This document shows, piece after piece, positions 1 to 64,000 of a stretch of DNA of 64,000 bases (position 1 is the stretch's first letter; every line of letters begins with the position of its first letter). Origin of the DNA: a virus; the IMG/VR virus record IMGVR_UViG_3300009181_004605, positions 5,133 through 69,132 of that record. One strand, given 5' to 3'. The notes below the pieces were generated by a model. That model was not told the DNA's origin. It saw only the letters and a list, made by a program, of their open reading frames with translations, and did not search any database. The position numbers and the translations under genes are program-made.

Positions 1-542
1 AAGACGTGGTTGGATATCTTAGTTTCGCCAAGCAAGACTTGTATGACTTTGATGCTAAGAGTGCCAGTCGGGCTTTTGCCACGCCGCGTTCGTGGGAATT
101 TGTTAGCCAATTGCTTGAAGAAGATGATGGCGATAACGAAACGTTGACAAACTTGATTGCTGGTACAGTGGGTGAGGGCCTGGCAGTTAAGTTCATGGCG
201 CACCGCAAGATATCAGGTAAGATGCCTAATCCTACTGATATCTTGGCAGGTAAAGTTACTACGCTGGAGACTAAGGAAATCAGCGCCATGTATAGCTTGG
301 TGATTTCATTGTGCTACGAATTGAAGGAGGCTATTACTAAGAAAATCGACAACGACAAATTTCACGAGATGTCCGATAACTTTTTTGGTTATATGATGAA
401 GAACTTTGAGACTGAGCTGGTGGTGATGGGTTCGCGCATTGCTCTTACCACATATGATCTTCCGTTCCAGCCTACCAAGCTTAAGAATTTTGACGAGTTC
501 CATAAACGTTACGGCAAATATATCCTGAAGGCAGACATTTAA
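1..542 (+). CDS. MoxR/RavA-like AAA+ ATPase, C-terminal part (5' truncated by window edge)
   Basis: Frame open from the window start; 'AFATPRSWEFVS' is the sensor-2-like TPRSW motif of phage MoxR-type ATPases; VWA partner gene lies downstream. Confidence 0.75.
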   Translation, partial: DVVGYLSFAKQDLYDFDAKSASRAFATPRSWEFVSQLLEEDDGDNETLTNLIAGTVGEGLAVKFMAHRKISGKMPNPTDILAGKVTTLETKEISAMYSLVISLCYELKEAITKKIDNDKFHEMSDNFFGYMMKNFETELVVMGSRIALTTYDLPFQPTKLKNFDEFHKRYGKYILKADI

Positions 543-566
543 TATGTCAGCATCGGTCTTGTTCTA

Positions 567-920
567 ATGCGATATATTATATCCAAGCTTGATGGGCGTA
601 ATCCAGACCATAACAACTTTGATTGGAAGATTGAGTTTTCTAAAATTCCAAGATGGGAAGTGCGTTTAGCTCATCAACATGAGTATGGTACTGGAGCATT
701 AGAATTTGATCGAGGTAGACGTTGGTTTAATGCCACGTATGGTTGGAGCCAGGATGTTGTAACAAGAGCCAAGATTGCCACCTGCTGTAAGCCAGAAGAT
801 GTCGCAGTTGGAGAAGTTAACCCACATTGGGCATATAGTATTATCTACAAAGATTATAGAATCTATGTTGCCGGTGATAAAGAAATTGCTTGGTTCCGGT
901 TAGCTCATAGCCAAACTTAA
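567..920 (+). CDS. hypothetical phage protein
   Basis: 117-aa ORF co-oriented with neighbours, fills the gap; no recognised motif. Confidence 0.6.
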   Translation: MRYIISKLDGRNPDHNNFDWKIEFSKIPRWEVRLAHQHEYGTGALEFDRGRRWFNATYGWSQDVVTRAKIATCCKPEDVAVGEVNPHWAYSIIYKDYRIYVAGDKEIAWFRLAHSQT

Positions 921-949
921 TTGTTATAATTTGCAATAAGTATCATAAT

Positions 950-1234
950 ATGAAAATGATCAGCACTGTCACTTGCATACTGTTATCACTTAATGGATGC
1001 ACTATTTTAGCCCAGCATTTGGGGGCAACTGCTACCACCGTGCAAATAGCACAAGGTGCAGACACTCTTAAAATAGCAGCAGATATGGTTAGTACAGCGA
1101 ACTCTGGAAAGACCATAACGGACCATGCATTGAGCCATGCCCTGGATAAGGAGTGTAATATATTTGGGGTTCTTAAAGGCAAAGAACTATGCACAGATGT
1201 TAAAACTCCAACGCCAAGCTTGGTTGACCAGTAA
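950..1234 (+). CDS. putative small lipoprotein
   Basis: Hydrophobic N-terminus ending in lipobox-like LLSLNG-C; preceded by TAAGTA motif at 937-942. Confidence 0.55.
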   Translation: MKMISTVTCILLSLNGCTILAQHLGATATTVQIAQGADTLKIAADMVSTANSGKTITDHALSHALDKECNIFGVLKGKELCTDVKTPTPSLVDQ

Positions 1235-1252
1235 TTCATACCGCTGTATAAT
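1224..1252 (+). promoter_or_regulatory. sigma70-type promoter TTGACC-N17-TATAAT
   Basis: TTGACC 1224-1229, TATAAT 1247-1252; AAGGA RBS before ATG at 1280. Confidence 0.7.
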
Positions 1253-1279
1253 AGCGTTATTGCATAAGGAATTAAACAA

Positions 1280-2590
1280 ATGACTATCAGCTATTTTCAT
1301 GGATTTAATACAAAGGTTCACCCCATTTATTCTTTGACAACTACAGAGAATAAAAAAGAGATGGCAAAGAAATTTGCTAATCTCATTGGCCCAACTGATC
1401 CCAAGATTGATCGAGACGTCCGCGAGGAGTTGATAACAGCCAGGGTGGGACTGTTGATCAAGGCATCATTTTTTGGTAACATGGCCACACGCCTAACGCT
1501 GGTCAATGCCGATAGCTGGTGCGCAACTGCGGCAACAGATGGCAGGAATTTCTACTACAATAGTCGCTTTATCAAATTGTTACGTGTCCGGGAGATTGAA
1601 TTCTTGTTTGGACATGAAGTGCTGCATTGCGTATATGATCACTTTGGCCGGCGCGGCGATCGCGATCCCCAGCTTTGGAACATTGCTGACGACTATCGTG
1701 TGAATGGCGACCTTGTAAAATACAAGATTGGCGAGAAGATTACTTCGGTACCATGCTTGTTTGATACCAAGTTTGATGACATGTATTCTGAAGAAATTTA
1801 TGATCATTTGTATAAAAATGCAAAAAAGATCAACATCAATGATCTAATGGGCAAATTGCTTGACGAACATATTGATGGTGACGAAGAAGATGGTGATAGC
1901 AGCGGTGAGGGTAAAGATGGACAACCAAAGTTGTCGGCAGAGGACCGTGCCCAAATACGCGACGAGATCAAAGAAGCTATACTGGCAGCGGCGGCAGCAT
2001 GCGATAATGCCGGTAATCTTCCTGCTGGTGTGAAACGTATTATCCAGGATATGACAGAAAGCAAGATGGATTGGCGCGATCTGTTGCGTATGCAGCTGGA
2101 GAGCACTATTAAAACAGACTTTACTTGGATGCGGGCAAGCAGGCGTGGCTGGCATATGGATGCTATTATGCCAGGTATGAAATACGACGAAATGATTGAT
2201 ATCGCAGTAGGTATTGATGCATCCGGTTCCATTGACACGCAGATGCTAAAAGATTTTCTAGGTGAAATCCAAGGCATCATGGATTCCTTTCCTGCATATC
2301 GTATCCATGTGTTCACATTTGATACTGAAGTATATAATCCAGCACAATATGATTCGGATAACCTTGATACCATTTGCGATTATGAGGTAAGTGGTGGCGG
2401 TGGCACAGATTTCACTTCCATGTATCATTACATGAAAGACAATCAAATTGAACCAAAACGCTTGGTGGTATTCACAGATGGATATCCATGTGGCAGTTGG
2501 GGTGATGAGAATTATTGCGATGCTGTTTGGATCATACACGGCAATAAATCTATTGTTGCCCCGTTCGGCCAGACCGCATATTACGAATAA
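1280..2590 (+). CDS. VWA-domain protein with N-terminal HEXXH metallopeptidase-like domain (DUF2201-like)
   Basis: TAATDG and HEVLH motifs, acidic linker, C-terminal MIDAS DASGS, GGGGTDF, VFTDGY. Confidence 0.85.
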   Translation: MTISYFHGFNTKVHPIYSLTTTENKKEMAKKFANLIGPTDPKIDRDVREELITARVGLLIKASFFGNMATRLTLVNADSWCATAATDGRNFYYNSRFIKLLRVREIEFLFGHEVLHCVYDHFGRRGDRDPQLWNIADDYRVNGDLVKYKIGEKITSVPCLFDTKFDDMYSEEIYDHLYKNAKKININDLMGKLLDEHIDGDEEDGDSSGEGKDGQPKLSAEDRAQIRDEIKEAILAAAAACDNAGNLPAGVKRIIQDMTESKMDWRDLLRMQLESTIKTDFTWMRASRRGWHMDAIMPGMKYDEMIDIAVGIDASGSIDTQMLKDFLGEIQGIMDSFPAYRIHVFTFDTEVYNPAQYDSDNLDTICDYEVSGGGGTDFTSMYHYMKDNQIEPKRLVVFTDGYPCGSWGDENYCDAVWIIHGNKSIVAPFGQTAYYE

Positions 2591-2616
2591 TATGTAGGAT
2601 ATCAATTTTACCATTT

Positions 2617-2638
2617 TGCCCCATAATGGGGCATTTTT
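2617..2638 (+). terminator. Rho-independent terminator
   Basis: TGCCCCA-TAA-TGGGGCA hairpin followed by TTTTT, just after the VWA gene. Confidence 0.75.
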
Positions 2639-2696
2639 ATGGTAGAAAATATATTCCAACTTGCTAAAGATAGTAAATATCTATACGGAGATTACA

Positions 2697-2897
2697 ATGG
2701 ACGAACAACAGATTACTATATCAGACTTAGACGCGTTAAAAAATCTAATCAATTTGGCATGTGGTCGTGGTGCATTTAGGGCCGACGAAATGACACAGAT
2801 TGGCACATTGTACGACAAACTAGATAAATTTCTTACAGTGGCCGTGGCACAGGCACAAGCGGAAGCAGCAACAGACCTAACACAAACAGGAGAATAA
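2697..2897 (+). CDS. small hypothetical phage protein
   Basis: ATG at 2697 with GGAG RBS and upstream TAAATA (2674-2679); helical 66-aa product. Confidence 0.7.
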   Translation: MDEQQITISDLDALKNLINLACGRGAFRADEMTQIGTLYDKLDKFLTVAVAQAQAEAATDLTQTGE

Positions 2898-2898
2898 C

Positions 2899-3621
2899 AT
2901 GGTATTTTTAAAACACGTAGGGAAGCACGGAGATCGCATGGTATGTATATTGTACAAAACTGTGCCGGGTGAAGATCATATGTGTCTGCTGGTATATCCA
3001 CAAGTGCTGCCGGCTCCTTGGCATGATACTATTATGAAGGTACTTGAAAGCGAACCTGGTCAACAAGCTGATGAATTTTCGGATGCTTTGCATAGGAATC
3101 TATTACCGGATGGTAGGCCAATATTAGAAACATTGCATCATGAGCGTATGATTAAGAAAGTACGTACCAGTGACATTATTGTTACTCCCCGTCCGGGTTC
3201 GTCAATTCGTTTAGACGAACTTAACAAGATGTTGACTGAGATGAAAACTGGTGATGCTGCCAAGGAACGTATGGCTCTGGCTGATAGGAGTCGTGGCATG
3301 GTTGCTCCTGAAGTCAAACGTGCAGCGGAGGCAGCTTTTAAGGAAAGCAAAGGAGTGCCTAAAACACCACAAATCGTGGCCGGTACTGATGGTGCTCTTA
3401 GTGATCGTGACATAGCCGGCAATATGTTGGCTCAGGCACAACGCATGGAGGCTGAGGGCAAAGGACTGTTAGATGAATCAGCAAGGATGAAGAAGGATGC
3501 GGAACGTATGCATCCAGGTGTGGTCTCTAAGGAAACAGTATCAATTACAACCCCAGCAGTTAAACGCACACGCGGTCCAGGCAAAGCTAAAACTGCGGTG
3601 GTAGCGGATGCAGCTTCCTGA
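2899..3621 (+). CDS. hypothetical phage protein (coiled-coil, basic C-terminal tail)
   Basis: 240-aa ORF with AGGAG RBS, coupled to neighbours. Confidence 0.7.
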   Translation: MVFLKHVGKHGDRMVCILYKTVPGEDHMCLLVYPQVLPAPWHDTIMKVLESEPGQQADEFSDALHRNLLPDGRPILETLHHERMIKKVRTSDIIVTPRPGSSIRLDELNKMLTEMKTGDAAKERMALADRSRGMVAPEVKRAAEAAFKESKGVPKTPQIVAGTDGALSDRDIAGNMLAQAQRMEAEGKGLLDESARMKKDAERMHPGVVSKETVSITTPAVKRTRGPGKAKTAVVADAAS

Positions 3622-3910
3622 TAATTTCTTAGAACAATGGGAACACATAATTGCCGATGTTAACAAAACTGATGTTCCACTTGAATGCATAAAAAAAGTT
3701 GTGATCAAGTTAGTGGGCGGACGGCAACGCACCATTAACTTGCATACTTTACGAAAGCAAGGATTGGATGTAGATGAAATTGAATCTCTGCTGACAAGAA
3801 CATTCAATGAACAAGATGCTGATATACGCGATGTAGACTTTGTTGTGGATATACGCACGGTGGCTGCATTAATACAACCTGAAACCGATAAACTATTGGG
3901 AAAAATATGA
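3608..3910 (+). CDS. hypothetical phage protein
   Basis: 100-aa ORF overlapping both neighbours; ATGA coupling to thyX. Confidence 0.7.
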   Translation: MQLPDNFLEQWEHIIADVNKTDVPLECIKKVVIKLVGGRQRTINLHTLRKQGLDVDEIESLLTRTFNEQDADIRDVDFVVDIRTVAALIQPETDKLLGKI

Positions 3911-4578
3911 AGGCGAGACTCTTATCCTACAGCCAACCGACACCGGAATTTCATGCTGTGGGGATTTTAGATGCACAAGAGTTGGTGGCGTATTGCGCTC
4001 GTGTCAGTAATCCAACAAATCAATTAAACACAGACACATCTGAAAAGCTTATAAAATATCTTATCAAGCATCAGCACTGGAGCCCTCTTGAAATGGTTTC
4101 GGCATGTTTGGAAATTGAAACTACACGTGATATTGCTCGACAGATACTACGACATCGATCATTTTCATTCCAAGAATTTAGCCAAAGATATGCTGATCCG
4201 ACAAAGGATCTGTCATTTGTGCTGCGTGATGCAAGGATGCAGGATCCAGTAAACAGACAGAATAGTATCCCACTTGGTGCTACACCTGCTGATGCTATTA
4301 TCGCCAATGAATGGCGTGACAAGCAAGTAGAGTTAATAACACTTGCTAAAGAAACATACGAGTGGGCAGTAAGCAAGGGTATAGCCAAGGAACAGGCTCG
4401 TGCTGTGCTTCCAGAGGGCAATACTGTAAGCAAACTCTATATGAATGGCACATTGAGAAGTTGGATACATTGGATACAATTGCGATCGGGCAACGGAACA
4501 CAGCTCGAGCATCAAGAAATCGCCATTGTTTGCGCCGAAGTTATCGCAAAGATTTTTCCAATTGCAAAAAATTTATAG
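3907..4578 (+). CDS. thyX: FAD-dependent thymidylate synthase
   Basis: ThyX motif RHRSFSFQEFSQRY, HWSPLE, KEQARAVLP. Confidence 0.95.
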   Translation: MKARLLSYSQPTPEFHAVGILDAQELVAYCARVSNPTNQLNTDTSEKLIKYLIKHQHWSPLEMVSACLEIETTRDIARQILRHRSFSFQEFSQRYADPTKDLSFVLRDARMQDPVNRQNSIPLGATPADAIIANEWRDKQVELITLAKETYEWAVSKGIAKEQARAVLPEGNTVSKLYMNGTLRSWIHWIQLRSGNGTQLEHQEIAIVCAEVIAKIFPIAKNL

Positions 4579-4587
4579 GATAATATC

Positions 4588-5457
4588 GTGAAACATATCA
4601 ATCTTCCGGATCAAGATCCTCCATCACATAGAATGTTTAAAGAAGTTAATACTCCCCCTTTTTCTATTCCTAATGTCCATTTACCAAATGTAGAAGTATA
4701 TGATAATCTATTAGATGAACAGTTTCATAAAGAAGTGTATAATTATATAATTGATCAAGTGTGGTGTGAAGCATGGGGTGCAATTCCATTTGAAGTACAA
4801 CTTCGTCGACCAGCCGATTGGGACGATAGTTACGCTCATCACAGTTACCGGCGTCGTGGTTATATGCAACCACGATGCCCGCTTGGCAGTGATGAAAATA
4901 GCATACAGAGAGACCATCCTATAATATGGAAATTATGGCAATCTATAAATTCTCATCTTGATAATCGTTATGAAATTGCTGGCACTCCTGAAGGTATGCA
5001 TTGGGATAAAAAATGTCCAGATACTTTAAATCCCGATTTAAAACCTGGATGGCGAGTTTATGCGAACGGACAAGGAAACGATTTAATGGCATCTGGCGCT
5101 GCTATACATAGAGATACTCCTAATCTTGCTGATGAAAATACTGTTACTATAATATGGGTAGCAACTATAGAATGGTACCCAAGTTGGGGGCAAGAGATTA
5201 CGTTTTATCCCGAAGATCCAACTGGAGCGACCGGAGATCACCAACAATTTTTCAAAGGTGAGCGTAATCAAAATAGAAATTTTAGAATTGGATGGCCAGA
5301 CGACGGTAAAACTGTGTGTGTTAAACCAAATCGATTAATAGTATATGATGGTAGAACGCTACATTCAACAGCCACAGCTAAAAATTGGGAGATTACGGTA
5401 CAAAATCGTCGTATAGTGTTCAGAGCTAGATTAAAAAATACAGTACCACCAACATAA
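4588..5457 (+). CDS. 2OG-Fe(II) oxygenase superfamily protein
   Basis: HxD (IHRD), W-P-WG segment, KPNRLIVYDGRTLH distal His, terminal R..IVF; GTG start. Confidence 0.75.
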   Translation: MKHINLPDQDPPSHRMFKEVNTPPFSIPNVHLPNVEVYDNLLDEQFHKEVYNYIIDQVWCEAWGAIPFEVQLRRPADWDDSYAHHSYRRRGYMQPRCPLGSDENSIQRDHPIIWKLWQSINSHLDNRYEIAGTPEGMHWDKKCPDTLNPDLKPGWRVYANGQGNDLMASGAAIHRDTPNLADENTVTIIWVATIEWYPSWGQEITFYPEDPTGATGDHQQFFKGERNQNRNFRIGWPDDGKTVCVKPNRLIVYDGRTLHSTATAKNWEITVQNRRIVFRARLKNTVPPT

Positions 5458-5482
5458 CAATATATTTGTTGAGAACATAATA

Positions 5483-6082
5483 ATGCCACATTTTACATCT
5501 GATTGGTTTTCTAATAATGCATTAGTAAACTTCGATTATATCACCAACTATCTTAATAAAGAAAAACAAATCGATAGCATATTGGAAATAGGTAGCCACG
5601 AAGGCAGGAGTGCCTGTTGGATGTTGGAAAATATGTTAAGTGATACAGGCACAATGACTTGCATTGATCCCTTTGCTGATAGACCGGTTACTGCTTTTGC
5701 AGAAGATAGTATTCCGGAGGATAGAACGATCGAGAATCGTTTCCGGGCAAATATTGCCGAAGTCAAAGGTGCAAATCAAACAGTAAATGTCATGGTCGAT
5801 TTAAGTTTCTCTGCATTAGCACAATTGATAGTTGCTAAACAACAATACGATTTTATCTATGTGGATGGTACACATCATGCTGATGAAGTATTGGCTGATG
5901 CTGTGATGTGTTTTGGAATGTTACAGTCTGGTGGTGTTATGTTGTTCGACGACTATCTATGGGAAGATGATCCAAGGCATCTGGGGCGATGTAAAGCCAG
6001 TATCGATGCATTTGTAAATATGTTTTATGATAGACTTAAATTGGGCCTGGTAAATTATCAATTAGCAATAGTTAAGAAATAA
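5483..6082 (+). CDS. class I SAM-dependent methyltransferase (Methyltransf_24-like)
   Basis: LEIGSHEGRS motif I, YDFIYVDGTH, GGVMLFDDY. Confidence 0.85.
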   Translation: MPHFTSDWFSNNALVNFDYITNYLNKEKQIDSILEIGSHEGRSACWMLENMLSDTGTMTCIDPFADRPVTAFAEDSIPEDRTIENRFRANIAEVKGANQTVNVMVDLSFSALAQLIVAKQQYDFIYVDGTHHADEVLADAVMCFGMLQSGGVMLFDDYLWEDDPRHLGRCKASIDAFVNMFYDRLKLGLVNYQLAIVKK

Positions 6083-6094
6083 TTTCTTAAATAT

Positions 6095-7174
6095 ATGACA
6101 GGGCTTACAATCCCCTTTACTGGGCTTAAAAAACAGTATAACAATCTACGTGATGAAATATTAGCTGCCACCGACGAGGTATTGCGTTCCGGACAGTTAA
6201 TGAATGGAAATTACACAGCTGAATTTGAAGATTGGCTGGCCAAGAAGAATCACACCAAATATGCTATAACGTGTCATTCCGGAACCCAGGCATTAGAAAT
6301 TATCGCGCAATATCACGCGCAGAATGCACATACTAAATTCCCAGTTGTGCTACTCCCTGCAATGACGTATGTGGCCACGGCGAATGCATTTATTAGGGCA
6401 GGATGGTCTATTAGAATTCTCGACACTGATGCATATGGCATTATAGCAACAGACAACAAGCAGTTACGCGATCCTGCTCAAGCTGTTGTTTTGGTGGGAT
6501 TATATGGTGCAGCCCAAACAAGAGATGTATATTGGAAAGGAGAAGCCAGAATACTTATTGAGGATGCTGCACAGCATTGGCTGGCAAATGATTGCACAAG
6601 AGTCGGGTGTGCTGCTATAAGTTTTGACCCAATGAAGAATCTTTCCTGTTATGGAAATGGTGGTGCTGTTGTTACTGACGATTTATATCTGGCAGAATAT
6701 GCAAGAAGTTGGAGAGATAATGGCAAGCCCACACATGCAGATACCGGAACCAATAGTCGTATGAGTGAGATCGATTGTGCTCAGATGATGGTTAAAACCA
6801 AATATATCGATACATGGCAATCACAACGCAAAGAGATTGTGCATTATTGGATGGAACAGTTCGAGAAAGTGGGTATACGCAGCTTGATAGATAGCACGAA
6901 CTTTGCTCGGCATTGCTATCATAAGTTTGTTATAGACATTGATAACAGAGATATTGTTAAACAACAACTGGCCGACAGCAAGATCGAAACTCGCATACAC
7001 TATGCACAGCCCTTGCACGAATTGCCTGCTTATGCTGATCTTCCTGGTCCTGGTTTCTTTAGTAAAGCAAGTGCATTAAGTCGACGTGTTCTTTCTTTGC
7101 CATTGTATCCTGAGCTCACCGATCTTGAAGTTGAATATGTTGCTGATCACGTTATACGATATACTAAATTATAA
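6095..7174 (+). CDS. DegT/DnrJ/EryC1/StrS family PLP-dependent sugar aminotransferase
   Basis: SGTQAL, TYVATANA, IEDAAQ, SFDPMKNL (PLP lysine), GNGGAV, LSLPLYP. Confidence 0.92.
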   Translation: MTGLTIPFTGLKKQYNNLRDEILAATDEVLRSGQLMNGNYTAEFEDWLAKKNHTKYAITCHSGTQALEIIAQYHAQNAHTKFPVVLLPAMTYVATANAFIRAGWSIRILDTDAYGIIATDNKQLRDPAQAVVLVGLYGAAQTRDVYWKGEARILIEDAAQHWLANDCTRVGCAAISFDPMKNLSCYGNGGAVVTDDLYLAEYARSWRDNGKPTHADTGTNSRMSEIDCAQMMVKTKYIDTWQSQRKEIVHYWMEQFEKVGIRSLIDSTNFARHCYHKFVIDIDNRDIVKQQLADSKIETRIHYAQPLHELPAYADLPGPGFFSKASALSRRVLSLPLYPELTDLEVEYVADHVIRYTKL

Positions 7175-8739
7175 TACGTTAATAACCAATGCCACTCATA
7201 CGTCTTACGTAATTCTGTAAAATTTCCTTTAACTGACTTATAGTAAGTTACTGCATCTAATGCTCCTTGTTGACTTGCATCTGCAAATTTGCCAGTGCCA
7301 GGACGTTGCCAAATACCAAGTCTGTACTGCGATTCAACATCTGTCGTATTGCATTGTAGTTTTATAACTTCTCTAAATGCTGTCCTCCATGCTGTCCATG
7401 CATCAGCAGCATACTCTGCCACACCCGACAATACGGGAACAACCTCATGTTCCTGCTCAAGTGTAAAGTCTAAACCTTGTGCATTATTTTCCATGACTAA
7501 TCGTTTATTATATGCTATCATAGCTTGATGACCATATACTAAACCATTTACAGGGTTAAGGGCATGGAAGATATAATGCTTAGATTGTTGTAAGCGATCG
7601 GGTTGCCAATTCCAATTGAACTTATCATCAACTTTTAGTTTTGCAAACACACAAAAAGCCCAATCGGTATCACTTGCAAATAATGCAGCACGATATGCTT
7701 GTGCTCTACCAACAACTCCATCGATGCGTATCACACGATTGGCTGCATGTTTAGTAACTGTGAGTAGATGCTGCCAGTTTTGCTCGGCATTACTTTCTCC
7801 GTTACTGATAAACACTATATCAAGTGGTGCATCTGTTACGGATTTAGCATATGAACGATCAATGGTTGGATAATCGTATAATTGTGTCTTAAGGAAGTTC
7901 TTAGCTTCTCGTGGTACCACAACTGAACTGGCACCAATGCTTAATGGAATTATAGCTTTGGTTTCTGTACGCCAAAGGTTAATTGCAGGGGGATTAGAAA
8001 CTGCTGTATGGCGAACAAATTGCACAACAGGGTCCTGAAAATCATGTAACCATACTGCATCAACTTGGCTATCATGTGCATGCGATACAATTGGCATTGG
8101 CTTTCTAGGTACTACAATATCCTCAACAAAGTGTATGGTATCAAACCATTCTAAGAGAGCAAGTTTGGCAGTTTTGGCAAGAAAGGTAGGTACATGGACA
8201 TAAAAGGTATCACCAAATACTTGTTCATCGCTAGGGAATACGTGTAACATTTCTTGCTGCCATTCGCTTGGATGCCAGGTAAAATCAAAATTGCTATAAT
8301 CACAAACACTGGATATCACCCAAACGTATTCATCTGTTACTTTAGACAACACTCGTCGTAGGGTGCCGAGATAATCATTGATGTATCGGGTATGCTGCTG
8401 TACTTTTGGCAGACTATCATTCCCGTGATCGATGCCAATGATAGGAACTGAATGTATACGTGGAATTGCTGTATGTGTTCTGTTTATTTCTGTGTGACTA
8501 TGTTTGGGTATTAAGTATGTTGCACCATTTTCTTGATGTTGACTGGGCCATACGTGAGCTTGATGTGCTTGCCATTGCACCGGTTCAAAAAGAAAATCAA
8601 ACGTATCATAGTCCGATAAGTAGTTTATGATCCAACAGAATCTTGTTTTGCTTAATTGTTGTGCATGTTTGATAGAATCTGCTGCTTGCTCATGTGCAAA
8701 CAATTTAGGTGCGGTTCCAATATAAAATATATCAAACAT
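7147..8739 (-). CDS. multi-domain glycosyltransferase-like protein (internal repeats plus GT-A-like C-terminal domain)
   Basis: C-terminal domain (DIVFIS..E, NGLVYG, AWRTAFREVIKL) is paralogous to 23391-24317; repeated W/F..DY..FDF..P.W unit. Confidence 0.55.
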   Translation of the reverse strand: MFDIFYIGTAPKLFAHEQAADSIKHAQQLSKTRFCWIINYLSDYDTFDFLFEPVQWQAHQAHVWPSQHQENGATYLIPKHSHTEINRTHTAIPRIHSVPIIGIDHGNDSLPKVQQHTRYINDYLGTLRRVLSKVTDEYVWVISSVCDYSNFDFTWHPSEWQQEMLHVFPSDEQVFGDTFYVHVPTFLAKTAKLALLEWFDTIHFVEDIVVPRKPMPIVSHAHDSQVDAVWLHDFQDPVVQFVRHTAVSNPPAINLWRTETKAIIPLSIGASSVVVPREAKNFLKTQLYDYPTIDRSYAKSVTDAPLDIVFISNGESNAEQNWQHLLTVTKHAANRVIRIDGVVGRAQAYRAALFASDTDWAFCVFAKLKVDDKFNWNWQPDRLQQSKHYIFHALNPVNGLVYGHQAMIAYNKRLVMENNAQGLDFTLEQEHEVVPVLSGVAEYAADAWTAWRTAFREVIKLQCNTTDVESQYRLGIWQRPGTGKFADASQQGALDAVTYYKSVKGNFTELRKTYEWHWLLTYYNLVYRIT

Positions 8740-9862
8740 GATTCGAATTGATGAGATTTACCAAAATACCTTTAAGGCTTGGTTAAAACAAAATAAAGTA
8801 GGAACTCGGATATTGCTTTGCGATCCATTTGGCAGAAGTGATCCAGATAGTATAATTAGTTATGATGATCAATCTATACTACAACAAAATTATGTATTCT
8901 TTTTTGATCAAGAACCTATTGATTTAAAAAGACACAAGGCAACTATAGAACGCGCACAAGATATAAATTATCTATATCTGCTAAGGAAAGGGGTATCTTA
9001 TAAAACAAAACAAGTGTTACCGGGATGTATTGTTACCAGTGAAAAAGATAGCGAAATTATTGCACAAATTTGTGATCAGTACAACATACCGTCTGCATAT
9101 TATTTCTTTCATGGTTGGGCGGCATTAGATTGGTATCGTGGATATAATCAAACTTTCTTAATATCCTCTCCTGGAGAGAGAGTTATAAACAAAACATTTA
9201 TAATGCCAAATCGTATCATTGCTGGTCAGCGCCAACATAGATTACTAATGTTATATCACATTTTTAAGAGTAATCTTAAAGATAATTGGATTAGTTGTCC
9301 GGCGATATGTCCGGCAGAAAATATAGATATTAACACAGCGGTGCAATCATTAAGCGAAACTTATCCAGATATTTGTGATATTTTTTCCCGGAAAATATTT
9401 CCTATGCAATTTCCTGGAGAAATTGATCATCCCATGCATAGCTGTTGGTTAAGCCTATTCGATGAGAGTGCCGAATGTTTACTATATCTTGTTACAGAAA
9501 CTGTGGCAACAGGCAAACGATTACATCTTACAGAAAAAACATTTAAACCGATATGTTTGGAAATGCCATTTATTATAGTAGGGACAAGAGGCAGTTTAGA
9601 ATATCTACGTAGCTATGGATTTCAAACATTCGGCAGCTTATGGGACGAAAGTTATGATGATGAACATGATGACATCGTTCGACTGGAAAAGATTGCGCAA
9701 TTATTGAAAGAATTAGATGCACTATCACAGAAAGAAAAACAAGAGTTGTTTCATGCCAGTAACGATATAATACGACACAACTATAATCATTTTTACAATG
9801 GTGGATTTGAAAAAATACTATGGGCAGAGTTAATTCACATGCTTGAAACTCTTCCAATATAA
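8738..9862 (+). CDS. glycosyltransferase-like protein (GT-B/GT10-like C-terminus)
   Basis: LVTETV..HLTEKTFKPI..PFII.G...L.YLRSYGFQTF..WDESYD; paralog of 20130-21314. Confidence 0.5.
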   Translation: MIRIDEIYQNTFKAWLKQNKVGTRILLCDPFGRSDPDSIISYDDQSILQQNYVFFFDQEPIDLKRHKATIERAQDINYLYLLRKGVSYKTKQVLPGCIVTSEKDSEIIAQICDQYNIPSAYYFFHGWAALDWYRGYNQTFLISSPGERVINKTFIMPNRIIAGQRQHRLLMLYHIFKSNLKDNWISCPAICPAENIDINTAVQSLSETYPDICDIFSRKIFPMQFPGEIDHPMHSCWLSLFDESAECLLYLVTETVATGKRLHLTEKTFKPICLEMPFIIVGTRGSLEYLRSYGFQTFGSLWDESYDDEHDDIVRLEKIAQLLKELDALSQKEKQELFHASNDIIRHNYNHFYNGGFEKILWAELIHMLETLPI

Positions 9863-9872
9863 TAGGATAACT

Positions 9873-10901
9873 ATGAAAAAATTAATCAATGCATACAACA
9901 GTTGGGATCCGTTGGAGGAGGTTGTTGTCGGACGAGCATATTCTCCGGAATACTTTGACTTCATTGACAATGCACAAGTTCGCAATCAGTTACAACAGAT
10001 ACTGAACGAAACTGCAGAAGATCTCGACGCACTTAGCAAAGTTATTGAATCACATGGTGCGATTGTACGTCGACCAACTTTACCCAACATAGATAAATTC
10101 CAGCAATGGCAGATTAACGATAACGGAGCACCATTACCGCCATTAACTCCGCGTGATTGGCAAATCACACTTGGACAGAAACTATTACGTGTATTATCAA
10201 TAGCCGAACTGGATGAGATATGTAATGATTTTGGGGATCAAGTTATAAATCCCCACCGTACTCAATGGGACGAATCATGTATTCTCAACGGAGCCAGTGC
10301 CAGTTGCATAGTTCGTGTAGGACGTGATGTGTTTTTTGATAACAGTGATTATTTGCAGCCCAATCAAACACGTTGGATTGTTGATAATGTGTTAGGACCC
10401 GAATATCGTATCCACGAAGCCATTACAGACGGGCATGGTGATGCTGTGTTTGCTATACTTAAACCTGGTGTGATACTGTCAAGCAAACATGATTTTCATA
10501 TTAATCTTGCACATGATTTTCCCGGGTGGGACGTACTTAAACTTTGGGATAGTTCAATATGGGCCGCTATGGAAGTTGGCAAGTTTAAGTATGATGCTGA
10601 TCCCGGAGCATGGTATGTACAAGGACAAACACCAACTCCAGATTTTACAGAATTTGTTAACACATATCTTACTAAGTGGACAGGTTTTGTTGCCGAGACA
10701 GTATTTGATGTTAATTGTCTTGTGCTTGACGAACAACATGTTATATTCAGCGCATATAATAAATCGGTATTTGATTTCTGTCAGCAGCATAAAATTGAAC
10801 CCATTATATGTGAACTACGGCATAGTTATTTTTGGGACGGTGGAATAAGTTGTTGCACACAGGATCTGCGTCGGCGTGGTGGTATGGAAACCTATCTATG
10901 A
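9873..10901 (+). CDS. amidinotransferase (glycine / scyllo-inosamine-4-phosphate amidinotransferase family)
   Basis: N-terminal WDPLEEVVVG, TPRD, GHGD (catalytic His), C-terminal GGISCCT (catalytic Cys); likely start ATG 9873. Confidence 0.85.
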   Translation: MKKLINAYNSWDPLEEVVVGRAYSPEYFDFIDNAQVRNQLQQILNETAEDLDALSKVIESHGAIVRRPTLPNIDKFQQWQINDNGAPLPPLTPRDWQITLGQKLLRVLSIAELDEICNDFGDQVINPHRTQWDESCILNGASASCIVRVGRDVFFDNSDYLQPNQTRWIVDNVLGPEYRIHEAITDGHGDAVFAILKPGVILSSKHDFHINLAHDFPGWDVLKLWDSSIWAAMEVGKFKYDADPGAWYVQGQTPTPDFTEFVNTYLTKWTGFVAETVFDVNCLVLDEQHVIFSAYNKSVFDFCQQHKIEPIICELRHSYFWDGGISCCTQDLRRRGGMETYL

Positions 10902-12178
10902 ACAATCTCGACGAAATATATCAAGAACTAGGCTCTGATATATGTCTATGTCCTTTTTTAGGAGCATTTTATCAAACCAATAATGTAATACCCGATACTG
11001 TTCCTACTATGCCAAATAGCGTTAGGCCATGTAGTATTGTTATGTCCGAGGATCGGCATAAATGGGATATAATCAATGATAGTATCACCGATGCTAGAAA
11101 TACAGATGCATGGAAAAACATGCGTAAAGATTTTATACAAGGTAATTTTCATAAGATTAACGACTGTAGAGCTTGCAGTCATAATGAACAGGTGGGTGCA
11201 ACGAGCCCACGGCAACAAAATAATCAATTTTTAGGAAATTTCTTAACAATTGATATTGTTGATCACATTAAGACAATTATTGCAAATGATTATATTGTCA
11301 ATGATATTGTAACATTAGATTATTACCCCAGCAATTACTGTAACTATTCATGTATTATGTGTGCTGGTGGTGCAAGTAGCAAACGACAAATATTCGAAGT
11401 TACTGTATTAAATCAAAAAACAAAAATTATCCTAAATTCTACCGATCCAGATTTTTTCAATATATTAGAAAAAGTTCAGATTATTAATTTTACCGGCGGC
11501 GAAACTGTATTGCAACCACAAGTACATGATATTATAGATTATCTTATTGAACGTGGACTTAGTAAGAATATAATGATTACCTTGCTAACTAATGCCAGCA
11601 GTAGTCCACAAGAGTTGGATGAGAAATTTAAACAATTTAAGAAAGTTATTTACAATGTAAGTATCGATGGTATTGGCAATGTGATTGAATATCAACGTCG
11701 TGGATGTAATTGGAAAACTGTTGAGAAACATAGCTTGGAATTGATGCATCATCCATATATTTCTACTGTGGTTAACTATGTACTAACCGCTGTTAATGTT
11801 CTTAGTGCGATGGATTTTGTTAATTGGGCTTATGATAATAATTTTGGTCCAAAGAATTCTGGAGCAAATGGCGGCAGCTTTATAAACATAAGCCCGGTGT
11901 TTCGTGTAGATCATCTTGGACAAGGTGTGCTACCTCCAGCACTTAGAGAATTAGCATTGCATAGACTATATGCAGGTAAACAACGATTTGATAATCAAAC
12001 TGGATTTATGGAAAATTATTATAGAGGACTAGTAGATAAGATAATCGGTGTAATTGATTCTACTGCACATCAACCAGAATTTATACCATTATTTGTCAAT
12101 CATATACGCAAGGAAGATTCAGTGTCAAAAAAACATTTGATAGATGTTGTTCCTGAATGGGCGCCGTGGTTTAGTTAA
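10898..12178 (+). CDS. radical SAM protein with N-terminal twitch/SPASM-like domain (#1)
   Basis: CNYSCIMC, FTGGET, SIDG; N-terminal CLCPF..RPC..CRAC; ATGA-coupled start at 10898. Confidence 0.85.
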   Translation: MNNLDEIYQELGSDICLCPFLGAFYQTNNVIPDTVPTMPNSVRPCSIVMSEDRHKWDIINDSITDARNTDAWKNMRKDFIQGNFHKINDCRACSHNEQVGATSPRQQNNQFLGNFLTIDIVDHIKTIIANDYIVNDIVTLDYYPSNYCNYSCIMCAGGASSKRQIFEVTVLNQKTKIILNSTDPDFFNILEKVQIINFTGGETVLQPQVHDIIDYLIERGLSKNIMITLLTNASSSPQELDEKFKQFKKVIYNVSIDGIGNVIEYQRRGCNWKTVEKHSLELMHHPYISTVVNYVLTAVNVLSAMDFVNWAYDNNFGPKNSGANGGSFINISPVFRVDHLGQGVLPPALRELALHRLYAGKQRFDNQTGFMENYYRGLVDKIIGVIDSTAHQPEFIPLFVNHIRKEDSVSKKHLIDVVPEWAPWFS

Positions 12179-12944
12179 TATCGCGATCAAGAATATGATT
12201 AAACATTATATTCTCTACTTGTGCAAGTCGTTGCGTTTTGTTTGCTTCCCCTAAAATAACTATAACATATTGTTGTTTCTTGTTTTGTACCAGCAATGCC
12301 ACACACCATCCAGCAGGATTAGTAAACCCAGTCTTGCTAATTAGAATATTATCAAACTCTATCAACACCGGTCGATTAGTATTGTTTATATCTATGCTAC
12401 GAATTTTCTTTCCATAATGAGCATCTATTAATGCCTGCTTCTTTGTGCTCGTACTTGTTATTAACTCGTATTTGGCCGCTTCCTTCAACAATATTCCAAT
12501 CTCGCCAGCTGTGGATATGTTTGCACTACTTAACCCACTGGGATCATTGAATCGAGTCTGTGTCATGCCCAATGCTGTTGCTTTAGTGTTCATTGCTTTT
12601 ATAAATGCTTTTCGACCACCAGGATAGTTTGCAGCCAATGTTTCTGCTGCGGCATTATCGGATCGTATTAACATAGCACTGAATAAATCTTCTCGACTGT
12701 AGTGAGTAAGTGGCAAGCGACTCTTTGTCACACGAGATAGTTTTAACTGTTGAACCATACTGGGATTCTGATCGATAGCTATTATTGCTGTCATTAGCTT
12801 AGTCAGACTTGCGATAGGTCGAGTGCTATTTACATCGTTACCAATTATTATCGTATCTGTGGTTTCGTTATAAACCCAAATGCTGGGTTTCTTAGCTGCA
12901 TGGGCTGACATTGAAAAAAACAACAAGATAATAAGAAATTTCAT
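12171..12944 (-). CDS. D-alanyl-D-alanine carboxy/endopeptidase (peptidase S11, PBP5/PBP7-like), secreted
   Basis: SxxK (ASLTK), SxN (SDN), KTG (SKTGFT) triad; signal peptide ending AHA. Confidence 0.92.
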   Translation of the reverse strand: MKFLIILLFFSMSAHAAKKPSIWVYNETTDTIIIGNDVNSTRPIASLTKLMTAIIAIDQNPSMVQQLKLSRVTKSRLPLTHYSREDLFSAMLIRSDNAAAETLAANYPGGRKAFIKAMNTKATALGMTQTRFNDPSGLSSANISTAGEIGILLKEAAKYELITSTSTKKQALIDAHYGKKIRSIDINNTNRPVLIEFDNILISKTGFTNPAGWCVALLVQNKKQQYVIVILGEANKTQRLAQVENIMFNHILDRDIN

Positions 12945-12945
12945 T

Positions 12946-13875
12946 TTAACTTGGCCAAGCTATTCGTGTATCGGCTAATAACAATGCTGCACCAATCGCA
13001 CTAGAACTATCACCAGGCACAGGTAATCCCCATACATTATCCCACAGTGGTAATATGTGTTGTCTAGCTTTGCTATTCATCGCACACCCGCCCATGTATA
13101 CCAAGTTGCGCTCACCGGTTAGTTCTAGTGCTTTATACATTACCCAGATTACTTGCTCTTCAAATACTCGTTGTACCGCAGTGGCGATGTCGTAACGATC
13201 ATGGCTTGATGATATTTTATGAGGCCAATTATAAACACCACGATGTAAATTATATCGTGCTTGCATTGGAGATTTGAAATAATCGGCTACAGTTTCATAA
13301 TATCTACTGTATGCACCATGATCGCTATCAAGTTGTAATAAATGTTCTTCTCCCAATGGTTTGTATCCTATTAGTTTAGTAAATGCAGAATAGAATAATC
13401 CAAGACTATTTGGGTAACTAACACTCCATAATTTTGTAAGCGTCTTGCCGGTGCCTTTCCAAATTGATGCTGATTCCCATTCACCTATTGCATCCAATAC
13501 TACAATAGCTGCACTGTCAAATGTTGATGTATAGAATCCGGCTGCTGCATGAGTCTTATGATGAGAAAAATATTTTATTGGAATCGACGGTATGGGTAAT
13601 TTTTCTAAATATACACTAGGAAGTACTTGACTATCAAATGCATCGGCATATTGTCCGGCATATAATTGACGAAACTTTTTAATCAGTGGGCGTTCATACC
13701 ACGCTATCTGATCTGGTTTACCATGAGCAAGAACATCATATATCAATGGCTTACATAATAGTTCATCGCCGGAATAGGTATAGTTTCGTGACTGTGCCCA
13801 AAATGCTAATTTATCATCCTTAATCACGGCGATACTTGCATCATGATTAAGAGCTGTAATACCCCAGGTTATCAT
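12946..13875 (-). CDS. carbamoyltransferase (NodU/CmcH/TobZ family), Kae1-like domain only
   Basis: HDAS, HHKTHAAAGF, LDAIGE, SLGLFYSAFT, GGCAMN, GDSSSAIGAA; 309 aa, no C-terminal YrdC-like domain. Confidence 0.85.
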   Translation of the reverse strand: MITWGITALNHDASIAVIKDDKLAFWAQSRNYTYSGDELLCKPLIYDVLAHGKPDQIAWYERPLIKKFRQLYAGQYADAFDSQVLPSVYLEKLPIPSIPIKYFSHHKTHAAAGFYTSTFDSAAIVVLDAIGEWESASIWKGTGKTLTKLWSVSYPNSLGLFYSAFTKLIGYKPLGEEHLLQLDSDHGAYSRYYETVADYFKSPMQARYNLHRGVYNWPHKISSSHDRYDIATAVQRVFEEQVIWVMYKALELTGERNLVYMGGCAMNSKARQHILPLWDNVWGLPVPGDSSSAIGAALLLADTRIAWPS

Positions 13876-13973
13876 TTATAAATGAATGGATCTCGTTTGC
13901 GCAACTCTTTAAGTTTACGCCGATAGCGTATCTCAAGTCGCATACGCTGATATAACTTTTTTAGCCAGTTCAT
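13872..13973 (-). CDS. 33-aa basic peptide MNWLKKLYQRMRLEIRYRRKLKELRKRDPFIYK (absent from ORF track)
   Basis: Read manually; ATGA overlaps at both ends with the flanking genes, AGGAG upstream; fills the gap exactly. Confidence 0.8.
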   Translation of the reverse strand: MNWLKKLYQRMRLEIRYRRKLKELRKRDPFIYK

Positions 13974-15055
13974 CCCATTCTCCTTTGATAATCGTAGCCC
14001 GGTTTTAGCTTGGCAATCTGTTGTTGTTTATAGTCACTGTCAGTCCAACAGTAATCAAACACTTGATTAGTACCATTTACTTCTATCTTATATATATCTA
14101 GATGTGCAGACAACATATTCCATATAGATTGAAAATCAGTAGTTCCAAAACTCTGTTGCAATTGCACTTGCCCTATAGGTAAATACCCAAGACTTAGTGA
14201 AACATCTGTTATGTCTTGTCCATTGTTTTGTAGCCAGATGCGAAATTGATCTTGTTCTTCATCATGCCAGGCACATGCACTATTATACACAATATCATTG
14301 CCCCATTCAACATCAAATTCTCCAGAATAATATTTAAGATGTGTGATTGCATCACATACTGTATTGGTTAAAACAGGTGCATGTTCGTCACGAAACACTT
14401 CAAACAAGGTTTTTCCTATCTGAGTCCAATGCATGTATACCCCACCAAACACACGGTCGTATCCATTAGAGTTAAACAGTTGTCTATGTTCATCGGTAAG
14501 TGTATACCTATCGGCTGTAATCCAAGTTGTGATTTGACTTGGACGTACCCAATTTGGAGCCGTTACTGCTTTTCTTCTGCTTAGAATAAGAGACTCTAAT
14601 TCATGACATATATTGTTTAATTGACGTATAGCATACTTAACATCATAGTCGGCGTGTTTATACCAGTTACTAATGTCTGATACTGTTCCTTGCAGTATTT
14701 CGAAATGATTATGTAATTCGTTAAACAACATATGATTGGGCCCATTCTCAGCCCAATCAGTTGCTAATACTGTATCTGGAGTAATAGTTAAATCAATATG
14801 GTATCCATCTAAGCCATTATTGACTGTGGCAATATGTTGTGTAATCTCATTGCATAGATATTCCACGGTGCGAGCTGTTTGTGGAAATCCAAGGAAACAA
14901 TAATTTTTCTCTAAAGGTTTAGCTGATTGTAATAATTTTTCAAGAGCTGATATCCAGTCTTGTCCAAGCTTATGATCAAATGATTGTATAACATAGTCAA
15001 GTTGATCGGCATGATTTAATGGGTTGCGTAGAACTATACGTACATTAGATTCCAT
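13970..15055 (-). CDS. hypothetical protein of the radical SAM cluster
   Basis: Long ORF, probable start MESNVR at 15055; no recognised motif. Confidence 0.7.
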   Translation of the reverse strand: MESNVRIVLRNPLNHADQLDYVIQSFDHKLGQDWISALEKLLQSAKPLEKNYCFLGFPQTARTVEYLCNEITQHIATVNNGLDGYHIDLTITPDTVLATDWAENGPNHMLFNELHNHFEILQGTVSDISNWYKHADYDVKYAIRQLNNICHELESLILSRRKAVTAPNWVRPSQITTWITADRYTLTDEHRQLFNSNGYDRVFGGVYMHWTQIGKTLFEVFRDEHAPVLTNTVCDAITHLKYYSGEFDVEWGNDIVYNSACAWHDEEQDQFRIWLQNNGQDITDVSLSLGYLPIGQVQLQQSFGTTDFQSIWNMLSAHLDIYKIEVNGTNQVFDYCWTDSDYKQQQIAKLKPGYDYQRRMG

Positions 15056-16325
15056 TCCACCACCTAGAAACATCTGATCTGGCGGCAAGTATATCATTCA
15101 TTGTGATGTTATGTGTACGTATACTTTCTAATTTTAGTATGCGTGTCTTACCTCTACGTAGTCCATCTGCATAAGCATCTGGCCATTGTTCCTCAAAGGT
15201 AGGACGTTGTTTAAGTTGTAGTAACACATCTGATAATGCTCCGGAGATTTGTGGAACAAGTTCATCAATCCATGCATTTAATATATTACGCGGTAATGCA
15301 AGTGGACTCATTACAATGTCCGAAGTAAAACTGAATATAACTTTAGCCAACACATCAACACCGAGTTGTTTAGCTAACTTGTCAATCGCAATAACTTCAA
15401 ACATACCTGGTAAGGTCAGTGTAAAATCTATACGTAATTGTCTTGGATGTTTTGCATATGGTAGCCCAAGTTTAAAATTATCCAACCATTCATTATAATT
15501 TAACCCGGTGCGTATGTATTCACCAATAGCGCCAGTGCCATCAAGACTGGCACATATTTGCCAATCACGTAAATGTGCAAGTATATCTTTGTATAAATTA
15601 GTACCACCATAACCGACTTTACTAAGATTAGTATTGTACCGGGCATAAACGTTCTTACCATCGCCAAGCTCAATGATACGTTTCATATATCGCCAGTGTT
15701 GCTCATACATAAGTGGTTCACCACCCACCCAATAAATCTCTTCTACTCTATGTTCTTCAACTGCTTGTGAAAATTCAGCTTCTATTTGTGTGTCTTGAAA
15801 TTGTGTTATCTGTTTTTTAACCATAGGACGCATCCAATTGTTTTTTGGATTGGACCAATCGACCATATTATTTTGACGTTGTTCTATTTCCCAACTACTC
15901 GACAGCATATCACCACACATACGACATTTAAAGTTACAGAGATTGCTAAATCTATAATCCCAACTTACTGGTAACATTGTGGTTGCACCATCGGCATTGG
16001 TTGTGCTAGATATTTTATCATATTTGTGTTTAAACAATTGCCAAAAGTATGTACGATATACATCCGTATTCAATAGTTTTTCATTGCATACTTCGCATTC
16101 TGGCAATGTTTCTCCAGCTATCATCCTCCGTCTAACAGACTGCATATGAGCACTATTCCAATGTTCCTCCAAAGTGATTGGAATATACTTGCCGGATCCA
16201 GCTTTTGTGTCGATATATTGTTTAAAATTTTGTGCAGGTTCACGACTTGCACAGCACATCCTACGTTCGCCTTGTGGAGAAAGATATGTGTGAGTCCATG
16301 GTGCTAGACAAAGTGTATTAGACAT
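15045..16325 (-). CDS. radical SAM protein with N-terminal twitch domain (#2)
   Basis: CLAPW..G..RMCC..CEVC, then CNFKCRMC, VGGEPL, YNTN, SLDG. Confidence 0.9.
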   Translation of the reverse strand: MSNTLCLAPWTHTYLSPQGERRMCCASREPAQNFKQYIDTKAGSGKYIPITLEEHWNSAHMQSVRRRMIAGETLPECEVCNEKLLNTDVYRTYFWQLFKHKYDKISSTTNADGATTMLPVSWDYRFSNLCNFKCRMCGDMLSSSWEIEQRQNNMVDWSNPKNNWMRPMVKKQITQFQDTQIEAEFSQAVEEHRVEEIYWVGGEPLMYEQHWRYMKRIIELGDGKNVYARYNTNLSKVGYGGTNLYKDILAHLRDWQICASLDGTGAIGEYIRTGLNYNEWLDNFKLGLPYAKHPRQLRIDFTLTLPGMFEVIAIDKLAKQLGVDVLAKVIFSFTSDIVMSPLALPRNILNAWIDELVPQISGALSDVLLQLKQRPTFEEQWPDAYADGLRRGKTRILKLESIRTHNITMNDILAARSDVSRWWNGI

Positions 16326-17526
16326 AGTTGACTAACTTAGCAAACTCGGGCTCAACAATAGATAAATGTTGCGAACGTTTACGATCAAGATCAGCAATCC
16401 TCATACGCATGATCGCTCCATCTGTACTTGCGCCCTTATTCATAAATTCTGCAATTAATTTAAATTCTGCTGATACTTTTTCTAAAACGTCGGCATTAAT
16501 TAATCTATCAGTTATAACACTCTTGGCTGTATCCGGCAATGATGCAACACTAAAGTACCAGGCATCATGCATGATATTCCAATATATGTAATCAAAATGT
16601 TGCTTAACAATCCATTGTGCTACAGTTTCTAGATAATACACATTAAACACATTTACCGTACAGCAGACCTGTAATCGTATATTTTTACATCGTTTGCGTA
16701 GTTCTCTAAATTTTTGTATGTTATCGCATACTTCTGACCATACAGCATTACTACGTTGATATTCAAATCTCTCTGCAACATCATCAATGCTAAATGCAAT
16801 CTCTACTAATTTAAAATGCTGCCAAATATTTTCAGCATTGCTAGGCCATTGTGTGCCATTTGTATTGTAGTGGATTTCAATAGTACCTGCTAGCCCTTGA
16901 TCAACAAGCCGTTGCAGCATATCAAAATGCTCACGGATCATGAATGGTTCACCACCAGTAAATTCAATATATCGTATTTGTTCGGATACCTGTGCTATTT
17001 CTTGCCAGAAACCTGGATTTTCACGTGGCCAAGCACCAGCACGTAACATAGTAAAGTGATGATTATTTTTTGAATCTTCTCCGACTGGCAAATTTTTTAG
17101 TTCTTCAACTGCAAATGTGCTTGAACTCCAACTACCACATATACGACATTTTAGATTACAGATATTTCCTAGCTTGAGATCTAAGAATACCAATGGTTTT
17201 GCATCAGCCGTCCAGCTTTGGTCTGGCAGCATGTGTTTTAGTCTATCCAATGTATGCATACGCTTGCTTGTACGACCACCACGTTCTTCATTCCAACATT
17301 TTCTGCAAGTTTTTGGCTGTTTGCCATCAAGAAATTCTTGACGAAGATCCCGCATATGAACGCTGTCTTGTATATTTTGAAATCCTGCTTGATGCAAATC
17401 AAATTTATTACCAGCATCATCTACTATTTCATCATCAGCAAGACAGCATGGTCTCACTGTGCCAATTGGGCTGGTCTCAAGGCTAACCCAGGGCAATACA
17501 CAGAACTTATCGTGTGGGATATTCAT
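16318..17526 (-). CDS. radical SAM protein with N-terminal twitch domain (#3)
   Basis: CVLPW..RPCC..CRKC, then CNLKCRIC, TGGEPF, YNTNG; ATGA-coupled start at 17526. Confidence 0.9.
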   Translation of the reverse strand: MNIPHDKFCVLPWVSLETSPIGTVRPCCLADDEIVDDAGNKFDLHQAGFQNIQDSVHMRDLRQEFLDGKQPKTCRKCWNEERGGRTSKRMHTLDRLKHMLPDQSWTADAKPLVFLDLKLGNICNLKCRICGSWSSSTFAVEELKNLPVGEDSKNNHHFTMLRAGAWPRENPGFWQEIAQVSEQIRYIEFTGGEPFMIREHFDMLQRLVDQGLAGTIEIHYNTNGTQWPSNAENIWQHFKLVEIAFSIDDVAERFEYQRSNAVWSEVCDNIQKFRELRKRCKNIRLQVCCTVNVFNVYYLETVAQWIVKQHFDYIYWNIMHDAWYFSVASLPDTAKSVITDRLINADVLEKVSAEFKLIAEFMNKGASTDGAIMRMRIADLDRKRSQHLSIVEPEFAKLVNYV

Positions 17527-18809
17527 ATTAATGCAGCCAATTCTGGAATAACATCTAGTATATTTTCGCATCGTATATAATCAAGCTCACTAGTTTTAGC
17601 CCAGAATGTATCGATTAATTTTGTATTATCGGTTTTATTCATAAAGGTAATAGCACTTTCAAATCCAACAGTTGCTCTATGTAGTGTGTCCAACGGGCGC
17701 AGCCATTCTAAATGTTTTTCAAATTTTTGTTGTATCTGTTCTTTATATTCTTTAGTTGCGATATCAATTCTAAAATGCATTGGATCTTGTAAGATATTTA
17801 CATTCAAATCTTGCGGGTATATCAATCCCTTATCAATCCAATCTTTATGAAAATCAGGCAGGTGCAATGCATTCATGATGCTAAGTGTTGGTGAGATATA
17901 AAAGTCTACATCAGGACAGATTTCTATCATACTTCTACGATTTTCTTCTACAACTTTCCACACGGTACCTTTACGAATATATTCAGCACGCGGGCCCATA
18001 GCATCTAAGCTGGCTCCAACAGCGACATGTTCAAACTTTTTCCAATAATCAAATACACTACGATTTTTTAGTTTCACTTGTGTAAAGTTTGTATTGTATA
18101 TCAGTCTTACATCAAAGCGTTTACGACGTTCTAATTCTTCAAGGATAAGATAATGTTCTTCCATCATTAATGGTTCGCCACCGGCAAAATATATTTGCTC
18201 TACATGATCGATATGTTCTATTAGCTGTTCCCACATATCGGTTTCATGTTGCCCGGCGTAGTTTAATGCCGTGTTTTTAATCGCCCATTCGGGTCCAGCA
18301 ATTTTGACTTGATCTTGATACCATTGACTTGAAAATATAGATCCACAGCTACGGCAACGGAGATTGCATAAGTTGCTAAATCGTATATCCCAATATGTCA
18401 TGGCAAATTCATCCACATGCCCGGTGTCTGTAGTATCGTCAATTCGATCAATTTGATGTCCGTGATGCTTGTTAGCACTTTTACGTCCACTGAAAAATCC
18501 AGATTGTTCTTGCTCGTAACAACGACCACATGCCACATTGGTATTTTCAGACAACATATCTACTCTAAGTTTCTTTTGTGGTTCACTATTCCATATTTCT
18601 TTAAGTGTATTGGTTTTACAATTACCAACGGGATAGTTCATTTCTGAATGGCAACATGGATAAGCTTCGCCGGTGGGATAGGCATGTAGGTGAATCCAAG
18701 GATAGATGCAAAATGTTTTTGATTCTGAAAGCAAGAACTGTTTCTTTTTGTCAAGATCGGCTAATTGGATCTTAACTGGATCGGTGCTGCTATAATTATA
18801 TGCTGTCAT
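17523..18809 (-). CDS. radical SAM protein with N-terminal twitch domain (#4)
   Basis: CIYPW..YPCC..CGRC, then CNLRCRSC, AGGEPL, YNTN, SLD. Confidence 0.9.
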   Translation of the reverse strand: MTAYNYSSTDPVKIQLADLDKKKQFLLSESKTFCIYPWIHLHAYPTGEAYPCCHSEMNYPVGNCKTNTLKEIWNSEPQKKLRVDMLSENTNVACGRCYEQEQSGFFSGRKSANKHHGHQIDRIDDTTDTGHVDEFAMTYWDIRFSNLCNLRCRSCGSIFSSQWYQDQVKIAGPEWAIKNTALNYAGQHETDMWEQLIEHIDHVEQIYFAGGEPLMMEEHYLILEELERRKRFDVRLIYNTNFTQVKLKNRSVFDYWKKFEHVAVGASLDAMGPRAEYIRKGTVWKVVEENRRSMIEICPDVDFYISPTLSIMNALHLPDFHKDWIDKGLIYPQDLNVNILQDPMHFRIDIATKEYKEQIQQKFEKHLEWLRPLDTLHRATVGFESAITFMNKTDNTKLIDTFWAKTSELDYIRCENILDVIPELAALI

Positions 18810-20133
18810 ACCATTCTAATAGATTGGGAAATGTTTGGGCAAAGTTTTTACCACGACGTTGATCGTATTGTGTGTAAAATTGTTTGAAATCATTGTGTAG
18901 CTTAGGCATGTCAAATGCATCACTATGTGGGGTTTTAACTACGTCAAGATAATCAATTAATCTTTGGACCTGATTGATTTCGTGTTCGTGTAACAATTTA
19001 TTTGATGCATTAATATTTAACCAAGCTGCAAGTGTGTGTTGATATCGTGTACGAATTTCTACCGGTAACACCAAGGGGCTTTGGAAGCTGGGGAAACGCA
19101 GTATATTAAGTGTAAAACTTGGAAAATCTTTACCATATAGATGCTTTAGTTCAAGCATATGATTTAAGAAGTTTGGTAAACTGTCAAGGCATAGCGCGTT
19201 GATCGTACACATCACATGCACAGCACGAACGGTGCCACTTGTGATAAGTGTTCTCATGTTCATAAACCATTGTGCGTAATCAAGCCCATCTCTAATGTAT
19301 TCTGCTTGTGCTGAAACCGATTCACAGCTAGTATAAACTTCAACATGTGGCAATGGGCGTATAGCTTCAATAAACTCTTGTAGTTTGTCTTGCTTGAGTC
19401 CAAGATTACTGTTAATTGCAAGATGTGTAGTGCTCTTACCTTGATTAAGTTTAAACCATTCTATTAGTTTCCAAGTCTCGGCTGACATTAATGGTTCGCC
19501 ACCAGTAATGCGTAGCTCTTTAAGGGTACGATGTAGATCAGTTTCCCACCAACGAAAAAATGCATCAACATATGGATTTACTTCACCAAATTTATACAGT
19601 TGTGCGCTGTCATGCGGATGTGTGAAATGATTACGACCATCGCTTATTAGTCCGGTGTATGCTCCATTGGTTTTAATATCCTTGACCCATGTACTTGAAA
19701 ATGCAGGATTGCAGTAGCTACAAGCAAATTGACAGGTGCGATCAAATGCAATTTCTAAAGTTTGAAGATCCACATCGGCAGTTGGATCCATATCAAATGC
19801 ACGTTGTAGATCTTGTTTGCTGTAGATTTTACTTTTGTACACACGATCACTAATGTTATTACGTCCAGTGTCTTCTATTTTCCAACAGTATTCACAACCT
19901 TTTGGACGATTACCATCCTGCATCATAGCACGATCCAATTTTTTAGTTGGAGTATTGTGTATTGCTTTAGGATTTGTTTTTAATGCTTCGGTGTCGATTG
20001 CATGTGCTGGAGGGTGATGGCAACTGGTGCTTTGACCACTGCCTAACCATATGGTTGCATTATACCACTTGGCCGCGCAAAAGCTGGCACTTTTAGTGTC
20101 AAGCACGTTGCGTTTAAATTCTAAATCGTTCAT
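18796..20133 (-). CDS. radical SAM protein with N-terminal twitch domain (#5)
   Basis: CAAKW..SCHHP..CEYC, then CQFACSYC, TGGEPL. Confidence 0.9.
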   Translation of the reverse strand: MNDLEFKRNVLDTKSASFCAAKWYNATIWLGSGQSTSCHHPPAHAIDTEALKTNPKAIHNTPTKKLDRAMMQDGNRPKGCEYCWKIEDTGRNNISDRVYKSKIYSKQDLQRAFDMDPTADVDLQTLEIAFDRTCQFACSYCNPAFSSTWVKDIKTNGAYTGLISDGRNHFTHPHDSAQLYKFGEVNPYVDAFFRWWETDLHRTLKELRITGGEPLMSAETWKLIEWFKLNQGKSTTHLAINSNLGLKQDKLQEFIEAIRPLPHVEVYTSCESVSAQAEYIRDGLDYAQWFMNMRTLITSGTVRAVHVMCTINALCLDSLPNFLNHMLELKHLYGKDFPSFTLNILRFPSFQSPLVLPVEIRTRYQHTLAAWLNINASNKLLHEHEINQVQRLIDYLDVVKTPHSDAFDMPKLHNDFKQFYTQYDQRRGKNFAQTFPNLLEWYDSI

Positions 20134-21314
20134 TTGATATGTTGATTGATAAATTGGTGGAACTGATTGGGCAACTCTCTAGGAACTTGGTGACGCATCT
20201 CAGTATACAACTCTTGATTGTATTTACATACATTATAACACTCTTTGTAGAAAATTGCAAGATCTTGTTGACATAAATCTTCAACCACTTCAGCTACACG
20301 TTCAATACGATCTTGACTGTTATCTATTACGTCAAATGATTCATCAATTACATGTCCGAATGTTTTAAACCCCAGCTTATGTATGTCTCGATAAAATCCT
20401 CGATTGGCCACAGCAATAAATGGATGTCCTACAGCAACAGGTTTCCAAATCTTTTCTGTTCTAAAGCTGTATGGGTAATTAAACACTGTTTCAGTTACTA
20501 GACTAAAGTAAGTATCTCTGTATGCTGTTCCATCTACTACAGCATCGCCCCAGGTGTTGTTGAACAAATTAAATTTAACAGTACCAGCAGAGGGCAAATG
20601 ATCTATATTGTTTCTAAATGCTGGAGTTTCGTATACCTTAGGTAGGAAATGCAGATCAATCTGGCGTTCCATAACGTCCGCACCGTTGTGCTCAAACGCC
20701 AATTTGATCATATTCATATTGTTAAAATTCTGCCAACATGTTTGTGGTAGATTTTTAATTAGCACAAGATCAGTGTCAAGATTTGTCCATAGACTATGAT
20801 CTAATAATCCACTTGCTTGAAATCGCTCTAACAGATATTTTCTATGGCTACGCATACGTCCATTTAAAAATAGGAAATTGTATGGTTTATCGGTGATTGC
20901 AAAATACTCCTCGATGCGGCTGCCAGCTTCAACATTCTCATCAAAGTCAAATATCTTGGGCAGAAAATATTCATACCTCATGTAGGGCCACGTAGAAGGA
21001 TCCATGTCGCCACCACCAATTAACAGTATACGGCCTTCTTCTATTAGGTTAATTAGGCCTTTGACAAAACACCAAGTAACCAGAGTTTCTGACCCTTCTG
21101 CGGCATTGTCTAATATCACAGTTACCTGGCCACTACGAGCCAGTTCTTGTATTTCATAATTGTAATTGTTGACCTGTTCACGACATATGATATACACAGC
21201 ACCGGGCACTATTTCATGCTGTCGAAGATCCCAAAATTCGTCGTCGGCCCAGGGCAATAATTCTCTATAGATTTCGCTATGTGTGTCTAATATAAGTTTA
21301 TGATTGCCGAGCAT
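20130..21314 (-). CDS. glycosyltransferase-like protein (GT-B/GT10-like C-terminus)
   Basis: FLFLNGRMRSHR, SLVTETV..TEKIWKPV..HPFI..GFKTF..IDESFD; paralog of 8738-9862. Confidence 0.5.
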   Translation of the reverse strand: MLGNHKLILDTHSEIYRELLPWADDEFWDLRQHEIVPGAVYIICREQVNNYNYEIQELARSGQVTVILDNAAEGSETLVTWCFVKGLINLIEEGRILLIGGGDMDPSTWPYMRYEYFLPKIFDFDENVEAGSRIEEYFAITDKPYNFLFLNGRMRSHRKYLLERFQASGLLDHSLWTNLDTDLVLIKNLPQTCWQNFNNMNMIKLAFEHNGADVMERQIDLHFLPKVYETPAFRNNIDHLPSAGTVKFNLFNNTWGDAVVDGTAYRDTYFSLVTETVFNYPYSFRTEKIWKPVAVGHPFIAVANRGFYRDIHKLGFKTFGHVIDESFDVIDNSQDRIERVAEVVEDLCQQDLAIFYKECYNVCKYNQELYTEMRHQVPRELPNQFHQFINQHIK

Positions 21315-22695
21315 GATACTTACATTCTGCCCACCATGAGCTCATTTCTGGAAATACAGTTAAGAAGTTGGTACCGTGTCTGCGGTCTGATTCCGTAAAG
21401 AAGCGATAAAAGTCTGCTTTATTTTTATTAAGATATACTGGATCTAACTTCTGTCCATCACGCATCCAAGCAATGTCGCGATCAAGACGTGCCAACTCAT
21501 AATCTTTAAATCCTTTAAAAGGAGCTTCTTCTGTTTCTAATTGTCGAATCATCCAAGCCCATATTAGTTCTAATTGATCTGCATAGCTTTCTGGTAACAA
21601 CTGTAGACTTTGCCACGTAGGTTGACGTAATACTGGAGTATCAAACCAGATACGTTGATAGGTATTGCTGTATAGATGTCGTAAGCCCAGTATAGCTGCA
21701 AATAAACTACCAAGCCCTGTAACAGATAGATTATTCATTGTAACAATGAATGTGATACTGTTACGTCCAGGAATTTCTGTTAAAAATTGATTAACTCGAT
21801 CCCATAACAGATTAAAATCTAATCCATTCCGTATATATTCTGCTTGTGATCCAAATGAATCTAAACTTACATATTGCATAAAATGTTCAACATTGTCTTT
21901 TTTACATAGGCGCTTGACATATCTAAGATATTTTTTCCAGCTTTTTTCATCGACTGAAAAGTTACTGGTAACATTTAAATGCAGATCTGGCTTTGGATTA
22001 GCTAACACATAGTCAAACACACGATAGGTATTTTTATCAAGCAATGGTTCGCCGCCAGTCATGCGGAAATGTTTTAGCTGTGGATATAGTTCAGGCCACC
22101 ATGCCCAGAATGCATCCACATAAGGATTAGGTTGTGAGTGTGGTATTGGCTTACGACTTCCTGCGAAATGTTCTGGAGCATTATGTGGTGTTGAAGTTGG
22201 GTAGGCTCCATGTCGATCTATTTCCTGCTGCCAAGTACTGCTGAACTGTGGACTGCAATAGCTACATTTAAGATTACAAGCATTGTTGAAATTAACTTCT
22301 ACATAACTAGGAATAACATCTTCGTCACCAGTTGAATTTTTAATAGCATCAAAATCTGCAGCAGCCCATGGTTCTCCAGAACGGTAGTGTCTATCACTAA
22401 GTTTGCCATTATCTTCCATATTCCAGCAGTAGCTACATTCTGCTGGACGTTCTTGTTTTAACATAATCTTACGTTGCTCTTTTTTGTATGCGGTATTATG
22501 TAATGCAGATGGATTGGACTTAATCGCAGATGGATCTATAGAATGTAGGGGAGGATGGTAACATGAGTTATTAAGCCCAGTTGGTAAGTGTAAGCTTACC
22601 TGTTTCCATTTAGCTAAACAAAGCGCATGTCCAAGTTTATCATGCATCGTTTCGGCATCGTTTAAAAACTTTGATTTAAAGTCGGGTGTTGTCAT
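21298..22695 (-). CDS. radical SAM protein with N-terminal twitch domain (#6)
   Basis: CLAKW..SCYHP..CSYC, then CNLKCSYC, TGGEPL; close paralog of #5; ATGA-coupled start at 22695. Confidence 0.9.
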   Translation of the reverse strand: MTTPDFKSKFLNDAETMHDKLGHALCLAKWKQVSLHLPTGLNNSCYHPPLHSIDPSAIKSNPSALHNTAYKKEQRKIMLKQERPAECSYCWNMEDNGKLSDRHYRSGEPWAAADFDAIKNSTGDEDVIPSYVEVNFNNACNLKCSYCSPQFSSTWQQEIDRHGAYPTSTPHNAPEHFAGSRKPIPHSQPNPYVDAFWAWWPELYPQLKHFRMTGGEPLLDKNTYRVFDYVLANPKPDLHLNVTSNFSVDEKSWKKYLRYVKRLCKKDNVEHFMQYVSLDSFGSQAEYIRNGLDFNLLWDRVNQFLTEIPGRNSITFIVTMNNLSVTGLGSLFAAILGLRHLYSNTYQRIWFDTPVLRQPTWQSLQLLPESYADQLELIWAWMIRQLETEEAPFKGFKDYELARLDRDIAWMRDGQKLDPVYLNKNKADFYRFFTESDRRHGTNFLTVFPEMSSWWAECKYHARQS

Positions 22696-23387
22696 ACTAA
22701 TAAATCCCATACTTTATTAAAAACTTCATCATCATAAAATTTTAATTCTTTTTGCATAGTACTTGAAAAAATATCTGTTCCTGTTCTGATATCAATGATA
22801 GTATCAGCGTGGGACAGGTCTATTGGATATTTAGAATAGTAATCCAGATGCCAGTCTATTATATCGTTCGCAGAATCGATTTTGTTAATATATTCATTTT
22901 TAATAGTGTTTAGCGGCACATCTGATTGATAAGGTGACAAGATTTTTTTTAAATCTTGATTAACTTCGTGTACTATCTCAATTGGCAACTTATTAAAATC
23001 TGCTATGCTCAAACAATCAGGCCAACTGCTATCTTTAATTATGTTATAATGAACAATTCTATCTATGATAGGCTCGATCTTTTTTTTAACGTGACGAGTA
23101 TGCCCTTCGAGAATCCATTCACGTTGCAAACATTTATTCAAGTCACCTAAAATTAAACAGATACTATGTTTGGGGAACTTAGATATAATATAACGAGAAT
23201 TTAAACAATGCGTTAATATATATTCTTGCCCTTTATCTACAATATCATCTAATAGATACCGGTTTTCAAAATACTGGGGAGTATTTACTTTACTGTCGTA
23301 TGTTACATTTGATTCTTGCCATTCTAAATTTTCCAACATACGTAGATATCGATTACCACCTGCACCCGGATAAAATGCAATAATCAC
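22692..23387 (-). CDS. hypothetical protein, possible P-loop/sulfotransferase-like fold
   Basis: N-terminal IIAFYPGAGGNR glycine loop; AT-rich; GTG start. Confidence 0.5.
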   Translation of the reverse strand: MIIAFYPGAGGNRYLRMLENLEWQESNVTYDSKVNTPQYFENRYLLDDIVDKGQEYILTHCLNSRYIISKFPKHSICLILGDLNKCLQREWILEGHTRHVKKKIEPIIDRIVHYNIIKDSSWPDCLSIADFNKLPIEIVHEVNQDLKKILSPYQSDVPLNTIKNEYINKIDSANDIIDWHLDYYSKYPIDLSHADTIIDIRTGTDIFSSTMQKELKFYDDEVFNKVWDLLV

Positions 23388-23390
23388 AAG

Positions 23391-24317
23391 TTACCAACCT
23401 TCTTGATTTCTAATTACATCAATCTCACGCGTCATAATACCAACATTGTGCCAATTGCTGCGATAATGCTGTTTGAAGAATTTGCTGCTATTCTCGTCTA
23501 ACATAGTAATTGGCAAACCAAGTTGCGTAACCAAATCTTCAGATACACGACCTGCTAATAAATCTGGGTCTGAATCCTGCACTGTGCCCCACAACTCAGC
23601 TAATGCATCAAAATCTTGAACCGTTGTATGATCCCAGGAAGTGAGCATGGTCATGTAAGTACCCATCCTGGCGCCGGCTATACTCCAACTTCCGTGCTCT
23701 ACATCACGGCCAACGTTGTGCCATATAGTAAGATGATCAAGATTACGCTGATGCACTTGAGTTTGAAATTCTGCTAATGTTGGCTTTACTCCCTTATTCA
23801 AGCACATCTTAACACCTTCCCTAAATCCTGCGCGCCAAGCATGATAGGATGATTGATCGGGATAGGTTGTGCTATAGCAATCATGCATGGGCCAATACAA
23901 CGGATCAAAGCAAAACTCTACTTGGGTTTCGGCTCGGCCATCTGTGGCTTCATGTGTTTGCATACGGTTAACAAAGTTTTTTGTCCAACTACTTATTCCA
24001 CCATTGCCGTACATGAGTCCATTTATATGATTACGGGCACGCCAACGATATACAGCCTGTTGCCATTCTGCAGTGGGAAATTCCAATGAAAGATTAAAAA
24101 ACTTTAGATCAGGCATGTTGTCGCCGTCAATTAGGATAAATCGATCAGTTGTGCTGGCTGCTGCTGCTGCTTTATGTGCTGCGTCACTGCCCCTAATCCC
24201 ATCAACTCGTTTGGCCCATGGGATCATATGTCGAATTTTAATCCAGAATTCTTCTCTATTTGGTTCATCAAATGTAAGGAAAATTACATCAAGATCGGCA
24301 ATATCAATTTGTGTCAT
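23391..24317 (-). CDS. GT-A-like glycosyltransferase
   Basis: DVIFLTFDE, RVDGIRGSDAAHKAAA, DxD (IDGDN), NGLMYGNGG, AWRAGFREGVKM. Confidence 0.6.
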   Translation of the reverse strand: MTQIDIADLDVIFLTFDEPNREEFWIKIRHMIPWAKRVDGIRGSDAAHKAAAAASTTDRFILIDGDNMPDLKFFNLSLEFPTAEWQQAVYRWRARNHINGLMYGNGGISSWTKNFVNRMQTHEATDGRAETQVEFCFDPLYWPMHDCYSTTYPDQSSYHAWRAGFREGVKMCLNKGVKPTLAEFQTQVHQRNLDHLTIWHNVGRDVEHGSWSIAGARMGTYMTMLTSWDHTTVQDFDALAELWGTVQDSDPDLLAGRVSEDLVTQLGLPITMLDENSSKFFKQHYRSNWHNVGIMTREIDVIRNQEGW

Positions 24318-24657
24318 AGTTCTTTAAACTCCACTGTGTATGTATCTGTGCAGCATCCACCACCACACATATATCTTGAGGATCGCAACAGGTCCCTGGG
24401 GATATTGGTACTAGCTTTTTTGACTGCGAGTTAATATCAATTTTTACCAATTGTCCGGCTACTACACGAACCGTCATCGATGCGGTTACATAAACTATTG
24501 GATCTACATCTATATATAATCCAGGCAGATCCTCCATAGTGTAGAATAATGGCATACCTTGTGCATCATGGTATAATCGTCGAAATATTACAGCTGGCGT
24601 ATCATGTGCCCAGTTATTAAATACTGCCCAAAAATTATCAGTGGTTTCGTTGCTCAC
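24304..24657 (-). CDS. hypothetical protein
   Basis: Probable GTG start at 24657 overlapping the upstream TAG; coupled within operon. Confidence 0.6.
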   Translation of the reverse strand: MSNETTDNFWAVFNNWAHDTPAVIFRRLYHDAQGMPLFYTMEDLPGLYIDVDPIVYVTASMTVRVVAGQLVKIDINSQSKKLVPISPGTCCDPQDICVVVDAAQIHTQWSLKNYDTN

Positions 24658-25442
24658 TATATACGCCAATCTTTGATATGGTAATGTACCGCACCCCATT
24701 GGGCTATGGTATTGATACGTAACCCAGGGTTAGTATGTTCCCACACAAGTTCTTGTGTCCAGTCCGATGTCCGAGTTGGGATGATGTGTTTTTTCATATG
24801 TACCATGGTTGGTCCATAACCCGGCGGTAATATAACTGTATCTGGACCTAGAATTACTGCGGCCACTGCATACACAACATCAGTTGTAGGATCTTGCTCG
24901 GCAAACTTTAACAACTTCTTAAATTGATCCCAGTTTTCAAATATCTTGCGCACCAACTCAAAAAATTCTCGAGCTGCATGACTTGCTCGCCAATATGTAA
25001 TACCGTTGTATACATCCGGCAACTGATTTTCATCAAACACACGTCGATAGAATCTGTTGCTACTTGTTTGGTCGTAAAAATCCCTGCAACCTTGACTGAT
25101 AACTATATCGCGATGTTCAAACAATGTCCACCAATGATCAATTGGGCTGGCAATGAACATGTCAGCTTCGAGTTTTATGGTTTGACGAAACGGTGATGCT
25201 GAAAAAACTTGCCAATCATTTGATAGTTTCCAATTACTATCAGGATCTTGATCTCCGTGCGGTAATTGAACCACATGATCAAATATTGGATCTGTTATAG
25301 ATTGATTTGTCAACAAGCAAACATTTGCAGCGGGATGCCAGTCCTTTATGCTGTGAGCAAGCTGCCGAGCACAGGCTATATAATCATTGTTGGCTGTGTT
25401 GATAGCAGGGATTAGATATCCGCGTTCACTGAGAATTGGCAA
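24657..25442 (-). CDS. GT-A (GT8-like/mannosyltransferase-like) glycosyltransferase
   Basis: RGYLIPA..DY..A..LA.SI, SPFRQTIKLEADM (ExD variant of DxD), D..YA, HMK. Confidence 0.65.
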   Translation of the reverse strand: MPILSERGYLIPAINTANNDYIACARQLAHSIKDWHPAANVCLLTNQSITDPIFDHVVQLPHGDQDPDSNWKLSNDWQVFSASPFRQTIKLEADMFIASPIDHWWTLFEHRDIVISQGCRDFYDQTSSNRFYRRVFDENQLPDVYNGITYWRASHAAREFFELVRKIFENWDQFKKLLKFAEQDPTTDVVYAVAAVILGPDTVILPPGYGPTMVHMKKHIIPTRTSDWTQELVWEHTNPGLRINTIAQWGAVHYHIKDWRI

Positions 25443-26232
25443 CTATATCTCCTAGATGGCGTTTTCCCATGGCGTGGAAATCTTGACCTTGCAATGTTAT
25501 CCAGCGTGGCTGTTTTTGTGCTGTAACAAACTCCACACGGTAATTGTCTTGACTTATCTCGACTACTGTGTGCTCGGGAGTAATACTGGCAAGATTCCAA
25601 GGTATAACAGGGTAGGTAAGGACATGTCCATTAACAAAACTTTGAGCTATTGTTAGGGCATGATCGTTGCGATATGCTGATCTTGCGTTGGCATAAAGAT
25701 TTACATAGTGTGGCCAATGATCACGTACCATACGCATGCTCTTAAAAATAAGATCCGCTGTGGTGCTGCGTTGAAATAACATAACAGTGGCCCAGGACAT
25801 AGGCATACGATGTTGACCAAAATAATTAAGATCATCAAAATCTCGTAAGTTGGTTATGTCATAGGCGCGTGAATGTGCAAGGAAGTCTTGATTTGCTGAA
25901 AACAAAGTGCTGAGTTGATCACTTGCCACCACATAATCTGCATCAAGTACCAAGGTCTGCTGCCATGGTGAAATGTTATATGCATCCACACGATCAGCAT
26001 TGTACCAAATCACATTACCATCAATGTCTGCAAATTGTCTGGTGCTACCAGGTTGTGGCTGCAGATGTATAATCTGATCGAATGTATGGTCGGTTGGTAG
26101 CACATCTGCATCAGTTACAATACACACCGGAATGTTTAAATGTCGATGTATATTTTTTGCAGACCAAGCAGCAAGTGACACATAGTCGATATGCTCATTA
26201 TTGAATGCAAATATCAACGCACCGGTTGTCAT
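25426..26232 (-). CDS. GT-A (GT8-like) glycosyltransferase
   Basis: GALIFA..DY..A, SPWQQTLVLDADY (DxD), RNDHAL, HAMGK; paralog of 24657-25442; start ATG 26232. Confidence 0.65.
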   Translation of the reverse strand: MTTGALIFAFNNEHIDYVSLAAWSAKNIHRHLNIPVCIVTDADVLPTDHTFDQIIHLQPQPGSTRQFADIDGNVIWYNADRVDAYNISPWQQTLVLDADYVVASDQLSTLFSANQDFLAHSRAYDITNLRDFDDLNYFGQHRMPMSWATVMLFQRSTTADLIFKSMRMVRDHWPHYVNLYANARSAYRNDHALTIAQSFVNGHVLTYPVIPWNLASITPEHTVVEISQDNYRVEFVTAQKQPRWITLQGQDFHAMGKRHLGDIVANSQ

Positions 26233-26537
26233 CTTTGTTGTGTAAGTGTGGTGTATTCTATCAGCCAGGCATTCATTTGTTCCTGCCATCGCTGTTGGCT
26301 TAATGCCATGAGTTCTGTGGTATCGATTTTTACCGGAGTCTCGTAAAGATCTAGTAACACTGCTTCACCAATTTTACCGCATGTAAATATAGTTGCCTGT
26401 AATTCTGGACCGGCTTGCCACATACCTCCGTGACTTGCAAATAGCAGTTTAGCTTGATATTTTTCTTTTAAAGTGCGTTTGGCCGCAGCATGATCAAATC
26501 GTGCTCGCGAATGTTTAATCAATTCATCAGTATCCAT
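26229..26537 (-). CDS. hypothetical protein, first gene of the GT/radical SAM operon
   Basis: ATG at 26537 directly behind a sigma70-like promoter; ATGA coupled to next gene. Confidence 0.7.
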   Translation of the reverse strand: MDTDELIKHSRARFDHAAAKRTLKEKYQAKLLFASHGGMWQAGPELQATIFTCGKIGEAVLLDLYETPVKIDTTELMALSQQRWQEQMNAWLIEYTTLTQQR

Positions 26538-26543
26538 GTGATA

Positions 26544-26572
26544 ATTATACAGGAAAATTAGGCAAAAGTAAA
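26544..26572 (-). promoter_or_regulatory. sigma70-type promoter TTTACT-N17-TATAAT
   Basis: Minus strand: TTTACT (26572-26567), 17 nt, TATAAT (26549-26544), ATG 6 nt downstream. Confidence 0.6.
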
Positions 26573-26590
26573 GGGCCAATTGGCCCTTTA
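26569..26590 (-). terminator. terminator hairpin at the end of the tail operon
   Basis: Perfect 22-bp palindrome TAAAGGGCCAATTGGCCCTTTA followed on the minus strand by CTTTT. Confidence 0.75.
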
Positions 26591-26608
26591 TCTAAGTCGA
26601 TTACCCGT

Positions 26609-27589
26609 TTACGTAATTGCTGCCGCTATTGCAGGTGTTCCCCAGGTGCCGGTAAGATTAGTTGTTTCTGGTGGAATATACGTAACCACTGTGGCTGGTG
26701 CTGTGCCGAACGCAGTAAATGGGCTGGCAGTATCAGTACCACCTGTGATGTTATCTGCCGATCCCGCACCGGATCCTCCTGGATCCACCCACGTCGTAGT
26801 AAGTGTTAGCACTGTGGACGTTGCACTGGCCTGGATCCGTATGTATGAGCCGGTATATGGCGAGGTATCTGCATTTTGCTGGTAAATGGTAACTGGTGTG
26901 CCGGTGAGTGCATACCATCCAGTTGCAGTGGATAATGTAGTTGGTGTGCCAGTACCGTTGATCTTTTTAGTTCCAGTATAAGAAACACCATTGATCGTCT
27001 GCGCCGCGCCGGTTATGTATATCTGACCGGATAATGTATTGGCCAAATCATTCCATTCTGCATCGGCAAGTTGTCCGGTGCTGGTTTTGCTCACTGCCCA
27101 TTTAATAATACCACCGGCATTGAAAAAATACCTGGCTGCGGCAGCCGTTGTAAAGGTCACGGTGTGGGTGAAAGTAATGGTCCAGGCGGCGTTTCCCGAA
27201 CCAGTGGCGCTGGTTTTAGCAGAACTACCAGTCCATGTTTTATATTCAGTGCCGGACGATGCAGCATTGCCACGATTGGTGTTGCAATTAGTAAGATCTG
27301 TGTTAAGCGCAGCCAAGATACCGATAAGGTCGCTGGTAACTGGACCTGTTCTTGATGTTATTGTTGTGCCAGTATGTGCTGCTATGCTGGTGATCCTGCT
27401 GCATAATGCCGACCAGTTTGTGGCAGTAACAGTGCCGGCAGGAGATACAGTACCCAGCGTGGTACTTTGCCCATACCCTTTATCGCCGCTGCCAGTACCC
27501 CATAAATCGTCAACGTTAGCATCGGCTGTGGTGCTTGCAAAACCATTATAATCTGTGGCTAATATTATATTACCCGATGAATATGTCAT
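26609..27589 (-). CDS. Thr/Ser/Gly-rich virion structural (tail fiber-associated) protein
   Basis: MTYSSG..I.ATDYN, GYGQ, ARYFFNAGG; very T/S/G/A rich; last gene in tail operon. Confidence 0.65.
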   Translation of the reverse strand: MTYSSGNIILATDYNGFASTTADANVDDLWGTGSGDKGYGQSTTLGTVSPAGTVTATNWSALCSRITSIAAHTGTTITSRTGPVTSDLIGILAALNTDLTNCNTNRGNAASSGTEYKTWTGSSAKTSATGSGNAAWTITFTHTVTFTTAAAARYFFNAGGIIKWAVSKTSTGQLADAEWNDLANTLSGQIYITGAAQTINGVSYTGTKKINGTGTPTTLSTATGWYALTGTPVTIYQQNADTSPYTGSYIRIQASATSTVLTLTTTWVDPGGSGAGSADNITGGTDTASPFTAFGTAPATVVTYIPPETTNLTGTWGTPAIAAAIT

Positions 27590-27599
27590 TCTGTTATTC

Positions 27600-28958
27600 C
27601 TAGTTTATTGTTACGATAGCTTCTACTGTACCACTATCTACATCTAATTTATCAGCTAATGCTCGACCTATCACATTGAATGCTGTGGCTTCTCCGGCAC
27701 GTGCAGCCCGAGCCAGGCCTGCTCCTGCTGACACAAGACGATCGCCTTTGAGAACCTTACCGATCACTTGCACTGGAACACGCCCAGTCATTGCAATCGG
27801 TGGATGTGTTGCGTCTGATCCAGCACCGCTGTTCATAAGATATGCCGCCTGTGTACTGATCACACCAAACACCCGCTCGCTCAATTCTTCCTGTGCTCTT
27901 GTTATTTCTTTTGCACCGCCAAGTTCCATTATGGTACCTGCTAAGTATACATCATCAGCAGCAAATCGCTCTGCAACGTCAGCATATAATGCCGAAGTAG
28001 CTTTTGCAAAGATTGTATTGAAATATGAGCTTGTGCTGCCAATATTGCCTACCGCATTGCTATTAAGATTGGTTAATCCAAGCACACCAATCTGTCCGGT
28101 GGACCCAACAACAGTCAATGCATTTGTTGGCAATCCGCCCAAATTAACACTCATTGACAGATTTCCGTTTGATGTCTGATTAGCAATAGTGACAGCTGTA
28201 CCTGCTACACTTACTGCAAAGTCGCTGTTAGAACCAACTTTTAATCCGGTGTTATTAACAACAGATAATGTGCCGGTGGTAGATGTGTTGGCATCGCTGC
28301 GCATGAATTGTGTGTAACTTAATCCGCCAACGGTGTTGGAATCAGTTGATGTACCTTGGAACAGTGGTATCTGAGTACCAATTAATGTACTAAGTGTTAT
28401 GCCGGGGCGTATAGTAGTATAGCCTGACAATGCTGCTTGTGGTGTAAATGCAGCATCTTTGCTTACGATGCCAACTATTGCATCTGCTACATATAGTTGG
28501 ATAACCACATGGCTTACTGATGTATTATCAGTAATAGTGTTAACGATTGCGCCTGTTGTTCCTGTGCCTGAAGTAAACGCCGGGCCAATTAATAAGAATG
28601 CTGTTCCGGTCCAAACTTTAAGTTGTGCATTTGTTGTGTCATACCAAAGATCGCCTGTGACATTACTAGTAGGTGCGCTGGCGCTGGCAGTTGCTGCAGA
28701 AATAGTTTTAAATGTGCTGCCGTTGTATACTTTTAGTAAACTATTACCGCTATCCCACCACAATTGCCCAGTAAGTGGTGCCGGGGGTGCAGTTGTATTG
28801 GATGCATTTTCCAGTAAATGTATGAAGTTTTCGTCTAGGAATTCACCGTAACCAGCATAGTTTTTGCCCACCAAAGTCATCGAACTGGCGGTGTTGATAG
28901 TACCATCTGCTATTGAAGCAAATATTGCACCATCTGTTAGATTAATTGTATATGCCAT
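27600..28958 (-). CDS. tail fiber/baseplate-associated protein with C-terminal chaperone/peptidase-like domain
   Basis: LVGKNYAGYGE..ENF..LLEN, repeated P..GQLWWD / GDLWYD motifs, C-terminal YADVAERF..GVIS..AYLMN..GRVPV. Confidence 0.7.
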   Translation of the reverse strand: MAYTINLTDGAIFASIADGTINTASSMTLVGKNYAGYGEFLDENFIHLLENASNTTAPPAPLTGQLWWDSGNSLLKVYNGSTFKTISAATASASAPTSNVTGDLWYDTTNAQLKVWTGTAFLLIGPAFTSGTGTTGAIVNTITDNTSVSHVVIQLYVADAIVGIVSKDAAFTPQAALSGYTTIRPGITLSTLIGTQIPLFQGTSTDSNTVGGLSYTQFMRSDANTSTTGTLSVVNNTGLKVGSNSDFAVSVAGTAVTIANQTSNGNLSMSVNLGGLPTNALTVVGSTGQIGVLGLTNLNSNAVGNIGSTSSYFNTIFAKATSALYADVAERFAADDVYLAGTIMELGGAKEITRAQEELSERVFGVISTQAAYLMNSGAGSDATHPPIAMTGRVPVQVIGKVLKGDRLVSAGAGLARAARAGEATAFNVIGRALADKLDVDSGTVEAIVTIN

Positions 28959-29003
28959 TTTTGTTTACCTTATCCTATTGTTTAGAAATACTCATATTCA
29001 TAT

Positions 29004-29609
29004 TTATGCCGCACTTAGATTAGTCAACGTCTGAATCCTCAGCGTATAATCAATCTGTATCTGGCGATTTAAACTCTTTTGTACCGGATGAAAAATAACA
29101 TGGGTAATCAACCGTAGATTTGTTGCTGATCCATTCCACACCTTAAGCCCAAGTTCATCAAATACATATTCACCATTGAAATTTGTGCTATTATCAAACG
29201 CTTGTTGCCCTGGTGGTTCGCCATAGTCTAGCAAGCATGATACTAATATATCTGTATATAACTTACCAGTTGTGTGTAGCACTGTCATTTTATTATTTAA
29301 CGGATCCGTATCAGCTGCTGAATTATCATCAACTACCTTGGCATAAGTTTCATTATACAAATCAGCATTTTGACCGGTTGTATTTGGTGGGAGATAGGTA
29401 ATAACCCCGGTAGGGTCTACTGAACTACCACCATTACCAAATGCCATAAGATAAATGTATCCAAGATCTCTATTGCTCAGAGTTTGTGCCATTGCTACGG
29501 ATATATTTTCGTAGTGGATTGCATTGGTTTTGTCTACAAAAACTTCGCTGGTGATTGGATTGAAAATCTTTACAAATCCTTGTATATGTGCCATTCCTGC
29601 GCTGATCAT
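29004..29609 (-). CDS. virion structural protein (tail/baseplate associated)
   Basis: MAFGNGG, FDELGL, HVIFHPVQKS..IDYTLRI; position in tail operon. Confidence 0.6.
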   Translation of the reverse strand: MISAGMAHIQGFVKIFNPITSEVFVDKTNAIHYENISVAMAQTLSNRDLGYIYLMAFGNGGSSVDPTGVITYLPPNTTGQNADLYNETYAKVVDDNSAADTDPLNNKMTVLHTTGKLYTDILVSCLLDYGEPPGQQAFDNSTNFNGEYVFDELGLKVWNGSATNLRLITHVIFHPVQKSLNRQIQIDYTLRIQTLTNLSAA

Positions 29610-29755
29610 GCTCGTTGCTCCACAAATATTTCCTTAGTTTCTGGGTCAGAAATTCGAACAAACGCTTCAACCGAAATAGAGCCGGTTTCATTTGGGCGTT
29701 TTGGTAACTGCACACCGGGCTTGCTATCTTTAAGATTTTCATTTGTTTGTTTCAT
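29606..29755 (-). CDS. 49-aa small protein MKQTNENLKDSKPGVQLPKRPNETGSISVEAFVRISDPETKEIFVEQRA (absent from ORF track)
   Basis: Read manually; ATG 29755 just after TAAATA motif, TGA overlaps the ATG of the next gene (ATGA). Confidence 0.7.
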   Translation of the reverse strand: MKQTNENLKDSKPGVQLPKRPNETGSISVEAFVRISDPETKEIFVEQRA

Positions 29756-29771
29756 GCTTTATTTACCTGGG

Positions 29772-32700
29772 CTACATACCACGCAAGAACCTTGCAGCCT
29801 GCGTATCGGTGTTCTGCAATGCGACTCCATCACTTGCTGTGTTGATTCCTGGTGCATACCATGTTACTCCTTGACGTATAAGAACAGTAATTTGCACCCC
29901 GTCAGCTGGTGCTGTATCAAACTCTACAGTCACAGGATTATTGCCAATAACCGTATACCCTGTTAATTCTGTCAATAAGATTCCACCTACATATACTTCT
30001 ACTGCTTCATTTATTAACGTGCTGTCATCACCTGCAAGCACTACATTATCTGCGGTAAACAATGTGGTTACACCATCTGCCATAAACTCGTTATAATCTA
30101 TGTAGTTTTGGAATTGTTCAGCTAATAAATTACCACGACCAAGATCATATACTATGGCATCAACTGCATGTGTTGCTGCACCAGTGCCAGCAGTACCACG
30201 ACGTAATCCAGATACGGTATTGGTTACAGTATCTCTTGTGCGATACATAATACGTTCACCGTTGACTGTTAGCACACCCCAAATATTAATAGCAAGGTCT
30301 GGTTCTGCAAGGGCAGCGGCATTTGTTACATACATGATATCATCTGTTGCACCCAGCGTGACTGTCAGTGTTGTGGTTGTGTCTGTTGTGATACGATAGG
30401 TTGCTTGCACCCCACGCATGTCCTGGAATATACGGAATGCCATTGCACCGGGTGCAACGCTGTTGGTGAACAGAGTTACTATCATGACATCAGTTGCATT
30501 TATAACACCAGAATTTATTATTATTTCCCGTCCTGACATAGTAAAACCTGAACCATAAAATAATCGATTACCATTCAGTGTGACCCAAAGTCTGCTGGTG
30601 TCGATGATGTTTCTTTCTAATATGAAATTATTAACATTGATAATTGCTCCTTCTGCATAATCAAACGACCCTGGATCACCGTCCACTGTATCTGGCGAGT
30701 AGACTGTATCATCGTAACCTTCTTGGTACACAACACTTTCGGTTACGGGACCAACAAATACCTGCGTTAATACGTCTTGTTGGCGTGTATCATTCCAGGA
30801 AGTTACAGCTATAATATCTCCATTGATAGGAATCAATCCAGTGGTTGTATTAAATATCAACTGATTGCTGGTTACTATGTATTGAGCATCTGTACTAACT
30901 GTGACCAATACCCGAACACCTATTGTTGGTGAAGTGATAAACTGTATCGCCCTTGGTGATCCACTTAGTGGATCATATGCTTCTACTGTATAAACCACTC
31001 CCTGTGTTTGCAATATATCGTCAAGATATACACGGACTTGATTATCGGCTATTAATCCTGGACTTACTCCAAGACGTTGTGGTAAGGCATAAGCTGTACT
31101 ACCATCTCCGTAATATTCTGCACCGGCGGCACCCCTAGCACGGACACCGTTCAGAGTAACTACTAAATTATCTGGATTGGTGTAGATCATCGCATTGGTA
31201 AGAGTATAAGTTAATACTCCAACTATACCATTGATATATTGTGTTTGTGGTGTGCTCCAACTATAGGCCACAGTAGAAGAATCGATTGTGGTTGCCCCAA
31301 TTGCAGTTAAATTGATATAGTCAGTTGCTGTGTATGTCGTACCGAATCGCACTCGAGTTTGACTGTTTGTTAAATCAGTTAATGTATAATCTGTTGTGTA
31401 CACTCCGTTAACAAACACTGCCAATTCTTGTATAGCCGTATACATCACAGGTACGATAACTGTGTTACCAATCGTCGCACCATTGTATGCATTGCGATAT
31501 AATTGATTGCCGCCGCCAATTCCGTAAACATCCACAGCAATTACATCACCATCGGACGCACCATTTATAATTGTGATGATTTGATCTGGCCAATTTACTG
31601 TATAATCTATTCCAAGTGCCATAGTCACCGAACGAGTTTGGTTGCTAACAACAACTTGTACTGGATATTCTATATGATTGGCAAAGCTTGTAGTGGCGAA
31701 CAGTGGATCAAATGCAAATCTAAATTCGTCTTCGTTAAAGCCATGCCCATTGCGATCCCAATCAGCACCTGGAGTAGTATAGACACGCATATCTAATGTA
31801 TCAAACTCGCTACCAGGCACTAACTCTTCTGGAGCATAGCTGCTAAACACGTCAATATATTCGCCGCCGGCTATAATAACATCTGTTGCTCGTATACCAA
31901 GATATGGATCAACAAATGAACTTTCGTATATGGCGTCAAGAATAGCAGGATCATATGAGGGCTTGCCTTCTGGGCCATACGATAAATTATCAAATGGATT
32001 GATATCATAGTTACCAACATCAAATCCTGAATTTTGATCGTAGTTTACCCCTTTGACCTGAAGTCCCGGATACTCAACACCATCAATTAATAATGGCAAA
32101 CTAAGTCCAGGTTGATTTACAGTTGGTGTATATAGACCCATGGTACGATCAACACCACTTAATGTTTCGGGATCGACCAATAACCATTGATCTGTATTAA
32201 ATGTGGTAGATGAGTTTGTTATTTGTGCGTTTGTATTAGCATAAAATCCACCAAGACCCAATGTTATTAATGTTATTCCAAATGCCGTTATTCCTTTAAT
32301 ATTAACATTAAATCCAGCTGTAGCAATAGGTGTGCCTATACCGAGCCCTAGATTTATAATACCACCGGTACTGTGTGTAAACACTATAGCACCTGTGTTG
32401 TTGATACTTGCACTTACGTAAGGTACCGCAGCAGCAGTTACAGCAGCCACAAAGGCAGCGGCTGTTGTGCCTAATAATGTTGCTGTAACAGCAGTAGTTG
32501 CATTTGGTGTTCCTGGAGCAGATGCACTAATAGTGAATGTATTACCAATAACAAATGGTCCTGGTGTATTATCGTCACCAGTTATAACAGTTGCCCCAGC
32601 AAGGAATCTGTCAAACGGCGTATATCCAAGTGCAACAGTCGAATCGGCTCTTGCATACGTGGTACCCACTGTGATGTTAATTCCGCCGCCAACTGGGTCA

Positions 32701-35700
32701 AGTGCATAAAGTGCATTAAATCCAGTTTGATATATTACTATTGGGAAGTTAGCCGACCAAACTTGATCAGCATATCTAACATACGCGCCATTTACATATT
32801 GTGTGTTTGGTTTCCATTCTACAATAGTAGAAACATATTGATATCTGTCATATTTGATAGTGGTAGATATCGATCTTATAAGATCATTTCCCATCACCAC
32901 CACTGCACTTGCTCCGGTGCCATTTCCACCATCAAATGTTATTGTGGCGGTGGTAGAGTATCCTGCACCTGCATCGTTGATTATAACACCAACGACTTTC
33001 CCGGCACTATTTATAACAGAGGTCATAATTGCCGGGGTAATGCAGGTACCTGTTACTGTTATTACTGGTGGTTCTGTATATCCTGATCCACCATTGACAA
33101 TGTTAACATATTGGATACTTAATAGATAGTTGTTGTACCAATTAGTCCAAGGCCATTTAGCCCATATCGTATTATCCGCTGCGGTATCGCTAACGATATT
33201 TGCGCCGGCACTCACTGCTGTACTGGTAGTATACGGCAGCAATACTGGACTTACGTATTGTGGTATTTCAAGATCTATATTATAGAATGCAGGATTATCA
33301 AAATCCGCTAAATCACCCGGATATACATCTTGACCATTATATGCCAAATGCAATTCTCGTATTTGGGTATGATATGGTTTAACTTCTTGTATATAATCTA
33401 CAACAAATTCTTGATTGTCTCTGCTATAAAGTTGATATGGAATCAGTTCACGTATGCGATGCTCTACATCGATTAAACTGGTTTTAACTAGCCACTCTGG
33501 TGCGGTTGATTCACTCAAAATATAATTAAACATAAGAACTAATACGCGATTACGTTCTATAGCCAGATCATCAATTAACAACTCTTGATTAATGGCCTGG
33601 ATTATCTTACGTGTTTCGATCACTGGTTCTTTATCAAAATATTGTGCATCAAATACTTCAATATCAAAGCCAAATCTACCAATGGAATAGTCCCATAATT
33701 CAGCAGAGAATGCGATGGTACCATCTTCGAGTCCGACACGATCCCAACCAATTAGTGTGCGAAGATAAATTTCGAATTTGCCTTGTGCGTTGGACGTAAC
33801 TTTGACGCTGCTACCGACCGACACAGATATTGTATCCAGTGCTGTGTATGTTGCCACTTGTGCAACTGGCTTTATGCTGCTATTATATCCGGGCAAGTAC
33901 CAATCGATGTAGTTCCAATAGTTGCGAGTATCGTATGTTTGTACTCGCAGCAATTGTGTAGATTTTTCTCCAGTGGCAGCATTGGTTATGATAACGGTGT
34001 ATATTGTCCAAAGACCGTTATTGCTGCTATCCGACACGATAAGATAGTTGTAGCCAACAGGCACTAGTTTTAAATTCTGATAACTAAGTTCTTCGAGATT
34101 AGCCAACCGTTTGTTCCATGCACCACTTGCTGAATTTGGCTCTGGCTCACTACTATTCAACAATGTAAATGTACGAGATTCCGACATTGGATATTGTTTT
34201 ATTATAGCATTTACTCTGGTGAGATAGTTTTGTAATGCCATGTATCTGTTTACAAACATTGTCTGTCTTGGTCGGAATTGTACACCAATTTTTTCATCGT
34301 CTGAAAGATTTGGATCAGGTACTTTTGCGCCGGTGGAATTCACACCACAAAAACTGTCTTGTAACTTGCGATATAATCCACTGCTAATAAAGCTATCAGA
34401 TTTTCCATCAGTTACTAATTCATATTCAACATGGATATTATCAGAATTGAGTTCCTTATCATATTCTATATGTAATATAGTATCTTGTGCTGAAATAAAT
34501 TCTAATCCATTATAAATCGCAACCGTGCTCGCATCAAGTGCAGCAATATATGGTATGCCACTACTTTTTGGATTTTCTATGTAACGTGCGATGCCAACAG
34601 TGCTAAGTGTTTTTCCAGCTGCGGAATTAATAGTGTCGATGCCGGTAACCCAGAAATAATAATTAGTGGCAATTATTCCATCAGACCCCAGTCTAGATAG
34701 TACAGTATATCTAGTCGTTGATAATGGTGTGCCTATGCCAGCATATTGATTTGGTGGTGTACTACTTGCTACCCATTGGTAAATCTCGATTCGACTGCCA
34801 GGAAATAACTGGCCCCATCTACGACTGGCATACACAATATCATCCTGGTTAGGATCGATAAATCTTGCTGAATTAGTATCCCACCATATTTGTCCGACAC
34901 GCTCCTGTGCCCAATAATTTCCATTGTTATTTACCGGACCGGTATTATATTTTGCAGGATCTACTGCACCAAGAAAATCAATATTCTGACGGGCAGCACC
35001 AAGTATCTTTCCTTGTAGTGGATTGAAGAAATCAAAATATTGAGTCTTAGCCGACAATAATCTATCATACATATAAACGGAATCTAATAGCTGAACATCA
35101 ACCACCGGTTGCTGCGTATGTATAACTGCCCAGGCTGGTGTTTCTGTAGTATTGTCAAATATACCCACACGACCATAATTGGCTGTGCTATCGTCTATGT
35201 TATCATACCCCGGTGATCCCACAAGTAGGCGACCACTTGTATAATTAAGTGAGAACCCCCATTGATCTAATTCTTTAAGTTCGCTGTCATATATCTGTTG
35301 TCCAAATACTAAATTTCCTGGATTAGAAATTGACGGTGTGGCACTTGGCAGATAGTCAAATGTATAAACTGCTCCACTCTGTACAATTACACTAAAGAAG
35401 CTTGTGCTGTTATCATCAAAATAAGTAGTACCTTGGTCGAATGTCAATTGCGTATATACATTTCCGCCTGGCGCACCAACTACGAGATTTACCGCACTGC
35501 TGTCAATGAATACTGCGCCGCCGAATCCAGCAAAATAGTCTATTCGCGGGCTTAGTATTGTCTGTGCATACGTGTATGCTTCAAATCCAAGATTAGCAAA
35601 TGCTGTACCGGTGGTGCCTGGTAGAACACTGAGTTTGTTAAATTCGTCGGCCGCTTTATTATCAACCACTGATATAGTTAACAATCCTGCAGAAACAGAT

Positions 35701-38700
35701 GCTATTACATTTGGAATACTTGCTGCATTTATAGCAGCAGCCAATCCAGCAACATTCTGATTTGGTGAATTAGGTACGGCGACTGCGGTATTATTAATAC
35801 GTATAGTGTCACCGTTGTCCAGCGCCGGGTTAGCAATAGTAGAAGTTATAACTCCGAACAATCTTGCTTGATTTATATGGCGTTCAACAGAGCCGGCACC
35901 TGGCAGTATAGAACTATCCCCGGGCGCACCCACATAAATGCTACAATTTCTATGACATACATCAGTTGCAGCACCAAACAATGCGCCAGCAGCTGGTGTA
36001 TTTGCCGGTATCTTTTGTATTAATGTAAATATGTTGCTTTCAATTTCTAATATATCACCAACAGCGAGTGTGACAGATTCAGAAATCACAATATCAGTAC
36101 CTACAACAGCAAACTGACCATTCATAATTTGCGCATCGTTTGTAAGGAATTGATTGTTTAATAGTACGGCCACGGGATTCACAAAGTTAGCCGGCATTGC
36201 GTAGGTAAGCTGTGTTGTAGTATTAATAATATATCGTGACACGCTACGATCTATGGCATAGACAGATCCTGCAGATGTTGTTGCATCTACTGTATCATTA
36301 GAACAACCAATAATTACTTGTCGACCATCTGTGGTTGTTGATACACTTGATCCAAATCTTGCATTGGCTGGCAATCCAGCAATTGATATTGACTCAATCC
36401 ATTCAAAATAACTGCGGGCGGACACTATAATAATTGCGCCGGCGGCCGGCACTGTGACAAATACAATTTCCATCGCGTATAGTGCGCTATCACTATTAAA
36501 GTCATAATCTATGTGTGGACGTTGTAGAACACCATTTACCGTGACTGTAAATGAATAGATATTTGTAGCAGTATATAGGTATGGATCTATTGCAAATATT
36601 GTTGTATTGCTGACTCCGCTACCAGACTTAGTAAATCCGGTTATGCTACCACCAGCACCGATTGAGGTAACTGTTAACGTTATGTCATTGGCAGGGCTCG
36701 TACCACCATCTACTGTGGCAGCCAGTATTGTTATGGTATTTGCCACTGCATAATTAGTTCCACCTGCAGTTATAGATACACTGTACACTCCGCGTGTGCG
36801 ATCAATAGTAAATTCGGCGCCGGTTCCTACTCCGGATGTAGAATTTTGTAAAACATTATAATAACTTCCCTGGTCTAATTGATATCCCGAACGTCGGTGT
36901 ATTATAATTGGTAATCCAGCTGCTGGCGCTGAATTAAAGATTACATCAGTATCACTTACTGAATAATCAACATTTAATATTTGTAGCGTATTATTAACTA
37001 CTACACTTAGCTGTTCATCATTGCTAATTTCAATTGTGTCTGCGTAATTATAAAATGAAGTATATCCAGTGCTGGTATAAATTACCGTTTGATTGTCATC
37101 AACGTCAACCCTGCCATAAGCATATACTGTATTTGCCTCCGGTGCACTAATATACATCCATCGTTCATTCAGACTCATTGCTACAGCATATCCAAATTCT
37201 GTTGGTCCAAAGTTTTGATCGGGTGCAGTCAACAACTGTAACTGTTCAAAAACATTACTGGCCGCATTGCGGTAAATTACTGCTGCATATCCTTGATTAT
37301 TATTGCTTGCACTTGCACCAGCAATACTCCAAGTGTTGGTTCCGGTATCAACGGCATTGCCATATCCTTTAGTTCCAGTTGCTCCTAATGTTAATAAAGT
37401 ATTTTCAGCATAATTACCTAGATTGTCTGTGAGATATGTGTAAATTGCACCAGTATTATTATACCCCGACATTCCAATTAGAGCTGCTGTATGGTTAACC
37501 GATTGTGTTACAGCAGATCCAAATTTGGTTCCGGTTGGTAAATCTGCTGGTTGCAATGATGCTCGTGTATCAAATGGTTGTTGTTTCTCTAACACTTCCC
37601 AATGTCCAAACCCGTTGTTATCTACCCAGGCTCGCGCACCAGGAAGTAAATCAGTTGAATACGGTAAATTTGCAACATCGCTTGCCTGTGCCACCCGTTG
37701 AGTCTGAAGGAAATATGCAAGTCCTTGCCCTGTTATGGTAACTGTTGCTTGCAAATCAATAACAACAGACCCGATTGCTGGCACCGCCAATACTCGATAA
37801 ACACCATTTGCTGTACTATCAACAAACTTTAAAATTATTATATCATTGACTGCAAGCTGAGGATCTTTTGTAAAGATCACTGTGCTAGTTCCGTTAAGAT
37901 TATTACTAATTTCAGCAACAAAGCCCGGCACAGCAACACATCGATATATATTCCAATCATAATCATTACTCTTCGCTGCCCACACTGTGGTGCCAACACC
38001 AATAGTACTAATAACTCCGGGTGCTAATCCAAGTTGTCCTTGAATAGAAAAAACTGTAATATCTACGTCATCAATGTTAACATAGCCAGCTGATGGTAAT
38101 GCTATATCGGTTGGCACAGTAAATGTAGTGGGCAGGAAATTTGGAGATGTAAGTTTATAACTTTCTCTCCATACCTCATTTAGCAATATTGATTGATCTG
38201 CGATAGTTGCTTCGCCAGGATTAATTAATTGTACTAGAGATGGGTCAGAGCGAAGCATTGCTTCATTAAGTCTAAATTCAACAAAACTTTGATTAGCATT
38301 GGCGCCATATACTGCCCGCTGTATTGCCCAGTTTTCCCAAACATCATACTCTGCTACTTCTTTAGCAAGTTGTGCATTAGCGAACAGATCTATACTGAGT
38401 TTTGTACCTTTGCTTTTTAAGAATTGCTGATACACGTTAACTTGACTTACATCGTCGAGATTTAACGAAGTCATATATGTTCTTGGCTTAAATCCGATCA
38501 AGCCATAGCTTAATAAATCATTATCTAATTCTAAATTAGCAGCGTTAACATTATAACTATTAGCCAATTGATTAGCTTTATTTGGAATATTAGCAAGTAA
38601 TCCACGTTGTATCTTAGTATAATCGCTCTTGACCCAGTCACTAAATTTAAAAATAGCACTGGGTTGTACAATACCTTGTGCTGACCAATAATTATTTTTG

Positions 38701-41700
38701 TATATAACAATTTCGCCTTTGGCATACTTTCTAATAGGTTGCCACTCAGTAACAGTAGTATCGTTGTTTAATATAAATCCTTGTGCATCTAGCTGACCGT
38801 TCCAATCAGCACTAACTGTTGCAACTACATTTATTCTACCTTGTCTTGCGCCTGTTACTGGAGCATATATCAAGTCGTTGAATATACTTACATTGTCTAA
38901 TACCACCATGCTTTCGTAACTAACAAATTTTAAATCAAGATATGAAATTGTCTGTGAAGATGCTGTAGAAACAGTGAACGTATTTTCATCTCTAATCACA
39001 ATAAGATCACGAGCAGGTACGGTAGTTCTATTTTGATCAAGCACAAGATTTTCTTGTGTCATTAACACTATACTATCAACAATAGCTTGTGATTTTATTG
39101 CGGTTAGCGCACCTGCTGCTGGATTAAGACCTATAATACTTCCGTCACTCCATCCTTGATTGGCCCAGTAGAGAAATTCTTGTGCCATTTGATTCCAATC
39201 AAGTGTACGACCATTTTCAACGCCATCAAACAACAATCCTTGTTTTGATAACAATGCACCATAACTTAATAGGAAATCTACAACCATCGTGGCATTTGCC
39301 AATACATATCCGTATGGAACCTGTGTGACAACATCGCTATATTGTGTCGGTACGGTAACAGATTCTCCGCCGGTACTTATTGTAGTCTTCAGGCCACCCG
39401 GACGACTGGTAAGAATCTCAAAATAAGGATTAGTTATGCTATAACCTAGTACTCTATATCCATCACCAGCATTTTGTATAATAACCGCACTGTAAATTAT
39501 ACGCTCAAATGGTTGATTCTTGTATAATAATAAATTATAACTTTCATCTGGTAGCAATAGACTACTATTTTGACTATTGGGGCTGGATTTTTCTGTATAT
39601 ATTTTGAGATATTGTTTGTCTGTAAATGTGCCCATGCGATAACATAATCTTACATCTAAGCTGGCTAAGTCGGCTGCTAATTTTGCAGAGCTATCGCGGC
39701 CCGATACTTGATTATAATCAACTATCCAATCAATGTAGCTGGCCTTGCTAACTCCACTACCATATACTTGAATACCATTGGCATCAAGACGATAACGATC
39801 GTTGTAAAGATATTGATTATAATCTAAATTATATTTGTAAAGATCTCGGTCAGCAAATAGACTGAAGAATTCTGCTGGTCGAGTTAGCGCCAATAAGCGC
39901 ATGATTGCAAATGGATAGCTACTGCTCTTAATCCAGCTGGCCTCGACTGGGCCACCATCACCAAATACCCAACTTTTACGAAATTGTGAAGACTCATACA
40001 TACCAACTACGCTGTCAAACGGACTTAGTAGCTGCCCTTCTGTGCCGGTTGGTATGACTTCGGTTAATCGGGGTCTTGCATACTGTGGTAAAATATATTC
40101 GCCGGCAGGGTCGGCAACAAGACCAAGTGCTAGATCATCCCATAACACCAAGTTATCTTGTGTGTATGGTCCCGGACCATATACATCTATCCACCAGCCT
40201 GGTATCTGACTAAAACCTAGCATCTGCCACGGGGTACGTTGCGGACTGTCTGTATCGTAGAAATAATTATAGATGCCGCGCCAAGCACCCAATAATGGTG
40301 TTTCTCCAATACTTGTGTCGCCAGTTAAACGATTGCCAGCTGCACTATAATTCCAAGTAAATTCATTACTGGCGATATAATTCTGTGTAGAATAATTTAA
40401 TTTATTCCAGCCTATCCAACTTAGAAAATCTGTTGATAATATCTCGTTTATTTCTGACAATGAATAGTCTGTGGTACGAAACTGTCCAGGTATGACTTCT
40501 GTCGCAGGCAATGGTATGGCGGAACGAATTTTAAGATTATTAAATATACGGGTTTCAAACTCTAATAAAATCTGATCTCGTATATCACTAAATGCAACTG
40601 TGATACTGCCATCATGGCCGCGGATAACTACCGTGGGATTTACATAGGTATCATCTACAAAAATTTCTGGCTTATATGCAGGATATAAGCCTAACTTGGT
40701 AGGAGTATTAGGTACGTAATTACCATAAGTTGCTGCATATTCTTGTATGGTAATTACATCTCCAACTACTAGCGGAATAGTGATTGTAAGTCGCGGTCCA
40801 TCTGTAGACACGATATAATCATAATTTAATGCTAACAATACGTCATTTACATACACCAACAACCCTTGATAGTTTGATGCGGTAAAATCATAAGTTGTTG
40901 TTAGATCAAATACTGGTGTTGATATTGCGGTATATGTCGTAACCGTTTGGGTATTGGTCGACCCAACAGGCAACATGTCACTCCAATAAAATGAATTTAA
41001 ATTTGATTTACCATCATTTATATCTGAAAATGCAGAGGTTAAAATACCAGCCACTGTCTCATCGCTATAATCGTTACGGATCACATTATCTAATAATTGA
41101 TTTTTAAATTTAATGTATTCTCTACTGTTGAAATCAAGTGCAGCAAAGATATTGTATTCTTTGCTACGCATAAAATAGCCAGCCATTGTCATCGGCGCAC
41201 TTTGTTGCAGGATATTCATACCGTACGGTATGATGTCGCCGAGGTCACGTGTGTTGTTTGCTCCGTTAATTGGACCGGAGATAGCTAATAGATTCTCCCC
41301 TATGGTTTCGTAGTGAGCGCGGATAGTGCCAAGACTAAGCACTGGACTATTTTGATTTAATGGATTATTTTCAAGATTAACTGGTACTTGATAGAATCCT
41401 ACACCGCTTGTCTGGTCACTTATTGCTGCTACTTCTATGATATCGCCGGGCACATAGATATCTAATAATGTTATAGTTGTAACAGTATTGGTACGTGCAA
41501 CTGTATATCGGCTAGGATTTACAAATACCGATCCGGCATATAATTGTATGGCCGGAACACTGGTGTTATCATTCGTTCTAATATCCAGTCGCAACGGGCC
41601 ACCATCATAGCTAAATCTAAACTGTTGACGTATCTTACTTTTTTCTATAGCAGGTTGCCAACCAATCTCTTTAATAAATGATATACGATTACTGTATTGT

Positions 41701-44399
41701 CTAACAACACCTTCACTAATATTTTCTACACTGCTAACACTGTCAATTACATAAACAAATGTATCGGTGTATAAATTATTATCGAAAACAATATCGCCAA
41801 TATTATTAAGACTAAGATATTTTAATGCAAACCCTAAAACGGGATCAACTGTACCTGATGCAGTTGCATAGGAAAATAACTTGCTGCCAACAAATGTGCT
41901 GCTTGGATATTTGTCTTTATTACTAAAACTAATACCGCTAATATCGTATATATTAAACAACGGTGCTTGATTAACACTAATTTTTTGTTGTGCATTAATC
42001 CATTCAACACCATCATACCAAAAACTCTTACCTTGTACTGTATCTCCAGCAAGGCATACTATAACCTGGTCTATTAGCACATCTGAATCTGCTGCCAGAA
42101 CTAAATTTATAATAGGTTGTGCAATTAATGGTGGCACAGTGTCTGGTACAATAAATGTAACTTCATATATCTTGTTTCGTACTGCAGGATTTGTGTCAGC
42201 AGCAAATATTACTCTTGTACCACTTACAAATGTATATCCATCTGTACTATATCCAATCGATCCATTGATATTACTTAAAGCATCAGTACTAGAAAAATCG
42301 ATTATATCGATTGGTTGTTTTCCTTGTGTACCGTAATCATATAATCGAGTGCCGGCACGGTATTCTAATATAGGGCGGCGACCGCGGAACGCATTATCAA
42401 CAACCGGATTAGTGTTATTATAGGTTGCTGATGCATTAATAATATCGATGTGGAACCAACGATTACTACGTGTCCAAGGGTTTAAATCTGGGCTGGCACG
42501 ATTAATAGTAAGATAATCTGGTACCATTGGTATATTAAGACTTGAATAATCGGTTATACTTTGTACATAGATTTCTGGAGTTACAAAATCATCCACTGAC
42601 AATAGTTTAATTGCTGTGCCAACTCCTTCGATATAATATGTTTGACCTTGATAGATTGCAGGAGTTACTGCTCCGATAAATCGTACTTTTAATCCATTGG
42701 AAAAGGCCACACCATTTGGACTTGTATAGTTTTTTTGCCCGATGATTTCATCTATGTCAAGGATATCAGAACTTGTCTGATCGATTAAGCGTATTCTACC
42801 GAAGATTTCTGGATCGGTACCATCTTGATAATATAATGTATTTTGTATCGCTGACAACAACGGTATCTGTTCAAAGTATCCTTCGGCATTTTTATACCAA
42901 TTGGTGCTAGAATATTGCGTACCGTAGTTAATACTGAATTTTTCAAGATTATTAACTGGCTCAACACTATTAAGCACCATGTATGGCAGTCCGCCGGCAT
43001 CATACACATATCGTATCTGCCATACACTATATCGTTGTGCTTGACTATCGATATTCGTAACTTGATCAAATAGTGTAGTATCAAATGTGCCCGGTAATCC
43101 TGGAGTGGCTGTTGGCGGCAATGGATCAAACTGTGTGGTTATTTGCCAACCACCATCCTCCGGATCAGCAATAGGATTAAGGAATATAATAGTTTTACCA
43201 TTAAGTTCAGTAATACCATCAATGCTGCCATTTTCTTCCAAAAAAGGAGCCACATATACGTTATTGATTTGATTAAACTTTAAGGTCGGAACTACAAGAT
43301 TAACCACACCACCAGCAATTACAGGAAGGTTATAATAAAAATTCTGTGCTGTGCTTGCTGGTACATTAAATTGAACTATACCAAGATCTTCGCCGTTGTT
43401 AATAACACCAAGAACATCTCTACTACTGATATTTGGTGCTGTTGGTAATCTTCCATTTACCCCCGGTGTTGTTTGTATCCAAAATCCTGGACCGGTTCCA
43501 GCGGTACCATCGACGATATTTAGAACACCATTCATGTTCATTTCTGTGTCGCTGGTATAATACAAGGTGTCGGGTGCGTCTTGAGGAACAACAAAAGTTA
43601 CAGTTTGCTCAAATGCTCCATTGTTAGTAACTCCAGAGTCGTATGTTTGCCCTTGACCAAGCACGGGTGCAGTTTTAATCCAAAATCTATAAGCACCACG
43701 CAGGCTTAGATCAAATGCATAGGTATTGCCGCGCACAAGAGTTAGCGTAGGATTATTAATATAATCTATTACGTATGCAGAATTGCCAGCATTTGTAACA
43801 CGATAGTTAACATCTTCTTTATTATTTTGAGCCACAGTAAATGAATAGTTGCCCTGACGTACTAATGTTAGTGTTGGATTAGTTCCCGTTGCGCCCGAGA
43901 ATGTGTAAACACCATTTGCTCGTGTGACAACAAAATTATCTGTACTCGGTACATTTTCAGAAAACACATCAACACTATCCGGGCCGTTTGGCAACCAATA
44001 GTATTGGCTATAGTTTACAAATTTATCAAAATCTACAAATGGATCCCAGGCGTAATACTCGCTAGTGTACAGTCGATCGGCACGGGTAGTTAAACTACCT
44101 TGTAATGCCAAGGCATCAGTAATACCAGGATATGTTATAGCATCGGATATATCGGTAGAGTCGGGTTTGGTAATTATAACTCCCGGTTCTAATTGATAGT
44201 TGGCGCGTGTATCTGTAGTTTCTTGTACATAGTTATCGTTGGGATTTATTCCTGGGCCAATGGTGCGACCAACAAATCCCTGAATCTTTTTAAAATTTGG
44301 TTCTTGTACAAGTTGATCTAATGTTGCTGACAAGAATTGACGATTTACTGGTGTTTGAAATATCTCAGGTAAAAAATCTACTGTACGAGTTCTTGCCAT
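29772..44399 (-). CDS. giant 4875-aa virion structural protein (baseplate/tail, multi-domain)
   Basis: Uninterrupted 14.6-kb ORF; DKFVNYSQYYW, FG-GAP-like repeats, beta-rich V.VNG...DY modules, VKPYHT motif; follows gp6-like gene. Confidence 0.8.
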   Translation of the reverse strand: MARTRTVDFLPEIFQTPVNRQFLSATLDQLVQEPNFKKIQGFVGRTIGPGINPNDNYVQETTDTRANYQLEPGVIITKPDSTDISDAITYPGITDALALQGSLTTRADRLYTSEYYAWDPFVDFDKFVNYSQYYWLPNGPDSVDVFSENVPSTDNFVVTRANGVYTFSGATGTNPTLTLVRQGNYSFTVAQNNKEDVNYRVTNAGNSAYVIDYINNPTLTLVRGNTYAFDLSLRGAYRFWIKTAPVLGQGQTYDSGVTNNGAFEQTVTFVVPQDAPDTLYYTSDTEMNMNGVLNIVDGTAGTGPGFWIQTTPGVNGRLPTAPNISSRDVLGVINNGEDLGIVQFNVPASTAQNFYYNLPVIAGGVVNLVVPTLKFNQINNVYVAPFLEENGSIDGITELNGKTIIFLNPIADPEDGGWQITTQFDPLPPTATPGLPGTFDTTLFDQVTNIDSQAQRYSVWQIRYVYDAGGLPYMVLNSVEPVNNLEKFSINYGTQYSSTNWYKNAEGYFEQIPLLSAIQNTLYYQDGTDPEIFGRIRLIDQTSSDILDIDEIIGQKNYTSPNGVAFSNGLKVRFIGAVTPAIYQGQTYYIEGVGTAIKLLSVDDFVTPEIYVQSITDYSSLNIPMVPDYLTINRASPDLNPWTRSNRWFHIDIINASATYNNTNPVVDNAFRGRRPILEYRAGTRLYDYGTQGKQPIDIIDFSSTDALSNINGSIGYSTDGYTFVSGTRVIFAADTNPAVRNKIYEVTFIVPDTVPPLIAQPIINLVLAADSDVLIDQVIVCLAGDTVQGKSFWYDGVEWINAQQKISVNQAPLFNIYDISGISFSNKDKYPSSTFVGSKLFSYATASGTVDPVLGFALKYLSLNNIGDIVFDNNLYTDTFVYVIDSVSSVENISEGVVRQYSNRISFIKEIGWQPAIEKSKIRQQFRFSYDGGPLRLDIRTNDNTSVPAIQLYAGSVFVNPSRYTVARTNTVTTITLLDIYVPGDIIEVAAISDQTSGVGFYQVPVNLENNPLNQNSPVLSLGTIRAHYETIGENLLAISGPINGANNTRDLGDIIPYGMNILQQSAPMTMAGYFMRSKEYNIFAALDFNSREYIKFKNQLLDNVIRNDYSDETVAGILTSAFSDINDGKSNLNSFYWSDMLPVGSTNTQTVTTYTAISTPVFDLTTTYDFTASNYQGLLVYVNDVLLALNYDYIVSTDGPRLTITIPLVVGDVITIQEYAATYGNYVPNTPTKLGLYPAYKPEIFVDDTYVNPTVVIRGHDGSITVAFSDIRDQILLEFETRIFNNLKIRSAIPLPATEVIPGQFRTTDYSLSEINEILSTDFLSWIGWNKLNYSTQNYIASNEFTWNYSAAGNRLTGDTSIGETPLLGAWRGIYNYFYDTDSPQRTPWQMLGFSQIPGWWIDVYGPGPYTQDNLVLWDDLALGLVADPAGEYILPQYARPRLTEVIPTGTEGQLLSPFDSVVGMYESSQFRKSWVFGDGGPVEASWIKSSSYPFAIMRLLALTRPAEFFSLFADRDLYKYNLDYNQYLYNDRYRLDANGIQVYGSGVSKASYIDWIVDYNQVSGRDSSAKLAADLASLDVRLCYRMGTFTDKQYLKIYTEKSSPNSQNSSLLLPDESYNLLLYKNQPFERIIYSAVIIQNAGDGYRVLGYSITNPYFEILTSRPGGLKTTISTGGESVTVPTQYSDVVTQVPYGYVLANATMVVDFLLSYGALLSKQGLLFDGVENGRTLDWNQMAQEFLYWANQGWSDGSIIGLNPAAGALTAIKSQAIVDSIVLMTQENLVLDQNRTTVPARDLIVIRDENTFTVSTASSQTISYLDLKFVSYESMVVLDNVSIFNDLIYAPVTGARQGRINVVATVSADWNGQLDAQGFILNNDTTVTEWQPIRKYAKGEIVIYKNNYWSAQGIVQPSAIFKFSDWVKSDYTKIQRGLLANIPNKANQLANSYNVNAANLELDNDLLSYGLIGFKPRTYMTSLNLDDVSQVNVYQQFLKSKGTKLSIDLFANAQLAKEVAEYDVWENWAIQRAVYGANANQSFVEFRLNEAMLRSDPSLVQLINPGEATIADQSILLNEVWRESYKLTSPNFLPTTFTVPTDIALPSAGYVNIDDVDITVFSIQGQLGLAPGVISTIGVGTTVWAAKSNDYDWNIYRCVAVPGFVAEISNNLNGTSTVIFTKDPQLAVNDIIILKFVDSTANGVYRVLAVPAIGSVVIDLQATVTITGQGLAYFLQTQRVAQASDVANLPYSTDLLPGARAWVDNNGFGHWEVLEKQQPFDTRASLQPADLPTGTKFGSAVTQSVNHTAALIGMSGYNNTGAIYTYLTDNLGNYAENTLLTLGATGTKGYGNAVDTGTNTWSIAGASASNNNQGYAAVIYRNAASNVFEQLQLLTAPDQNFGPTEFGYAVAMSLNERWMYISAPEANTVYAYGRVDVDDNQTVIYTSTGYTSFYNYADTIEISNDEQLSVVVNNTLQILNVDYSVSDTDVIFNSAPAAGLPIIIHRRSGYQLDQGSYYNVLQNSTSGVGTGAEFTIDRTRGVYSVSITAGGTNYAVANTITILAATVDGGTSPANDITLTVTSIGAGGSITGFTKSGSGVSNTTIFAIDPYLYTATNIYSFTVTVNGVLQRPHIDYDFNSDSALYAMEIVFVTVPAAGAIIIVSARSYFEWIESISIAGLPANARFGSSVSTTTDGRQVIIGCSNDTVDATTSAGSVYAIDRSVSRYIINTTTQLTYAMPANFVNPVAVLLNNQFLTNDAQIMNGQFAVVGTDIVISESVTLAVGDILEIESNIFTLIQKIPANTPAAGALFGAATDVCHRNCSIYVGAPGDSSILPGAGSVERHINQARLFGVITSTIANPALDNGDTIRINNTAVAVPNSPNQNVAGLAAAINAASIPNVIASVSAGLLTISVVDNKAADEFNKLSVLPGTTGTAFANLGFEAYTYAQTILSPRIDYFAGFGGAVFIDSSAVNLVVGAPGGNVYTQLTFDQGTTYFDDNSTSFFSVIVQSGAVYTFDYLPSATPSISNPGNLVFGQQIYDSELKELDQWGFSLNYTSGRLLVGSPGYDNIDDSTANYGRVGIFDNTTETPAWAVIHTQQPVVDVQLLDSVYMYDRLLSAKTQYFDFFNPLQGKILGAARQNIDFLGAVDPAKYNTGPVNNNGNYWAQERVGQIWWDTNSARFIDPNQDDIVYASRRWGQLFPGSRIEIYQWVASSTPPNQYAGIGTPLSTTRYTVLSRLGSDGIIATNYYFWVTGIDTINSAAGKTLSTVGIARYIENPKSSGIPYIAALDASTVAIYNGLEFISAQDTILHIEYDKELNSDNIHVEYELVTDGKSDSFISSGLYRKLQDSFCGVNSTGAKVPDPNLSDDEKIGVQFRPRQTMFVNRYMALQNYLTRVNAIIKQYPMSESRTFTLLNSSEPEPNSASGAWNKRLANLEELSYQNLKLVPVGYNYLIVSDSSNNGLWTIYTVIITNAATGEKSTQLLRVQTYDTRNYWNYIDWYLPGYNSSIKPVAQVATYTALDTISVSVGSSVKVTSNAQGKFEIYLRTLIGWDRVGLEDGTIAFSAELWDYSIGRFGFDIEVFDAQYFDKEPVIETRKIIQAINQELLIDDLAIERNRVLVLMFNYILSESTAPEWLVKTSLIDVEHRIRELIPYQLYSRDNQEFVVDYIQEVKPYHTQIRELHLAYNGQDVYPGDLADFDNPAFYNIDLEIPQYVSPVLLPYTTSTAVSAGANIVSDTAADNTIWAKWPWTNWYNNYLLSIQYVNIVNGGSGYTEPPVITVTGTCITPAIMTSVINSAGKVVGVIINDAGAGYSTTATITFDGGNGTGASAVVVMGNDLIRSISTTIKYDRYQYVSTIVEWKPNTQYVNGAYVRYADQVWSANFPIVIYQTGFNALYALDPVGGGINITVGTTYARADSTVALGYTPFDRFLAGATVITGDDNTPGPFVIGNTFTISASAPGTPNATTAVTATLLGTTAAAFVAAVTAAAVPYVSASINNTGAIVFTHSTGGIINLGLGIGTPIATAGFNVNIKGITAFGITLITLGLGGFYANTNAQITNSSTTFNTDQWLLVDPETLSGVDRTMGLYTPTVNQPGLSLPLLIDGVEYPGLQVKGVNYDQNSGFDVGNYDINPFDNLSYGPEGKPSYDPAILDAIYESSFVDPYLGIRATDVIIAGGEYIDVFSSYAPEELVPGSEFDTLDMRVYTTPGADWDRNGHGFNEDEFRFAFDPLFATTSFANHIEYPVQVVVSNQTRSVTMALGIDYTVNWPDQIITIINGASDGDVIAVDVYGIGGGNQLYRNAYNGATIGNTVIVPVMYTAIQELAVFVNGVYTTDYTLTDLTNSQTRVRFGTTYTATDYINLTAIGATTIDSSTVAYSWSTPQTQYINGIVGVLTYTLTNAMIYTNPDNLVVTLNGVRARGAAGAEYYGDGSTAYALPQRLGVSPGLIADNQVRVYLDDILQTQGVVYTVEAYDPLSGSPRAIQFITSPTIGVRVLVTVSTDAQYIVTSNQLIFNTTTGLIPINGDIIAVTSWNDTRQQDVLTQVFVGPVTESVVYQEGYDDTVYSPDTVDGDPGSFDYAEGAIINVNNFILERNIIDTSRLWVTLNGNRLFYGSGFTMSGREIIINSGVINATDVMIVTLFTNSVAPGAMAFRIFQDMRGVQATYRITTDTTTTLTVTLGATDDIMYVTNAAALAEPDLAINIWGVLTVNGERIMYRTRDTVTNTVSGLRRGTAGTGAATHAVDAIVYDLGRGNLLAEQFQNYIDYNEFMADGVTTLFTADNVVLAGDDSTLINEAVEVYVGGILLTELTGYTVIGNNPVTVEFDTAPADGVQITVLIRQGVTWYAPGINTASDGVALQNTDTQAARFLRGM

Positions 44400-47300
44400 T
44401 ATATGACTCCGCTGCCTGGGGCAGTACGTAAATTAGTGCTGGTCAACGCTTCAATTACTTCAACGCTGTTGATATTGGCTGCATTAACAAATATCTGATT
44501 AGGTGCTGATCTAATTTCATATAGATCGCCAAAACTCTTTTGTAAATTCAATGGTACGAGCACAACAGAACTAATGATACTACCCATCTGCGCATGTAGA
44601 TATGCTGCCATTTCTGAAAAATAAAATGTATCACCAAAGTCCCATTTATCTAACGTAAAATAATTATCCATATTGGCTATGACAAGATTCTTAATCTCAC
44701 TTACGCTTGCATTGCTACCATATGCTTTTATAACCTTAATAGTGGCTTGCAATTCTTTTGCTGCTTTGACACCAAATAGAGGTTTAAATTCTACAGAATT
44801 TAATATCATTGTATCTGATAACATTTTATAGTTTTGCAAGCCACTATATGTAGTTGTTAAAGAATTAATAGTAGGAGGTACTGGTTTTGATACGGTATCA
44901 GTTATATCTTTGATATAATTTTGATATTGACTATAATATTCTTGTGTTACTACATATACATCGATGATATTTGTTGTCCCAGGGTCTATTAAATTGGTTA
45001 AAGGACTATTGTGTCTGTATTGGAAATATAAGTCCTGGCGACCAGTCCTGGCAATAAAATCATTTCGTAGTACTAGCGATCTAACTCCTGTTGTTGGATC
45101 AATCACAAGTGTGTAAAATAGTGCCGCAGTATATGCGTAGAATATCTGACCAGCAACATATGAATTTTTAACAAGCTCTATGGCATTCATAGTAGCATAT
45201 TCGGAATTAACTATACCGCTTTCAACTAATAGATAGCGTTCGAGATTATCAAAGTCCACAGTTCTTTGCAAGAATACTAATTTAAGATTTGATGAAACAT
45301 CCGGCGCTACTACTTCTGTGAAGAAATCTGGATTATCGGGCACACCGTCACCATCAGAATCTTGGAATGATACTAGCACTTGATAATCATCCACATATCC
45401 ATCACTCTCAACTGGCTGCCCTACGATAGTAACATCAATATCACTGGGAAATGAGGCAGAAACATCCGGAAGACTATTAGATTTTAATATCTTGATAAAA
45501 TCTTTGATTACTGTGCCGGTGCGTGAATCATATATGGCTTGATTGCTGTAAAAGAAAAATCTAGTTTGTAATACACTACCAAATATATAATCTAATGCTC
45601 TGGCAGTTGTTGTGTAGGTAATACCGTCGGTTAAAAATTCTACTACCCAGCTTGCATCACTGCCGACACCGGCAGTACTACCGGCATTTGTTTGGCTCCA
45701 GGTAGCACCTTGATCAAGATTGGTAGAAGTGATAAGATACCAAGTGCCGGGCACTCCGGTAATGGTTCCTAGGCTGTCAAATCCTATACCAAAGTTACGC
45801 TGCAATACAATTTGATCCAGCATACTTTTCTCAAATGCAGCTGGCAGATCTGTTATGAACAATGGAATAACCTGTGTGGCAATTGCCCCAGTTGGTATAA
45901 AATTATTCAGCGCAACAGGCCCTGTACCATTTGCTAAATTACCAGTACCTTGATTTGTACCATCCCCTATTACAGCAGATGGACTTGCCCATAGTATTAA
46001 TTTTTCGTCGGACCTAAGCGGCGTTCCTGGTTGTAATCTATTATTTGAGTCAAAGTAATAACCAGCTGGCGGTATAAATTTTACTAATGATCCAACTTGT
46101 ATATATTTTTTATTATCGCTTGTATAGCTACCAACTGGTGCAGGTGCACCAAGACTGTTTACAAAATATCCAGTAGTTTCATTTATTAGTGTGGTACTCT
46201 GATGCCAAGTAATTGCAAGTGTTACAAGATCTGGGCGAGGAAAATTCGCATAATAAAACTGCTGCATTTGAGAAGCAGCTAAGAGTGGCTGTACTTGGTT
46301 AACAATAATATCATTAATCTCGTTTGTGGTTGCCCAGGTGAATAAGAATGTTGGCAATGTGTTTTCTTCATACAATGCTCCATCACTACCAAAAATATTT
46401 GTGCTGGAATACTTTCCGGTGTTATCTACTAGATCTAGATATCGACTGGTACCGATGCTACTACGATTTAATGCTTTGCTTTTTATAATACTATTATATG
46501 CAGTAAATGGGAAATTATTATAATCTTCGCCGTTGACCATGCGATTCTGTGTATAGTATCTAGCCGGAGCACGTTGCTTGATTTCGTCGATAGTTTCTCT
46601 TGCTTGTGCATTAGATACTGGCTGTGTAATACCACAGGTAAATGTAATAGTTTCGAGTTGTCCGGTTCTGCTGACATAACTTATAGGCAGACTAACTGCT
46701 TGCATTTCTTCAGGGTTGATAATATATTCAAGCCCATTGCTGGCACGTACATAGTTACGGAATTGTCCCACTGGGATTTCGCTAAACACCCCATCACCAA
46801 AGTTTAATGTGATCTGATCATTAGTTCTACTTGCGACAGAAAATAGTTTTCTTAAACGTGCGCCTTCCTGCACTGCTGCAGAGGTATATACGCTTTCAAC
46901 GTACTGCCATTCGGATTTAATAGAACCCACATTATCTAATTGATATAACCAAATATCTTCGTTGTTAATACCTTCAATATTAATGTTAACAGTCCTGTTG
47001 CTTATACGTTCAGACAGATTAAAATCTTGATTCTGCAATGCACCTTGTTTGAATAAAAAGAAGTAGCCGGTATTGGCGCTGGCGAATCCTAGTTGATCAT
47101 TACGAAATAACATATTAAATACGCCATTTGGTTTTGGTGCAGGCTCGTAAATAAATTCTTTGTTAAGTGCGGTACTTGTAACCGCTTCAAATGGCATGCT
47201 TATACCATTAACTGTGGCGGTATATGGGATTACTGGCAAGTAGCCCGGAACCAAGTTAATACTATACTCGTCGGTGCGTACTCCTAATATGGTAGTACGA

Positions 47301-47824
47301 TTTCCCGGACGGCCAACACGCTGAGTGTTAACCATAGATGCATTAATGATTGCTGTGAATTGTTCCTGCCAATTTAAATTTGTAGGATCGGCCCAATTGA
47401 CTGTGACATTAGAGAGATTGATACCGTTGATGTCTGTAACATTTTCTGTAGTTTGCACAGAGAATACTTTGAGATATCCTTCGGCAGCACTATTGCGCTT
47501 AGGTGTATAGCTTACAAGATTAGCCAGTCGAACAACAGAATCTCTGCGTTCGGCTGTATCCATGTAATTTTCACGTGTGTTTAAATCTGTGCGGAATGCA
47601 AGGGCTTGTCCCATGAATGCCATCACATCAAGTATGGCGATAAATTCTGAACTTTCTATGTAGTCATTAAAAGTTTCAGGGTAATAAAGGCGTAGATAGT
47701 CCACAAAACTTTTACGCAACGTTTCAAAATCGTAACTTTGAAAGTCTGCCTCACGATAGGTTTGATAGATTCTTTTCCAATCCTCAACCCCAAATATTGC
47801 TGTTTGTCTTGTTGTCTTTGCCAT
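44399..47824 (-). CDS. baseplate wedge protein (T4 gp6-like)
   Basis: DF..LR, FNDYIESSE, TAERRDSVVRLA..VSY.PKR, FGDGVF..IP.G, ETIDEIK..AP..Y.TQNRMV..EDY. Confidence 0.85.
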   Translation of the reverse strand: MAKTTRQTAIFGVEDWKRIYQTYREADFQSYDFETLRKSFVDYLRLYYPETFNDYIESSEFIAILDVMAFMGQALAFRTDLNTRENYMDTAERRDSVVRLANLVSYTPKRNSAAEGYLKVFSVQTTENVTDINGINLSNVTVNWADPTNLNWQEQFTAIINASMVNTQRVGRPGNRTTILGVRTDEYSINLVPGYLPVIPYTATVNGISMPFEAVTSTALNKEFIYEPAPKPNGVFNMLFRNDQLGFASANTGYFFLFKQGALQNQDFNLSERISNRTVNINIEGINNEDIWLYQLDNVGSIKSEWQYVESVYTSAAVQEGARLRKLFSVASRTNDQITLNFGDGVFSEIPVGQFRNYVRASNGLEYIINPEEMQAVSLPISYVSRTGQLETITFTCGITQPVSNAQARETIDEIKQRAPARYYTQNRMVNGEDYNNFPFTAYNSIIKSKALNRSSIGTSRYLDLVDNTGKYSSTNIFGSDGALYEENTLPTFLFTWATTNEINDIIVNQVQPLLAASQMQQFYYANFPRPDLVTLAITWHQSTTLINETTGYFVNSLGAPAPVGSYTSDNKKYIQVGSLVKFIPPAGYYFDSNNRLQPGTPLRSDEKLILWASPSAVIGDGTNQGTGNLANGTGPVALNNFIPTGAIATQVIPLFITDLPAAFEKSMLDQIVLQRNFGIGFDSLGTITGVPGTWYLITSTNLDQGATWSQTNAGSTAGVGSDASWVVEFLTDGITYTTTARALDYIFGSVLQTRFFFYSNQAIYDSRTGTVIKDFIKILKSNSLPDVSASFPSDIDVTIVGQPVESDGYVDDYQVLVSFQDSDGDGVPDNPDFFTEVVAPDVSSNLKLVFLQRTVDFDNLERYLLVESGIVNSEYATMNAIELVKNSYVAGQIFYAYTAALFYTLVIDPTTGVRSLVLRNDFIARTGRQDLYFQYRHNSPLTNLIDPGTTNIIDVYVVTQEYYSQYQNYIKDITDTVSKPVPPTINSLTTTYSGLQNYKMLSDTMILNSVEFKPLFGVKAAKELQATIKVIKAYGSNASVSEIKNLVIANMDNYFTLDKWDFGDTFYFSEMAAYLHAQMGSIISSVVLVPLNLQKSFGDLYEIRSAPNQIFVNAANINSVEVIEALTSTNLRTAPGSGVI

Positions 47825-47858
47825 AGTCAGTTATTTATGGACATATTAATCAGCTGAT

Positions 47859-48233
47859 TTATACGTAACTGGCTTGACCCAAATTTTGATTAAAAAATAT
47901 TGCCAAGCTCTCTGCATTGGTACCAGGAACGAATACTAGCTCAACTTGTATTAACATTCCATTTTCTTGTGGGAATAGCTGTAATTCGCTGATCTGCACC
48001 CTAGGATCACCCCCTACAACTCGTTGTAATTCTTGAGTTATAGTGCGCTGTGTGTCGGCATTTTGATTTTCAAATAGATTATCCCATAAACTAGTGCCGT
48101 ACGCTGGTCGGCCCACTAACTGTCCATGACGAATATTTAAAGCATTAAGTAAATCTCGTTTAATAAGCTCATTATCAAGCAAAGTAAATTTTTTGAATTG
48201 ATCTTGTGTATTGAATCCGATAAATGTTGTCAT
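47859..48233 (-). CDS. baseplate wedge/sheath initiator (gp25-like)
   Basis: LIKRDLLN..IR.G....P.YGT.LWD.LFE, DPRV; size and position. Confidence 0.8.
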   Translation of the reverse strand: MTTFIGFNTQDQFKKFTLLDNELIKRDLLNALNIRHGQLVGRPAYGTSLWDNLFENQNADTQRTITQELQRVVGGDPRVQISELQLFPQENGMLIQVELVFVPGTNAESLAIFFNQNLGQASYV

Positions 48234-48243
48234 GATACTTTAT

Positions 48244-49029
48244 TTATTTCCTCAAAGGATTGTCTGGAGCGAAACGGAAAATTCCATCTTCGTCTGTTAA
48301 CATAGGAGTAACGGCTAGTACTGCTGCTGCATCAGAATATATGATGTCGGGTATTTTTGCATTTCCGATTATATTTGAAACTAGCTGATCAAGATCTTGA
48401 CGTTGTACAGTGTTATCATATCCAGATAGTGATGGAGCCACATTAAGTTGTGCAGAATACGATTCAACAAAATCTATAGCATACTGCCCTTGCCTTGCAG
48501 CCATTTGTATTTTACCGATCATATCCGGAGGTGATACTCCTACTATCCAAGCAATAACAGCATCTACCCCATATTGAGCAGCAGGTTGCACTAAGGCAGC
48601 TTGGAATCGCGCGCTTTCATCGCCGGTCATCATGCCAGTATCAATTAATCCCTGATAACTTCCTTGTAACAAAGCCTGTTGTGCTAAATTTTGTATTAAG
48701 GGAAAATTTAAATAGTCTAATAACGATGTTATTCCTAGCAATCCCGTCCATACTGTGGATTGTAGCAGCACCGTAAGTGTATCTGCGGGATCTTGCAAAT
48801 ATGTGTCGATCGTTCCCGGTTTTAAAAATCCAGTAAGCGTTAATGCTGCAGGGCTTTGCCCATATACTCCAACACCTCGTGTGGCTATGTCGGCTCCGAG
48901 ATATACTGGATCATTGCTGTCATTTAATTGCCAATCTGGCAATAACACACCATTGACATCGTATGCACCAATGGCAGACGCTACAGCAGTTTGTGCCGTT
49001 AGTGCAGTAACTTGTTGAGCTGTAAACAT
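48244..49029 (-). CDS. hypothetical baseplate-region protein
   Basis: 261-aa ORF between gp5-like and gp25-like genes; GVGVYG..P..L...GFLKPG. Confidence 0.6.
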   Translation of the reverse strand: MFTAQQVTALTAQTAVASAIGAYDVNGVLLPDWQLNDSNDPVYLGADIATRGVGVYGQSPAALTLTGFLKPGTIDTYLQDPADTLTVLLQSTVWTGLLGITSLLDYLNFPLIQNLAQQALLQGSYQGLIDTGMMTGDESARFQAALVQPAAQYGVDAVIAWIVGVSPPDMIGKIQMAARQGQYAIDFVESYSAQLNVAPSLSGYDNTVQRQDLDQLVSNIIGNAKIPDIIYSDAAAVLAVTPMLTDEDGIFRFAPDNPLRK

Positions 49030-49030
49030 G

Positions 49031-50746
49031 TTATATCGATTGTCCTATTGATTGACTTGCTGGTGGTTCTTTAATATATGCTTCTACAGTAAGTGGATTA
49101 GATAATGGTATATTATCAATATATTCTACTGCCTTTACTGTTGCGATTGGAGTACCTGTTGCGATTGGAGTACCTGTTGCGCCCGTAGTACCTGTTGATA
49201 CTGCACCGGTATTTGAATTAACTACCGTATTTGTTGACGTGGATACCGCCCCTGAACTAGTAGTCGTTGTGGTTGCTGCAACGTTTAAATTGCTAGTTAC
49301 ATTAACTCCTTGATTGGCATATGGATAAGGTGAATGTGTCGGTGCTCGTGTCACAATAGTTGGTAGTATTCCGTTTTGCGATTTCCACCCTTGCGCGGTT
49401 AAACTTGTGTCGGCAAGTTTAAATCCTTTTAATGCTGTGGCCGATGATACAGATGGTGGGCTACCACCATTTAAATTGATTGGTGATCCTTTGAAATCTA
49501 ATGAACCCGACGCATTCCATCCACCCCCCTTGCTCTTTATTCCTAATTTGCCTCCGCTGTTGATTCCGATTTCTGTTTTGCTATACAACAACAGTTTTTT
49601 TTCAGCATACACCGTCATTGTTGCATCGCTTTCTAAACGTAGATTATCTTTACTTTTAATATTAATTTTGCCGCCGGCATACATGTTTATGTCTTTATCA
49701 GCATGTAGATTCAGAGTACCTTGGGTACGTATATTCACACTGTTTGTGGAGAATACATCTACCGTACCTTGCTTGCCAAACTCCATCCATGTCTGCCCAT
49801 TGGCATGGGTGATGAAGAAACAATCTCCATCATCACTCATGGTTATTTGATGGCCTTTGGCTGTGCGTATGCGTATTAATGTGTCGGCGCCGTCGAGATC
49901 ACCATCGTCCATTACAAAGGTATGCCCGCCTTGTCGGCCTACTACTTTAATATCTTGCGGTTTAAGCTCACCACGTTCTAATTTCCCACGAATAGTTTTA
50001 GTATCAAGCCCGCCGTTATAGATAGCCTTGCCTGGGGTGCTGATTCCATATACTGTGCTAGGACTTTCTCGTTGGCTGCTACTGCGAATAGGACCACGTA
50101 TAATATCTCGATCTAATCCTTGTTGAAACAATATAGCTGCTACTACGCTTTGAACTGGTTTAATTTGATCAAAGAATCTTGGATTATCACTTATAGCAGT
50201 ATTGTAATCATTTATTTCAGTAACTGGTAATAATTTAGCACGTACAAACGAAGTTGTCTGTGCATTATTAGAAATAGAATATTTACTACTTGATCCAATT
50301 GCTGGTATCATGTGATTGATACCTGGTTCAGGCACACATCCGGTATAGTATCCTTGGCTTGGGTCACCACCAACAAAGAAACATAATACTCTAACACCAA
50401 GATCTGGTGGAGTAAACCACATACCGTAACTGGAACTATTTCCCGGAAATGTGCCTACTCCTGGAGTTTCGGCCGTATATCCTATATCGCCATTGAATGG
50501 TGTGGCTCCGTAAAATGGTGGACAATAACTTACTGTACGCCAAAGATTTATATCTGTTAGATTAGGGGTTCCGTCGGCATTGATAGCATTAAATTCTTGT
50601 ATAGCGACTTGCAATCTACCATTGCGTGTATTATCAATATTATTAACAACAATACCGATAAATGGTCCCATTTCTGCAGGAACGCCGCCGCGGTCGTATT
50701 TGTATGCTGGTGGTCTACCTCTGCTGCGTTGACTATTATATCCCAT
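49031..50746 (-). CDS. baseplate hub/central spike (gp5/VgrG-like, OB-fold plus beta-helix)
   Basis: D..RNGRLQV, SYGMWFTPPDLG..VLCFF, GHTFVMDD, RIRTAKGHQI, beta-helix repeats, INLNG, P.H.P. Confidence 0.8.
   Translation of the reverse strand: MGYNSQRSRGRPPAYKYDRGGVPAEMGPFIGIVVNNIDNTRNGRLQVAIQEFNAINADGTPNLTDINLWRTVSYCPPFYGATPFNGDIGYTAETPGVGTFPGNSSSYGMWFTPPDLGVRVLCFFVGGDPSQGYYTGCVPEPGINHMIPAIGSSSKYSISNNAQTTSFVRAKLLPVTEINDYNTAISDNPRFFDQIKPVQSVVAAILFQQGLDRDIIRGPIRSSSQRESPSTVYGISTPGKAIYNGGLDTKTIRGKLERGELKPQDIKVVGRQGGHTFVMDDGDLDGADTLIRIRTAKGHQITMSDDGDCFFITHANGQTWMEFGKQGTVDVFSTNSVNIRTQGTLNLHADKDINMYAGGKINIKSKDNLRLESDATMTVYAEKKLLLYSKTEIGINSGGKLGIKSKGGGWNASGSLDFKGSPINLNGGSPPSVSSATALKGFKLADTSLTAQGWKSQNGILPTIVTRAPTHSPYPYANQGVNVTSNLNVAATTTTTSSGAVSTSTNTVVNSNTGAVSTGTTGATGTPIATGTPIATVKAVEYIDNIPLSNPLTVEAYIKEPPASQSIGQSI
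49138..49197. repeat. 18-bp tandem repeat in the spike gene C-terminal linker
   Basis: CTGTTGCGATTGGAGTAC x2 then degenerate CTGTTGCGCCCGTAGTAC; encodes TGTPIA repeats. Confidence 0.8.
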
Positions 50747-50766
50747 GTGTATCCTTGTTAATCATA

Positions 50767-53700
50767 TTATAATCCGCCGATATCTGAGTTTTCATTTAAG
50801 GTAGTTGTTTGTGTATCTTGCGGCCCGACTCCATCGGTTTGTATAAGATCTGTATTGTCTTCTCTAGCATTAGGATCTACTTGAGAATATGCATCATCGG
50901 TTGCTGCCATTACTTGTGATGGAGTATTTACTATCTGTGGTGAGGTTGCTGAGTTAATTGCATCGTTTACACTTTTGGTTACGACATTGCCGGCTGCCCT
51001 GGCGGTTGGTAGAAGCGCCTGCCCTAATGTATTTTGTAGTTGAGCGCTTGCTGTACCAATAAACTGACCAAAAGACGTTGGGGGTTTTGGTTGCGCAGCA
51101 ATACTTGGTGTTGCTGCGGTTGCTGCTATAGCATTGTCGCTTTTACGTACATCTCCCTGTGATGCTGATACTAAATTATTAATCCCAGCTGCAACCACAG
51201 TTGACGTTGTGCCGACTCTTGCATTTTCAGCAAGCATCAGGCGTAAATCGGCTGCTTCTTTATCGAGAGCGATATCGGCATTTACATCTGTGTGGGACAT
51301 CCGTAGTCCGGCACCCATAATTGTTTGTGTAAATTTTCCTTGCTTAAATTCACTAAGAACTTCTCGTGCTTTAAACACATAATTCTGTGCTGCGCGTCCT
51401 GGTCCGGATTTTCCGGGAGTACGTCCAATAATTGGATCAATCCCGAAGTTATTTGCGCCAACATCCATAAGTCCAGTTTGAAGATCATAATCTGTGGGTT
51501 TGTTAAACGCTATTTCAAATAATATTTCCTGACTTTCAAAGTTAATAGTGCCATCAGGTAAAAATGGATTAAAATATACTGATGGAGCCAATCCTACAGA
51601 TGCTTCGCCTTGCTGTAACCAGGCAGGATCTCCGACAATATTCAGTTTTGCTTCGTTCCAAACAGCTGGACTGTATAATTCGTCTGCTGCGTTAGCTGCC
51701 GCTTCGTTTACGCGGCCATCGGAGCCGAAGCTGCTGGCATCGCTACGTGGCTGCGAATTGCGTTTAACTAGCGAATTTAATAAATTTGCATTTTGTATTT
51801 CGCCATTGGGTACGTTAGATGTTATGGTCTGGGTATAGAGTGCGTCCATGGTATTTTCAAAGCTTATAACTGATGTATTTTCGCCCGTAAACCAATAATT
51901 ATAAGATTTATGCACTCCTGGAAATGCTAGGTCATTCACAAAATAACTACTTGTTAATTCTGCTAATTTGTAAAAGCTTAATGTGTATGTGATGTCATAT
52001 GCATAGTCGTGTCGCAATGGATCCATTGGACTATTTGGCACCGCTTTCATCCCAATTTTAAACCAACTTAATGCATGTTTGCCGGCGCCTGCTATTGGTT
52101 TAAGTGTTTGTTTTCCATCACTACCAACGGCAACATCAACAGTTTGCTGATCTTTTATATAGGTACTATTACGTGTAATTAATTCAATTACTTGTACAAG
52201 TTGTTGACCTGGGGTAATAGTTAAATTGTATGAGTTAATATTCATTGACTGTGTTCTTGGATCAAAATTAACTGTATCGTATGGGCCACAGATCATGGCT
52301 GTTTTTGTTTTATCGACAGATCCTGAGGCTTTAATCAATGCGTTTGCAATAGCAGGATTTGTGAATTCTATAAAATAACGATCAGGATATGTTATCTGTT
52401 TACCCACCGCATCTAATTGTTGTTGATTCATTGCATCCATTAATCCACGACGCACTGTTTTTGTAGTTGTTGGTGCTGCTGCTGCATTTGGCGGTGGTGT
52501 ATTTACTGCCCCTGCTACCTTTGTTTGCGCAAAAATTGCATTGACCTGTCCAGTTGCTGTACCAAGTTGCGGATTAAACACTTGACCGGTAAATGTAGGA
52601 AGTCTTTGTCTTGCTGCGATATCAGATGATTGACTCTCGGTTGTTCCAGATGATCGAATCTCGGTGGTACCGGAAAATGCCTGAGATAGAGTAATACCAC
52701 TTAATTCTATACCAAATTTAATTGTTCCTCTGTCAGAGCTTGCTGCAATTTGAGTAGCTGGGGTGGCAGCTTTCAGGGTATATGCAACTGCTTTGCCGGC
52801 AATCTTCCATTGGACTTCATTTAATTGAAAAGGATAAAATTTTTCAATTATAGAATCTGTCCCGCCAGGTGTGGCATTGGTTCCTTGTGCAATGGTCGTG
52901 TTGGCATTGCCACCGCGAACCAACTTCCCGTTTTGATCATATCCATAAAATCTTATTGCTAAAAGATATATTTGGGAAGTATAACTATTATCTTTATCTC
53001 CGATTGTTCCTAAAAATTCATTCACAGCTTTCTTTAAATTAGAAAGAAAAGTTATACCATACGGTTCGATTACCGTCATGATAAATTCATTTGTATTATG
53101 TGCAGCACCCGTACCTTGGCCGGCAATTTGAGATTTTAGTGAAAAGGTATCAATATAATAATCTGTCTTAAAAAATTTATTACGCCCAATTTGATCATCA
53201 ACAGTATTGATTGTTGCTCCCCCGCTTTGAAACAATAGCTGTGCTCCGCGCAACGTTGCCTTTTTTTCTTTCATCATGTTTGCATAATCAGTCGGACTTA
53301 AAAGATATACAGATGCATTGTAGGTATAACTAGCATATTGATCAAGCACATTAGGTTGGGGTGTTATCTGTTGATTTTGATTAAAGATATTATCGATTTC
53401 AATTAGTGTAGCATTTCTATTAGGTATAACATTATCAGCGTTACCGGCACCGACCCCTATTTTCGTTATAGGTTTTGCTATTTCGGGCATTACTGCAATA
53501 TCATCATCGCCGGTGCTTGCTGCCATGCGCACCCTGGGTGGTGGAGGAGGATTTCTAATCTGAATATTTGGAGTATCTGTAGTCGCTTGTGTTTGTATTA
53601 CTGGTCGTGTTGCGGCGTCGGTTCCAAATGTTATTCCATCAACGCCCACAGATGGTATGGCATTAGTTCCTGCGGTAGTAGTAGAAGGTGCCACACCCAC

Positions 53701-54105
53701 TTTGCCATCGTTGTCAACTTGTTGTTGTGGTGGTGCAGGCGCTTGAGTTCGAGCCCCATCATCGGTCGCTGCTTGTGCGTCTTGTGTGACTTGTCCTGTA
53801 CTTGCTGTTCCCTTGTCGTCTTGCGCAACAATCACAGGATTTGTAGACTGTGTTGGTGGTGCCACAGCCGCTTTGATGTCGGTATCAAGTTTGATTTCTT
53901 CTTTAAGTTGGTCGATCTCTTTTGACACAATGTTTAATTTTGCAAGATCGACAAATAAGGCTTGTCTTTTTGCCAATGGTAAACTATTAAAACTATTTGC
54001 ATCAACAAATAGTCTGTCAGCTAACCCTATCTTATCCATCTCGTCTCGAAGATATTTTATTTGTGCCGGAGTAAAATCGCTCCACTGATAGCCGTTAACT
54101 GACAT
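50767..54105 (-). CDS. putative baseplate hub/tail protein
   Basis: PNVLDQYASYTY, IEPYGITF, K.YNYWFTGEN, IVGDPAWL, F.QGKFTQ; low-complexity termini; upstream of spike. Confidence 0.65.
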   Translation of the reverse strand: MSVNGYQWSDFTPAQIKYLRDEMDKIGLADRLFVDANSFNSLPLAKRQALFVDLAKLNIVSKEIDQLKEEIKLDTDIKAAVAPPTQSTNPVIVAQDDKGTASTGQVTQDAQAATDDGARTQAPAPPQQQVDNDGKVGVAPSTTTAGTNAIPSVGVDGITFGTDAATRPVIQTQATTDTPNIQIRNPPPPPRVRMAASTGDDDIAVMPEIAKPITKIGVGAGNADNVIPNRNATLIEIDNIFNQNQQITPQPNVLDQYASYTYNASVYLLSPTDYANMMKEKKATLRGAQLLFQSGGATINTVDDQIGRNKFFKTDYYIDTFSLKSQIAGQGTGAAHNTNEFIMTVIEPYGITFLSNLKKAVNEFLGTIGDKDNSYTSQIYLLAIRFYGYDQNGKLVRGGNANTTIAQGTNATPGGTDSIIEKFYPFQLNEVQWKIAGKAVAYTLKAATPATQIAASSDRGTIKFGIELSGITLSQAFSGTTEIRSSGTTESQSSDIAARQRLPTFTGQVFNPQLGTATGQVNAIFAQTKVAGAVNTPPPNAAAAPTTTKTVRRGLMDAMNQQQLDAVGKQITYPDRYFIEFTNPAIANALIKASGSVDKTKTAMICGPYDTVNFDPRTQSMNINSYNLTITPGQQLVQVIELITRNSTYIKDQQTVDVAVGSDGKQTLKPIAGAGKHALSWFKIGMKAVPNSPMDPLRHDYAYDITYTLSFYKLAELTSSYFVNDLAFPGVHKSYNYWFTGENTSVISFENTMDALYTQTITSNVPNGEIQNANLLNSLVKRNSQPRSDASSFGSDGRVNEAAANAADELYSPAVWNEAKLNIVGDPAWLQQGEASVGLAPSVYFNPFLPDGTINFESQEILFEIAFNKPTDYDLQTGLMDVGANNFGIDPIIGRTPGKSGPGRAAQNYVFKAREVLSEFKQGKFTQTIMGAGLRMSHTDVNADIALDKEAADLRLMLAENARVGTTSTVVAAGINNLVSASQGDVRKSDNAIAATAATPSIAAQPKPPTSFGQFIGTASAQLQNTLGQALLPTARAAGNVVTKSVNDAINSATSPQIVNTPSQVMAATDDAYSQVDPNAREDNTDLIQTDGVGPQDTQTTTLNENSDIGGL

Positions 54106-54405
54106 TTAAAATCCTAGTGTTGCACGTAAAGTAGAAATTTTAGGCAAAAATATCTTAACACCTACAGCAAAATCTAATGGAGGTGTAGCCAATGTATTTG
54201 GATTGCGTTGATAAAATACCCACCATAAGCCCGGATTACTATATAGGTCAAATGCCAACAGATCAGGACGATATTGATAAACCTGTGTTATTATCATTTG
54301 TAAATCATCGGATTGCTTAGGGATAGGTCTATTAACCATTGGACTAAGATAGAACTGGGTATATCCAGTTGCGTAATATGGGCTAGTCGATGTGTAGTCT
54401 GCCAT
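54106..54405 (-). CDS. baseplate wedge protein (gp53/LysM-like)
   Basis: YRPDLLAFDLY..PGLWWVF..RN, G..I.LP; start ATG 54405 overlapping upstream TAA. Confidence 0.75.
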   Translation of the reverse strand: MADYTSTSPYYATGYTQFYLSPMVNRPIPKQSDDLQMIITQVYQYRPDLLAFDLYSNPGLWWVFYQRNPNTLATPPLDFAVGVKIFLPKISTLRATLGF

Positions 54406-56462
54406 TACCAAAATCCTTTTCTTAGCAAATTACCATTTGCAAATTCAGTTAAACTGAATACTTGACTTACTTGCTGTCGCGATTGTATTGGGTATAATTG
54501 AATACTAATCTCTATTTTAGTGGGAACATATGTTGATGGTGGATCTTGTGATGAAACTTGCCCCAATATGCGTACAAAGGCAGGACCTGCAGCAGGAGCT
54601 TTTTGTGCTCCTGGGTCTATACCTTGCCCAAGATTTCTAAGACGCTCTATTGTATAGCTCAACGGATTGCTTGCTGTACTTGTAGTTTCTCTTGCGGTAA
54701 GCGTGTTGGTTCCATTAACGTTGAATACACTGCTCGATCGTATATAGTTCACATCTGCTGGTAATGAATAATCAAACGAAGCTACCACACACGGATGTTT
54801 GTTAAATTGATATTGCCCCAATCCAGTAAGAAAAACCAATGGAGGTGGTGCACCACGGTTTGCATCTTGCCCATAAAACATTTTTGTTACTGAACGGAAA
54901 AAATGTATCACTGCCAGTAAATAGTTAGCTTCGGCAGTGTCCTGTGCTGTAAATGTTGCTTTAATATTAATTGGATCAACATAGCTACTTTTGTAAAAGT
55001 ATCCTTTGAAGTTGCTATGTGTCAATGAATACGGTTCATAATCAGCTTTGTATGCGGTACTGATAGCGGGTGTGTATGGAAATATAACTCCGCCTGTGTT
55101 TTTTAATGGTGCTAGTATAGTGCCCACGGCTGCTGCATTATAGAGATAGTCGGCCTCTGGTGCAAGGCTAAGACGAACTCGCCAATCTCCAGTTGTGGCA
55201 TTGTCTAATCCTTGTGCGGCCTGTGTTGCTTGTTGCTGCGCTAAATTTCTTAAAGCTGCGGTCTTATCTAGAGCAGCCACAGCGGCTGCGGCGATATTGC
55301 CACCCGGAGTAATTGGTGCCAATAGTGCGGCGGCTGCTGCTGATATGCCAGAGGCTGTCAGCCCAGCAATAGCAGCATCAACCGGTGTGGCCCCTATTGC
55401 CAATACCGAGTTTGCTGCACCAACAACAACATTAACAAGGCCGGCAGCTTGCGCATCCACAAGTTTGGCTATGTCTGTAACTGATAATTTACGAAGATCT
55501 TGCACTACACCATCTACTAATGCAAATCCACTTTTTAATACACCATCAACTGTAAATCCAAAGCCGGTGTTTGGCACAGGAGCAGGGGGTGGGGAGAGAA
55601 ATTTTCCGGTACTGTCTTGAAATCCTCCGCCTAGGAATACTGGAGAACCGTCTTCACGTAAGGTCCATCCAGGATTCAAATTGCCTTCATCGTCAAATGC
55701 TGTGCCTTGAGGAATGGTGGCTGCAGGCGCATCATTTACACTGAATGCACTTGTGCTTGTTCCAAGTATTCCGTAGCTTGTGGAGTTGGCAACTACTGCA
55801 TTGGCTGTTTTATCTATGCCTCTGTTTAGTGCGGCTGCTGCTGCTTTTCCCGCCGGGGTGTCTCCAAATGTGGATGCTACTACAGATTTTGCTGCTGCTA
55901 CCAACTGATTCTTGGCAAAGGTAGTTGCTTGTTTGGGTAATTCGTTTGCTATATAGTCCGATACTTTTGTTGATAAGCTACTGGCGATTGAGCTAAGTTT
56001 ATCGCCTATGGAATATTGTCCTGCTTCGACAGATGCGATCAGATCATTGGCGTATGCTTGTAAATCTACTGCGTCGGTTAGAAAATTGGTTGCATCCCCC
56101 AGTACACCTTCGCCAAGTGCACCAATATCAATACCGGCAGCTTCGTTTAGAAAATTAGTTGCAGCACCAGCAACTCCTTCGCCCAGTGCATCGCCGACGG
56201 CGCCAAATGTATCTGCTGTTGTTTGCAATGCATCTGCGCCAAGATATTGTTCAAATTGTGCAAAATCTGGCGCGGCGGATGCAACTGTTTCATATGCAGT
56301 ACCGAGGTAACTACCAAAGTCTCCGGGATCGCCCAATTGCTGAGTAACCGCCTCGGTAATTGTGCTAAATTCATCAAAGGACGGAACATTCTCTGCAACA
56401 AACTCTGCTACTGCCGGCGCCTCCTCAGCGATAAACTCAAGTATTCCTGTAATGAAGGACAT
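54405..56462 (-). CDS. tail-tube-initiator/baseplate protein (gp48/gp54-like C-terminal domain) with long Ala-rich N-terminal extension
   Basis: C-terminal DWRVRLSL, GVIFPYTP, HSNF, FTAQ, HFFRSVTKMFYG, GAPPP; adjacent to gp53-like gene. Confidence 0.6.
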   Translation of the reverse strand: MSFITGILEFIAEEAPAVAEFVAENVPSFDEFSTITEAVTQQLGDPGDFGSYLGTAYETVASAAPDFAQFEQYLGADALQTTADTFGAVGDALGEGVAGAATNFLNEAAGIDIGALGEGVLGDATNFLTDAVDLQAYANDLIASVEAGQYSIGDKLSSIASSLSTKVSDYIANELPKQATTFAKNQLVAAAKSVVASTFGDTPAGKAAAAALNRGIDKTANAVVANSTSYGILGTSTSAFSVNDAPAATIPQGTAFDDEGNLNPGWTLREDGSPVFLGGGFQDSTGKFLSPPPAPVPNTGFGFTVDGVLKSGFALVDGVVQDLRKLSVTDIAKLVDAQAAGLVNVVVGAANSVLAIGATPVDAAIAGLTASGISAAAAALLAPITPGGNIAAAAVAALDKTAALRNLAQQQATQAAQGLDNATTGDWRVRLSLAPEADYLYNAAAVGTILAPLKNTGGVIFPYTPAISTAYKADYEPYSLTHSNFKGYFYKSSYVDPINIKATFTAQDTAEANYLLAVIHFFRSVTKMFYGQDANRGAPPPLVFLTGLGQYQFNKHPCVVASFDYSLPADVNYIRSSSVFNVNGTNTLTARETTSTASNPLSYTIERLRNLGQGIDPGAQKAPAAGPAFVRILGQVSSQDPPSTYVPTKIEISIQLYPIQSRQQVSQVFSLTEFANGNLLRKGFW

Positions 56463-57127
56463 TACTGATCCTCCACTATTATTGTGTCTTCTTTAATACG
56501 GTCAACATCGGTCTCTGACGTGGCGTGGATGCAAAACCATATCGAATCTTCATATGCTCTAATAGTATGCTCCATATTTTTCTTTATATCAAGCACAGCC
56601 GGAGCAGTATATTCTACAGTATTTCCATCTGCTGTTACTGTAACATGTCCTTTGGCCAATATGCTCATATGATCATAAACATGTTTGTGGGTGGGTACTT
56701 GAGTATTTGCTGGAATTTCCCATTTTCTAGCATATACGCCTTCGCTGAAGAAATGTTCCGGCAAGAATTCTATCACCCGTTCCCCTGGCGATTTATCTAA
56801 TTTTGCAATGGTAGTTTCTGTTGTTGGCATCGATTCGTACAGTAGTGTATCGTCTAACGTGGTTGCAGTATAGTAATAATTTGCATCAAGTACAATATGA
56901 ACAGGTGCCGTATATTTTATAATTCTGCCATTATTTTCTAATACCACGGTTCCTTTCCCCAGAATTAACATACGCTGCACAGGCATTGGTTTTATTTTTA
57001 CTCGCAATGCTTTTGGTATATGTAATACATTCATACGCATACCATCAATTAACACCGTTTTGTTTTTAACTGTGGGTTTAGTAATTGGTGGTGCTATAGG
57101 GGGTGCTGTGTCGAGTTCAGTTTGCAT
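56462..57127 (-). CDS. tandem cupin-domain protein
   Basis: Second half HFFSEGVYAR..IPA..THKHVYDH..KG.V..YTAP..H..W.CIH; first half is a His-less copy. Confidence 0.7.
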   Translation of the reverse strand: MQTELDTAPPIAPPITKPTVKNKTVLIDGMRMNVLHIPKALRVKIKPMPVQRMLILGKGTVVLENNGRIIKYTAPVHIVLDANYYYTATTLDDTLLYESMPTTETTIAKLDKSPGERVIEFLPEHFFSEGVYARKWEIPANTQVPTHKHVYDHMSILAKGHVTVTADGNTVEYTAPAVLDIKKNMEHTIRAYEDSIWFCIHATSETDVDRIKEDTIIVEDQ

Positions 57128-57172
57128 GTATGTATTTAATCAAAATAAATACCACGGTCTTAAAGAAACTGG

Positions 57173-57200
57173 TTGACAAGTATAAAAAACCTGTTATAAT
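57173..57200 (+). promoter_or_regulatory. consensus sigma70 promoter TTGACA-N16-TATAAT with extended -10 TG
   Basis: TTGACA 57173-57178, TG at 57192-57193, TATAAT 57195-57200; AAGGAG RBS before GTG 57226. Confidence 0.8.
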
Positions 57201-57225
57201 CAATAACTTATTAAGGAGATTCACA

Positions 57226-58140
57226 GTGGCCACAGCATTACCGCGCACCTCACCCAGAGTAAATTATCTAAATAATCGCGATATTCTTAAAGAAATACAT
57301 TTAAGTAAAAACAATTATTGCACATACTCAGATCCAGTAAATGATCATCAATACGATATCATACTTCCTAGTTTAAGCAAGATCAATGTGCGTTCTGTGG
57401 CTGAAGCCAGGCGCAACCGTGCAGATCGCATCAAGCGTGAAACAGGGCAAGTTATTAATCCAAAGAAGATCCTGCACACAGAGCTGGTTTTTCGTGTGAC
57501 CTGTTGGGAACACATACCCATGGCAGTTAAGAAAATTCCCAAAAGTCAGCTTAAGAAACAAAAAATTGAAGATATCCTTGAGTTTGACGCCGCTGATGAA
57601 AATCCTGTGGATGAATTGCTGGATATTCCAGTGCTAGATGATACTCGCATGAGATTAAACTTTCCACCATTTTATCACTATAGACTTGATGCTGATAAAC
57701 TTCCATTCCAAGTGGGCAAGAGCCATTGGCGTGGTGACTTTGAAACTGGGGAATTTAGCAAAGAGCATGGTGCGATGACCCGCAAACTTGCCACCATGTT
57801 CCTCAAGCTTTGCGAACGATATGGCACAAGAAGCAACTGGCGGGGATATACCTACAACGAAGAAATGCGCGGCCAGGCCTTGCTCCAGCTTAGTCAGATT
57901 GGACTACAGTTTGATGAGAGTCGTAGCCAGAATCCGTTCGCATATTATACTGCTGCTATAACAAATTCATTTACTCGGATATTAAATCTAGAAAAGAAGA
58001 ATCAGAATATTCGAGATGATATTTTAGAAATGAATGGGCTCGATCCTAGTTGGACAAGGCAGAATTCCGGAAAACGAGCGCGCGAGATAATGCCGGTAAC
58101 CGTCATTGATCATACTGCTGAATCTTTCAGGGAGATTTGA
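57226..58140 (+). CDS. phage late-transcription sigma factor (T4 gp55-like)
   Basis: NYLNN..L, NWRGYTY.EEM, FD..RSQNPFAYYT....NSF.R....EKK; adjacent to gp47/gp46 as in T4-like phages. Confidence 0.75.
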   Translation: MATALPRTSPRVNYLNNRDILKEIHLSKNNYCTYSDPVNDHQYDIILPSLSKINVRSVAEARRNRADRIKRETGQVINPKKILHTELVFRVTCWEHIPMAVKKIPKSQLKKQKIEDILEFDAADENPVDELLDIPVLDDTRMRLNFPPFYHYRLDADKLPFQVGKSHWRGDFETGEFSKEHGAMTRKLATMFLKLCERYGTRSNWRGYTYNEEMRGQALLQLSQIGLQFDESRSQNPFAYYTAAITNSFTRILNLEKKNQNIRDDILEMNGLDPSWTRQNSGKRAREIMPVTVIDHTAESFREI

Positions 58141-58156
58141 AATGGCGAAAATACAT

Positions 58157-58185
58157 TTGCTCTTGCTTGATGTATAATGTATAAT
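58157..58185 (+). promoter_or_regulatory. sigma70-type promoter TTGCTC-N17-TATAAT
   Basis: TTGCTC 58157-58162, TATAAT at 58180-58185 (second copy at 58173-58178), ATG at 58192. Confidence 0.5.
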
Positions 58186-58191
58186 TGATGG

Positions 58192-59208
58192 ATGAGTAAT
58201 TTATTTAAAAAAGTTGCGGTGATGACCGATATTCACTACGGTCTGAAAAATAACAGTCTGCAACATAATACAGATTGTGATACGTTTGTTGATTGGTTTA
58301 TTGCCACAGCCAAAGAACAGGGTTGTGAGACCGGCATGTTTACCGGAGACTGGCACAATCATCGTGCATCCATAAACTTGCAAACTTTGCAATTCTCTGT
58401 TCGAGCGTTAGAGAAGCTCAGTGCTGCATTTGATAGATTCTATTTTATTCCCGGCAATCACGATTTATATTATCGTGATCGTCGGGATATTCATGGCGCC
58501 GAATGGGCAAAGCACATACCCAACATTCATATTGTTAATGACTGGTTCAAGGATGGTGATGTGATCATTGCTCCGTGGCTGGTTGGGGATGATCATAAAA
58601 AGATATCCAAGCTCAGTGCCAAATATGTATTTGGGCATTTTGAGCTGCCACATTTTAAGATGAATGCCATGGTAGAGATGCCGGATCATGGTGAGATACA
58701 GGCCGAACACTTTGGTGGTGTTGATGAAGTGTTTTCTGGCCATTTCCATTTGCGACAGAAACAGCGTAACATCAACTACATCGGAAATTGCTTCCCACAT
58801 AACTTTGCCGATGCTGGGGATGATGCACGTGGCATGATGGTGTTGGATTGGGGCAAGGCACCGGTATATCATGCCTGGCCGGGACAACCACTGTATCGTG
58901 TGTTAAAGCTAAGTTCAGTTATTGATCAAGCACCTAAGTTGTTAGCGCCCAATATGCATGTACGAGTCGAGCTTGATATTGATATCAGCTACGAAGAAGC
59001 TAACTTTATAAAAGAAACTTTCGTAAAAGATTATCAACTTAGAGATATGGCATTGATGCCAAGCAAGAATGCTGCGGTAGATACGGATATGGCTCCGGGG
59101 GAGGTGAAGTTCGAAAGTGTCGATCAGATTGTAACAGATCAACTAACCAATATCGACAGTGAATTTTATGATCCAAAACTGTTACTGAAGATATATCAAA
59201 ATCTATGA
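58192..59208 (+). CDS. recombination endonuclease subunit (gp47/SbcD/Mre11-like metallophosphoesterase)
   Basis: TDIHYG, GDWH, GNHD, GHFE, SGHFH motifs. Confidence 0.92.
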   Translation: MSNLFKKVAVMTDIHYGLKNNSLQHNTDCDTFVDWFIATAKEQGCETGMFTGDWHNHRASINLQTLQFSVRALEKLSAAFDRFYFIPGNHDLYYRDRRDIHGAEWAKHIPNIHIVNDWFKDGDVIIAPWLVGDDHKKISKLSAKYVFGHFELPHFKMNAMVEMPDHGEIQAEHFGGVDEVFSGHFHLRQKQRNINYIGNCFPHNFADAGDDARGMMVLDWGKAPVYHAWPGQPLYRVLKLSSVIDQAPKLLAPNMHVRVELDIDISYEEANFIKETFVKDYQLRDMALMPSKNAAVDTDMAPGEVKFESVDQIVTDQLTNIDSEFYDPKLLLKIYQNL

Positions 59209-60038
59209 TTTATTGCATTTGGTATCCGAGCGGTGGGTTTGGACATTTTGTAAATGTGGTGCTAACACTGCATGGTAAAAATTTTCATCAAACAACAGAT
59301 ACCGATGCACATCCAGCTAAAAATGGAAATTTTCATAATTTTAAATTAGCAGTACCAAAATATTTTCATGATCCAGAAACATATCAATTCGAGTTTGATC
59401 AATCTAAAAATTATTCAGTATTGATTGATAACGGTATTAACAATGAGACAGAAAGTTTTAGAAACACATTTCCAGATAGTCAAACTATTAAAATATGTTA
59501 TTCAGATTTTTCTTGGCCTGTTGTGGCAAAAACTATGATAATTAAAGCACAACAATTAGATTTTGAGAAAGAGATACAGCCTGATGATATTAACTGGAAA
59601 AGTAATGAAGACTGGGCTATTAGAGAAAAATATTTCTTATATCTTAAAGATCATTATCTAAGAAATCAATGGAAACCAAACAATGACAGCAATCTTATGA
59701 TTGAAGATATTCTTGATTATCGGCTATTCTGGCAGCGGTTAACACAATTTGGCATAGAAGTAGATAACTTTTCTCTACTATGGGATAGTTGGGCAATAAG
59801 CAATACGGAATACACACAGCCCGTAATTACTGCACAAAATATTATTAAATCCGTAAAACAAGATATTCCTATGGATATTAGTGGATTATCGTTATGGACA
59901 CAAGCGGTAGTTAATTATTATATTTGGCTTACTTATAATTATGAAATTCCGGCCAATGATTTTTCTGCATGGTTTGAGAATACACAACAAATTAAAAATT
60001 TATTAAAGGATAACTGTGAATCCCAATATATTAGTTAG
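59205..60038 (+). CDS. hypothetical protein, possible P-loop/sulfotransferase-like fold
   Basis: N-terminal CIWYPSGGFGHF glycine loop; AT-rich; ATGA coupled. Confidence 0.5.
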   Translation: MIYCIWYPSGGFGHFVNVVLTLHGKNFHQTTDTDAHPAKNGNFHNFKLAVPKYFHDPETYQFEFDQSKNYSVLIDNGINNETESFRNTFPDSQTIKICYSDFSWPVVAKTMIIKAQQLDFEKEIQPDDINWKSNEDWAIREKYFLYLKDHYLRNQWKPNNDSNLMIEDILDYRLFWQRLTQFGIEVDNFSLLWDSWAISNTEYTQPVITAQNIIKSVKQDIPMDISGLSLWTQAVVNYYIWLTYNYEIPANDFSAWFENTQQIKNLLKDNCESQYIS

Positions 60039-60588
60039 AGATGACAAGTTTTTATCTCCTAGTGAGATAGATGTATATCAAAAATTATTGCCCGGACGCT
60101 GGACTATGGGACCATCTGTAACAGATATAAAATATTTTTCGAAAGATTTATATCGACATTATAACTGGGATGGTGATTGGGCGGCTGCAAGATGGTTAGA
60201 TTCATCGGAACCGGATTGGGAAATATTATATGCTAAAATAGCCAAGTTGTTGCCCAATCATTATGTACATTGGATAGATTTAAAAATTACCCCGCCGCTG
60301 TGTACCGGAACTCCCACGCATCGCGACAAAGACCCGTGGACCATCGGCGGTGATACCGGTAAGTTTTCACGTGCCATTTCAATTCTTTGTAATTTAAATC
60401 ATACCTGGGAACCTTGCTGGGGAGGAGATTTTGTGTTATACTCTAATTACAATACTGTATATACAAAAATACCGATTGTTCCTGGACAATTGTTAATTAT
60501 GGAGAACTGTAAACATAGTATATCGCCTATTACTCAGCCTGATAGGTGTCGAATTAGTTTTATATTACATGTGCTAGAATATAAATGA
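60016..60588 (+). CDS. 2OG-Fe(II) oxygenase (prolyl-hydroxylase-like)
   Basis: THRD, LN..W...WGG, PG.L....H.I.P, RISF. Confidence 0.8.
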   Translation: MNPNILVRDDKFLSPSEIDVYQKLLPGRWTMGPSVTDIKYFSKDLYRHYNWDGDWAAARWLDSSEPDWEILYAKIAKLLPNHYVHWIDLKITPPLCTGTPTHRDKDPWTIGGDTGKFSRAISILCNLNHTWEPCWGGDFVLYSNYNTVYTKIPIVPGQLLIMENCKHSISPITQPDRCRISFILHVLEYK

Positions 60589-62348
60589 TACAAATACGCA
60601 ATCTTACTGTAAAAAACTTTATGAGTGTAGGCAATGCCACACAAGCCATTGACTTTGATCGATCAGATCTTACGTTAGTATTGGGCGAAAATCTAGACCT
60701 TGGCGGTGATGGATCTAGGAACGGTACAGGAAAAACTACAATTATCAATGCATTAAGTTATTCTCTATATGGACAAGCACTTAGTAATATTCGTAAAGAT
60801 AATCTTGTAAATAAAACCAATGCGAAAAATATGTTGGTTAGCTTAGATTTTTCGGTAAGTGGACAAGAGTATCGTATTGAGCGTGGTCGTAAACCAAATA
60901 TCTTAAAGTTTTATGTTAATAATCACGAGCAAGAGGCTGCGGACGATAGTCAAGGCGATAGTCGAGAGACGCAGGATACTATAGAAGCTACACTTGGTAT
61001 GAGCCATGATATGTTTAAACATATCTTAGCATTAAACACATACACAGAGCCGTTCCTTAGTCTTAAATCGCAAGATCAACGTACCATCATCGAACAACTG
61101 TTAGGCATAACGGTGCTTAGTGAACGTGCAGAACGTGTTAAAGAACTTAACAAGACTACCAAGGATGCAATTACACAGGAAGAATTCCGAATACGAGCTG
61201 TTATAGAAGCCAATAAACGTATTGAAGAACAGATTGAAAGTCTCCGCAAACGGCAAAAGTTATGGACCGCCACACGCGATGCCGATGTTGTGCGGTTGCA
61301 GCAAGCAGTGACAGATCTCGAACATATCGAAATTGATGATGAGATACAGGCGCACAGAGATCTTGAGGCGTATAATTTAAAACAAAAATCTATCGCCGAT
61401 ATTACTAAGTCTTTACAGGTTGCAACGGCGGCGATTAATAAACAAGCGAAACTGATTGATAGGCTACAGAAGGATATAGAGGCTCTTGACAAGCACACTT
61501 GCTATGCGTGTGGACATGAATTACACGATGACAAACAGGATGAAATTCGGTGGGAGAAGCAAACAGCATTAGAAGAAGCATTAACTTCAGAAGTGGTTGA
61601 TGGTGTGATTAGAGACGATTTAGAAAAAACTCTAACTGCCTTGGGATCTTTAGGTACAGCACCAAAGGTATTTTATGATACTCTTGAGCTGGCTCTTAAT
61701 CATCGTAACAGTGTCGATACACTACGTAAAGATTTGGATAGACGTGCCACTGACATTGATCCATATGGTGATCAGATTGTTGAGATGCAAGGTCATGCTT
61801 TGCAATCAGTCACATATGATGTTGTGAACGAACTAACCCGGCTGCAAGAACATCAAGAATTCTTGCTCAAGTTGCTGACCAGCAAGGACAGTTTTATCCG
61901 GAAGAAAATTATCGAACAGAATCTCAGCTATCTAAATGCCAGGCTCACACATTATCTTGAGCGTATTGGCTTGCCACATACTGTGGTGTTTCAAAACGAT
62001 CTTACTGTGCAAATTGAAGAGTTAGGTCGTGAACTGGATTTTGACAATTTGTCAAGGGGAGAACGTAATCGTCTTATCCTCAGTCTAAGCTGGGCATTCC
62101 GTGATGTTTGGGAAAGTTTATATCAACCCATCAATGTCTTGTTTGTGGATGAGATGATTGATTCTGGATTAGATACACAAGGTGTAGAAAATGCGTTGGC
62201 CTTGCTAAAGAAGATGAGCAGAGAAAGACGCAAGAGTATATGGCTGGTAAGTCATAGAGATGAGCTTGCTGGGCGTGTTGAGAACATATTACGTGTGGTT
62301 AAATCTGGTGGCTTTACAGAATATAGCACAGATGTAGAAATTGTGTAA
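60585..62348 (+). CDS. recombination ATPase subunit (gp46/SbcC/Rad50-like)
   Basis: KNFMSVG, Walker A NGTGKTT, coiled coil with CYAC zinc hook, LSRGE signature, LFVDE Walker B, VSH. Confidence 0.93.
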   Translation: MIQIRNLTVKNFMSVGNATQAIDFDRSDLTLVLGENLDLGGDGSRNGTGKTTIINALSYSLYGQALSNIRKDNLVNKTNAKNMLVSLDFSVSGQEYRIERGRKPNILKFYVNNHEQEAADDSQGDSRETQDTIEATLGMSHDMFKHILALNTYTEPFLSLKSQDQRTIIEQLLGITVLSERAERVKELNKTTKDAITQEEFRIRAVIEANKRIEEQIESLRKRQKLWTATRDADVVRLQQAVTDLEHIEIDDEIQAHRDLEAYNLKQKSIADITKSLQVATAAINKQAKLIDRLQKDIEALDKHTCYACGHELHDDKQDEIRWEKQTALEEALTSEVVDGVIRDDLEKTLTALGSLGTAPKVFYDTLELALNHRNSVDTLRKDLDRRATDIDPYGDQIVEMQGHALQSVTYDVVNELTRLQEHQEFLLKLLTSKDSFIRKKIIEQNLSYLNARLTHYLERIGLPHTVVFQNDLTVQIEELGRELDFDNLSRGERNRLILSLSWAFRDVWESLYQPINVLFVDEMIDSGLDTQGVENALALLKKMSRERRKSIWLVSHRDELAGRVENILRVVKSGGFTEYSTDVEIV

Positions 62349-62394
62349 GCCATGATAATAATTACATATTTGCAAATGATAGCTAAGTATCAGT

Positions 62395-62844
62395 ATGGAG
62401 TTAGGACATTGGAATTTTCCGCATGAATTTGACATTGCAGATTGGTTTGGATTTATCTACAGGATTACCGAACTCAACACTGGACGGCAATACATCGGGA
62501 AAAAACAATTTTTCTCAAACAGAACAAAAAAAGTTGTTGGAAAAAAGAATAGAAAGCATTACAAAAAAGAGTCTGATTGGAAAAAATACACCGGATCCAG
62601 CGTTGAGCTTAATAAATCCATTGAGCAGTATGGCATGGATAACTATCAATTTGATATTGAATCGTTGCATGCCAGTAAGGGCACATTACATTACCGTGAA
62701 GTCGAAGTACAGATTATGGAGAATGTAATGCGAGAAAGACTTGCTTCTGGCGTAAGAATGTATTATAATGGACATGTAAGTGCTGTTAAGTTTGCACCCA
62801 CACCAGAAACACTTGAAGAATCAAAAATGAAACGTATTGCATAA
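62395..62844 (+). CDS. GIY-YIG family endonuclease (Seg-like)
   Basis: GFIYRIT...TGRQYIGKK, W..YTGS, conserved Glu and YYNG. Confidence 0.8.
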   Translation: MELGHWNFPHEFDIADWFGFIYRITELNTGRQYIGKKQFFSNRTKKVVGKKNRKHYKKESDWKKYTGSSVELNKSIEQYGMDNYQFDIESLHASKGTLHYREVEVQIMENVMRERLASGVRMYYNGHVSAVKFAPTPETLEESKMKRIA

Positions 62845-63879
62845 ATGCAAAAAAATGGATTTAAATTAATTATATTTGTTGGTGATGTTGACGTGTCGGT
62901 TGCCATCAAAGCTAAGTCGTATTACGATGATGCATATTTAATTACAAGTGATAATTTAAAAATTCTGTTAAATTTATCATTTACATCCAATAATGTTATC
63001 TATACTAGCCTTGGAGATTTATCTAATTTAGATGTATTTGAAAATCTGTTACTGCAAGCCGATGAAATAATATATGAGCCACCGGTTGTTTGGTCTGATG
63101 GTAAATCTATAAACACATTAGATCCCGAGGACTGCATCAAGGGTAAAACCGAAGGAATCTTAATAAAATTATCTGATTCAATTTTAATTAAAAATATCGA
63201 ATATGCATATCTAATACCAACTGTAGTTCCATTAGTAGCAACTCGATTAACACATAATTCTCAATTATGGATTGCAGGCTGTAGCATTTCTCATGGCATA
63301 GGGGTTTCAGAATCTGAACGATTTGGTGCGCTTGTTGCAGTAGAACTAGATCAAGAAGTTAGTTTTTTAACCCGTGTAGGATCAAGTATTAATTGGGCAG
63401 CTGATCAAATTATTCGATCAGATTTACAAGAAAATGATACTGTTATATGGGGGATAACTTGTAATGAACGGATAATGTATATCCATGAAGATACATTAAT
63501 GCCCGGTGTTTCTCCCACAGCTTATAAACTTCATAAAAACTTAGAAAAAATTGTGCCGATAAGTACATTATTAACGCAGAATACTTTTTACACTAACATC
63601 TATGCAATTGAACGTGTTATTAATTTTTGTCGTAAACTTAACGTTAATCTTTTAATGATAGGCATAATACCAAGCGCAATTTCTGTACGCTATTTAAAAT
63701 CAAAAAAAGAGTATCACCACTATCCATATAAATTATCAAATACCAAAGAATGGGCAATGGGAAATAATTCATATATATATTTCGAAGATCTTGGTTCTGA
63801 TAATTGGCATCCTGGCACCGTCCAACACCAAAGTTACAAAAATTTCATTCTTAAACACCTAAAATATAGCAGTACATAG
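62845..63879 (+). CDS. SGNH/GDSL-hydrolase-like protein
   Basis: AGCSISHG (block I Ser), GSS, C-terminal D..HPG; AT-rich. Confidence 0.55.
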   Translation: MQKNGFKLIIFVGDVDVSVAIKAKSYYDDAYLITSDNLKILLNLSFTSNNVIYTSLGDLSNLDVFENLLLQADEIIYEPPVVWSDGKSINTLDPEDCIKGKTEGILIKLSDSILIKNIEYAYLIPTVVPLVATRLTHNSQLWIAGCSISHGIGVSESERFGALVAVELDQEVSFLTRVGSSINWAADQIIRSDLQENDTVIWGITCNERIMYIHEDTLMPGVSPTAYKLHKNLEKIVPISTLLTQNTFYTNIYAIERVINFCRKLNVNLLMIGIIPSAISVRYLKSKKEYHHYPYKLSNTKEWAMGNNSYIYFEDLGSDNWHPGTVQHQSYKNFILKHLKYSST

Positions 63880-64000
63880 GCATAACACAATAACAGACTC
63901 TGTGGCAAGCGATATGGTTTGCCCCCATTGAGGAACGGTGAGAGACCCGGTCCGGAAAATCTTGGGCGTCATAGGTAATAGCTAACTTAGGCTAAAAGAA
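63880..64000 (+). ncRNA. candidate structured non-coding RNA (5' part, truncated by window)
   Basis: GC-richer than the flanking gene, no ORF in the track; hairpin GGCAAGC-GATATG-GTTTGCC (63904-63923), GGT-GAGAG-ACC mini-hairpin, CCGG-T-CCGG. Confidence 0.35.

Follow-up and report, generated by a model that had tools for sequence, protein, structure and literature searches.

The window, a 64,000-nt stretch of IMG/VR record IMGVR_UViG_3300009181_004605 (positions 5,133 to 69,132), contains an island of about 22 kb in which 22 ORFs are tightly packed at 4588–26579, most neighbours overlapping by 4–70 nt or lying 1–25 nt apart, with a widest gap of 94 nt. A ThyX gene lies at the island edge, and the minus-strand arm runs on into fibre and baseplate genes, in agreement with the tightly coupled operons beside tail genes described in the sequence-only reading, whose end coordinate, 26537, falls within the final small ORF. 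The features are listed below by window coordinates and strand (bits, score against NCBIfam NF033640, N_Twi_rSAM; GT, glycosyltransferase).

4588–5457, +, 2OG-Fe(II) oxygenase-like protein, 289 aa; accessory, a window-lineage gene at the relatives' SDR position
5483–6082, +, class I SAM-dependent methyltransferase, 199 aa; accessory (Methyltransf_24, 1.3e-20)
6095–7174, +, DegT/DnrJ/EryC1-family PLP sugar aminotransferase; core (Pfam, 1.3e-57)
7147–8739, −, 530-aa protein with GT-A-like domain(s); core (AF2 model, pLDDT 79)
8738–9862, +, GT-B-fold GT-like protein; core (AF2 model, pLDDT 89.5)
9843–10901, +, arginine-type amidinotransferase, AGAT/StrB1/HsvA family (profile against PDB)
10832–12178, +, N-terminal-twitch radical SAM protein no. 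6; accessory (206 bits)
12171–12944, −, secreted S11 D-Ala-D-Ala carboxypeptidase; accessory (Peptidase_S11, 6.3e-38)
12946–13875, −, truncated O-carbamoyltransferase, Kae1-like N-domain only, 309 aa (Carbam_trans_N, 1.4e-29)
13970–15097, −, conserved 375-aa protein; core (4427 metagenomic homologue clusters)
15045–16325, −, N-terminal-twitch radical SAM protein, core orthogroup (279 bits)
16318–17571, −, the same, core orthogroup (327 bits)
17523–18809, −, the same, core orthogroup (396 bits)
18796–20133, −, the same, core orthogroup (309 bits)
20130–21314, −, paralogue of the GT-B-like 8738–9862 (39% identity, C-terminal 76 aa, E 2e-12)
21298–22710, −, N-terminal-twitch radical SAM protein, core orthogroup (311 bits)
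22692–23387, −, 231-aa ORF specific to the window lineage (no homologue in 89 loci)
23391–24317, −, GT-A-like paralogue of the C-terminal half of 7147–8739 (27% over 211 aa, E 1.6e-11)
24304–24699, −, 131-aa conserved ORF (39–46% identity in G001–G003)
24657–25442 and 25426–26289, −, two paralogous, putatively GT-like ORFs (mutual 25% identity, E 5e-10)
26229–26579, −, 116-aa conserved ORF, last before the fibre genes (53–59% identity in G001–G003)
26609–27589 and 27600–28958, −, tail-fibre-like proteins, co-directional and contiguous with the island
29004–29609, −, conserved virion-module protein, co-directional and contiguous with the island (phrog_11259, 2.5e-67)
29772–47824, −, giant 4875-aa structural ORF and baseplate wedge; structural context

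The structural neighbours were assigned by PHROG matches to virion structural and tail-fibre families (27600–28958) and to PHROG 10646 (baseplate wedge, 1e-279); a Pfam search with the giant ORF gave no match. IMG/VR held 113 relatives of the amidinotransferase, 80 of which were fetched, and 89 related loci were compared. Gene order and orientation were common to at least 80 IMG/VR contigs and to three jumbo genomes of 337–364 kb (G001–G003; two complete, one 98%), in which collinearity extends over the whole island, the fibres, the giant ORF and the baseplate; random assortment across relatives, the pattern that had been named as speaking against a coherent sugar-tailoring system, was not seen. 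The fibre-gene order from 26609 onwards was unchanged in G001–G003 and L003–L011, and both the giant ORF and the wedge were syntenic in relatives. Island proteins showed 45–81% identity versus 63–79% for the baseplate wedge; the island is as conserved as the wedge and is not random cargo. We found no published description of such a phage island, consistent with its early rating as a candidate undescribed system. Judging by its gene families, the island probably synthesizes a complex sugar decoration.

Against NF033640, the curated N-terminal-twitch radical SAM model of NCBIfam (cut-off 170 bits), the six radical SAM genes all scored 206–396 bits, bearing out the six radical SAM/twitch enzymes noticed earlier, and all six proteins carry CxxxCxxC, GGE and four invariant N-terminal cysteines. 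Because none of 14 control genomes contained a copy above the cut-off, six copies within 12 kb are far beyond chance. In favour of a sugar-tailoring role, the catalytic motifs were intact in every near-full-length orthologue, including 51 of 51 for 16318–17571, 54 of 54 for 18796–20133 and all 73 orthologues of 15045–16325, which forms a separate clade in the tree; 21298–22710 was 74–80% identical in G001–G003. Five of the 80 amidinotransferase-retrieved loci carried the sixth copy (10832–12178), whose positional orthologues were confined to L017, L027, L041, L049 and L062. The proposed likeness to BtrN was not supported: the N-terminal twitch domain alone gave no BtrN match, and the full-length profile reached BtrN only at E 0.005. 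Against a sugar-tailoring role, the closest solved radical SAM cores (viperin, SkfB, MoaA and BlsE) all matched with weak scores, and we know of no N_Twi_rSAM protein with a known reaction.

Pfam SPASM matches in three of the six copies (in 17523–18809 at 2.6e-12 on residues 34–98, N-terminal to the Radical_SAM core), together with weak similarity to SkfB, YydG and other peptide maturases and the proximity of very large structural proteins, would suit twitch/SPASM-type enzymes that crosslink, epimerise or oxidise fibre proteins while the sugar genes serve separately. We give such protein or peptide modification a very slim chance, since searches of the island revealed neither a RiPP recognition element nor a small ORF resembling a precursor, the radical SAM genes lie interspersed among GT-like genes and are translationally coupled to them, the strongest core matches were to enzymes acting on nucleotides or sugars (viperin, MoaA and BlsE), and the bacterial contexts examined are GT/DegT/ACP clusters, not peptide clusters. 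Among four annotated bacterial N_Twi_rSAM contexts, GT2 occurred in three and DegT in two, the DegT-bearing loci having been chosen for annotation because of DegT; these associations favour sugar chemistry. On the other side, a DegT homologue lay within 8 kb in only 2 of 77 bacterial N_Twi_rSAM loci, and two of the four contexts were ACP/ketosynthase clusters of lipid or polyketide-like character, N_Twi_rSAM genes lying within ACP/ketosynthase/GT2/thioesterase clusters in Paenibacillus and Eubacterium.

The same bacterial clusters would fit a free small-molecule product (a diffusible pseudo-oligosaccharide, a glycolipid or a guanidino/carbamoyl natural product) that leaves the virion unmodified and possibly serves to block competing phages, manipulate the host or signal. 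The amidinotransferase, matched by profile to AGAT (9e-23), HsvA (1.9e-18), SxtG (1.4e-17) and StrB1 (1.6e-17) as first proposed, is the most conserved island gene (75–81% identity across 80 loci) and has invariant C337, H198 and D200, and the carbamoyltransferase family profile matched NovN (1.3e-71), GdmN and TobZ; the solved relatives of both are all small-molecule enzymes, none acting on protein-attached glycans, which favours a free product over decoration of the virion. We nevertheless consider a free product unlikely: the island holds no ACP, KS, NRPS, exporter or self-resistance gene, four to six GT-like genes are many for a small molecule, and the module belongs to the core, evolves in the manner of structural genes and directly adjoins the fibre genes. 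A DHQ-synthase-type cyclase and an inositol-phosphate synthase were both absent from the contig and from four relatives at least 98% complete, which likewise argues against a free product and leaves the aminocyclitol/aminoglycoside flavour of the sequence-only reading unsupported. As a nuance, the best PDB match of the DegT protein, 7b0d (5.5e-43), was deposited as a 'glutamine--scyllo-inositol transaminase'.

The matches that followed 7b0d were NDP-sugar 3-aminotransferases (QdtB, DesV-like and WbpE), and the DegT protein was also PseC-like (3.6e-39, under the equivalog cut-off); its early family assignment stands, and it was present in 60 related loci. In relatives, a dTDP-glucose-4,6-dehydratase-like SDR lay between ThyX and DegT in 47 of 47 loci holding both. 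The window differs in ways that count against the pathway running unchanged here. The SDR was not found in the window, and of the carbamoyltransferase, rightly recognized earlier as a domain, only the N-domain is left, with no remnant of the carbamoyl-AMP-forming C-domain anywhere in the window, whereas 74 of 76 homologues are 480–519 aa with the C-terminal domain present; judged from its sequence, the truncated protein is probably inactive or partner-dependent. The methyltransferase, confirmed as such and also matching Methyltransf_3 (1.4e-5), and the 2OG-like ORF were both missing from all 89 loci. For the latter, an HxD...H pattern and precomputed 2OG-FeII_Oxy Pfam annotations (PF13640/PF13661) in 16 of 120 homologues hint at the proposed 2OG-Fe(II) oxygenase, and its own Pfam match, to DUF6445 (0.0033), was sub-threshold. 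With its SDR replaced, its carbamoyltransferase truncated and its methyltransferase and 2OG-like genes lineage-specific, the window is an atypical variant.

Next, GT folds were obtained for both ORFs modelled. For 8738–9862, all four PDB matches with E ≤ 0.001 were GT-B enzymes or GT-B-like accessory proteins, nearly all of the 40 matches listed were GT-B folds (SdgB, Gap1/Asp1, T4 BGT and WaaG), with probabilities of 0.95–0.99 for the best matches, and BFVD returned 22 uncultured-phage homologues followed by giant-virus GTs. The 7147–8739 protein, present in 68 related loci and lacking any Pfam or PDB sequence match, resembled Mimivirus R699, ArnC, K4CP, LH3, PBCV-1 A64R and GtrB in Foldseek at probabilities of 0.7–1.0 but TM-scores of 0.15–0.2; low TM-scores (0.15–0.4) despite high probabilities in both models tell against the assignment. 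Four of the six GT-like proteins originally counted are thus supported: two have predicted GT-A/GT-B folds, and two others are paralogues of these (20130–21314, 35–46% identical at the same position in G001–G003, and 23391–24317, 70–75% identical). The 24657–25442/25426–26289 pair, which conserves an [E/D]-x-D motif together with an invariant His and matches phrog_1903 (function unknown), gave no PDB profile match, no hhalign match to the GT-A family and no GT8 HMM match. Family searches returned nothing for 22692–23387, 24304–24699 or 26229–26579, and 13970–15097 had no Pfam, PHROG, PDB or Atlas match, nor any Pfam in the 120 listed of its 4427 homologue clusters; that four conserved ORFs and the third GT-like pair yielded no assignable fold in searches weakens the case for sugar decoration.

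The GT-B model matched T4 DNA beta-glucosyltransferase at TM 0.38–0.42 (probability 0.98–0.99), the highest target-normalised value among the matches listed, and phages with cationic DNA modifications are known. Together with ThyX at the island edge and soluble, cytoplasmic enzymes, this would agree with a cationic (amino or guanidino) sugar on phage bases that counters restriction or CRISPR and aids packaging of a 340-kb genome. Such hypermodification seems quite unlikely, however, because five relatives, four of them at least 98% complete, had no ThyA-type hydroxymethylase, C5-methyltransferase or TGT/DpdA, and no TET/JBP match in a search run without a positive control; the product of ThyX is ordinary dTMP, and the island is contiguous with fibre genes, not replication genes.

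Remodelling of host LPS, capsule or peptidoglycan, for example for superinfection exclusion or to avoid trapping of released virions, would draw on the S11 carboxypeptidase, which has an N-terminal hydrophobic leader, on the resemblance of the GT-A model to the polyprenyl-phosphate transferases ArnC and GtrB, and on a cyanophage homologue that adjoins KdsA/KdsB. We regard it as very unlikely: no island enzyme contains a hydrophobic 19-mer typical of membrane proteins, family searches revealed no flippase, polymerase or initiating phosphoglycosyltransferase among island genes, and the C-terminal membrane helices of ArnC and GtrB are missing from the sequence of the protein that resembles them. 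The peptidase itself is accessory, not core, found here and in 3 of the 89 loci (one, L074, being part of G002), and is possibly unrelated to the pathway.

We therefore favour, tentatively and at a probability of roughly 40%, a soluble cytoplasmic module for amino-sugar and oligosaccharide tailoring and transfer that most likely decorates virion fibres, the island being the form taken in the window by a core module that is inherited vertically within a cosmopolitan, uncultured clade of jumbo myoviruses of approximately 340 kb. We suggest that host NDP-hexoses would be converted into amino sugars, in most relatives by the 4,6-dehydratase-like SDR and DegT, although no NDP-sugar pyrophosphorylase was found in relatives. 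Because the SDR is replaced in the window, the keto-sugar must have another source here, perhaps the host, or radical SAM or 2OG oxidation. A primary amine could then become a guanidino group through the amidinotransferase, and hydroxyls would be O-carbamoylated by the NovN/TobZ-type enzyme, which is full length in relatives; with both the SDR and the carbamoyl-AMP-forming domain missing, the relatives' pathway may not run unchanged in the window, where the product would additionally be methylated. Four to six GT-A/GT-B transferases would assemble the oligosaccharide, and the conserved N-terminal-twitch radical SAM enzymes (five, or six in the window), which form separate ancient orthogroups, may perform C–H-activating tailoring such as oxidation, epimerisation, or deoxygenation/dehydration of sugar residues.

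The acceptor would most likely be the virion fibre proteins, whose genes lie directly upstream and are transcribed in the same direction; against this, neither Ser/Thr-rich repeats nor any other hallmark of glycosylation is seen in the fibre proteins or the giant ORF. Giant-virus glycosylation machinery and a three-gene cluster in cyanophage S-SCSM2R are the closest analogues; in that cyanophage, an amidinotransferase homologue lies among GT2/GT11/GT24/KdsAB/2OG genes, an arrangement that favours sugar decoration. In PMC12801897, this analogue is termed 'antibiotic synthesis genes', a label that would suit a free product, and the S-SCSM2R amidinotransferase homologue is reported from the virion proteome, in line with decoration of the virion.

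The source contig of the window is viral (69 kb, of which the window covers 64 kb) and about 20% complete according to CheckV, and the window is a fragment of a myovirus: its ORF at 44399-47824 was assigned to a baseplate-wedge PHROG (1e-279), with more baseplate and virion PHROGs downstream. The wedge protein is ~33-34% identical to its counterparts in cultured jumbo phages, including Phosso, Atu_ph07, fHe-Yen9 and PBECO4, and 63-79% identical to those of five genomes of uncultured relatives in IMG/VR (G001-G005; 252-364 kb, four of the five 98-100% complete), which places the window phage in an uncultured clade of ~340-kb jumbo phages. Megablast of the island DNA against the INPHARED phage collection returned no match, and thus no isolated phage that is similar at the DNA level. 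The clade is abundant in metagenomes; single island proteins had 4427 and 5650 homologue clusters in a metagenomic protein collection, and none of the best 120 homologues listed per search carried a Pfam match. In two of the five genomes the wedge match is split in two within one longer frame (G001:C1:289755-293432, 1230 aa; G005:C1:172902-176630, 1250 aa), indicating an insertion of ~70-100 residues near residue 540.

The island consists of 22 tightly packed ORFs at 4588-26579, most of which overlap or lie a few bases apart in the ORF listing, arranged in two arms that converge at 12171-12178. ORFs are named here by g and their first window coordinate. The features that the text refers to by position are:

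4588-12178, plus strand: first arm of the island, with a single minus-strand gene inside it
6095-7174, plus strand: DegT aminotransferase (g6095)
7147-8739, minus strand: g7147, the gene inside the plus-strand arm, GT-A-like in its model
8738-9862, plus strand: g8738, GT-B-like in its model
9843-10901, plus strand: amidinotransferase
10832-12178, plus strand: sixth radical SAM gene
26579 down to 12171, minus strand: second arm of the island
12171-12944, minus strand: S11 D-Ala-D-Ala carboxypeptidase
12946-13875, minus strand: carbamoyltransferase N-domain
29772-44399, minus strand: single ORF of 4875 aa

At the divergent pair g7147/g8738 the start codons overlap by two bases, which leaves no intergenic promoter space; the same arrangement occurs in some relatives (G002 among them), and others have a gap. 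Promoter-like sigma-70 sites numbered 107 against 81.8 (s.d. 8.2) in shuffled sequence, a modest excess with uninformative positions; terminators in the same scan were as frequent as after shuffling, and TATAAATA, the late-promoter motif of T4, occurred once against 9.5 expected. The carboxypeptidase (Peptidase_S11, 6.3e-38), which has an N-terminal hydrophobic leader and sits where the arms converge, recurs in 3 of the 89 related loci, L074 in G002 being one. Upstream of ThyX, a protein conserved at 63-79% in relatives (1280-2590, plus strand) fuses a DUF2201 putative metallopeptidase to a VWA-like domain (4e-35 and 4e-18). The 4875-aa ORF, which separates the fibre genes from the baseplate wedge, was searched for a Pfam domain and for Ser/Thr-rich repeats and had neither; its counterparts in relatives are 42-62% identical, with matches broken into two or three pieces.

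Scanning IMG/VR with the amidinotransferase yielded 113 relatives, 80 of which (75-81% identical) were fetched; a second scan with one radical SAM gene added nine loci, and the resulting 89 were compared by tblastn of the window proteins. Gene order was fixed across these loci, running ThyX, DegT, g7147 (minus strand), g8738 and amidinotransferase in the plus-strand arm, and carbamoyltransferase, g13970, four radical SAM genes, g20130 and a fifth radical SAM gene in the converging arm. We also fetched 60 kb from each of three genomes of 337-364 kb (two complete, one 98%). There the island, the small ORFs, both fibre-like proteins and g29004 are collinear with the window, and the collinearity extends through the giant ORF to the baseplate genes. 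Random assortment of the genes among relatives, named in that reading as an outcome that would speak against it, is clearly not what we found, as the order is conserved in both loci and genomes. Identity to the window was 79-81% for the amidinotransferase, 49-80% for the radical SAM proteins, 70-75% for g23391 57-65% for DegT and 35-65% for the other GT-like genes; for the baseplate wedge it was 63-79%.

The six radical SAM genes proposed from the sequence all belong to one family. Each scored 206-396 bits against NCBIfam model NF033640 (radical SAM protein with an N-terminal twitch domain, hereafter N_Twi_rSAM; model positions 1-398), the curated cut-off of which is 170 bits, and none of 14 control genomes held a copy above that cut-off. 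The paralogues are 20-33% identical to one another and share invariant C148/C152/C155 (CxxxCxxC), GGE and N-terminal C34/C52/C94/C97 in all six cases; CxxxCxxC and GGE are kept in every near-full-length orthologue. In three of the six window copies a Pfam SPASM match lies N-terminal to the Radical_SAM core; an origin of this order in mis-split ORFs or stop-codon recoding was set aside in view of the end-to-end NF033640 matches and equal orthologue lengths. For the radical SAM core the nearest matches were viperin, SkfB, MoaA and BlsE, all of them weak. A full-length profile reached BtrN in the PDB at E 0.005; the N-terminal twitch domain alone gave no PDB match at E up to 1, so the similarity to BtrN is weak. 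In a quick maximum-likelihood tree of 66 rows, which took its phage sequences from 8 of the 89 loci and its bacterial ones from 13 of 80, each window paralogue clustered with its own positional orthologues (SH-aLRT 97-100). Fixed order, collinearity and this grouping of orthologues together identify the island as a core module.

In each of the five relatives' genomes, 7-10 N_Twi_rSAM genes pass the cut-off, of which five belong to the island and 2-5 lie elsewhere (in G002 at about 182, 188, 237 and 247 kb). Among cultured phages, distant homologues (22% identity), annotated as hypothetical or radical SAM proteins, were found only in Vibrio phage K566/K567, with three copies in a row (K566, 161.5-166 kb), and in Ralstonia phage RsoM2USA, where one copy adjoins a homologue of the GT-A-like C-terminal domain (216.6-218.7 kb).

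Most of the other enzymes named from the sequence were confirmed. The DegT aminotransferase matched its Pfam model at 1.3e-57 (196 bits against a cut-off of 19.8), and of 58 orthologues 56 contain the segment SF(D/N)P(M/T/V)K and all 58 match the looser pattern S[FL]xxxK; the conserved Lys of this S-x-x-x-x-K segment is presumably the PLP lysine. Its best solved match is 7b0d (5.5e-43), deposited as a 'glutamine--scyllo-inositol transaminase', followed by the NDP-sugar 3-aminotransferases QdtB, DesV-like and WbpE, with 4-aminotransferases more distant. The amidinotransferase has no Pfam match of its own; a profile of this ORF and ten orthologues matched human AGAT in the PDB at 9e-23, as well as HsvA, SxtG and StrB1, with positions 2-221 and 276-339 aligned to HsvA and StrB1. 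Invariant in the family are C337, H198 and D200/D162, which we take to be the Cys-His-Asp catalytic set. A second paralogue, 31-32% identical, occurs in three related loci (L027:5054-6070, L060:3473-4489 and L061:3626-4642), in L027 directly upstream of DegT. The SAM methyltransferase was likewise recovered (Methyltransf_24, 1.3e-20). The 2OG-Fe(II) oxygenase assignment of g4588 fared less well: 16 of 120 listed homologues carry PF13640 or PF13661 and an HxD...H pattern is visible, but DUF6445 remained below threshold, and g4588 had no match in the PDB.

The carbamoyltransferase domain was confirmed by Carbam_trans_N (1.4e-29), and the family profile matched NovN at 1.3e-71, as well as GdmN and TobZ. 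The window protein is a 309-aa Kae1-like N-domain without the YrdC-like C-domain that forms carbamoyl-AMP, and no C-domain remnant was found within the window; 74 of 76 homologues are 480-519 aa long, the relatives being two-domain proteins. The short form is common to the window and a 96% identical relative (L003), and is 33-41% identical to other homologues. A further departure concerns the positions that g4588 and the methyltransferase occupy in the window. In relatives this place is taken by an SDR, which lies between ThyX and DegT in all 47 loci holding both, matches PF01370 and is closest to dTDP-glucose 4,6-dehydratase (TIGR01181, 6.4e-33, below the equivalog cut-off). A dehydratase and a DegT aminotransferase together form the classical route to NDP-amino-deoxy-sugars. 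No PF01370 gene was found anywhere in the 69-kb contig; outside the island, the five relatives' genomes hold 2-4 SDRs and one GT8 gene. The sixth radical SAM gene is present in 5 of 80 loci, and a g22692 homologue in none of 89. The exchange of the SDR for g4588 and the methyltransferase, the truncated carbamoyltransferase and the lineage-restricted genes show that the window carries a derived variant of the conserved module.

Six ORFs had been read as glycosyltransferase-like, and they form three paralogue pairs, two of which are supported. For g8738, an AlphaFold model built on an alignment of 24 orthologues (pLDDT 89.5) has a GT-B fold: each of the four PDB matches at E<=0.001, SdgB and Gap1 of the Gap123 complex among them, is either a GT-B enzyme or an accessory protein of GT-B-like fold, and further structural matches were T4 beta-glucosyltransferase, WaaG and MurG (best probability 0.95-0.99, TM 0.3-0.4). 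In BFVD, 22 uncharacterised proteins of uncultured phages were followed by giant-virus glycosyltransferases. The model of g7147 (pLDDT 79, first ~95 residues predicted disordered) resembles GT-A enzymes, among them Mimivirus R699, ArnC, the two-domain chondroitin polymerase K4CP, LH3, PBCV-1 A64R and GtrB, with probabilities up to 1.0 but TM of only 0.15-0.2 and high r.m.s.d. A Pfam scan of 25 g7147-family members gave no consistent family (GT2 in one, at 0.078), and the ESM Atlas returned viral clusters without known function and weak GT2/GT92 leads (0.84-0.85). By sequence paralogy, g20130 would be GT-B like g8738, and g23391 GT-A-like like g7147. The third pair, g24657/g25426, is a candidate at most and, with the 2OG assignment, one of two caveats to an otherwise confirmed gene content: an [E/D]-x-D-like motif is conserved and one His invariant, but the profile had no match in the PDB, hhalign against the g7147 family gave a probability of 0.1 and no match, and a GT8 HMM found nothing at these ORFs, its matches being other genes of relatives. 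No usable ESM Atlas match was obtained for g13970, and profiles of the g7147 family alignment (A2) and three further family alignments (A3, A4 and A5) gave nothing significant against PDB sequences. The N-terminal half of g7147 contains two copies of a conserved FDF-x-WHP-type motif, with no known domain match.

We assign a probability of about 0.7 to the reading that the island is a conserved, soluble sugar-tailoring and glycosyl-transfer module. The sugar-system interpretation of the sequence-only reading is supported in this general form, but its aminocyclitol flavour is not. Searches of the contig and of four relatives with a completeness of 98% or more found neither PF01761 (DHQS/2-DOI synthase) nor PF07994 (myo-inositol-1-phosphate synthase), with positive controls matching in 11 (PF01761) and 5 (PF07994) of 14 genomes; without a DHQS-type cyclase or an inositol-phosphate synthase, the analogy lacks its defining enzyme. 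Aminoglycoside clusters (BtrN/BtrR, StrB1/StsC, TobZ) do combine a twitch radical SAM enzyme, DegT, an arginine amidinotransferase and an O-carbamoyltransferase, and their sequence of oxidation, transamination and amidination is a good chemical analogy for the island. Unlike them, the island lacks a cyclase or inositol-phosphate synthase for making cyclitols as well as genes for resistance or export, has many more glycosyltransferases, lies in a phage structural module, and carries its twitch domain at the N terminus rather than the C terminus, with no match to BtrN when that domain is taken alone. A free metabolite may also be the product. Since no NDP-sugar pyrophosphorylase was found in the relatives, host nucleotide sugars must feed the pathway.

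Envelope remodelling may be an alternative role for the sugar-tailoring module. Pfam families for flippases, polymerases/ligases and initiating phosphoglycosyltransferases were absent from the island, and a Kyte-Doolittle scan, a crude test, found no convincing hydrophobic 19-mer in the island enzymes; the lack of membrane segments and of these three functions argues against an Und-P surface-polysaccharide route. DNA may also be the acceptor, as in T4, where hydroxymethylcytosine is glucosylated by a soluble phage GT-B of about 350 aa that is among the matches to the g8738 model. The island differs from the T4 system in that its relatives have no hydroxymethylase or other base-activating enzyme, its gene set is far larger and its context is structural. 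Specifically, PF00303 (ThyA-type hydroxymethylase), PF00145 (C5-MTase) and PF01702 (TGT/DpdA) were absent from all five relatives in searches with positive controls, as was TET/JBP (PF12851) in a search with no control match, so that the known entry points to DNA hypermodification are missing. Were DNA or a free metabolite the acceptor or product after all, the module would remain an undescribed phage pathway.

For the acceptor of a glycan built by the island, giant viruses offer a comparison. They encode their own soluble 4,6-dehydratase and DegT-type aminotransferase together with several GT-A and GT-B enzymes, and decorate virion proteins in the cytoplasm (Mimivirus fibril, PBCV-1 capsid glycans). 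Mimivirus R699 and PBCV-1 A64R are among the best g7147 matches, and giant-virus glycosyltransferases match g8738. We know of no giant-virus glycosylation system with radical SAM arrays, an amidinotransferase or a carbamoyltransferase, and the window virus differs from them in being a bacteriophage, whose acceptor is at present only putative. Contiguity with the fibre genes, the structural matches to viral and protein O-glycosyltransferases and a virion-proteome report from a cyanophage are the grounds on which the module product may decorate virion fibre proteins, a reading that we hold tentatively, at somewhat less than even odds. The more specific proposal is that the globally abundant ~340-kb clade would run a self-contained cytoplasmic factory in which at least five differentiated N_Twi_rSAM enzymes and the amidinotransferase yield a guanidinylated, carbamoylated amino-sugar oligosaccharide on the fibres; in this full form we consider it unlikely.

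If the fibre-decoration reading is true, the core structural programme of phages, and not only of giant eukaryotic viruses, can include complete and conserved glycan-building machinery. Guanidino and carbamoyl sugars would then be a possible new class of chemistry at the virion surface, with a bearing on adsorption and host range and on evasion of immunity or defence. Under the more specific proposal, radical-SAM-tailored cationic glycan chemistry would be one undescribed for any virus particle or for protein glycosylation generally. Because the clade is very abundant in metagenomes, such chemistry would be ecologically widespread. The N_Twi_rSAM family, with hundreds of bacterial members and 7-10 copies per jumbo genome, would gain its first biological handle.

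The cyanophage report concerns S-SCSM2R, a cyanomyovirus in which ORF305 (DegT-like), ORF306 (radical SAM) and ORF309 (amidinotransferase) are listed as 'antibiotic synthesis genes' of unknown role, and another amidinotransferase, ORF266, was detected in the virion proteome (PMC12801897). We found ORF266 to be 31% identical to the window amidinotransferase and to lie among GT2, GT11, GT24, KdsA/B and 2OG genes. This clustering of the same three families is the only cultured-phage analogue found; it comprises three genes as against about 20 in the island, belongs to a T4-like cyanophage outside the jumbo clade, and includes neither a five-fold radical SAM array nor a carbamoyltransferase. Another report notes 12 radical SAM genes in a marine viral genome of T4-like type (PMC5332604). 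Full-text literature searches found no description of this module or of the function of the N-terminal-twitch family, and no characterised N_Twi_rSAM member or described reaction. As far as these searches reach, a differentiated radical SAM array with amidino- and carbamoyltransferases in a phage structural module is undescribed.

Protein crosslinking by the radical SAM enzymes may be a further alternative to glycan tailoring, and the bacterial settings of the family bear on it. A GTDB genome scan with a three-paralogue alignment found 425 N_Twi_rSAM relatives, of which 80 were kept; 77 of the kept loci are non-phage, and the other three are same-clade phage contigs in Haliscomenobacter and Legionellales MAGs. 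A DegT homologue lies within 8 kb in 2 of the 77 bacterial loci. We annotated four loci, a non-random sample of two isolates and both DegT-positive MAG loci. The neighbours are an ACP, two ketosynthases, an SDR, GT2, a thioesterase and a PPTase in Paenibacillus; an acyl-AMP ligase, an ABC transporter, GT2, two other radical SAM proteins, PIG-L, ACPs and an acyltransferase in Eubacterium; KASIII, GT2, DegT, an SDR, two PhyH dioxygenases and UbiA, followed by three N_Twi_rSAM genes, in a Saprospiraceae MAG; and, in an Oligoflexia MAG, five N_Twi_rSAM genes adjoin DegT. In these loci the family accompanies tailoring genes for glycoconjugates or natural products, with no obvious peptide-maturation cluster among them, and the ACP/KS/GT2 and KASIII/GT2/DegT/SDR/PhyH/UbiA neighbours set these bacterial clusters apart from the phage island.

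Contigs binned to Bacteriovoracaceae, Oligoflexia and Elusimicrobia carry 4-8 N_Twi_rSAM genes in tandem. In the quick tree, copies on two such contigs (L109 and L107) pair with single phage orthogroups as sister branches (SH-aLRT 98-100); the Bacteriovoracaceae-binned L109 (DIVA01000093.1) holds eight in tandem, several of them in such positions, a pattern suggestive of transfer of the differentiated array as a whole. Among the contigs examined (L109, L107 and L115), the Elusimicrobia contig carries fused N_Twi_rSAM forms of ~970-1080 aa. The three same-clade contigs, L102 and L103 (NZ_JBBAKG010000001/3; 183 and 148 kb) from one Haliscomenobacter MAG and L104 from a Legionellales MAG, have the island too, at 53-72% identity, and are likely phage contigs binned with bacteria; L102 and L103 together approximate one phage genome, and Haliscomenobacter is a host lead only.

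Follow-up and report, generated by a model that had tools for sequence, protein, structure and literature searches.

The window analysed here, a 64,000-nucleotide piece of the genome of an uncultured T4-like jumbo phage, carries six radical SAM (rSAM) genes. rSAM #2 (15045..16325), #3 (16318..17526), #4 (17523..18809), #5 (18796..20133) and #6 (21298..22695) lie on the minus strand, and rSAM #1 (10898..12178) is an accessory copy on the plus strand, convergent with the main block. The original prediction described all six as paralogues with an N-terminal twitch domain, and every copy exceeded the curated threshold (170 bits) of the NCBIfam model NF033640 (N_Twi_rSAM), with 206.5, 279.4, 327.2, 396.5, 309.4 and 311.5 bits for #1 to #6, respectively. 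The matches were full-length, running from model positions 1–5 to 387–398 of 398, and in all six copies, as in the model, the twitch domain stands N-terminal to the core. As had been anticipated, the NF033640 entry provides a name that gives no function; unlike that entry, the phage presents six members in one genome, of which five follow a set order that is widely conserved. Pfam Radical_SAM (PF04055) was also found in all six, reaching the gathering score of 29.5 bits in three (#1, 32.2; #3, 40.0; #4, 33.0) and staying below it in the others (#2, 25.3; #5, 23.3; #6, 22.8). Pfam SPASM (PF13186) was placed N-terminally in #2, #3 and #4.

In a six-way alignment, the motifs named in the prediction were invariant in every copy: four N-terminal cysteines (C-x2-[PK]-[WF] ... 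C[CHYS] ... CxxC), the radical SAM hallmarks CxxxCxxC and GGE, and an SS pair at residues five and six after the last core cysteine. Invariant N, S and E-Y-x-R columns followed further on. Judged by sequence, the six copies are old, intact members of this radical SAM family. rSAM #2–#5 are directly tandem, as predicted, with overlapping ends; the ATG of rSAM #3, a start inferred from orthologue alignment, overlaps the rSAM #4 stop codon as ATGA, and a single 394-aa gene splits off rSAM #6.

The identity of the N-terminal module as a twitch domain was borne out by a profile of 17 N-terminal domains, whose sole match in the PDB was the C-terminal twitch domain of BtrN (E = 1.2e-5), with all four cysteines aligned to cluster-binding cysteines of BtrN. 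Across the six copies and the 17 domains only four auxiliary cysteines are invariant, which indicates a twitch-type domain and rules out a full SPASM domain with its two auxiliary clusters and 7-Cys motif. BtrN is a 2-deoxy-scyllo-inosamine dehydrogenase, that is, an aminocyclitol dehydrogenase. Like BtrN (PDB 4m7s/4m7t), the phage proteins would have a single auxiliary cluster; unlike in BtrN, where the twitch domain (residues 163–238 of 269) comes after the core, it precedes the core here, and a C-terminal helical region of ~110 aa is added. We rejected assignment to the BtrN-type twitch dehydrogenase class on this reversed domain order. Nor is the BtrN core specifically related, as BtrN is absent among the rSAM #4 fold matches listed. 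The six copies also stood apart from housekeeping families, in line with the prediction: scores were at most 30.7 bits for MoaA (cut-off 284), 20.4 bits for NrdG (NrdG2 model; cut-off 131) and 26.3 bits for the QueE models (cut-offs 260–300). Prokaryotic viperin (NF038283) was rejected likewise, at no more than 32.9 bits against a cut-off of 180.

An AF2 model of rSAM #4 (pLDDT 96.5, pTM 0.93) placed its core closest to the SPASM/twitch/MoaA-like branch. The nearest folds, BlsE (Z 12.9), CteB, anSME, SkfB, MoaA and viperin, were tied; the best core matches had Z of 12.9–11.5 over ~205–221 residues, at 12–18% identity and with Foldseek TM values of only 0.3–0.38. Unlike in all of these proteins, the auxiliary domain of the phage enzymes sits at the opposite end, and their NCBIfam scores were far below every family cut-off. 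Viperin also appeared in a profile search (E = 5e-8), a similarity that is at fold level and restricted to the core. No solved structure in the PDB was close to the N_Twi_rSAM proteins.

rSAM #2–#6 constitute five deep orthogroups whose order, 6-5-4-3-2, is kept in related phage contigs (L008, L009, L010, L011, L012/13 and L015/16, within the extent of each locus); L153 and L154 have the same layout. The five clades had support of 99–100 (100 for #2, 99 for #3) and one member per contig, except for two #3-type copies in L012. Orthologue identity was 60–76% for #2, #4, #5 and #6 (68–76% for #2 in L009–L016, 63–66% for #5 and 67–71% for #6, with #4 the best-conserved core orthogroup) and 44–62% for #3, compared with 28–49% for the 261-aa and 287-aa genes nearby. 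Five paralogues in fixed order, at 60–75% identity across diverged phages, imply strong selection on a radical pathway of several steps. The proposed division into two subtypes held in part: #2–#4 carry a CC motif and #5 and #6 a C[HY]HP motif, and the latter two are sister groups (support 100), but the CC type is not a clade and instead comprises three separate deep orthogroups. By contrast, the divergence of rSAM #1 noted earlier was fully apparent, with 17–24% pairwise identity to the other copies, a long orphan branch (length 2.52) and no orthologue in loci L008–L016.

The family is large. Among 8,000 scored candidates, 7,583 matched rSAM #4 at E ≤ 1e-5, the top ones at 74–78% identity; at E ≤ 0.001 there were 10,025 cluster representatives (50% identity), and a near-complete 342-kb phage contig had 18 matches. 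In some naturally occurring proteins an rSAM4-like half is fused to an rSAM3-like half; these fusions, together with the invariant micro-protein described below, are new observations. Tandem arrangement had been taken to suggest either sequential steps or a hetero-oligomer. The fusions argue only for coupling and not for a hetero-oligomer as such, and on sequence grounds we favour sequential steps by the five paralogues because of the fixed order and one-per-phage orthology.

rSAM #2–#6 lie within a ~17-kb overlap-packed block on one strand (minus, as are all its genes given here), reaching from tail fibre to carbamoyltransferase. At its head, two genes (26609..28958) encode tail-fibre-type structural proteins, one of 326 aa and one of 452 aa, the latter in PHROG virion structural/tail-fibre families; both genes occupy the same position in L008–L010 and L015/L016. 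Three conserved core genes follow (131, 261 and 287 aa; 24304..26289), with orthologues in L008–L016. The 261-aa product (phrog_1903) and the 287-aa product are putative GT-A-like proteins on the basis of DxD-type motifs. A conserved 308-aa protein (23391..24317; orthologues at 60–66% identity) has the look of a GT2-type glycosyltransferase: its nearest Atlas clusters are viral, one auto-named 'Glycosyltransferase 2-like domain-containing protein', and it had no Pfam or PDB sequence match. Two members are variable. The 231-aa protein (22692..23387) had no family match and no homologue in L008–L016, and the 394-aa protein between #5 and #6 (20130..21314), a paralogue of the product of 8738–9862, shares a C-terminal block with that paralogue and with inserts in related loci. 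We read the 394-aa protein as a putative glycosyltransferase. Against the glycosyltransferase readings, the 131-, 261-, 287-, 374- and 394-aa proteins had no match in Pfam, NCBIfam or PDB-profile searches.

Downstream, rSAM #2 is always followed by a conserved 361-aa protein (13970..15055), seen in L008, L009, L011, L012 and L016; 5,952 of 8,000 scored candidates matched it, all named hypothetical. Next comes a 33-aa micro-ORF (13872..13973) with an invariant basic C-terminus ending DPFIYK, whose ends overlap both neighbour genes. The 309-aa carbamoyltransferase (12946..13875; Carbam_trans_N, 1.4e-29; phrog_1601) has only the N-terminal (Kae1-like) domain, whereas relatives of ~490–500 aa also carry the C-terminal domain. 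The last gene of the block encodes an S11 D-Ala-D-Ala endopeptidase-like protein (12171..12944; Peptidase_S11, 6.3e-38; NF008668, 4.8e-49, below the cut-off of that model) with an N-terminus resembling a signal peptide; of the window and loci L008–L016, just the window and L008 encode it. Related cassettes additionally encode two GT7 galactosyltransferase-like proteins with lectin-type domains, a hexapeptide acyltransferase, APS-kinase-like and GDSL/DUF6071 proteins, full-length carbamoyltransferases and, between #3 and #2, a PNP_UDP_1 (MTAN-type) protein that would presumably remove 5'-deoxyadenosine.

An accessory arm on the plus strand leads up to rSAM #1. It comprises a class I methyltransferase (5483..6082; Methyltransf_24, 1.3e-20), a DegT/PseC-type sugar aminotransferase ~3.7 kb upstream of rSAM #1 (6095..7174; DegT_DnrJ_EryC1, 1.3e-57; PseC, 3.6e-39, below cut-off) and, directly upstream of rSAM #1, an amidinotransferase (9843..10901). 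In a phmmer search of the PDB, the amidinotransferase matched AGAT (2jdx, 3.6e-16; 1jdw, 1.9e-15), StrB1 (1bwd, 2e-12), HsvA and SxtG, with the C-terminal catalytic Cys motif aligned. Neither it nor the DegT gene was seen in L009–L016. ThyX, a methyltransferase and a 289-aa protein are encoded on the adjoining arm.

For substrate, chemistry and target, which we infer from family, gene order and context, we propose with moderate confidence that the cassette tailors a sugar-based decoration in five separate radical steps, and that this decoration is probably one of virion fibres. Every paralogue would have a radical step of its own, in which SAM cleavage at the core cluster would be followed by loss of a hydrogen atom from a specific substrate C–H, and the twitch cluster would take up the electron, by analogy with BtrN. 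The outcome could be oxidation, epimerisation, deoxygenation or C–C chemistry on a decoration that would be built by the glycosyltransferase-like cassette proteins and then carbamoylated. In this phage, the accessory arm (DegT, amidinotransferase and rSAM #1) would further aminate and amidinate it, and the likeliest target would be a virion fibre protein. The sugar-type context in the window (DegT, carbamoyltransferase, amidinotransferase and the GT2-like label of the 308-aa protein) points this way, as do the sugar-type genes of the related cassettes and the neighbours of the Bacteroidota arrays described below. In pelagimyophages, 'radical SAM cassettes' have been described in the host-recognition cluster, where radical SAM genes of marine T4-like phages neighbour tail-fibre and LPS-type genes (PMC7029224). 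However, a position behind fibre genes does not establish the identity of the target, which counts against the fibre decoration. Also against this reading, DegT and the amidinotransferase are accessory, with amidinotransferase homologues in just 2 of 80 micro-ORF loci; some cellular homologues carry repeats that suggest protein partners (see below); and peptide enzymes (anSME, CteB, SkfB, SuiB) are as many as sugar enzymes (BlsE, DesII) among the nearest folds, all within ~2 Z.

That tie with the best fold matches is also an argument for protein or peptide modification, in which the rSAMs would act on residues (crosslinks, epimerisations, oxidations) of the upstream-encoded fibre proteins or of a small ribosomal peptide. 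We regard this as possible, although clearly less probable than a sugar-based decoration. Most SPASM/twitch enzymes modify protein or peptide substrates. TPR or Sel1 repeats were present in 9 of 21 long cellular homologues, which suggests protein partners, and one Bacteroidota genome encodes a T9SS-secreted fibre-like protein with a Peptidase_S74 domain ~1.3 kb from an rSAM pair. The 361-aa partner (AF2 pLDDT 85.7) has weak similarity to a cyclophilin-like barrel, but these matches are middling (Z 7.5–9) and at chance level, and a Foldseek search gave no match. The micro-ORF, with its invariant C-terminus, was found in every cassette examined; yet its presence follows that of the carbamoyltransferase, with which it occurs in 74 of 80 loci, much more closely than that of the rSAMs, which lie within ±2 kb in 16 of 80. 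In addition, 3 of 10 micro-ORF-bearing long contigs, all three fragments, have no N_Twi rSAM, and tblastn did not find the micro-ORF in the three Bacteroidota loci. Moreover, the recognisable neighbours are sugar enzymes and not RiPP recognition elements, proteases or exporters.

A more specific version would make the 33-aa micro-protein the source of a peptide-anchored or peptide-derived product, with the rSAMs reworking its C-terminus before glycosyl, carbamoyl and amidino groups are added. PQQ and mycofactocin pathways run on a small peptide, a SPASM/twitch radical SAM enzyme and then a glycosyltransferase. By analogy with that logic, such a system would be carried by hundreds of jumbo phages; we consider it improbable.

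It is doubtful, too, that the genes specify a small-molecule pathway, for example to an aminocyclitol or guanidino-sugar, with a diffusible or host-directed compound as its product and not a virion decoration. The route would begin with oxidation of an alcohol by a BtrN-like rSAM and transamination of the resulting ketone by DegT; the amidinotransferase would then introduce a guanidine, and the carbamoyltransferase would add a cap. The homology of the twitch domain to that of BtrN and the proximity of DegT to an amidinotransferase related to StrB1 (inosamine-phosphate) are in keeping with this scheme, but aminotransferase and amidinotransferase lie outside the conserved core, the latter being as rare as given above, the core is transcribed in the same direction as the fibre genes, and searches of the window turned up no recognisable kinase, cyclase or exporter. 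In cyanophage S-SCSM2R, an aminotransferase, amidinotransferase and radical SAM trio has been termed 'antibiotic synthesis genes' (PMC12801897). We confirmed an amidinotransferase homologue there (31% identity), and tblastn of rSAM #4 and rSAM #1 against S-SCSM2R gave no match. The available text of this paper and of the pelagimyophage study gives no family assignment, orthogroup structure or function, and the likeness is one of description (PMC7029224, PMC12801897). Our literature search on the N_Twi_rSAM family returned only generic SPASM/twitch papers and none on the family itself.

Bacterial relatives occur in envelope-type contexts: Bacteroidota arrays adjoin an MTase–GT2 fusion, a GT22-like protein, UbiA and membrane GDSL proteins. 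Radical SAM enzymes are known from gene clusters for thymidine hypermodification. DNA hypermodification, in which bases would be decorated with an edited sugar or amino-acid-derived group for restriction evasion, is nevertheless the least probable reading and very unlikely, as the core lies in a tail-fibre block and not among replication genes, the bacterial contexts are of envelope type, and the window yielded no match to a base hydroxymethylase, DNA glycosyltransferase or kinase family, notwithstanding the ThyX, methyltransferase and 289-aa genes on the adjoining arm and the published viral glycosyltransferases that hypermodify DNA (as cited in PMC12619734).

A sugar-based decoration tailored by successive radical steps, probably on fibres, is the reading we favour. 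The N_Twi_rSAM family is very large, the cassette is widespread in phages, and the pathway adjoins the genes governing host recognition. Identification of its product would give a function to the whole NCBIfam family and probably also new radical SAM chemistry, and would reveal what giant phages of aquatic habitats attach to their fibres or produce inside their hosts.

The original prediction had placed six radical SAM paralogues between 10898 and 22695, and the ORF listing recovered all of them there: rSAM #1 on the plus strand (10898–12178) and, on the minus strand, #2 (15045–16325), #3 (16318–17526), #4 (17523–18809), #5 (18796–20133) and #6 (21298–22695), with four copies directly in tandem, as had been noted. 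All six ORFs (403–465 aa) matched NF033640 (N_Twi_rSAM, 'twitch domain-containing radical SAM protein'), an NCBIfam family catalogued by name, from end to end, with scores of 206.5–396.5 bits against a curated cut-off of 170 bits; on the whole 69-kb contig the family matched at those six places only. Pfam Radical_SAM was present in every copy, exceeding its gathering score in three, and the Pfam SPASM domain was found at the N terminus of #2–#4. Identity to #1 was only 17–24% in a six-way alignment, the invariant columns being the four N-terminal cysteines, CxxxCxxC, the SS pair, GGE, N, S and E-Y-x-R, and the two motif subtypes were recognizable, CC in #2–#4 and C[HY]HP in #5–#6. Against the housekeeping families named in the original prediction (NrdG, QueE and MoaA), all six scored far under the cut-offs. 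The finding is real and was correctly read: #1–#6 are new members of the catalogued NF033640.

Seventeen N-terminal domains, taken from the six paralogues and from orthologues, were aligned, and the resulting profile was searched against the PDB. Its sole significant match was the C-terminal twitch domain of BtrN (4m7s, residues 163–238; E 1.2e-5), with four of four cysteines aligned, which supports the earlier assignment of this module as a twitch domain. With only four conserved auxiliary cysteines, the module is a twitch domain with one cluster rather than a full SPASM domain. The twitch domain of BtrN is C-terminal, whereas that of #1–#6 is N-terminal. For the remainder of the enzyme, we used an AlphaFold2 model of #4, which was very confident (pLDDT 96.5, pTM 0.93; 99-row alignment). 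Foldseek returned generic radical SAM cores only (best E 2.5e-5, TM 0.3–0.38), and in an independent all-against-representatives fold search six matches were tied within about 1.5 Z, namely BlsE (Z 12.9), CteB (12.3), anSME (12.3), SkfB (12.0), MoaA (11.6) and viperin (11.5), therefore placing the #4 core in the SPASM/twitch/MoaA/viperin branch. Neither search found a close relative of #4 among solved structures, and phmmer of rSAM4 against the PDB gave no match at E ≤ 1.

rSAM #2–#6 belong to a block of 19 co-directional genes, running from 28958 down to 12171, in which most gene ends overlap by a few bases. Two fibre-type proteins stand at its head, and a carbamoyltransferase N-domain and an S11 peptidase at its end. 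The carbamoyltransferase (309 aa; 12946–13875, minus strand; Pfam) consists of the N-terminal domain alone in the window and in L008, a 97%-identical relative; relatives of about 490–500 aa have Carbam_trans_C too, and the window protein may be truncated or work with another partner. The window covers 64 kb of an IMG/VR virus contig that is 69 kb long and, by estimate, about 20% complete. Its genes include those for a late sigma factor of the gp55 type, nuclease subunits of the gp46/47 type and baseplate proteins, among them a 1141-aa baseplate wedge protein that is 33–34% identical to homologues from 350–490-kb jumbo phages (Atu_ph07, Phosso and Yersinia fHe-Yen9 phages). Megablast of the 12-kb rSAM region against the phage collection gave no match. 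The T4-type late-promoter octamer TATAAATA, considered as a marker of the cassette, occurs once in the window versus 9.5 times expected from shuffles, despite the gp55-like sigma factor gene; it therefore does not mark the cassette and was ruled out. A single 4875-aa ORF (29772–44399, minus strand) separates the baseplate wedge gene from the fibre genes. Outside the window, positions 1–5132 at the 5' end of the contig hold membrane transporter-like and periplasmic binding protein-like ORFs followed by an AAA ATPase; they may be auxiliary genes or may reflect a join made during assembly.

Related loci were found with rSAM4 alone as the query, only one of them bacterial and nine viral. In the nine viral loci the fibre gene is followed by conserved genes of 326, about 100, 287, 261, 131 and 308 aa, then by rSAM6-5-4-3-2, the 361-aa protein and the carbamoyltransferase, with variable inserts between conserved cassette genes; two further contigs have the same layout. 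Orthologues are 68–76% identical for #2, 44–62% for #3, 47–75% for #4, 63–66% for #5 and 67–71% for #6, compared with 49–64% for the fibre and 28–49% for the 261-aa and 287-aa neighbours. Fifty-one family members went into a quick maximum-likelihood tree with SH-aLRT support, from which the near-duplicate loci L013 and L015 (of L012 and L016) and radical SAM ORFs missing E 1e-10 against the family profile were left out; it resolved five clades with SH-aLRT values of 99–100. Each clade has one member per contig, except that L012 carries two #3-type copies; #2 and the #5+#6 pair each sit on a stem branch of 2.2–2.7, #5 is sister to #6, and #1 is a long orphan. Judged by sequence comparison, the paralogues are old and the cassette is conserved. 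In L008, two additional divergent rSAM genes occur and the 394-aa and 231-aa genes are missing; the five-gene core is thus fixed, while the edges of the cassette are fluid.

The family is abundant. Of 8000 scored candidates in a 90%-clustered collection, 7583 matched rSAM4, the top matches at 74–78% identity; among representatives of 50% clusters, 10025 matched at E ≤ 0.001, of which 1430 did so at E ≤ 1e-30. Many rSAM4-like representatives have an N-terminal extension of roughly 135 aa with no counterpart among the ORFs of the window or the loci. The cut-off of NF033640 was exceeded in 3 of 301 sampled Bacteroidota genomes and reached in none of 14 control genomes. One near-complete jumbo phage contig (G302; 342 kb, 92% complete) carries 18 matches at E ≤ 1e-10 in several arrays.

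Several homologues are tandem double N_Twi enzymes. Three of these fusions (P0123, P0126 and P0138) begin with an rSAM4-like half (48, 43 and 34% identity, respectively) and end with an rSAM3-like one (48, 39 and 31%), an order within the single chain that equals the gene order in the window. In a phage relative (L153), the #4/#3 slot is likewise occupied by a fusion of 851 aa (5282–7837, minus strand). These natural fusions link #4 and #3 functionally. Complex prediction for rSAM4 with rSAM3 gave 0.00 in both runs, which speaks neither for nor against binding. TPR or Sel1 repeats were present in 9 of 21 long cellular homologues.

The 361-aa protein (13970–15055, minus strand) always follows rSAM #2, with homologues at about 63% identity; its 5952 matches are all named 'hypothetical'. 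It had no match in Atlas, PDB profile or Foldseek searches despite a confident model, which resembles a cyclophilin-like barrel at only weak, middling scores and has a predicted inserted four-helix bundle. The gap between this gene and the carbamoyltransferase is exactly filled by a 33-aa micro-ORF (13872–13973, minus strand) that overlaps both genes at its ends and has an invariant basic C terminus ending DPFIYK. It was found in all six related loci reaching that far, and in its DNA alignment changes fall at third codon positions while the encoded residues stay invariant, indicating that it is coding and under purifying selection. A degenerate pattern of the last eight residues plus stop, with a chance expectation estimated at about 0.1, occurred in at least 120 viral contigs. 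Of 80 such loci with flanks of ±2 kb, 74 had a carbamoyltransferase homologue, 23 had the 361-aa protein and 16 an N_Twi rSAM. Ten long contigs were chosen from those with no rSAM in the flank: seven carry N_Twi rSAMs elsewhere, starting 2–8 kb away in six of them, and the three with none are all fragments. The micro-protein is thus part of the cassette and tracks the carbamoyltransferase most closely; because it does so more closely than it tracks the rSAMs, we rejected a role as rSAM substrate as the main reading. It had no match in NCBIfam, and 'DPFIY' was not found in the literature searched.

A sugar-related setting is hinted at by related cassettes, which encode full-length carbamoyltransferases, a hexapeptide acyltransferase, APS-kinase-like and GDSL/DUF6071 proteins and two glycosyltransferases of the GT7 type that have lectin-like domains. 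Some relatives, although not the window, have a 188-aa PNP_UDP_1 (nucleosidase/phosphorylase) gene between #3 and #2 (L009 12480–13046; L010 12486–13049; L154 5100–5666), presumably of the MTAN type that clears 5'-deoxyadenosine, an inhibitory by-product of radical SAM turnover; its product could serve that role in these relatives. Bacteroidota N_Twi arrays adjoin an MTase–GT2 fusion, a GT22-like protein, UbiA and GDSL proteins. At the Bacteroidota locus L031 (2614–8035 and 13076–15604), an N_Twi rSAM pair occurs with five PhyH dioxygenases, a WelO5-like enzyme and two B12-radical SAM enzymes, and beside a T9SS-secreted fibre-like protein with a Peptidase_S74 domain.

In the best-supported reading, whose chances we consider about even, each of the five core enzymes would catalyse a radical reaction of its own on a decoration built from sugar. 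Hydrogen abstraction by the 5'-deoxyadenosyl radical would start every reaction, the twitch cluster would act as electron acceptor, as in BtrN, and the cassette transferases would build the decoration, with the fibre proteins at the head of the block as its probable target. The 308-aa core protein has viral nearest Atlas clusters, one auto-named GT2-like; no credible match came from PDB profile searches with the 374/394-aa family or with the 308-, 287- and 261-aa proteins, and for most of the putative 'glycosyltransferase-like' core genes no family or PDB support was found in Pfam, NCBIfam or PDB profiles. That the rSAMs modify protein or peptide directly is unlikely. An aminocyclitol or guanidino-sugar type of metabolite is still less probable. 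On the accessory arm, #1 is convergent with the 19-gene block and directly follows an amidinotransferase (PDB AGAT 3.6e-16, StrB1 2e-12; catalytic Cys motif aligned), and a DegT aminotransferase and a methyltransferase lie on that arm too. DNA hypermodification is a highly improbable role for the cassette. Phage precedents for glycosylation of both virion and DNA are cited in PMC12619734.

Literature searches found no paper on the NF033640 family and, for radical SAM/SPASM enzymes of jumbo phages, none on phage members. One report mentions that the host-recognition cluster of pelagimyophages contains radical SAM cassettes (PMC7029224). For cyanophage S-SCSM2R, another lists an aminotransferase, an amidinotransferase and a radical SAM 'maturase' under 'antibiotic synthesis genes', which it leaves unexplained (PMC12801897). 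The present analysis adds the link between rSAM4 and rSAM3 through fusions, the finding that the N-terminal domain matches BtrN alone and the linkage of a micro-protein to the carbamoyltransferase.
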